Part shown: piece by piece, positions 1-27,298 of the stretch
Numbering within the stretch: the stretch's first letter is position 1
Layout: every line of letters starts with the position of its first letter
Origin: an uncultured Clostridiaceae bacterium
GTDB taxonomy: Bacteria > Bacillota > Clostridia > Acetivibrionales > DUMC01
Length of the DNA: 27,298 bases
Reading direction: 5' to 3'
Assembly (NCBI GenBank): GCA_964515895.1
Contig: CAZEYH010000001.1
Span: 1 to 27,298 of the forward strand
Notes under the pieces: generated by a model
Database searches by the model: none
What the model saw: the letters and a program-made list of their open reading frames with translations, nothing else
Told to the model about the DNA's origin: nothing
Translations under genes and position numbers: made by a program

Positions 1-132
1 AATAATTAAAATATATTTAAGATATTAGAATATGATACTGAATATAGAAAATAACATATTGTATTATAACCGTATTATATAAGATACGTTAAAAGATACA
101 TTAAAAATAATGTTAAGGATGAACAATATATA

Positions 133-1404
133 ATGACAGGCATGGGAATTAATGACAAAAGGCACAATGTTGACAGGTGCAATAATAAAAACTCACTAAA
201 TTGTAAACTCGATAGTAGTGATAAGTATGCAATTATTCTTACTTTATGTTTGTATTTACTGATGATTGTATATGCTATTTCCGTTACCATGATTGGTCCT
301 TTGATGTCGATACTTATAGAGCATTACAAACTTAGATTACATCAAGGCGGTCTTATAATAACATTCCAAAGCATTGGAGGAATTATTAGTATTACTCTTG
401 GGGCTATATTTGCTGACCGCATGAAAAAATCTGCTATAATAGCTGTAGCATATATATTATATGGAGTTTCGCTTTTTGCTATAAGCACAGTTCCTACATA
501 TAAGCTACTGCTGGGTGTATTTTTTATTCTAGGTGCCGGCACAAGAATGGTTGATTCTATTGTTAATGCTTACATAGCAGATCTCCATCCTAAACGAAGG
601 AGTTTTTATCTAAATATATTACATGGGTGCTTTGCAATAGGAGCGTTGATAGGTCCCTTGTATTCTCAGTACCTGGTGGGAAGTGGTATGAGTTGGGATA
701 GAACCTTCTGGATACTAGGAATTATTTGCATTTTTGTATTTACAGTATATATCGTACTAATTACAGTTTTACCCAATGAAATTGCTAATAAAAATGCAGC
801 TAAAAAACATGTTGACTTTTCCCGTGTAATGACAAGTAGAGCTGTATGGATTCTATGTCTTGTTATGGTAATGTATGTAGGACACCAATCAGGCATAAGC
901 ACTTGGTGGGCAATGTATATGGAGACTCATATAAATGTTTCACGGAAAGTATCAAGCATATCTTTATCCTTGTTCTGGGTTGGAATAATATTGGGACGCT
1001 TTATTTGTTCATATCTTACAAAACATTTCAAAGCTAAGAATATTCTTGTATGTGGTAATTTATTAGGTGGGCTTTTACTTACAATAAGTATAATAATAAA
1101 AAATCCATATTTTTTAGTTATATCAGCTGGACTCACAGGGTTATTTACAGGTGCTGTAATACCTTTACTGGTGACTATTGCCTGCGACTGGTATCCTGAA
1201 AACTCCGGTACAGCATCTTCAATGATATTTTTAAGCGGCACTTTTGCTCAAATTATATTTCCCTGGCTAATGGGAATTATAATGGAATATGTTGGCTTTC
1301 AATGGGGAATATTGATTTCAGGCATTACTCTGCTAGGAGGGTTCCTAATATCACTTGCAATTCCGGATAAACCTAATATTGATTTAGCTTTGGATTTATT
1401 TTAG
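133..1404 (+). CDS. MFS transporter (FucP/TsgA-like sugar permease group)
   Basis: 423-aa ORF with about 12 hydrophobic segments in two halves, a motif-A-like GAIFADRMKK loop and GIILGRF in the C-half. The start is uncertain because there is no clear RBS before ATG 133. Confidence 0.85.
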   Translation: MTGMGINDKRHNVDRCNNKNSLNCKLDSSDKYAIILTLCLYLLMIVYAISVTMIGPLMSILIEHYKLRLHQGGLIITFQSIGGIISITLGAIFADRMKKSAIIAVAYILYGVSLFAISTVPTYKLLLGVFFILGAGTRMVDSIVNAYIADLHPKRRSFYLNILHGCFAIGALIGPLYSQYLVGSGMSWDRTFWILGIICIFVFTVYIVLITVLPNEIANKNAAKKHVDFSRVMTSRAVWILCLVMVMYVGHQSGISTWWAMYMETHINVSRKVSSISLSLFWVGIILGRFICSYLTKHFKAKNILVCGNLLGGLLLTISIIIKNPYFLVISAGLTGLFTGAVIPLLVTIACDWYPENSGTASSMIFLSGTFAQIIFPWLMGIIMEYVGFQWGILISGITLLGGFLISLAIPDKPNIDLALDLF

Positions 1405-1448
1405 CAACTTGTTTTAAACTTCATTTGCTTTTTGCACTAAATTTAATA

Positions 1449-2012
1449 TTACAGTTGTTTAAGAAAGTTACGACCTGCTTGATACGCTGAATTTAATGCT
1501 TCCGGAAATTTCCTTATTTCTGCTTTACCGTCAACACCAGGAATAAATAATTCCCCTGAATATTCGATATCTAGTGAAATCATAAAACTCCTGATTACCA
1601 TGCGGGAATTTATAAAGTATTTGTCTGTATCCATAGCTGCTGCAGAGATATAAAAACCTTTTTTCTTTATAAGTGGAGCAGGATGGTGAAGCAGAAATTT
1701 ACGAACCCAAAAGGCTTGTCCTCTGTCAATAAAAGTTTTCATCTGAGCTGTAACACAGGCAAAATATATCGGTGATGCCAAAATAAGTCCCTTTGCATTT
1801 TCAATGCATTCATATATAATCCGGATGTCGTCTTTATATACACATATACCGGTTTCATCACACCGACAACACCCCATACACGGCTGTAATTCTATATCCC
1901 TTAGTTTAAAACGCATAATTTTCTCTTCAGTTTCCAAAGCACTGAGAAATGTATCCATAAGAATATCAGTATTACCGCCAGGCCTAGGGCTTCCATATAC
2001 AGCAACAAACAC
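1449..2012 (-). CDS. Flavodoxin-fold iron-sulfur flavoprotein / NADPH-dependent FMN reductase family
   Basis: Motifs: GSPRPGGNT FMN-phosphate loop, CMGCCRCDETGIC Cys cluster, ASPIYF and FIDR. GGAGGT RBS lies upstream of the GTG start. Confidence 0.88.
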   Translation of the reverse strand: MFVAVYGSPRPGGNTDILMDTFLSALETEEKIMRFKLRDIELQPCMGCCRCDETGICVYKDDIRIIYECIENAKGLILASPIYFACVTAQMKTFIDRGQAFWVRKFLLHHPAPLIKKKGFYISAAAMDTDKYFINSRMVIRSFMISLDIEYSGELFIPGVDGKAEIRKFPEALNSAYQAGRNFLKQL

Positions 2013-2112
2013 TTACATTACCTCCAATTACAGTATTAATGAGAAATCTCCGACACAAATAAGTGTACCATTTAGTATGACCGTGGTAAAGAGGTAAATC
2101 GAATTCTTTTCC

Positions 2113-2130
2113 CATGTACTCGGGTACATG
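2113..2130. promoter_or_regulatory. Palindrome CATGTAC-TCGG-GTACATG, candidate LacI-family operator
   Basis: Perfect 7-bp arms centred on CG, in the divergent intergenic region, 17 bp upstream of the lacI -35 box. Confidence 0.5.
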
Positions 2131-2147
2131 AGTGTTTTTTGCTTTTC

Positions 2148-2176
2148 TTGACAAAATAAGGATAATGCAGTAGAAT
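2148..2176 (+). promoter_or_regulatory. sigmaA-type promoter for the LacI gene
   Basis: TTGACA (2148-2153), 17-bp spacer, TAGAAT (2171-2176). Confidence 0.7.
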
Positions 2177-2217
2177 TTATACGTATAAATGAATATAATA
2201 TTTTTGGAGAACATTTT

Positions 2218-3228
2218 ATGAAACGTAAGAATTCGGTATCCAGTAAGGATGTAGCTAGGGAAGCGGGAGTATCTCAGGCCACGGTTTCTTATATATTGAA
2301 TAATGTGCAAAATGTTAAGATAAAGCCTGAAACTAGGCAAGCTGTGCTTGATGCTGTAAAAAAACTAAATTATCATCCAAATCAGATTGCCCGAGGAATG
2401 AAACTTAAAAGATCTATGTCTGTAGGAGTCGTTACTGACAGGAATGTTACCAACTTTTATTTTATGAAAGCTTTAGAAGGTATCAGAGATGGACTCCAGG
2501 AAGATAATTATTCTATAACCCTTTTATTTAATAAGCATGAAGATACCGGTGAGGCAGAATTTATCAAATATTATAATTCAAATAGAATAGATGGAGTAAT
2601 ATTTGCTTTTGCTTCCGTTGAGGATAGCCAGATCGAATATTTGAATAATATGGGAGTTCCATATGTAATTATAGGTACATATAGCACAGAAAGGGATGTT
2701 TATGAGGTCTGTACAGACCATCTTGACTATATTCAAAATGTGATAGGTTATTTTAAATCTAAAGGGGTACAAAATATAGCCTATGTGGGACCTACTCCTA
2801 AATGCCGGGCCGATAGAAGGCTTGAAGCTTTTAAAAACGCCATGGCTTTCCATAACTATGATTTAAGAGAGAATTTTATTGTCCGGAGTACATTTAATAA
2901 TAACGAGATATATAAATCAATTAAAGGACTTTTTACAGATGATATATATAAACCTGATGCTATTATTGCAGGCTCTCCCAGGTTTGGTATGCTTGCCGTG
3001 AAGTGCTGCCATATGCTAAGTATAAAAATTCCTAATGAAGTACGTATAGTAGCAATAGGCTCATCGAAATATTTTGATATTATCTATCCGTCCATATCTT
3101 CAATAGAACTACCTCTTTATGATATGGGGTTTAAGGCGGCGCAAATGTTCCTAGAAATAATTAAAGGAGCAGATGTAGAAAAGACGGCAGTACTGCCGTC
3201 TGAAATTATTGAGAGAGAATCTTCATAA
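2218..3228 (+). CDS. LacI/GalR family transcriptional regulator
   Basis: N-terminal HTH SKDVAREAGVSQATVSYILN, hinge YHPNQIARGM, and a periplasmic-binding-protein-like C-domain. Confidence 0.93.
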   Translation: MKRKNSVSSKDVAREAGVSQATVSYILNNVQNVKIKPETRQAVLDAVKKLNYHPNQIARGMKLKRSMSVGVVTDRNVTNFYFMKALEGIRDGLQEDNYSITLLFNKHEDTGEAEFIKYYNSNRIDGVIFAFASVEDSQIEYLNNMGVPYVIIGTYSTERDVYEVCTDHLDYIQNVIGYFKSKGVQNIAYVGPTPKCRADRRLEAFKNAMAFHNYDLRENFIVRSTFNNNEIYKSIKGLFTDDIYKPDAIIAGSPRFGMLAVKCCHMLSIKIPNEVRIVAIGSSKYFDIIYPSISSIELPLYDMGFKAAQMFLEIIKGADVEKTAVLPSEIIERESS

Positions 3229-3314
3229 AGTGTAAAACTCTAGTAAAACTGTAGTATATATATTCGAAATTAATATAAGAATTAAAATGAAGTTAGTTTA
3301 GGAGTTGGCTTATT

Positions 3315-5075
3315 ATGAGAGCAAAACATATCTTATGGGATTTCATTAAAGAATATAAATGGAGATATTTAATAGGTATAGTATTTCTTCTTATTACATC
3401 ATTTATTACGTCATTAATACCCAAAATAATTGGTATTATTACTGATAGTCTGAAAGATAAAATGCCGGTTTCAGTTATAAATAAGCATTTAGTTATTTTA
3501 ATATCTGCTGCTGTTGCGGCTTTTATCTTCAGATTTATATGGAGATATTTCCTTATGGGTAATTGCAGGTATTTGGAGTGTCATTTGAGAGGTAAATTAT
3601 TTAAACATCTGCAGACTCTACCTGCAAGTTTTTATGATAATAATAAGACAGGAGACCTTATAGCCTATGCTATTAATGATATACAGGCGATAAGACGTAC
3701 CTTTGGTTTCGGATTTACTGCAATACTTGATGGGATAGTAGTAAACACAGTTTCAATTCTAATTATGGCCAAGACTATTAATCCTATCCTTACTGCAATA
3801 GCTCTTGCACCTGCACCTATAATAGTATTTATACTTTATAAATTAAGGAGAAAAATTCGTGAAAGGTTTACCGATGTACAAAAAGCTTTTGCATCAATTT
3901 CTGAAAAGGTTCAGGAGAATATATCGGGAATTAGGGTTATAAAAGCTTTCGCCCAAGAAAAGGAGGAAGTGGAGGATTTTACAAAGTATAGTCAAGCTAG
4001 AGTAGATACTCATATGAAATTAACAAGAGTTTCTTCTGCTCTTGGGCCTGTAACGCAGGTTCTTTTTGGTATGAGTGTAGTATTTTTTATCATATACGGT
4101 AGTGGATTAGTTACTAAAGGGGTAATTTCCTTAGGGGATTATGTAGCCTTTAACTCATATATAATGGTTATAATGAGACCTATAGTAAGGATAAGTAGAA
4201 TTGTTGAGATATGGCAGCGGGGTATAGCTTCAGCCGGACGTTTAGATAATATTTTTACTGTAAAAGGAGAACAGGAAACTAGTCAATCCCAGAAAGGAAG
4301 TTTTAGAGGAAGTATTGAAATAAAGAATTTAAACTTTATATATCCAGGGACGGAAAATATTGTTTTGAAAGATATAAATCTGAAGATTAAAGAAGGGAAA
4401 ACATTAGGGATACTTGGTAAAACCGGCAGTGGAAAAACAACGTTGGCTAACCTACTGCTAAAGCTATATAGTGTTGAGGATGGACAAATATTTATAGATG
4501 GGAAAGATATTAACAAAATACCTGCTGAAATTTTAAGGGAAAATATTGGATATGTGCCCCAGGATAATTTTCTATTTTCTACTACAATAAAGAATAATAT
4601 TGAGTTTTTCAGGCCTATTTACCTGGATTATGAAATTCAACAGGCAGCAATGATGGCCAGAATATATGATGATATTTTAACTTTCCCGGAAGGTTTTGAT
4701 ACTATTGTTGGTGAACGAGGTGTTACTCTTTCCGGAGGGCAGAAGCAAAGAGTGTCTATTGCAAGGGCGCTTATCAAGGAACCTACTATACTTATACTTG
4801 ATGATAGCCTTTCTGCAGTAGATACAAAGACGGAAGAAGAGATACTGGGAAATGTGAAAAAAGTATTAGAAAATAGAACAGGTATAATTATTTCCCATAG
4901 AGTTTCAACAGTAAAACATGCAGATCAGATTATATTTATGGATGAGGGTAGGATTGTTGAGAAAGGAACTCATGAGGAATTAATGGAGCTGCAAGGGATG
5001 TATTACACTCTTTACAAGTCCCAGATGGAACAAGATGAAGAACTCAAGGAACATGAATGGGGAATTTTAGCATGA
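3315..5075 (+). CDS. ABC exporter, fused TMD+NBD, subunit 1 of a heterodimer (BmrC/TM287-like)
   Basis: Walker A GKTGSGKT, signature LSGGQ, degenerate Walker B ILILDD (E to D), H-loop ISHR, six-helix N-terminal TMD, and a GGAG RBS. Confidence 0.92.
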   Translation: MRAKHILWDFIKEYKWRYLIGIVFLLITSFITSLIPKIIGIITDSLKDKMPVSVINKHLVILISAAVAAFIFRFIWRYFLMGNCRYLECHLRGKLFKHLQTLPASFYDNNKTGDLIAYAINDIQAIRRTFGFGFTAILDGIVVNTVSILIMAKTINPILTAIALAPAPIIVFILYKLRRKIRERFTDVQKAFASISEKVQENISGIRVIKAFAQEKEEVEDFTKYSQARVDTHMKLTRVSSALGPVTQVLFGMSVVFFIIYGSGLVTKGVISLGDYVAFNSYIMVIMRPIVRISRIVEIWQRGIASAGRLDNIFTVKGEQETSQSQKGSFRGSIEIKNLNFIYPGTENIVLKDINLKIKEGKTLGILGKTGSGKTTLANLLLKLYSVEDGQIFIDGKDINKIPAEILRENIGYVPQDNFLFSTTIKNNIEFFRPIYLDYEIQQAAMMARIYDDILTFPEGFDTIVGERGVTLSGGQKQRVSIARALIKEPTILILDDSLSAVDTKTEEEILGNVKKVLENRTGIIISHRVSTVKHADQIIFMDEGRIVEKGTHEELMELQGMYYTLYKSQMEQDEELKEHEWGILA

Positions 5076-5097
5076 TAATAAAAGGGGGATTGCGAGG

Positions 5098-6999
5098 ATG
5101 CCAATCAAAGACAAAAATAGAAATAAGGGTAGAAAGATCCAATTTATAAGGCTCTTGAGTTATTTTAAACCATATATGTTATTACTACTTTTAAGTATTA
5201 TATTTGCATTTTTGATAAATGGAGCAGTACTCATGAAGCCATATATAATCAAATATGTAATAGACGACTACCTTGCTGTAGGAATTAATGATTCCCGTGT
5301 TTTTACACGCATGGGGTTAGTATACTTGGGAGTAGTATTGGTAGGAGCAGGATTTGGATATGTTCAGACATATCTTTTAACATTTATAGGACAAAGAATT
5401 ATGTTCGATATTAGAAATCAGCTTTTTGGTCATATACAGAATATGTCTATGAAGTTTTTTGACACAAATTCTTCGGGAAGAATCCTTACAAGAGTTACAA
5501 ATGACGTAGAATCCCTTAACGAAATATTTTCCGGAATGATTGTAGACCTCATTAGGGATTTTATAATGTTGGTAGGAATATTAGCTATTATGTTTTCAAT
5601 GAACAAGACACTCGCTCTTATCAGTATTTGTAGTGTTCCACTGATTGCAGTTATAACAATAATTTACCGTAAAGCTGCAAGAAAGAATTTTTTGAAAATG
5701 AAGGGGCTCATTGCAAAAATTAATGGATTTTTAGCAGAAAACATATCAGGCATGAAACTAGTACGGATATTCAATATAGAAAAAGAAAAATATAAAGAAT
5801 TCGAAGAGCTAGATAAAGAATATTTTTCTACAAGTATGAGAGAACTGATACTTAATAGTTTTTGCAGACCTATTGTAGAAATTATTAACACTCTTACAAT
5901 AGCTTTGCTAATATGGTATTGCAGTGGAAGAGTTGCAGGTGGCAATTTGGAAATAGGTGTTTTGTATGCTTTCATAACTTATATTAAACAGATTTTCAGA
6001 CCTATTAATGATATATCTGAAAACTACACTCAGATACAGTCGGCACTTATTTCATCTGAAAGAATATTCGATATACTTGATAGAAAAGAATTACTAGAAG
6101 ATATGGAAGGTGGTAAATCTATTTATGAGCTTAAAGTTGCAAGTCAATCTAGTACTGTAAATCAACCTAATGAGTATAAAGCTGTCGGTCAGCCCAATAA
6201 GATAGGAGATAAAATTGAATTTAATGATATAGGATATCAGTCTGAATTAAATAAGCTTAAAGGAGACGTAGAATTCAAGAATGTGTGGTTTGCATATAAT
6301 GAGGAAGAATGGGTATTAAAGGATGTAAGCTTTCGAATTGAACCGGGTGAAACAGTTGCTTTTGTGGGAGCTACCGGGTCAGGGAAAACAACTATTATTA
6401 ATCTTATGGCTAGATTTTATGATATTCAGAAAGGCGAAATTCTTATAGATGGTATAAACATAAAAGAATACAATCTAAAAGACTTAAGACGGCAGATAGC
6501 AGTTGTAATGCAGGATGTTTTCCTATTTTCCGGGGATATAAAATCCAACGTTCGCCTTAAGAACAGCCAAATATCTGATGCTGATATTAGATATGCCTCG
6601 GAGCTTGTATGTGCAGATAAGTTTATTGAATCTCTTCCAAATAAATATGATGAAGAAGTAAAGGAAAGAGGATGTACTTTTTCAGCAGGCCAAAGGCAAT
6701 TAATATCCTTTGCAAGAGCAGTAGCCTTTAAACCATCTATATTTGTATTAGATGAGGCTACCGCAAATATTGATACAGAAACAGAAATAGCTATACAAAA
6801 TGCCATGACTAATATATCCGGAGAGAATACTACCATTATTATTGCCCACAGACTCTCTACTATTAGAAATGCTGATAAAATTATAGTAATCCATAAAGGT
6901 AAAGTGGAAGAGATGGGTACGCATGAAGAATTGCTTGAATTAGATGGTATATATTATCAACTTTATGAAAAACAACTAAGCTATCAGCATACAGCATAG
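5098..6999 (+). CDS. ABC exporter, fused TMD+NBD, subunit 2 of a heterodimer (BmrD/TM288-like)
   Basis: Walker A GATGSGKT, canonical Walker B FVLDE, degenerate signature FSAGQ and IAHR. The defects are complementary to subunit 1, giving one consensus and one degenerate ATP site, as in known heterodimeric exporters. Confidence 0.92.
   Translation: MPIKDKNRNKGRKIQFIRLLSYFKPYMLLLLLSIIFAFLINGAVLMKPYIIKYVIDDYLAVGINDSRVFTRMGLVYLGVVLVGAGFGYVQTYLLTFIGQRIMFDIRNQLFGHIQNMSMKFFDTNSSGRILTRVTNDVESLNEIFSGMIVDLIRDFIMLVGILAIMFSMNKTLALISICSVPLIAVITIIYRKAARKNFLKMKGLIAKINGFLAENISGMKLVRIFNIEKEKYKEFEELDKEYFSTSMRELILNSFCRPIVEIINTLTIALLIWYCSGRVAGGNLEIGVLYAFITYIKQIFRPINDISENYTQIQSALISSERIFDILDRKELLEDMEGGKSIYELKVASQSSTVNQPNEYKAVGQPNKIGDKIEFNDIGYQSELNKLKGDVEFKNVWFAYNEEEWVLKDVSFRIEPGETVAFVGATGSGKTTIINLMARFYDIQKGEILIDGINIKEYNLKDLRRQIAVVMQDVFLFSGDIKSNVRLKNSQISDADIRYASELVCADKFIESLPNKYDEEVKERGCTFSAGQRQLISFARAVAFKPSIFVLDEATANIDTETEIAIQNAMTNISGENTTIIIAHRLSTIRNADKIIVIHKGKVEEMGTHEELLELDGIYYQLYEKQLSYQHTA
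6128..6262 (+). repeat. 9-bp direct repeat AGCTTAAAG flanking a 126-bp in-frame linker insertion
   Basis: AGCTTAAAG occurs at 6128-6136 and 6254-6262, offset 126 bp (42 codons). Degenerate internal units VNQPNEYKA and VGQPNKIGD are 27 bp apart. Confidence 0.7.
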
Positions 7000-7267
7000 A
7001 GAAATAGAGTGTATAATAAGAAAAAATTAAGTAAAAATTTATATGAAAAAACATACATTAAAAAATTTCTTGGGCAATTTAATTTTAATAAAGGAGTTTG
7101 CGAAATTATGTAGAATATATAATGCATACAATATAAAAATAAAACAATATAAGACTTGACCAACGCCAGCTAGATTAATTGGGGGTGGATATAATTTAAA
7201 TCTTATTCATATTAGAGCTGGTATTTTTACTAGCAACCACTTGCGTTGGTTTGCCGGGAGGAATTTT

Positions 7268-10200
7268 GTGAATTTTATAAAAGCTTCATATGCAAACAAG
7301 ATTCTGTTTATGTTTATATGTATGCTTGTGTTAATATTTTATTTTCTAACAGGCTGTAGTAATGCAGAACAAGTTCCTAAAGCAAAAAATGGAGTTCTTG
7401 ACTTGACAGATTGGGATCTTGAAATGGATGGTGCTGTAAAGCTTGATGGAGAATGGGAATTTTATTGGGGACAATTATTAACACCGGAAGATTTTGCAGA
7501 AAAACAGGGTTCAGAAAAATTTGAAGCAGAAAAATTGTTGGGGGAAATACCAAAAAATTGGAATAAATATAGGTATAATGATAAAAAATTAGAATCAGAT
7601 GGATATGCTACCTTCCGGTTGGAAGTAGGACTAAAAAATTCTGAAAATATTGCAGGTATAAAGTTACCTGCAATTTCTACATCTTATAAACTCTGGATTA
7701 ATGGGGATATATATAATAGTATTGGCAAGGTTGGTAAGACCGGAAAAGAATTTTCACCCAGATATTTCCCGGATACTGTTTATTTCAGTTTACAAAATCG
7801 TGAACATAATAGAAACAGCGGAATTAATGAAATTGAAATTATTATCCAGGTAGCTAATTTTATGCACCGTAGAGGTGGAATTTGGCAACCTTTAATTTTT
7901 GGCACTGCTAAACAGATAAAAAACATACGAGAAAAAAGACTGTTTTTAGACGTATTTCTTTTTTCAAGCCTTTTAATAATAGGGCTTTATCTGATATTTA
8001 TGTATTTTACTCATCGTAAAAACTTATATGTTGTATATTTAGGGATTTTTAGCCTTATTATGTCAATACGCACCTTGTTATTGGGGGAAATGTATCTGTC
8101 TAGTATTTTATCTACTGTTCCTCAGGAATTACTCCTTAAAGTAGAGTACCTTACATTATGCATGGGACTGGTATTATGTGTTTTGTATCTTGAATCACTT
8201 ATCCCCGATAAATTAAATAAAAAAATAAGTTTATCATTTAAACTTTCAGGACTACTTTTTGCAATTTTTGTAATAGTCTCACCTGCAAGGATATATAATA
8301 GGCTGTTGATAGTTATTCAATTTGTAATAATTATTATGGGATTATACTTTGTAAATATATTTAAATCTATGGTTCTAAACGGAAAAAAAGAAGCGCTTTT
8401 TATACTCATTGGAACACTATTTTTATATGGAACAGTTATCAATGATATTCTATTTTTTAATGAGATTATATTTACAGAAAGTTATTCTTCTCTTGGCCTT
8501 TTCTTTTTTATCATTTCTCATGCCATTATGATTTCAATACATCATTCTAAAGCTTTTTCAAGGGCTGAAAGGGTTTCAGAACATTTAGTTGCTATAGATA
8601 AATTAAAAGACGATTTTCTGATATATACATCCAATGAACTTTACAAACCACTAAAAGGAATCATTGGAATATCAGAATCCATGATAGAAGGGGCAACCGG
8701 TAAATTAAATTCAATACAATTGTCTAACCTTTCTAAAATTGTATTGAGCTCAAGGAGATTATTTAATCTTGTAAATGATATAGCAGATTTTTCAAAAATT
8801 AAGAACAATGATATTATCCTGGAGAAAAAGCCAGTAGATTTAAAGCAGGTTACAAAACTTGTTTTTGAGCTGTGCAAACCAATGGCATCAGAAAAAACGT
8901 TGGAATTAAAAAACAACATAAGTCCAGGTATTCCGCTGGCATATGGGGATGAAAGCAGAATTCAGCAAATAATATATAATATTGTGAGTATTGCTATTCA
9001 GAATACTGATTTAGGAATAGTAACTGTAACGGTTAGAGTAGCAGGAGAAATGCTGGTAGTTATTACTACGGATAATGAAGAGGAAATGTCATCTAGTGAG
9101 CTAGATAGTATTTTTGAGTCTTTTGCATATGAGAAATCATTTTTGTTAAACAAATATGGTGCCGGTGGTATAAGTTTGAGGATAGCAAAATATTTGGTGG
9201 AACTTCATGGAGGGGAAATTAGTATTATACCATTTCAAAATAAAGGTACTAGCTTTATTTTTACTCTTCCAATATTTAATGAAAAAGTTGCAGAACATCA
9301 AGCAAAAGATGCAGAAAAAATCAGTCATAAGTACGAAAACATTTTGGAAAAAGAAGACATATTGGAAGATGAAGATATATACCAAAAAAACGATGATGAA
9401 TATGTGAAAAATGATGATTTTACATCTATAAAACCCGATGGAAAATTTAATATTCTTGTTGCTGATGACGATCCTGTAGACCTCCAGGTCATGGTTAACT
9501 ATCTTTCATTAGAGGGTTATAACGTGACTGAAATTGTAAATGGTGAAGAAGTAATATCTAAAATTAGAGAAAATAAGGAAGATTATATTAAGAAGTTCGA
9601 TTTGCTGATTATAGATATTATGATGCCTAAAATATCAGGATATGAGATCTGCAAGACTTTAAGGAAAGAGTTTTCAATTTTCGAATTACCTATATTGATG
9701 CTTACAAGAAAAGGGCAATATGATGATGTTATGACAGGTTTTATGGTTGGTGCGAATGATTATATTTCAAAACCTTTTGACAGAAGAGAACTATTAACAC
9801 GCGTTGGAACACTGTTGGCTTTTAAACATTCTGTTGAAACTGCTATTGTGAATGCAAGGAATTTAGAAGCTGAGATAAATAGGCGTACCTTTGCAGAAGC
9901 TCTAGGTGAATTTTCGAAAGCACTTACATCAACTCTTGAACTAAATGAAGTACTAGAGCGGTTCTTAGAAAAACTAGGTAATTTTGTTTTATTTGATAGT
10001 GGTATGGTAATGCTAAAGGAGGATATGAATTTTAGAGTTATTTCTAACATAGGTTGTTTTAATGAAAATTCTAGTTTTAGCAAAGATTTTGCGAATACAT
10101 TGATTGAATCGAAAAATTCTGCGCTTATACAAACTATACTTAAAAATCAAATGCCTGTAATAATTGGAGATGCCAAGGAGGATAATATATATTGCATTTG

Positions 10201-10894
10201 TAAGATTGATGGATGCGATAAAAAGTCTTTTCTTGCAGTTCCTATTGTATATAATGATGAAGTACTTGGTATTGTGCTTTTACTGGATAAGAAAAAGAAT
10301 GCTTTCAGTGAATATGACGCAGAAATTGTATATAATTTTGCTGCACAATCAGGTATAGCAATCAAGAATGCTAAATTATTTGCTGAAATTAAGAAACTTG
10401 CTACAATTGATGATTTGACAGGATTAAATAATCGCAGACATTTTTTTGATCTTGCTGAAAGAGAATTTAAGTTGCATAAACGATATGAGAATCTTCAAGG
10501 TTTATCAATGATTATGTTGGATGTTGATGATTTTAAAAAGGTTAATGATACCTATGGACACTATATGGGAGATGATGTTTTACGAACAGTGGCAGAAAGA
10601 TGCATGCAAACTTTAAGAGAAACGGATATAATAGGGCGTTATGGTGGGGAAGAGTATACTATACTTTTGCCCTATGCAGGGAGACAAGAGGCACAGAAGG
10701 TTGCAGAGCGCTTGAAGAAAAACATATCTGCACAACCTGTCACCTTTAACGGAAAAAGTATTTATGCAACAGTTAGTATAGGAGTAGCTGTTCTAGACGA
10801 TAGTATAAATACTCTGGAAGAACTATTGCAAAGATCTGATATTGCCTTATATGAGGCTAAGAAAAAAGGAAAGAACCGTATTGTTGTGATATGA
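7268..10894 (+). CDS. Membrane sensor diguanylate cyclase: 7TM-DISM - degenerate HisKA/HATPase - REC - GAF - GGDEF
   Basis: GTG 7268 follows GGGAGG by 6 nt, and is preferred over TTG 7241. Domain cues: LDGEWEFYW extracellular domain, about 7 TM helices, HisKA/HATPase-like segment, REC (ADDD, IIDIMMP, LT, SKPF), GAF (SFLAVPI...AAQSGIAIKNAKLF) and GGDEF (DDLTGLNNRR, RETD-x5-GGEEY). Confidence 0.88.
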   Translation: MNFIKASYANKILFMFICMLVLIFYFLTGCSNAEQVPKAKNGVLDLTDWDLEMDGAVKLDGEWEFYWGQLLTPEDFAEKQGSEKFEAEKLLGEIPKNWNKYRYNDKKLESDGYATFRLEVGLKNSENIAGIKLPAISTSYKLWINGDIYNSIGKVGKTGKEFSPRYFPDTVYFSLQNREHNRNSGINEIEIIIQVANFMHRRGGIWQPLIFGTAKQIKNIREKRLFLDVFLFSSLLIIGLYLIFMYFTHRKNLYVVYLGIFSLIMSIRTLLLGEMYLSSILSTVPQELLLKVEYLTLCMGLVLCVLYLESLIPDKLNKKISLSFKLSGLLFAIFVIVSPARIYNRLLIVIQFVIIIMGLYFVNIFKSMVLNGKKEALFILIGTLFLYGTVINDILFFNEIIFTESYSSLGLFFFIISHAIMISIHHSKAFSRAERVSEHLVAIDKLKDDFLIYTSNELYKPLKGIIGISESMIEGATGKLNSIQLSNLSKIVLSSRRLFNLVNDIADFSKIKNNDIILEKKPVDLKQVTKLVFELCKPMASEKTLELKNNISPGIPLAYGDESRIQQIIYNIVSIAIQNTDLGIVTVTVRVAGEMLVVITTDNEEEMSSSELDSIFESFAYEKSFLLNKYGAGGISLRIAKYLVELHGGEISIIPFQNKGTSFIFTLPIFNEKVAEHQAKDAEKISHKYENILEKEDILEDEDIYQKNDDEYVKNDDFTSIKPDGKFNILVADDDPVDLQVMVNYLSLEGYNVTEIVNGEEVISKIRENKEDYIKKFDLLIIDIMMPKISGYEICKTLRKEFSIFELPILMLTRKGQYDDVMTGFMVGANDYISKPFDRRELLTRVGTLLAFKHSVETAIVNARNLEAEINRRTFAEALGEFSKALTSTLELNEVLERFLEKLGNFVLFDSGMVMLKEDMNFRVISNIGCFNENSSFSKDFANTLIESKNSALIQTILKNQMPVIIGDAKEDNIYCICKIDGCDKKSFLAVPIVYNDEVLGIVLLLDKKKNAFSEYDAEIVYNFAAQSGIAIKNAKLFAEIKKLATIDDLTGLNNRRHFFDLAEREFKLHKRYENLQGLSMIMLDVDDFKKVNDTYGHYMGDDVLRTVAERCMQTLRETDIIGRYGGEEYTILLPYAGRQEAQKVAERLKKNISAQPVTFNGKSIYATVSIGVAVLDDSINTLEELLQRSDIALYEAKKKGKNRIVVI

Positions 10895-10896
10895 TT

Positions 10897-11847
10897 TTAT
10901 CTATCCGGTATAATCCACTTAATAAATTTCTCATAGTAACGTGTGAAAGGGAGAAAAGCCACTGCACTTAATACATTAAAAATAGTATGAGCATTGGCTA
11001 CAAGTTTCGATTTATCCTGACCCAGTAAGGAAGTGATTTTTTTAACGCAAAGGGAAAACGGTGCAAGGATAGCAAGAACTAAAAGGCTTCCTATAACATT
11101 GTACAAAGTATGAGCCCATGCAGTACGCCTGGCAGAAATAGTAGCACCAATACTAGCTATTTGAGCTGTAAAGCAGGTTCCTATATTATCTCCCAGGATT
11201 AGTCCTAATGCAGCATCTAAGTTAATGAGGCCTCCGTTAAAAAGAACAATAGTAAGTCCCACTGTTGCACTGCTACTATGTACTAGCATAGTTGCAATCA
11301 TACCTATTATCATGCCTAGATAAGGATTTTTACCATACTTTATGAAAATATTTTTTACAATAACACTCTTTTCGATATATGGTACACTCCACCCTAATAT
11401 ACTTATACCCATTAGCATGAGTCCAAATCCAATCGTTGCCCTGCCTATATTTTTAATAGAATACCTTTTTGCAAATATTCTTATTATAAAACCTATCAAT
11501 ATAAATAAAGGAGCGAAATCTACAAGCTTGAAAGACATAAATTGTGCTGTAATTGTGGTACCAATATTTGCACCGTAGATGATTCCAATAGCTTGAGTGA
11601 ACTGGAGCAAGCCGGTATTAACAAGGCCTACTGTAATAATAGTAACTGCAGTACTACTTTGCACCAAAGCAGTAATAATAGTACCTGTTACAAGGGAAGT
11701 AAAAACGTTTCCTGTAAATCGAGAAAGGGCATATTTAATTCTATTTACGTTTATTTTTTCCAGACCATCACTCATAAGATTAACTCCAAATACCAAACTT
11801 GCACTACCTGCAACAAGATTCAAAATTATTATAGCAAATGTTAGCAT
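10897..11847 (-). CDS. Na+/Pi cotransporter family protein (NptA-like), short form without PhoU domain
   Basis: Two repeats, LVQSSTAVT...GANIGTT and LVHSSSAT...GDNIGTC, and C-terminal ANAHTIFN. GGAGGT RBS lies 6 nt before ATG 11847, which is preferred over 11868. Confidence 0.85.
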   Translation of the reverse strand: MLTFAIIILNLVAGSASLVFGVNLMSDGLEKINVNRIKYALSRFTGNVFTSLVTGTIITALVQSSTAVTIITVGLVNTGLLQFTQAIGIIYGANIGTTITAQFMSFKLVDFAPLFILIGFIIRIFAKRYSIKNIGRATIGFGLMLMGISILGWSVPYIEKSVIVKNIFIKYGKNPYLGMIIGMIATMLVHSSSATVGLTIVLFNGGLINLDAALGLILGDNIGTCFTAQIASIGATISARRTAWAHTLYNVIGSLLVLAILAPFSLCVKKITSLLGQDKSKLVANAHTIFNVLSAVAFLPFTRYYEKFIKWIIPDR

Positions 11848-11996
11848 ATAAATACCTCCACCAAACATTACGTCCTATAAAAGAATAGTCCTAATATTCT
11901 TAAAATAGAACTAGTATAATGTTTAATGGAGACGTACATTTCTTGTCACATTTTTTATGTTAGCTACTAAAAAACAAAAAACTCCCAAAAAAGTAC

Positions 11997-12025
11997 TTGA
12001 AAATTAGTTTCACATGCAATATAAT
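11997..12025 (+). promoter_or_regulatory. sigmaA-type promoter of the catabolic cluster
   Basis: TTGAAA (11997-12002), 17-bp spacer, TATAAT (12020-12025), about 35 bp before the first CDS. Confidence 0.75.
11998..12012. promoter_or_regulatory. TGAAA-N5-TTTCA palindrome overlapping the -35 box, candidate repressor (RpiR) operator
   Basis: Sequence TGAAAATTAGTTTCA. An RpiR gene ends the cluster. Confidence 0.5.
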
Positions 12026-12060
12026 AAACATGTAGTATAATTTCCCAACCGGAAGGTGAT

Positions 12061-13455
12061 GTGATGTTGGATTATAAATTAAAGATAGCTCTGGCTCCTG
12101 TGAGGCGTTGGCTGCATGGAAGGAGAACGGGTATTTTCAACCCGGATTATGCTGTAAAAAACAAAAAAATGGTATTAGAATACATTAGACGGAATTTTGC
12201 AAGCAACAGTGTAGAGTTTGTAGACTTGGAATTTCTGAATGATGAGGGCTTGATGTATGATATTTCACAAGCGGAAGAGATAGCAAAGTACTTTAATGCT
12301 GAAGGTGTTGACGGTCTTGTTATCATCAATTGCAATTTCGGTTGTGAAGAGGTTGCCGGAAAAGTTGCCAAGATTTTAAACAAGCCAACCCTAATATGGG
12401 CACCTCAAGATACCATTTTTGATGAAGATGGAATGAGATATACCGATTCACAATGCGGTCTTTTTGCTATAAGCAAGCAACTGCAACGTATAGGGATTCC
12501 ATTTAGTCATATTGAAAATAGTAAAGTAGAAGACGAAGTATTTAATAAAGGATTCGAGGAGTTTTTATCAGTTGCCTGTATGATTAAAAATTTCAGGAAG
12601 CTCAGGATAGCTCAGATAGGCTCAAGACCAAAGCCTTTTAACAGTGTCATATTTAACGAAGGTGAGCTCCTTGAGAAGTTCGGTATTGAAGTTATTCCTA
12701 TTAATCTTGCTATACTAATTCAGGAGTACAATTCTATTTTTAATGCTAAAAGTAAAGAACTAAATGAAGATGTAAAAAAAGTAAAAGCCATTTATGATGT
12801 AGGTGCTCTAACTGACCTGGAACTAAAGAAAATGATGACTTTTAAATATCTATACAAAAAAATATCTGAAGATAATAACTGTCAGATAATATCTACTGAA
12901 TGCTGGACAGCAATGCTTGCTGCTGTTGGTGCAATGCCATGTTTGGCTATGAGTGTACTTGCAGATGATAAACTTATTGTAACCTGTGAATCTGATGTGT
13001 TAGGTGCAATAACCATGGCACTGCTATCTTGTGCTGCAAGAGGGAAGACAGTGCCTTTCTTCGGGGAATTCACTGTAAGGCATCCGGAAAACAAAAATGC
13101 AGAATTGTTATGGCATTGCGGTCCATTTGCTTATTCCCTGAAAAAGCCCGGAGAGAGGGCGGTAATATTCAATTTGAAACCCGGCTTCAGGCTCAAAGAT
13201 GGAAATTATACAATAGCAAGACTTGATTCGTTGAAAGGTGAATATTCACTGCTTGGAGGCACATTTAAAACAACTGATGGACCACACACCTTCGGTACAT
13301 ATTTATGGGCTGAATTTGATGATTATGTAAAATGGGAGAAGAAGCTTATCAATGGTCCCTATATACATCATATGGCAGAAATTGAGGGTGATTATAGAGG
13401 AGCTTTGCAGGAATTCTGTAAATATATTCCGGGTTTACATTTTGATACACCCTGA
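12061..13455 (+). CDS. L-fucose/L-arabinose isomerase family protein
   Basis: Motifs: NFGCEE, DSQCG, CESDVLGA, FGEF, WHCG and YIHH. The start may be GTG 12061 or ATG 12064. Confidence 0.82.
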   Translation: MMLDYKLKIALAPVRRWLHGRRTGIFNPDYAVKNKKMVLEYIRRNFASNSVEFVDLEFLNDEGLMYDISQAEEIAKYFNAEGVDGLVIINCNFGCEEVAGKVAKILNKPTLIWAPQDTIFDEDGMRYTDSQCGLFAISKQLQRIGIPFSHIENSKVEDEVFNKGFEEFLSVACMIKNFRKLRIAQIGSRPKPFNSVIFNEGELLEKFGIEVIPINLAILIQEYNSIFNAKSKELNEDVKKVKAIYDVGALTDLELKKMMTFKYLYKKISEDNNCQIISTECWTAMLAAVGAMPCLAMSVLADDKLIVTCESDVLGAITMALLSCAARGKTVPFFGEFTVRHPENKNAELLWHCGPFAYSLKKPGERAVIFNLKPGFRLKDGNYTIARLDSLKGEYSLLGGTFKTTDGPHTFGTYLWAEFDDYVKWEKKLINGPYIHHMAEIEGDYRGALQEFCKYIPGLHFDTP

Positions 13456-13576
13456 ATGATTATTTGAAAAATTTAAAGTGTTTAGATTATTTAAACTGTC
13501 ACAGAATAAGCAACAGAAGTTTTGCAAGTCGATTTTATCTGGTTTTAAAATAAATGATATTAGAGGGGGTTAAATT

Positions 13577-14422
13577 ATGCCGCTTGTACCAACTATTAAT
13601 CTCGTAGAAAATGCTGCTGTAAAGGGTTATGCAGTTCCTGCCTTTAATGTTTATAATTATGAAACAGTAATTGCAGCTTTGAACACTGCATCTAGGCTAA
13701 ACGCACCTGTTATTCTCCAGATTTACAATAGGCTTATGGATTCACGGCTTGCTAAAGGTCTTGCTTCAGCTATAAGTACGCTCGCTAAAGATGAACCTGT
13801 TAGTATTTCTCTTCATCTTGATCATGGCGAAAGCATAAGCAATGTTATCCGTGCAATTCGTTATGGCTTTTGTAGTGCTATGTATGATGGTTCAAATCTA
13901 TCTTTTAAAGACAACATAAAAACAACATCAAAGATAAAAGAACTATGTCAACATGTAAATATGCCTGTTGAAGGGGAATTGGGTCATGTGGGAACAACTA
14001 ATGAGAACATCAATTCAAGTGAATTTACTGATCCTGAACTGGCAAAGGTGTTTTGTGAAGAAACAGGTGTGGACATGCTTGCTGTAATGGTCGGTTCTGC
14101 GCATGGCAGGTATAAAAAAGCACCTGAACTTGATATAGACAGAATTGCCGCAATAAGAGGAAAAACAAATAAACCTCTTGTGCTGCATGGCGGTTCAGGA
14201 ATACCCGATGAGCAAATCAAAAAAGCTATATCTGCCGGAATTACGAAAATAAACTTCGCAACTGATATATGCGTGGCATTTATTGGTGAAATTCGCAGCT
14301 TACCTTGTGATAGCGGATTATGGGAAAAACCTATTGACATATTTGCTGAAAAATCAATTAAGGCTGTTGAAAGTTTTATGGAAGAAAAGATTTTACTGCT
14401 TGGTGCTGAAAATAGATCATAA
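13577..14422 (+). CDS. Class II (Zn) ketose-phosphate aldolase, FBA/tagatose-bisphosphate/IolJ family
   Basis: Motifs: YAVPAFN, HLDH, MYDGS, EGELG, VGSAHG, LHGGSG and KINFAT. Confidence 0.92.
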   Translation: MPLVPTINLVENAAVKGYAVPAFNVYNYETVIAALNTASRLNAPVILQIYNRLMDSRLAKGLASAISTLAKDEPVSISLHLDHGESISNVIRAIRYGFCSAMYDGSNLSFKDNIKTTSKIKELCQHVNMPVEGELGHVGTTNENINSSEFTDPELAKVFCEETGVDMLAVMVGSAHGRYKKAPELDIDRIAAIRGKTNKPLVLHGGSGIPDEQIKKAISAGITKINFATDICVAFIGEIRSLPCDSGLWEKPIDIFAEKSIKAVESFMEEKILLLGAENRS

Positions 14423-14530
14423 ATAAAGGCATCAAATATTAAAATCTTAAAATAACTATAGAATAATCTAAAAACTTAAATAAAGTAGTGGGTATTAAGG
14501 TTTTTGGTAAAAAGTGCAAAACTAAGGTTA

Positions 14531-14571
14531 CCGGGTATTTTGTTCAATATTAATATTTGAACAAATATCGG
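14531..14571. other. Long imperfect intergenic inverted repeat / stem-loop
   Basis: TTTGTTCAA (14539-14547) pairs with TTGAACAAA (14557-14565) around a near-palindromic TATTAATAT centre. Pairing extends imperfectly to CC/GG ends. No U-tract follows. Confidence 0.5.
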
Positions 14572-14657
14572 TGTTTGAATGAAATATCAGAAAATAATTG
14601 GCTATAAATAACTGACAATGTTTAAAAAATAATGGAAAGGAGACATTATGAATTTTT

Positions 14658-15578
14658 ATGAGTAGAGTAATAGGAATTGGAGCTTCGCTTTATGACGTAA
14701 TTATGTCTGTAGACAACTATCCAAAAGAAAACACAAAACAACGGACGGATAAAGTTACATATCAATGTGGCGGTCCTGTATCTACGGCTTTAGTAGCTAT
14801 AAGCAAACTGGGAGGAGAAGCTTCTTATTTTGGCGTTTTTACCGATGATGGATATTCTGATAGTATGCTTGAAGAATTTAAAAAGTACGGTGTCGATACT
14901 TCATTATGTATAAAAAAAGGCGGTTACTCATCCCCCTTCTCCTTTATTATAGTTTCTGAAAAAGCACATACCAGAACTGTACTATGGACAGGTGGATCTT
15001 TACCGTTACTTCTTCCTGAAGAAGTTCCTAAAGAAGCTATAAAAGCATCATCAGTAATACATCTTGATGGTAACCACAGAGATGCAGCATTATATGCAGC
15101 TAAAATTGCTAAGGAAAACGGTGTAAAGGTTTCACTTGATGCAGGAAGTTGCTATCCCGGAATAACGGAAATAGTGGAACACACAGATTTTTTAGTTGCA
15201 TCGGAAGAGTTTGTACGAGAGTTTACAGGTAATAATGAGCTTCAGGATGCAGCTAAAGTGCTATATAAAAGATTTAAGCCTGAAATTATAGTTGTTACAC
15301 AGGGTGATAAGGGGGGTTTTTATTTTGATGGTCAAGAGCTAGAACACTATCCGGCATATAGCGTTAATGTAGTAGATACCACTGGTGCCGGAGATGTTTT
15401 TCATGGTGCATTTATCTTTGGCTATTTAAAGGGTTGGAAATGGGAAAATATAGTTAGATTTTCCAGTGCAGTTTCTGCCTTAAAATGCACTAAACCAGGT
15501 GGAAGAACAGGTATACCGACTTATAGGGAAACAGTAAATTTTATGAAAGAGTGCGGTGAAGTTGAATTTTTTGAGTGA
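14658..15578 (+). CDS. PfkB/ribokinase family sugar kinase (YihV-like group)
   Basis: Motifs: GGPVSTALVAISKLG, anion-hole DTTGAGDVFHGAF and C-terminal ALKCTKPGGRTGIP. Confidence 0.9.
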   Translation: MSRVIGIGASLYDVIMSVDNYPKENTKQRTDKVTYQCGGPVSTALVAISKLGGEASYFGVFTDDGYSDSMLEEFKKYGVDTSLCIKKGGYSSPFSFIIVSEKAHTRTVLWTGGSLPLLLPEEVPKEAIKASSVIHLDGNHRDAALYAAKIAKENGVKVSLDAGSCYPGITEIVEHTDFLVASEEFVREFTGNNELQDAAKVLYKRFKPEIIVVTQGDKGGFYFDGQELEHYPAYSVNVVDTTGAGDVFHGAFIFGYLKGWKWENIVRFSSAVSALKCTKPGGRTGIPTYRETVNFMKECGEVEFFE

Positions 15579-15677
15579 TTACATAGTTGTTATTTTTGTA
15601 TGAATAAAGGAATGTTTTTTGTTGAAGAAATAAGCATTAAAATGATTATAGGATTAGATGATTAGAGGTGTTGATGA

Positions 15678-17231
15678 ATGACTGAAATGACTGAAGATAC
15701 TGCTATTCATAATGATGAAGATGTCTTGTTGGGAGTTGATTTCGGTAGTGGTGGGGCAAAGTCTACGTTACTTTCTCCAAAGGGCAATATAATAGCGACC
15801 TGTTTCAAGGAATATCCTACATATTATCCTAAACTATATCATGCAGAACAAAATCCAAATGATTGGTGGAAAGCTTTCAGAGATAGTATTACAGAGCTAA
15901 CAGAGAAAAAGGTATTGAAACCATCTCGTTTGATTGCTATAGCGGTTGATGCACCAACACATATTGCTGTTTTGCTTGATAAAGATAAAGAAGTCATACA
16001 AAATGCTATTTTTTGGACAGATCAAAGGAGTGCTTCTATTGCTGATGAACTTGATGAAAAGTATGGTGATTTAATACAGGAACAGGCATTTCATCGACCG
16101 GGAACTATATGGACATTACCGCAATTACTGTGGGTAAAAAGGCAGTTGCCGGAGGTATGGAATAAAACAAGATACATAGTTTTTGAAAAAGATTATATCA
16201 GGTATCTAATGACAGGAAAACTTGCCACGGATAACATAGAAGCGATAGGATCTATGCTATTTGATGCAAGAAAAAAAGTATGGTCAAAAGAGTTATGCAA
16301 TATTATAGACCTTCCTGTAGAATACCTACCCGAGATAAGACTACCTAATGAACTTGCAGGAAAATTGACTAAGAAAGCAGCTAATGAACTTGGTCTTATA
16401 GAAGGTATACCTGTGATTATCGGAACTACTGATACAGCTTTAGAAGTATTTGGTGCAGGGGCTATAGACTTAGGTCAAGCTACTGTTAAATTGGCGACTG
16501 CAGGCAGGATATGTGCAATAACAGAAAGAGCGGCACCTCACAAATATCTTGTAAACTATCCCCATGTTGTTCCGGGCAAATGGTATCCGGGTACGGCAAC
16601 TAAATCTTGCGCTTCATCCTATAGATGGTTTAGGGACGTTTTTGGTGAGAAAGAGGTAGAGTTTGAAAAGTTGGAAGGGAAAAGCTCATATTACTACCTT
16701 GATAAGCTGGCGGAATCCGTCCCTCCGGGATGTGGCGGGTTATTTTATCATCCCTATTTAACCGGCGAATTAACCCCATATAACAATAGCAATTTAAGGG
16801 CAAGTTTTACCGGAGCTACTATGAAGCATACACGGGCACATTTTACCCGTTCAGTTTTAGAAGGTGTTGCTTTTTCTCTTAAAGACTGTATGAGTGTTAT
16901 TAAAGAGTGTGGGTTTAAATTAGAAGATGTGAGGCTTATTGGCGGAGGAGCACAAAGTCCGCTTTGGAGCCAGATTGTATCTGATGTTTTAGGAATTTCA
17001 TTATCTAAACCTTCGACTGCAGATTCATCTGTGGGAGGCGCAATGTTAGCAGGTGTTGGATCTGGTGTTTTTTCGGGCTTTGAAGATGCGGTAAATAAAT
17101 GTGTGAAAATAACAGAAAAGGTAGAACCCGATATGGAAAGGCATAAGTATTATGAAAAGCTTTTTCAAGTCTATAAAGAAATACAGCAAGGGTTGGAAGA
17201 AGCATATGAAAAACTGGCAGTAATCATATGA
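15678..17231 (+). CDS. FGGY family carbohydrate kinase (xylulokinase-like)
   Basis: Motifs: GVDFGSGGAK, WTDQRS, GTTD, PYLTGELTP, LEGVAF and GGGAQS. GAGGTG RBS. Confidence 0.9.
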   Translation: MTEMTEDTAIHNDEDVLLGVDFGSGGAKSTLLSPKGNIIATCFKEYPTYYPKLYHAEQNPNDWWKAFRDSITELTEKKVLKPSRLIAIAVDAPTHIAVLLDKDKEVIQNAIFWTDQRSASIADELDEKYGDLIQEQAFHRPGTIWTLPQLLWVKRQLPEVWNKTRYIVFEKDYIRYLMTGKLATDNIEAIGSMLFDARKKVWSKELCNIIDLPVEYLPEIRLPNELAGKLTKKAANELGLIEGIPVIIGTTDTALEVFGAGAIDLGQATVKLATAGRICAITERAAPHKYLVNYPHVVPGKWYPGTATKSCASSYRWFRDVFGEKEVEFEKLEGKSSYYYLDKLAESVPPGCGGLFYHPYLTGELTPYNNSNLRASFTGATMKHTRAHFTRSVLEGVAFSLKDCMSVIKECGFKLEDVRLIGGGAQSPLWSQIVSDVLGISLSKPSTADSSVGGAMLAGVGSGVFSGFEDAVNKCVKITEKVEPDMERHKYYEKLFQVYKEIQQGLEEAYEKLAVII

Positions 17232-17302
17232 AAAGTAAGCAGCAATTATATGAAAAGCCTTATGCACGTCACCTAATACAAAAAAAGAATGGAGGTCATA
17301 TT

Positions 17303-18742
17303 ATGAATTATAAGAAACAAGGATTGCATTTTGACATGATATATTCAGAACTTGAAGATGCAGTCGGAAAAGGCAATATAAGCACAAGTGAAGTTGATAA
17401 GTATATATATAGTGTCGACTATTACTGGGTTCCAAGAATAATAGCTGATAGAGGGGAAAAATCTGAAACAGCTGACTTTATATTGTATCCACAGAATACG
17501 CAGCAGATATCTAATGTTATGCAAATAGCAAACTACTACAAAATACCAGTAACAGTGTGGGGTGGTGGTTCGGGCTCACAGGGTGGTGCATTGCCGGTAT
17601 ATGGTGGAATTATCCTAGATATGAAGAAGATGAATAAGGTGCTTAGTATAAATGATATAGCTTATACGGCAACTGCAGAAACAGGCATAATTCAGCAGGA
17701 TTTTGAGTGGGCGGTTAATAGGAAGGGATACTCCTTGATGCATCTTCCGGCCTCAATCTCATGCGCAACGCTGGGAGGATTTTTGGCTCATAGAGGTACT
17801 GGAGTATTATCTACAAAATATGGAAAAATTGAGGACCTTATAATAAATATGGAGGTTGTCCTTCCAACAGGTGAAATTATAAATACCCTTGAAGTTCCAA
17901 GACATGCTTCAGGGCCTGATTTAAACCAGATTTTTGTTGGTTCCGAGGGTGTATTTGGGATAATTACAAAGGCTACTCTTAAAATGTTTGACATACCTGA
18001 AACAAGATGTTTCCATGCATTTATGTTTAGAAATTTCCATGATGCTTATGAGGCAGGACGTGAGATTATGACAAGAAGGCTCAATCCTTCTGTAATAAGA
18101 TTATATGATGAGGAAGAAACCAAACACCATGTAAAAAGAGTGCTTGGACTTGAACGAGAAGGAGCATACCTAGTTTTTGGCTTTGATGGAGATAAAGAAA
18201 TAGTTGAAATTCAGAAAAAACGTGCTATTGATATATGCAAAAAGACTTCATATGAAGATTTGGGAAGTAAAGGCGGAACTGATTGGTGGGAGAATAAGTA
18301 TAAATTTTATTTTCCGCCATACGCATATGATATACCTCAGGCTTTTGGTACAATGGATACTGTTGCAACCTATGACAAAATGGAAAAGGTATATTGGGGG
18401 ATGAAGAATGCAATAGAAAGCAATTATGATAATGTGAGGTTTATAGCTCACTTTTCTCACTGGTATGAGTGGGGTGTAATGTGCTATGACCGTTTTATAA
18501 TCGAGGATGAGCATGTACCAAGAGATCCTCACGAGGCAATAAGACTTTATAACGATATCTGGACAACGGGAGTTAGAGCAGCGCTGGAAAATGGTGGAAT
18601 AATTAATGAGCACCATGGTATCGGTATTAAATTAGGCAGATTTATGAAGGAACAATATGGTCCTGCATTTAAGGTGCTTCAAATAATTAAGAAGGGCCTT
18701 GACCCAAATAATATTATGAATCCGGGCAAGGCTGGATTATAG
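17303..18742 (+). CDS. FAD-binding oxidoreductase, VAO/PCMH fold (alkyl-DHAP synthase-like / GlcD-like)
   Basis: Motifs: WGGGSGSQGG, HLPAS...TLGG, KYGKIED, GSEGVFGIIT, AHFSH, EHHGIG and DPNNIMNPGK. GGAGGT RBS lies 6 nt before ATG 17303, which is preferred over 17228. Confidence 0.88.
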   Translation: MNYKKQGLHFDMIYSELEDAVGKGNISTSEVDKYIYSVDYYWVPRIIADRGEKSETADFILYPQNTQQISNVMQIANYYKIPVTVWGGGSGSQGGALPVYGGIILDMKKMNKVLSINDIAYTATAETGIIQQDFEWAVNRKGYSLMHLPASISCATLGGFLAHRGTGVLSTKYGKIEDLIINMEVVLPTGEIINTLEVPRHASGPDLNQIFVGSEGVFGIITKATLKMFDIPETRCFHAFMFRNFHDAYEAGREIMTRRLNPSVIRLYDEEETKHHVKRVLGLEREGAYLVFGFDGDKEIVEIQKKRAIDICKKTSYEDLGSKGGTDWWENKYKFYFPPYAYDIPQAFGTMDTVATYDKMEKVYWGMKNAIESNYDNVRFIAHFSHWYEWGVMCYDRFIIEDEHVPRDPHEAIRLYNDIWTTGVRAALENGGIINEHHGIGIKLGRFMKEQYGPAFKVLQIIKKGLDPNNIMNPGKAGL

Positions 18743-18761
18743 AGAGAGGGGGAGCGATGAA

Positions 18762-19943
18762 ATGAATTTATATATAGAAAAACATACTGAAGCTATTGAC
18801 AACTGTAGATTTTGTTGGATGTGCAGACATGTTTGCACGCAAGGAAAAGTTACTTCAAATGAAGTACATACTGCTAGGGCCCTTGGTTTATTGCTTGCTT
18901 CAATAAATCGGGGAATTAATGATTATAACCTAGAAACAGCAGAAATATTGTTTCAATGCTGCCAATGCGGATACTGCAAAGAGTGGTGTGTGAGCAGTTA
19001 TGATGCTCCTGCTTTTGTTCGTGCAGGACGTGTAGATGCTATTAAGTTAGGCTTCATACCTCAACCTGTACAAGCGGTTATAGAATCATTAGATACTTAT
19101 GGACACCCCTTTGGCAGTAAAATTAATAGCCACGGCTCTCAAACTAAAACTGGTTCAGAAATTATAACTGATGGGAAGCCAAATTGTAGGACTCTTCTTT
19201 ATCTTGGAGCATTTGCAAGATATTTACGACCTGAGGTTGGTAAAGCAGCAATTAGCTTACTAAAAAAACTTGGTGTAGATTTTACATTGTTGGAAAATGA
19301 ACCAAATAGCGGTTACTACTATTATAACTTAGGGTTCATTGAAAAAGGAGAAAAGCAATCTAAAAAAGTAGTTGATGCCTTTAAAAATGGTGGATATAAA
19401 ACAGTCGTGGTAATAAGTCCTGCCGATTATTATATTATGACAAATGAATATGATAAGAAACTGCTTGAAGATGCAGGAATAAAAATCACTCCTTTGGTAT
19501 CTTTAATATCTTCACTTGATATTAAGCCCATGATTAAGCCTGTAAAACCTTCTGATTATTTAAAATTGGCATATAACGATTCATCTTATCTTGCAAGGTA
19601 TATGAATATTACTGATGAACCTCGCAATGTACTTAAAGCTGTGTTCGGTGATAAACTTCGTGAATTGCATTGGAATGGAAAGCTAGCGAAAAGTAGTGGC
19701 TCAGGACTACTTTTGACCTACCCGGAAATGGCACTTAATATTGCAAGAAAATTGTTAAGTGAGGTTAGGGAAGAAGGAGTATCTACCCTGGTTGTTTCAG
19801 GAGCTGAAGCAAAGGAAAGTTTACTGCGAGCTATAAAGTGTGAAAGTAGTTGCACAGAAGATGGTAAGGATGAAAATGAGAGAACAAATATATGTAGTAT
19901 TGAAGTTATGGAACTTGCTGAGCTTATGGATAGAGTAATTTAA
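18762..19943 (+). CDS. Fe-S protein (GlpC/GlcF/HdrD-like): N-terminal 2x[4Fe-4S] plus two degenerate CCG domains
   Basis: CRFCWMCRHVC and CCQCGYCKEWC ferredoxin motifs. The CCG-domain scaffold is recognisable (LGVDF, YNDSSYLAR, EPRNVL) but lacks the motif cysteines. Confidence 0.8.
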   Translation: MNLYIEKHTEAIDNCRFCWMCRHVCTQGKVTSNEVHTARALGLLLASINRGINDYNLETAEILFQCCQCGYCKEWCVSSYDAPAFVRAGRVDAIKLGFIPQPVQAVIESLDTYGHPFGSKINSHGSQTKTGSEIITDGKPNCRTLLYLGAFARYLRPEVGKAAISLLKKLGVDFTLLENEPNSGYYYYNLGFIEKGEKQSKKVVDAFKNGGYKTVVVISPADYYIMTNEYDKKLLEDAGIKITPLVSLISSLDIKPMIKPVKPSDYLKLAYNDSSYLARYMNITDEPRNVLKAVFGDKLRELHWNGKLAKSSGSGLLLTYPEMALNIARKLLSEVREEGVSTLVVSGAEAKESLLRAIKCESSCTEDGKDENERTNICSIEVMELAELMDRVI

Positions 19944-19998
19944 ACTAGATTCTTAAAAAACAAATAAAACTCAAAAAAATTAATGGTGGTGTATAGAG

Positions 19999-20814
19999 AT
20001 GCTAAAAAAGAATTATAAGTGTGAAAATGGGTATGTAAAACTTTGCGAAAGAGGAAAGTCAAGTTTATCGGTTTTAGAATTTGGCATGCTTAATTTAGAG
20101 TGTGGTCAGAGCTATACTTTAAACTCTAATGATAATGAAATGGCACTGGTTATATTAAGCGGAAGATGCAAAATTAAAGCAGGGTCAAAAGAATGGCAGA
20201 ATGTAGGTAAAAGGAGAAATGTATTTTCCGGACCTGCTGCAAGCGTATTTGTGTCACGTAAAACAGAAGTAATAATTACAGCACATGAAAAGCTTATGAT
20301 TTCTGTTTCACAAGCTCCTACAGATAGAGACTGTGAGCCAATATTAATAAAACCTGAGGATGTTATTATAAAAAATTTAGGCAAATACAACTGGGGACGT
20401 GAAGCTCATTTCATAATTGATGAAAGAGTTCCTGCAAAGAACCTATTTATAGGAGAAGCTTTTGTAAACCCCGGAAGTTGGGCAAGTTATCCTCCACACA
20501 AGCATGATGTTGATGATATGCCGGATGAAAACTTTTCCGAGGAAATTTACTATTATCAGTTTAATTTACCTCAAGGTTTTGGAATTCAAAGGGTATATAC
20601 CGATGACGAAGAGTTGGACGAAGTATATGTGGTTAAGAATCATGATGTTGTGGAAATACCGAAAGGATACCATCCATTTGCATTGGCTCCTGGGTATTGT
20701 GGTTACTATTTATGGATAATGGGCGGAGAAAACAGAGGATTCTATATGAACTTCCAAAAAGAGCATGCATGGATAAATGCTCTGGATACTTTTCTTACTA
20801 CAAATGGACTGTAG
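19999..20814 (+). CDS. iolB: 5-deoxy-glucuronate isomerase-like (IolB/KduI cupin family)
   Basis: WASYPPHKHD, EEIYYY and PKGYHP are hallmark motifs. The symbol is a family-level call only. Confidence 0.85.
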   Translation: MLKKNYKCENGYVKLCERGKSSLSVLEFGMLNLECGQSYTLNSNDNEMALVILSGRCKIKAGSKEWQNVGKRRNVFSGPAASVFVSRKTEVIITAHEKLMISVSQAPTDRDCEPILIKPEDVIIKNLGKYNWGREAHFIIDERVPAKNLFIGEAFVNPGSWASYPPHKHDVDDMPDENFSEEIYYYQFNLPQGFGIQRVYTDDEELDEVYVVKNHDVVEIPKGYHPFALAPGYCGYYLWIMGGENRGFYMNFQKEHAWINALDTFLTTNGL

Positions 20815-20828
20815 TAAGAAAAGTTGAT

Positions 20829-20910
20829 TCACTAAGGGATTCAGTGGGGCATTGTAATCCCCGCTGAACAAGGATACAGCGCTAGCGTATTATAGTTACA
20901 GCGCTAGTGA
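20829..20910. repeat. REP-like palindromic unit: GC-rich hairpin plus 11-bp direct repeat
   Basis: TTCAGTGGGG (20840-20849) pairs with CCCCGCTGAA (20859-20868), with one G-U pair and a 9-nt loop. TACAGCGCTAG occurs at 20875-20885 and 20897-20907. Outer TCACTA/TAGTGA form a 6-bp inverted repeat. Confidence 0.55.
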
Positions 20911-20989
20911 TAATAATTAAAGTCAATTAAGCTCCTACTTATATAGAGAAGAGACATCTTGACGCTTTGATTAATGGAGGTGTACATGG

Positions 20990-22141
20990 ATGAAAATTGG
21001 AATAATCGGTTTTGGTAATCGCATAAAGGGCATGTTTAATGCTCTTGAAAGGCAAGAAATGGGCGGCATCACTCTTGCTGCTATTACTGATATCAGAAAT
21101 GCCGAAATCAAGAAATCACTAGAAGAAGAAGGTAGAAATCCATTAGAAATAAGCTATTATGATGATCCTGATAAGATGATGGATAACGAAGAACTAGATG
21201 GAATAATGATAGGTACCAGATGCTCGTTACATACCAAAATGGCTATTAAGGTTCTTGAAAGAAACATACCTTTATTCCTTGAAAAACCTGTATCAACAAA
21301 TATTGAAGACTTTTTTAAGTTAAAAGAAGCTGGGGAAAAGACAAAAGCACAAGTAGTTGTATCTTTTCCTCTGCGTACATCAACCATTGTTAAAACTGTA
21401 AAAGAAATAATTAATTCGGGCAAGATTGGTACAGTTGAGCATGTTCAAGCTATAAACAATGTCCCATATGGAAGAGGATATTATCACAACTGGTATAGGG
21501 ATGAAAATGAAACTCAGGGTTTGTTTCTTCAAAAAGCTACTCATGATTTCGATTATATAAATTACCTGCTTGGTACAAAACCTGTAGAAATATGTGCAAT
21601 GACTTCAAAACAGATATTTAAAGGCAATAAGCCTGCAGACCTATTTTGTAAGGATTGTGATGAATATTATACTTGTGACGAGAGTCCATATGTTATTAAG
21701 AAGTATTACAAAGATAAAGTTAAAGGAGAAATGTGCTGTTATGCAGTTGACACTGGAAATGAAGATTCAGGAAGCGCTATTATAAGATATAATACCGGTA
21801 TGCATGTAAGCTATTCACAAAATTTTTTCGCACGTCACAAGGCGGGCGCAAGGGGAGCAAGATTGTTAGGATTTAAAGGTACTCTTGAATTTGACTGGTA
21901 TAAAGGAGAAATAAAAATATTTATGCATCAAACTCCGAGAACTGATACATATAAATTTGATATACCAGGTGGTTCACATTTTGGTGGAGACGATGTATTA
22001 GCAGAAAATTTTATAAATGTTATGCAGGGAAAGGAAGATTCTGTTGCACCCTTGGAAGCAGGGCTTCTAAGTACTCTTATGTGTATAAAAGCTAAAGAGT
22101 CTGCTTTAACTGGTGAATTTAGGAAAATTGAACAGATTTGA
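20990..22141 (+). CDS. Gfo/Idh/MocA family NAD(P)-dependent oxidoreductase
   Basis: Motifs: KIGIIGFG Rossmann loop, LFLEKP, KATHDFD and HFGGD. GGAGG RBS. Confidence 0.9.
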   Translation: MKIGIIGFGNRIKGMFNALERQEMGGITLAAITDIRNAEIKKSLEEEGRNPLEISYYDDPDKMMDNEELDGIMIGTRCSLHTKMAIKVLERNIPLFLEKPVSTNIEDFFKLKEAGEKTKAQVVVSFPLRTSTIVKTVKEIINSGKIGTVEHVQAINNVPYGRGYYHNWYRDENETQGLFLQKATHDFDYINYLLGTKPVEICAMTSKQIFKGNKPADLFCKDCDEYYTCDESPYVIKKYYKDKVKGEMCCYAVDTGNEDSGSAIIRYNTGMHVSYSQNFFARHKAGARGARLLGFKGTLEFDWYKGEIKIFMHQTPRTDTYKFDIPGGSHFGGDDVLAENFINVMQGKEDSVAPLEAGLLSTLMCIKAKESALTGEFRKIEQI

Positions 22142-22270
22142 AAAATGTACTAATATTATTAAGCGTGAATATCATCATAAATACATTACAAAACTAAGCA
22201 TAGACACAAATAACATAAGTATAAATAGCGTAAGAATAAGAGAAAAAATACTGATAAAGGGGTATAGCAG

Positions 22271-23938
22271 ATGCCTGAAGAAATTAAACTAATTGCATTA
22301 AGTTCACTTGAAAAAGTATTTTTGGATCGGGAACCTAAAAAAGGGTACTATAATGGTTCTATGTTAAAAAATGAAAAGTATTCCTTTCAGGTTGCTTTTT
22401 CATTATCGAATGTTCGATTTCCGGCACTTTTTACAAAACTTAAAATTGATTCGCCACTAAAAGAACATATAACAGTAAGGATAGTAGGAAATCTGCCTTC
22501 GGTATGTCCTATTTACCCTGATAAGTATGATGATTACTACCTAAGAATTAGTCCCGGACTTTTTCCTGATCCTCTATATAATATAAAAAATGATACAATT
22601 AGGATTTTTACAAACAAATGGCAGTCTATCTGGATTACTATCCAAGGTGATGAGAATTTAAAATCGGGTAAATACCCAATTAATGTTACGTTTTCAATAC
22701 CTGAAAGAAATTTAGAAAACACAATTACTTTTGAAATCGAAGTGCTCGATGCTTGCCTTTCAGAACAAAAGCTTATTTATACTAATTGGTTTCACTGTGA
22801 TTGTATTGCATCAATGTATAATTGTGAAATTTTCTCAGAAACACATTGGAAGTTGATAGAAAAATTTATTGCAGTAGCTTCTAATAACGGGATGAATATG
22901 ATATTAACACCTGCATTTACTCCTCCACTTGATACGCCAATTGGGGCTGAACGTGCTACAGTTCAACTTGTGGATGTATATAAAACCGGGGACAACTATA
23001 AATTTAGCTTTGATAGGTTCAACCAGTGGATAGATATTTGTCTTAAAAATGGTATTCAATATTTTGAGCACTCTCATCTTTTTACACAGTGGGGTGCAGA
23101 GTTTGCGCCAAAGGTCATGGGGTATGAAAATGGTGAATATAAGCATCTCTTCGGGTGGGATACACTTGCTACCGGTCGCGAATACACAAATTTTTTGGGA
23201 CAATATCTGCCTGTACTTATTTCTTTTCTTAAGAAAAAAGGAGTTGACAAGAGAACATATTTTCATATTTCTGATGAACCTTCTGCTAAACATCTAGAAA
23301 GCTATGCAAAAGCAAGGAATGCAGTAGAAGATAAGCTAAAAGGATATAAGATTTTTGATGCACTTTCTGATTATGACTTTTATAAGAGAGGACTTGTAAC
23401 TACTCCTATATCGTCAACATCGCATATTAATGATTTTATTGGGAAGGTTGATGATCTTTGGGCATATTATACAGGGCATGAAAATGTACAGTTGTCTAAC
23501 CGTTTTTTCTCTATGCCTTCAGCACGTAACCGTATTTTAGGAACACAAATGTATAAATATGATATTAAAGGTTTTTTACAGTGGGGATATAATTTTTATT
23601 ATACTAAGCTATGCAGAGAAGAATGTAATCCGTTTATTTCAACTGATGCATTTGGAGAATATCCTTCCGGAACATCTTTTATGGTATATCCGGGAAGTGA
23701 AGGGCCCATTGAGTCACTTCGATTAATTGTTTTTAATGAAGGCTTACAGGATATGCGTGCAATGCAACAATTGGAATCTTATATCGGTAAAGAGGGTGTT
23801 ATGAAAATTGTCGAAGAGGGCATTCCTGGAATTACCTTTTCCCAGTATCCATATAATGACGATTATTTATTGGATATGAGGGATAGGATTAACCGTGAAA
23901 TCGTGAAATTAGAACATCTAGAATTTGGAGCTGAGTAA
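22271..23938 (+). CDS. DUF4091-domain protein, GH123-like putative beta-N-acetylhexosaminidase (cytoplasmic)
   Basis: Motifs: TNWFH, HISDEP with an adjacent Asp-Glu pair, WAYY, GFLQWGYN and SLRL...EGLQD. No signal peptide. Confidence 0.7.
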   Translation: MPEEIKLIALSSLEKVFLDREPKKGYYNGSMLKNEKYSFQVAFSLSNVRFPALFTKLKIDSPLKEHITVRIVGNLPSVCPIYPDKYDDYYLRISPGLFPDPLYNIKNDTIRIFTNKWQSIWITIQGDENLKSGKYPINVTFSIPERNLENTITFEIEVLDACLSEQKLIYTNWFHCDCIASMYNCEIFSETHWKLIEKFIAVASNNGMNMILTPAFTPPLDTPIGAERATVQLVDVYKTGDNYKFSFDRFNQWIDICLKNGIQYFEHSHLFTQWGAEFAPKVMGYENGEYKHLFGWDTLATGREYTNFLGQYLPVLISFLKKKGVDKRTYFHISDEPSAKHLESYAKARNAVEDKLKGYKIFDALSDYDFYKRGLVTTPISSTSHINDFIGKVDDLWAYYTGHENVQLSNRFFSMPSARNRILGTQMYKYDIKGFLQWGYNFYYTKLCREECNPFISTDAFGEYPSGTSFMVYPGSEGPIESLRLIVFNEGLQDMRAMQQLESYIGKEGVMKIVEEGIPGITFSQYPYNDDYLLDMRDRINREIVKLEHLEFGAE

Positions 23939-23940
23939 TA

Positions 23941-25158
23941 ATGAGAAGGACACTTATAAAAAATGGTAAACTTGTTCTGCCGGATAAAATTATAAATGAA
24001 AGTAATCTCCTATTTGAGGATGATAAAATTCTGGAAATAGGATATAAAGGGCAATTGCCGGAAAATACAGAACTTATAGACGCAAAAGGTGGTTTTATTT
24101 CTCCCGGACTGGTTGATATGCACCTTCATGGTGGTGGCGGTTATGATTTTATGGATGGGACAAAAGAGGCTCTTATAAATATTAGCCGTAACCACTGTAT
24201 GCACGGCACGACTTCTTTGGCACCTACTACAGTTGCATGTAGCAATGAAGAACTATTCTCGTTTTTTGATATATATCGCAAAGTAACAGAACAATGCGAT
24301 ATAGGTACTAAGCTGCTTGGAATACATATGGAGGGTCCATATATTTCACAAGAAATGAAAGGTGCTCAACCTGCACAATATGTTAGAAATGTAGAAGAAC
24401 ATGATTTAAATGATATATTAGATAGAGGGGCAGACATAATTATACGATGGAGTGTTGCTCCTGAGCTACCGGGAATGCAGAAATTTGCTGAGAAAATATC
24501 AAAATATTCAATACTGCCTGCAATTGCTCACAGCAATGCAACTTGTGATGATATTCTTAGAAGTTTTAAATGGGGGTATAGACATATTACTCACCTGTAT
24601 AGTAATACTCCATCTGTAAGAAAAATTTCACAAAATGTTCATGCTGGTGTTGTTGAGGCAGCATATTTGATTGATGAAATGACAGTAGAACTTATTGGTG
24701 ATGGCAAACATGTACCTCCTGAGCTTATGCAAATGGTGTACAAGATTAAGGGAGTGGAACAGCTTGTATTGATCACTGACTCAATGCGTGCTGCAGGTAC
24801 TGATGTTTCGGAAAGCTTTCTTGGAAGCCACGGAAGCGGTAATCCTGTAATTATTGAAGATGGAGTTGCAAAACTTCCTGACAGAACATATTTCGCCGGT
24901 AGTATTGCTACTGCTGACAAGGTTATTCAGAATGCACATTTTAATGTGGGTTTGCCGCTTTATGATGCTATTAGAATGATGTCACTTACACCTTGTAAAA
25001 TACTTGGGCTAGAAAAAACTAAAGGCAGTTTAGAAAAAGGCAAAGATGCAGATATAGTTATTTTTGATGAGAAACTGAATGTAGGTAGTGTCTTTGTAGA
25101 AGGGAAATTAAAATATTCAAGACAAAGACACTTAAAATTAGCAACAGCTAATTTATAA
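23941..25158 (+). CDS. nagA: N-acetylhexosamine-6-phosphate deacetylase (NagA/AgaA family)
   Basis: Motifs: PGLVDMHLHGGGG, PTT, GIHMEGPY, APE, AHSNA, THLY, DGKH, LITD, AGS and GKDADIV. Confidence 0.9.
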   Translation: MRRTLIKNGKLVLPDKIINESNLLFEDDKILEIGYKGQLPENTELIDAKGGFISPGLVDMHLHGGGGYDFMDGTKEALINISRNHCMHGTTSLAPTTVACSNEELFSFFDIYRKVTEQCDIGTKLLGIHMEGPYISQEMKGAQPAQYVRNVEEHDLNDILDRGADIIIRWSVAPELPGMQKFAEKISKYSILPAIAHSNATCDDILRSFKWGYRHITHLYSNTPSVRKISQNVHAGVVEAAYLIDEMTVELIGDGKHVPPELMQMVYKIKGVEQLVLITDSMRAAGTDVSESFLGSHGSGNPVIIEDGVAKLPDRTYFAGSIATADKVIQNAHFNVGLPLYDAIRMMSLTPCKILGLEKTKGSLEKGKDADIVIFDEKLNVGSVFVEGKLKYSRQRHLKLATANL

Positions 25159-25208
25159 ATAAAATTTATAGATTAATAATAAAAAATAAAAGGAAGGGGT
25201 TAAAAAAT

Positions 25209-26060
25209 ATGAAAGAATATAATAAGATTCCTATTTCCGAGCTTGGAAAAAATAGTGGAATAAAATTGGAAGTGTGTGAAACTGAGCATGATCTTTACTG
25301 GAAAATGGCAATTGAGGTTTTTGAACTAATTAAAGAAAACAACCAAAATGGCAAGGATACTGTTATGATAGTACCTTATGGTCCTGTAGGTCCATTTAGC
25401 AGATTTGTATATTTAGTGAACAAGTACAGGTTAAGTTTGAAAAACTGCTACTTCATTAATATGGACGAATACTTGGATGATAATAATCAATATCTGGATA
25501 TTAATCACCCATTGTCATTTAGAGGCGGCATGGAGCGCGTATTTTACAGCAAGATAGATGATGAACTTAACTTACCTAAAGAGCACAGGTTTTTCCCGGA
25601 ACCGGGAAGAGAAGGTTGTGTATGGGAGCTAATACAAAAACTGGGCGGATTAGATATGTGTTACGGAGGAGTTGGAATAAATGGGCATTTTGCTTTTAAT
25701 GAGCCTCCGGAACCTGGTGTAATTATGAGTAATAGTGAATTTAAGAGTCTTCCTACAAGAATCTTAAAACTAAGCAGAGAAACCAAGACAATAAATGCAT
25801 TTATGAATTGTAAGGGAGACTTGGATGCAATTCCTGAAAATTGTATTACAGTTGGTATGAAAGAAATATGGAGTGCTAAAAAAATAAGAATGTGCATGCC
25901 ACGTGATTGGAATGCAGGCGCATTAAGAAAGGTACTGCATGGTCCCATTACTTGTGCTGTGCCTTGTTCACTTTTCCAGGAACATGATGATGCGAAAATA
26001 TATGCTTCTGCAGTGGCACTAGAATCTCCTATACCGGAGATTAGAATATATAATAAATAG
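25209..26060 (+). CDS. Glucosamine/galactosamine-6-phosphate deaminase/isomerase-like protein (divergent NagB family)
   Basis: Motifs: FINMDEY, GVGINGHFAFNEP and ITVGMKEI. The N-terminal phosphate loop is atypical (PYGPVGP). Confidence 0.78.
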   Translation: MKEYNKIPISELGKNSGIKLEVCETEHDLYWKMAIEVFELIKENNQNGKDTVMIVPYGPVGPFSRFVYLVNKYRLSLKNCYFINMDEYLDDNNQYLDINHPLSFRGGMERVFYSKIDDELNLPKEHRFFPEPGREGCVWELIQKLGGLDMCYGGVGINGHFAFNEPPEPGVIMSNSEFKSLPTRILKLSRETKTINAFMNCKGDLDAIPENCITVGMKEIWSAKKIRMCMPRDWNAGALRKVLHGPITCAVPCSLFQEHDDAKIYASAVALESPIPEIRIYNK

Positions 26061-26070
26061 AGAGGTTTAT

Positions 26071-26943
26071 ATGGGAAATAAAAGCAATGATGTTAAATGT
26101 ATTCCTGGTACAATATTGAGAATGCGGTCTATATACGAGACATTGGGAACTGCAGGTAAGAAAATTGCCGATTGGATAATGGAGAACCCAAGGGATATTA
26201 TTAAGTTGTCAATCAGTGAGCTTGCAGAAGAGTGTCAAGTAAGTGAAGCAACTGTAGTGCGTTTTTCACGTAAATTAGGCTACACCGGATATCAGGAATT
26301 AAAAATTGCTATAGCGCAGGAAACAGTTAATGACTATACTCTTGTAAATGAGAAGCTGAGTGAAAATGATAGCTTTGAGGATATTATAAATAAAGTATTC
26401 TTTGATATTGAAAATACTTTGGATAATACAAAAAAAATTTTAGATTATGAGAAAATGACAAAGGCTGCTGACGCAATTTTAAATGCCAGAAATGTTGCTA
26501 TCTTTGGCCTAGGTAACTCTGCATCTATAGCATATGATTATCAGCATAAATTCATGAGGCTAGGTATCAAAGCAGTAGCATACAATGATAATCACATGCA
26601 AGCAATTGTTGCTTCTCATCTAACGGATAAAGATGTTGCTATAGGAATATCGCATTCAGGTTCTTCAATTGACGTAGTTGATGCCCTGAAAATTTCTAAA
26701 GAGAGGGGAGCAAAAACTATTTGCATAACAAATTATGGAAAATCCCCTATCTTAAAGCACAGCGGTATAGCCTTATTTACCGTGTCAAATGAGACAAAGT
26801 ATCGGATTTTCGGAATGGCTTCCCGTATTGCACAGCTGGCTATATTGGACTCAATATATACTTATATAGCTTTAAATAATCGGAAGGTAGGTATAGAAGA
26901 AATAAAGCGAACAGAGAAAGCATTGCAAAGTAAGAAGTATTAA
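26071..26943 (+). CDS. RpiR/MurR family transcriptional regulator (HTH + SIS)
   Basis: HTH motif SISELAEECQVSEATVVRFSRKLGYTGYQELK, and SIS motifs FGLGNS, ISHSGSS and ITNY. Confidence 0.93.
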   Translation: MGNKSNDVKCIPGTILRMRSIYETLGTAGKKIADWIMENPRDIIKLSISELAEECQVSEATVVRFSRKLGYTGYQELKIAIAQETVNDYTLVNEKLSENDSFEDIINKVFFDIENTLDNTKKILDYEKMTKAADAILNARNVAIFGLGNSASIAYDYQHKFMRLGIKAVAYNDNHMQAIVASHLTDKDVAIGISHSGSSIDVVDALKISKERGAKTICITNYGKSPILKHSGIALFTVSNETKYRIFGMASRIAQLAILDSIYTYIALNNRKVGIEEIKRTEKALQSKKY

Positions 26944-26953
26944 TTAATGGATT

Positions 26954-26995
26954 TGGGTGCATTTTTCAACCAAACTAAATGCACCCATTATACTA
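26954..26995 (+). terminator. Probable intrinsic terminator closing the cluster
   Basis: An 11-bp stem, TGGGTGCATTT (26954-26964) / AAATGCACCCA (26977-26987), lies 10 bp after the RpiR stop. The T-rich tail is weak. Confidence 0.6.
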
Positions 26996-27298
26996 TTTAA
27001 ATTTACATATTACTCCAAAATTTACTTATTTATTTTAGCTATGACATAATGACTTAGCCAATTAATTACCTATAACTTTTTATTATATGTGATAAGATGA
27101 GATAAGTGGAGACTTAAATATAATGAGTTTTCTGCTATGTGCATGTTTTCTATTTTGTACCGTGGAAAAATCAATGCTTCCAAGTAAAATTTTCAGATAT
27201 TTTAACATGCTTTTCAAAGCAAAACGATTCATCTACTCTGCTATTTACCCTTTCAACCGACGGGCGTTTATTATAGCATGTGTCCCACTTATAACTAG

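Follow-up and report, generated by a model that had tools for sequence, protein, structure and literature searches.

Organisation of the locus

The window, which is the whole 27,298-nucleotide stretch analysed, comes from an uncultured Clostridiaceae bacterium that lives in anaerobic digesters. It contains an operon of twelve genes, all on the forward strand, extending from a promoter-like site at 11997–12025 to a hairpin at 26954–26987. The first-pass annotation had described twelve co-oriented genes between a promoter and a hairpin, and this description holds once the start of the first gene is corrected; ATG at 12064, not GTG at 12061, is the most likely initiation codon on sequence grounds, since the family consensus opens with MLDYK and the database copy of the protein has 463 residues. 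The promoter-like site (TTGAAA-17-TATAAT, assigned by consensus only) is the top match in the region at 11 of 12 positions, and a ribosome-binding site, GGAAGGTGA, lies 3′ of it at 12052–12060. Promoter-like sites are not enriched in the region overall (68, against 64 ± 7 in shuffled sequences).

The hairpin, with a perfect 11-bp stem and a 12-nt loop, lies just past the rpiR stop codon. The terminator scan made no call downstream of rpiR, and this inverted repeat was found separately. The spacing between genes is wider than 120 nt at four places (121, 235, 175 and 129 nt); no forward-strand terminator is predicted in any of these gaps, where promoters inside the operon are conceivable. Metatranscriptome contigs from a relative that is 90–95% identical cross the FGGY/flavoenzyme, flavoenzyme/Fe-S and IolB/Gfo junctions, a result that could also reflect DNA carried over into the library.

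The locus is a composite, made up of a seven-gene core (12064–20814) and a GalNAc module (22271–26060), with the Gfo gene (20990–22141) placed in neither. The operon had been read as a single pathway of twelve genes, and that reading gives way to a core joined to a mobile GH123/NagA/NagB-like module. Neither a transporter nor an electron-transfer flavoprotein (ETF) gene is seen on the operon's contig.

Enzymes of the core

The first gene (12064–13455) encodes a 463-residue SftI-like aldose-ketose isomerase of the FucI/AraA superfamily. Its sole family match is NCBIfam SftI, with 120.6 bits where the cut-off is 700; the protein has 3739 homologues, with no match in Pfam and no PDB relative at E ≤ 1e-3. 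It is followed by a class II ketose-(bis)phosphate aldolase (13577–14422; PF01116, 281 bits), whose top PDB matches are the tagatose-bisphosphate aldolase AgaY/KbaY (189 bits) and YdjI (151 bits), and which is 37% identical to E. coli KbaY.

The third enzyme (14658–15578; PfkB, 165 bits) is a PfkB-family kinase of the YihV/ribokinase/ketohexokinase type. Its top PDB match, at 144 bits and 35% identity, is YihV, the sulfofructose kinase of E. coli. Residues D13, K27 and D244 are retained, whereas two of the three residues of the YihV sulfonate triad are absent; Asn109 is replaced by Val, Ile or Leu and Arg138 by Asn, His or Leu in all 55 orthologues. We propose from these substitutions that the enzyme may be a ketose 1-kinase with a neutral C6 pocket. 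Assignment as a tagatose-6-phosphate kinase of the LacC/PfkB type was considered and rejected, with YihV the nearest relative and a TIGR03168 score of 53.6 against a cut-off of 216, which places the protein outside the LacC/1-PFK subfamily.

An XylB-like FGGY kinase follows (15678–17231; TIGR01312 XylB, 385 against a cut-off of 380). It scores 227 bits with E. coli XylB and is just 23% identical to E. coli YgcE, and its stop codon overlaps the start of the flavoenzyme gene. The flavoenzyme itself (17228–18742) combines FAD_binding_4 and FAD-oxidase_C domains and is AGPS/YgcU-like; alkyl-DHAP synthase is its top PDB match (175 bits, against 120 for D-LDH/LctD), and it is 29% identical to YgcU. 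The metal motifs of E. coli GlcD, HxGDGNxH and GEHG, are represented instead by SHWY and (D/E)HHG in 51 orthologues, and with alkyl-DHAP synthase the closer relative a GlcD-type hydroxyacid dehydrogenase is rejected. Beside it is encoded a GlcF/GlpC-like Fe-S partner (18762–19943) with weak CCG domains (PF02754, 26.8 bits), LdhH and TfrB matches well under cut-off and 22% identity to E. coli GlcF. An FAD plus Fe-S redox pair had been recognised previously; the pair is indeed present, but it is not of the GlcD type, and most relatives add an ETF.

The core ends with a cupin isomerase of the IolB/KduI family (19999–20814; PF04962, 268 bits; TIGR04378, 240 against a cut-off of 205). It is all that survives of a supposed likeness to inositol catabolism, the IolC and IolG scores being far under their cut-offs and IolD, IolE and IolA absent. 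The non-core Gfo/Idh/MocA NAD(P) oxidoreductase that follows, identified by Pfam, has a top PDB match of a mere 59 bits. No GH109 match was found for it in the PDB, nor the GH109 C-terminal domain PF21252 in the Pfam search, and tblastn gave no match between it and the GH109-like gene of a related locus (L104).

The GalNAc module and the RpiR-family gene

The module opens with a predicted cytoplasmic exo-β-N-acetylgalactosaminidase of the GH123-related 'Group 4' (22271–23938; GH123_cat, 336 bits), with no signal-peptide-like sequence at its N-terminus. It matches PDB 8K2L at 542 bits with the SDEP (DE) motif aligned. That structure represents a strict exo-β-GalNAcase that releases the monosaccharide; the enzymology of its relatives, assayed on GalNAc, is described in PMC11087588, where 6-deoxy substrates are not listed among those tested. 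The HexNAc link drawn in the first-pass annotation is thus borne out, specifically as GalNAc.

Next comes a NagA-family N-acetylhexosamine(-6-phosphate) deacetylase (23941–25158; TIGR00221, 261 against a cut-off of 226), in which the metal ligands and Asp273 are retained and His143 is replaced by Gln. The phosphate-binding Arg227 could not be placed in the alignment. The third protein (25209–26060) belongs to a NagB-fold deaminase/isomerase subfamily (TIGR00502, 93 against a cut-off of 237; no match in the Pfam search) with at least 120 close homologues at 67–94% identity. Its catalytic residues Asp72, His143 and Glu148 are retained. In the phosphate site Arg172 is replaced by Phe and Lys208 by Asn, and the TGGT loop is reduced to YG with a two-residue deletion; the loss is common to eight members of the subfamily and is not found in canonical NagB neighbours. 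The earlier suspicion of non-canonical active sites is therefore confirmed for the NagB-like protein, the PfkB kinase, the flavoenzyme and NagA, whereas the resemblance to the Aga route proves superficial: the phosphate site is gone from the deaminase, and the kinase is of another type than the tagatose-6-phosphate kinases.

The last gene (26071–26943) encodes an RpiR/MurR-family regulator with HTH_6 and SIS domains (Pfam, NCBIfam). A paralogue, 82% identical, adjoins a ROK gene on contig C308, and GH20, NagB-like and NagA genes occur together on contig C85 of the same genome.

Conservation among related loci

We compared 87 related loci, picked by the FucI-like gene, so that the isomerase is present in all. 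The aldolase occurs in 64, the PfkB kinase and the flavoenzyme each in 65, the Fe-S protein in 62, the FGGY kinase in 53 and the IolB-like protein in 51; this is strongly conserved synteny and not a patchwork. The flavoenzyme is the most conserved core protein (51–79% identity between loci). A Gfo homologue is found in only 2 of the 87 loci, and an rpiR gene beside the core in 35. The commonest order is FucI-flavoenzyme-FeS-aldolase-PfkB-IolB-(mutarotase)-(DUF4867)-FGGY-ETF, mutarotase and DUF4867 being common neighbours of the core, and ETF, in a fused form, belonging to the gene set of most relatives. In some relatives, such as L005, TAL_FSA stands in place of the class II aldolase. Neighbourhoods combining FucI, FGGY and DUF4867 are counted in PMC11968277 as aldose/ketose metabolism that is still unassigned.

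Most core operons in this sample occur without amino-sugar genes. The GH123/NagA/NagB-like trio appears in three gene orders beside core or ETF genes (here, L108 and L110). The NagB-like and NagA genes are also found with GH20 (L103), 3′ of a GH109-like gene of the α-GalNAcase family (L104), and directly 3′ of the FucI-like gene (L090). Only remnants of the FucI-like gene, of 70 and 109 residues respectively, persist in L110 and L111, while the other core genes and the GalNAc module are intact. GH2 and GH42 β-galactosidases adjoin the FucI-like gene in relatives, the GH2 neighbours scoring 397 bits as β-galactosidase against 183 as glucuronidase. A minority of relatives carry lactate-related genes, with lactate racemase in 11 loci and a canonical LctBCD-type complex within L110.

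A proposed pathway and its alternatives

We tentatively suggest, with a little less than even confidence, that an aldose entering through the FucI-like isomerase and GalNAc entering through NagA and the NagB-like protein meet at one unphosphorylated ketose, probably D-tagatose. The operon as a whole would, with similar reserve, be RpiR-linked and catabolic, with an add-on GalNAc module beside the core. In the core, the isomerase would convert a free aldose to the ketose, the YihV-like kinase would phosphorylate this free ketose, which lacks a C6 anion, probably at C1, and the KbaY-like aldolase would split the ketose phosphate into DHAP and a C3 aldehyde. That product would be D-glyceraldehyde, for whose phosphorylation the XylB-like FGGY kinase is the top candidate. 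The core would share its first-step logic with sulfo-EMP glycolysis, as suggested by the SftI and YihV matches and the DUF4867 and mutarotase partners. In the module, the exo-β-GalNAcase probably frees GalNAc from an imported oligosaccharide, as its strong homology to assayed enzymes indicates; NagA would deacetylate it, and the NagB-like protein, lacking a phosphate site, would convert the amino sugar directly to the same ketose and ammonia. The matching neutral aldose and GalNAc would then be alternative entries to one ketose.

The adjoining glycosidases (GH123, GH109, GH2 and GH42) point to the D-galacto series, and therefore to D-tagatose. The aldolase's closeness to AgaY/KbaY may be read in favour of the same series, kinase residues 109 and 138 and its place outside LacC/1-PFK suggest a neutral substrate, and retained catalytic residues with lost phosphate binders in the NagB-like protein suggest phosphate-independent deamination. 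The L090 gene order and the FucI-like remnants of L110 and L111 count for alternative entry, and so support the converging branches envisaged earlier. Several observations weigh against this scheme. The genome's galactokinase scores above its family cut-off, which would make a second galactose route redundant. TAL_FSA, which replaces the aldolase in some relatives, prefers the D-threo (fructose-like) configuration to that of tagatose. NagA exceeds the GlcNAc-6-phosphate deacetylase cut-off and its Arg227 is unplaceable, so a phosphate may yet be present on the sugar when it is deacetylated. The scheme leaves the IolB-like protein and the flavoenzyme without a task, D-glyceraldehyde does not lead to the 2-hydroxy acid implied by the lactate genes, and the contig's lack of a transporter or ETF is also unfavourable. 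All substrate assignments here are predictions from sequence.

The lactate genes fit better with a 6-deoxyhexose route, which we consider unlikely. Here D-fucose or D-quinovose, through the isomerase, or their 2-acetamido forms D-FucNAc and D-QuiNAc, which cannot bear a 6-phosphate, through deacetylase and deaminase, would give a 6-deoxyketose, its 1-phosphate, and then DHAP and lactaldehyde, the latter being oxidised through lactate to pyruvate. Hydrophobic residues replacing the kinase's anion binders, and aromatic or aliphatic ones those of the NagB-like protein, suit such substrates. The closest relatives of the isomerase, kinase and DUF4867 are proteins acting in the breakdown of sulfoquinovose, which is 6-sulfo-quinovose. 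The adjoining glycosidases, however, belong to GalNAc-specific families, with GH123 relatives assayed on GalNAc; no aldehyde dehydrogenase is present for lactate formation, the FGGY and IolB-like proteins are left idle, and D-fucose and D-quinovose are rare sugars for so widespread an operon. Degradation of hexuronate with GalNAc, from chondroitin-like GlcA-GalNAc polymers, is improbable, even though it is the one scheme with work for all the core enzymes: the IolB-like or FucI-like protein would form a 5-keto-aldonate, the PfkB kinase and aldolase would yield DHAP and tartronate semialdehyde, and the IolB-like protein, flavoenzyme and FGGY kinase would isomerise, reduce and phosphorylate the latter to phosphoglycerate. 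The IolB-like protein exceeds its equivalog cut-off, and characterised members of its family use uronates; the aldolase resembles YdjI, which acts on a carboxylate-ended ketose phosphate; and the host's digester habitat contains uronate-GalNAc wall polymers of methanogens. Against this, the arginine and asparagine are gone from the kinase pocket, the flavoenzyme lacks hydroxyacid-dehydrogenase metal motifs, the glutamate- or aromatic-lined NagB-like pocket is ill-suited to a carboxylate, and no glucuronidase or lyase is seen, the GH2 neighbours being nearest to β-galactosidases.

An ordinary phosphorylated Aga/Nag pathway lying beside an unrelated orphan operon is distinctly improbable. A kinase from elsewhere would supply GalNAc 6-phosphate to NagA and the NagB-like protein, leading through tagatose-6-phosphate to the bisphosphate aldolase; NagA's equivalog score, the KbaY-like aldolase, the ROK-family gene 3′ of the RpiR paralogue and the many core operons without the module agree with it. 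All three phosphate-binding elements are nevertheless gone from the NagB-like protein, the kinase falls outside the LacC type, a search of the genome (74% complete) turned up no homologue of AgaS, the module is repeatedly embedded in the core operon (L090, L110), and the loss of the FucI-like gene in L110 fits functional replacement. The chance of a sulfoglycolysis variant acting on sulfoquinovose is very slight: the isomerase matches SftI alone, the kinase is nearest to YihV and DUF4867 occurs in relatives, but the SftI score falls far short of its cut-off, two of the three sulfonate-triad residues are gone in all orthologues, the same incomplete genome yielded no homologue of YihS or YihT, and neither a sulfoquinovosidase nor a sulfonate exporter appears among the Pfam-annotated neighbours.

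Our literature search found no published pathway matching the operon, in keeping with the initial view that no known route holds all of its parts. New here are the phosphate-site loss in the NagB-like protein, the loss of the kinase triad, a flavoenzyme without GlcD motifs, and, in a relative, a FucI-like remnant beside an intact module. The core is a widespread, predicted sugar-splitting gene set joined here to GalNAc genes, and the operon points to an undescribed route by which anaerobes may use GalNAc, apparently with no need for the customary phosphate group.

Organisation of the operon

Open reading frame calling identifies twelve genes on the plus strand that together fill positions 12061-26943, and their products were assigned to families with Pfam and NCBIfam models. 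The first encodes a FucI-superfamily isomerase with no Pfam match, its sole match being to the SftI model NF048012 (120.6 bits against a cut-off of 700); translation probably begins at the ATG at 12064, because the family begins MLDYK. The same core (12064-20814) encodes a class II aldolase (PF01116), a PfkB kinase, an FGGY kinase that lies at the XylB cut-off (385 against 380), a FAD_binding_4/FAD-oxidase_C flavoprotein, an Fe-S protein with a weak CCG match and an IolB/KduI cupin (TIGR04378, 240 against 205). A Gfo/Idh/MocA oxidoreductase gene (20990-22141) stands between the core and a GalNAc module (22271-26060) that comprises a GH123-domain glycosidase (PF13320, 336 bits), NagA (23941-25158; TIGR00221, 261 against 226) and a NagB-like protein, which has no Pfam match and scores 93 against 237 on TIGR00502. 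An RpiR regulator gene completes the set.

The best promoter-like site of the region lies 36 nt 5′ of the annotated GTG start at 12061, and a perfect 11-bp hairpin is found 3′ of rpiR. No Rfam families, riboswitches or other known RNAs were detected in the window. Metatranscriptome contigs from a relative 90-95% identical extend over the genes from PfkB through rpiR and cross three of the junctions between genes; they give weak support for expression of the operon, since DNA may have been present in the metatranscriptome library. The source genome, of which the window is the complete contig C1, is metagenome-assembled and 74% complete, with a G+C content of about 34%, and DNA nearly identical to the window is found in bioreactor, anaerobic-digester, landfill and sludge metagenomes.

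The genes upstream seem not to be part of the operon. Among them, positions 7241-10894 encode a signalling protein of 1217 aa in which 7TMR-DISM, HisKA, HATPase, receiver, GAF and GGDEF domains are combined. A Na/Pi cotransporter gene runs divergently on the minus strand (10897-11868), and there are also genes for a LacI regulator and an ABC-exporter pair. At the other end, positions 27100-27298 form a repeat, with similar short stretches on two further contigs of the genome (C59 and C88); two DNA runs show a 7- to 30-fold rise in read depth there, loose ends occur at 27207 and 27214, and the repeat probably explains the assembly break at the contig end. A third contig (C308; L096:70-2384) carries an RpiR paralogue with 82% amino acid identity to that of the window; the next gene encodes a ROK-family protein, which may serve as a sugar kinase or as a regulator. 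The similarity of C308 to the window ends at the rpiR stop codon.

Conservation of the core

The recurrence of the twelve genes was assessed in 87 loci with a relative of the FucI-like isomerase, drawn from one-genome-per-species contigs and from contigs encoding close homologues, each of which was searched for all twelve window proteins. The PfkB kinase and the flavoenzyme each recur in 65 of the 87, the aldolase in 64, the Fe-S protein in 62, the FGGY kinase in 53, the IolB-like protein in 51 and RpiR in 35; the NagB-like protein is present in 6, NagA in 3, the Gfo protein in 2 and the GH123 glycosidase in none of these loci, which were chosen by their FucI-like gene. The cluster is a composite of a core and a GalNAc module. 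The conserved synteny on which the first-pass annotation depended is thus borne out for the core, whose genes recur together across these loci.

Clustering and annotation of all open reading frames in the 87 loci define the usual operon as a divergent RpiR gene followed by genes for the FucI-like isomerase, flavoenzyme, Fe-S protein, aldolase, PfkB kinase and IolB-like protein, sometimes a mutarotase and DUF4867, then the FGGY kinase and an electron transfer flavoprotein (ETF), the last often a single fused chain. Rarer partners are LarA (lactate racemase), a sugar ABC transporter accompanied by a two-component system of the AraC type, and ThuA together with Gfo/Idh/MocA. A GH2 β-galactosidase gene lies directly 3′ of the FucI-like gene in five loci; in another (L017) GH42, GH38 and aldo-keto reductase genes lie downstream of it. 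In some relatives a TAL_FSA enzyme replaces or accompanies the aldolase. In the 74% complete source genome no ETF, DUF4867 or mutarotase gene was found beside core-like genes elsewhere, and only three ordinary EtfAB pairs are present, one adjoining an LctD-like gene. Neighbourhoods containing FucI, FGGY and DUF4867 have been described as unassigned aldose/ketose metabolism (PMC11968277).

Another arrangement is seen at L101:5782-13022, in a relative whose NagB-like protein is 80% identical to that of the window. Here genes for a TAL_FSA enzyme, a xylose-isomerase-like barrel, a FucI-like protein, two NagB-like paralogues, a class II aldolase and a PFK-family (PF00365) kinase lie behind an ABC transporter, in a layout that resembles sulfo-EMP2 plus transaldolase; NagA, PfkB, FGGY and flavoenzyme genes are not present in this stretch.

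The GalNAc module

The window glycosidase aligns over its full length with PDB 8K2L, a monosaccharide-releasing β-N-acetylgalactosaminidase (542 bits), with the SDEP motif and its catalytic DE pair in register, and it has the GH123 catalytic domain with that pair. PMC11087588 describes the DE catalytic motif and shows that the Group 4 β-N-acetylgalactosaminidases, among them NgaLy and NgaP2 (PDB 8K2L-8K2N), are strict exo-GalNAcases, expressed without signal-peptide removal, with a preference of NgaBf and NgaLy for GalNAc-β-1,4-Gal. The window protein resembles NgaLy and NgaP2 in its full-length match, its DE motif and its N-terminus, where no signal-peptide-like sequence is seen. It is expected to be a strict exo enzyme freeing GalNAc, and since it is presumably cytoplasmic, free GalNAc would arise inside the cell. 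The genomic contexts named in the passages of PMC11087588 consulted (lipoprotein, capsule, O-antigen and periplasmic glycan) differ from that of the window enzyme, whose partners, NagA, a NagB-like protein lacking the phosphate site and the orphan core, are not named there.

A search from the NagB-like protein, followed by reading of the relatives' contigs, shows that the module recurs. At L108, NagA, NagB-like and GH123 genes adjoin RpiR and a fused ETF. At L090, a FucI-like gene is followed by NagB-like and NagA genes and then by the flavoenzyme and remaining core; at L104, a GH109-like gene (of an α-GalNAcase family), NagB-like and NagA genes lie near those for the flavoenzyme, Fe-S protein and FGGY kinase; and at L103, NagB-like, NagA and GH20 genes are found together. 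A second amino-sugar cluster in the source genome itself (contig C85; L097:240-8082) encodes in order a NagA-like protein, a Gfo/Idh/MocA protein, a NagB-like protein, a xylose-isomerase-like TIM barrel, a GNAT protein, a 251-aa protein and a GH20 enzyme. Two GalNAc-specific glycosidase families and a general β-hexosaminidase family are repeatedly tied to the NagA/NagB-like pair, and that pair to the core.

Two loci, L110 and L111, are arranged with a full core followed by a fused ETF, NagA, an EtfB/EtfA/LctD-like set, GH123 and the NagB-like protein, and with the FucI-like gene reduced to remnants. Between IolB and FGGY (L110:9423-9961; L111:8059-8597), open reading frames of 70 and 109 aa correspond to the N- and C-terminal parts of the FucI-like protein and share 59% identity with that of the window. 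The FucI-like gene there is an internally deleted pseudogene in an operon that is otherwise intact, with GH123, NagA and NagB-like genes; the FucI-like gene would appear to be dispensable once the amino-sugar branch is present. In both loci the operon opens with a WbsX/GH99-like protein (PF14307; L110:2987-4099) in the usual position of the FucI-like gene.

A second GH123-type gene of the source genome, 50% identical to that of the window, adjoins esterase and MBOAT genes on contig C178 (L098:240-1898). The Gfo/Idh/MocA gene of the window was considered as a GH109 α-GalNAcase and rejected: it matches neither PF21252 nor the GH109-like gene found at L104, and its best PDB match is a putative oxidoreductase (59 bits).

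Active sites of the NagB-like and NagA proteins

The window proteins and their orthologues were aligned with reference proteins from the annotated E. coli K-12 record, whose numbering is used here. The catalytic residues D72, H143 and E148 of NagB are kept in the window NagB-like protein and in seven further members of its subfamily. Differences are seen at R172, K208 and the TGGT loop (41-44), which we take, from the E. coli structure, to be the phosphate binders. Across the eight proteins R172 is replaced by F, Y, I or S (F in the window), K208 by N, Q or H (N in the window), and the loop, with a two-residue deletion, by YG or VG (YG in the window). These residues are kept in E. coli NagB and in two canonical NagB genes of the same set of loci; in E. 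coli AgaI, K208 is kept and position 172 is E. The window protein thus lacks the canonical phosphate site, and it also falls below the TIGR00502 cut-off. At least 120 of some 4,000 NagB-fold hits are close relatives within the subfamily (67-94% identical), and these are now mislabelled as glucosamine-6-phosphate deaminase. The NagB-like protein of C85 represents a second type without the phosphate site, with a PVG loop, S172 and H208.

The NagA protein passes its family cut-off and keeps the metal ligands and D273, with Q in place of H143, presumably the histidine that polarises the substrate carbonyl. The same replacement occurs at locus L050, and the NagA proteins of C85 and L090 are without it. 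The phosphate-binding arginine of NagA could not be placed, the alignment being ambiguous.

Kinase, isomerase and aldolase, and comparison with sulfoglycolysis

The structure nearest to the PfkB kinase is that of the E. coli sulfofructose kinase YihV (144 bits), with ribokinase and ketohexokinase next; all three act on sugars without phosphate. Sulfonate recognition by YihV involves the triad K27-N109-R138 (PMC8006165). Only K27 is kept in the PfkB protein: all 55 orthologues have V, I or L at position 109 and N, H or L at position 138. The protein also lies outside the LacC/1-PFK subfamily (TIGR03168, 53.6 against 216). Because of the loss of two triad residues and this subfamily placement, the kinase substrate is probably neutral at the end that faces the triad, carrying no sulfonate, carboxylate or phosphate there. 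The aldolase has AgaY (AgaY/KbaY) as its best PDB match (189 bits) and passes only the broad TIGR00167 ketose-bisphosphate aldolase subfamily; it passes no tagatose- or fructose-bisphosphate aldolase model, whether equivalog or subfamily.

The nearest characterised relatives of the isomerase, the kinase and DUF4867 belong to the sulfo-EMP and sulfo-EMP2 pathways (YihS/SftI isomerase, YihV/SqiK kinase, YihT or class II aldolase, DUF4867 SftX). These follow the order of steps proposed here, in which an aldose is isomerised to a ketose, phosphorylated at C1 and cleaved to DHAP and a C3 aldehyde, and the transaldolase-bearing relatives of the core mirror the sulfo-SFT variant. In contrast to sulfoglycolysis, the core lacks the sulfonate-binding residues, the sulfoquinovosidase, the sulfolactaldehyde reductase and the exporter, and adds the FGGY kinase, the IolB-like isomerase and the flavoenzyme/Fe-S/ETF module, besides the amino-sugar entry branch. 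No YihS homologue was found in the 74% complete genome; a GH31 sulfoquinovosidase and a sulfonate exporter are absent from the Pfam annotation of the window, and none was seen among the annotated neighbours of its relatives. Sulfoglycolysis itself is rejected, given the low SftI score of the isomerase and the altered kinase triad.

The flavoenzyme and the FGGY kinase

The flavoenzyme is closer to alkyl-DHAP synthase (AGPS; 175 bits) than to D-lactate dehydrogenases (120 bits). E. coli GlcD and the second, LctD-like flavoprotein of L110 have HxGDGNxH and GEHG motifs, which we take to be their metal ligands; in the window protein and 51 orthologues these are replaced by SHWY and (D/E)HHG. The motifs rule out a canonical 2-hydroxyacid dehydrogenase acting on glycolate or D-lactate, and the TIGR00387 score is 202 against 568.

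A comparable association is seen in the E. coli K-12 ygc cluster (ygcU, ygcQR ETF, ygcNO, ygcE), where an AGPS-like flavoenzyme likewise occurs with an FGGY kinase and an ETF. Identity between the window flavoenzyme and YgcU is 29% (180 bits), and both have SHxY and HHHG-type motifs. Unlike the core, the ygc set has no isomerase or aldolase, and the FGGY kinase is not a YgcE orthologue, being only 23% identical to YgcE and closer to XylB. The ygc cluster, for which our literature search found no paper on ygcU or ygcE, is itself uncharacterised and has only the flavoenzyme-ETF idea in common with the core.

Comparison with other sugar pathways

The first-pass annotation had likened parts of the cluster to the Aga, inositol and fucose/arabinose routes. 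The Aga pathway (AgaPTS or AgaK, AgaA/NagA, AgaS/AgaI, LacC/PfkB, KbaY/GatY; PMC12118421) would have in common with the window cluster deacetylation, deamination-isomerisation toward a tagatose derivative and, as judged from the nearest structure, a KbaY-type class II aldolase. The resemblance holds for the AgaA/NagA deacetylase. On the other side, there is no GalNAc PTS or AgaP with AgaK, the deaminase has the NagB fold rather than that of the SIS-type AgaS and lacks the phosphate site of AgaS/AgaI, the kinase is outside the tagatose-6-phosphate kinase (LacC/PfkB) subfamily, and the glycosidase is presumably cytoplasmic. No PTS, permease or ROK kinase is encoded among the twelve genes, the ROK gene beside the RpiR paralogue being on another contig, and tblastn found no AgaS homologue in the source genome (74% complete). 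A 2025 review of amino-sugar metabolism gives only routes that start from GalNAc-6-phosphate (PMC12118421).

With the lower myo-inositol pathway the operon shares a cupin isomerase, a PfkB kinase and a class II aldolase, which are adjacent in most relatives. The likeness extends to IolB, as a family-level match above its cut-off, and not to IolC (TIGR04382, 97 against 300) or IolG (TIGR04380, 88 against 355); the kinase is YihV-like, and no IolD, IolE or IolA Pfam families occur among the window open reading frames. The suggested kinship with fucose and arabinose routes is not upheld, with scores of 126 against 471 for fuculokinase and 146 against 428 for ribulokinase, no Pfam match for the isomerase, and an aldolase of PF01116 rather than PF00596. 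The view that no published pathway contains this set of genes has stood, since literature searches on the gene combination, on GH123 operons and on ygcU/ygcE returned no pathway paper and none describing the operon. We conclude that the operon is real, conserved, uncharacterised and catabolic.

Proposed pathway

Of the readings considered, we favour a neutral-sugar version of the sulfo-EMP step order, in which GalNAc and an aldose would converge on one ketose; every substrate and the order of steps we infer from family-level gene identities, synteny, recurrence of the module and residue patterns. The FucI-like isomerase would convert a neutral aldose to the ketose, the PfkB kinase would form the ketose-1-phosphate, and the aldolase would cleave this to DHAP and a C3 aldehyde. 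NagA and the NagB-like protein would convert a 2-acetamido sugar to the same ketose. Such an alternative entry is suggested by the loss of the phosphate site in the NagB-like protein, by the position of the NagB-like and NagA genes directly 3′ of the FucI-like gene in L090, and by L110, where only remnants of the FucI-like gene are left in an operon whose remaining core genes and GalNAc module are intact. The shared ketose would be D-tagatose, since GH123, GH109, GH2 and GH42 enzymes release D-galacto sugars and the aldolase is nearest to AgaY/KbaY; the C3 product would then be D-glyceraldehyde, which the XylB-like FGGY kinase might plausibly phosphorylate.

Several observations do not fit. 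A galactokinase scores above its cut-off in the source genome and is present in one of four other genomes tested, so that a role in galactose metabolism cannot be argued from a missing Leloir pathway. The TAL_FSA family, found in some relatives in place of or beside the aldolase, favours fructose-like over tagatose-like stereochemistry. LarA, and the canonical LctBCD-type complex of L110, suggest that the pathway at some point involves a 2-hydroxy acid such as lactate. Hydrophobic residues have entered both the kinase and the deaminase sites, as would suit a 6-deoxy sugar. We therefore retain as a rival a 6-deoxyhexose substrate, which would yield lactaldehyde and from it lactate. Nor does the neutral-sugar model assign a task to the IolB-like protein or to the flavoenzyme, the most conserved of the proteins, and its Fe-S and ETF partners. 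The second rival retained, a hexuronate substrate degraded by way of tartronate semialdehyde, is the sole scheme that employs every enzyme, and it is contradicted by the residues of the kinase and the flavoenzyme. Schemes that give the IolB-like protein, the FGGY kinase and the flavoenzyme work on C3 products (glyceraldehyde, lactaldehyde, glycolaldehyde or tartronate semialdehyde) were also considered, and none fits all the evidence.

A fuller account of the GalNAc branch, which we put forward tentatively and regard as on balance doubtful, is a phosphorylation-last pathway in anaerobic Clostridia. An exo-GalNAcase, NagA and a NagB-fold deaminase without a phosphate site would deliver free tagatose to an undescribed EMP-like route, and the AGPS-like flavoenzyme, with the Fe-S protein and ETF, would perform on the ketose phosphate or a triose derivative a redox step unprecedented in sugar catabolism.

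What is new in the window is the GalNAc-specific feeding module and the NagB-fold subfamily without a phosphate site. The one-genome-per-species data, with 374 confirmed loci, place the core operon in several hundred uncultured species; it holds a flavoenzyme/ETF unit related to the orphan E. coli ygcU. Together with L110, the window provides the first substrate handle on this orphan core, which would be fed by a GalNAc-specific glycosidase. GalNAc is a major sugar of host and microbial glycans, and a phosphate-independent deacetylase/deaminase entry, if true, would be a new route for its use and would set apart a functionally new subfamily within the NagB fold.
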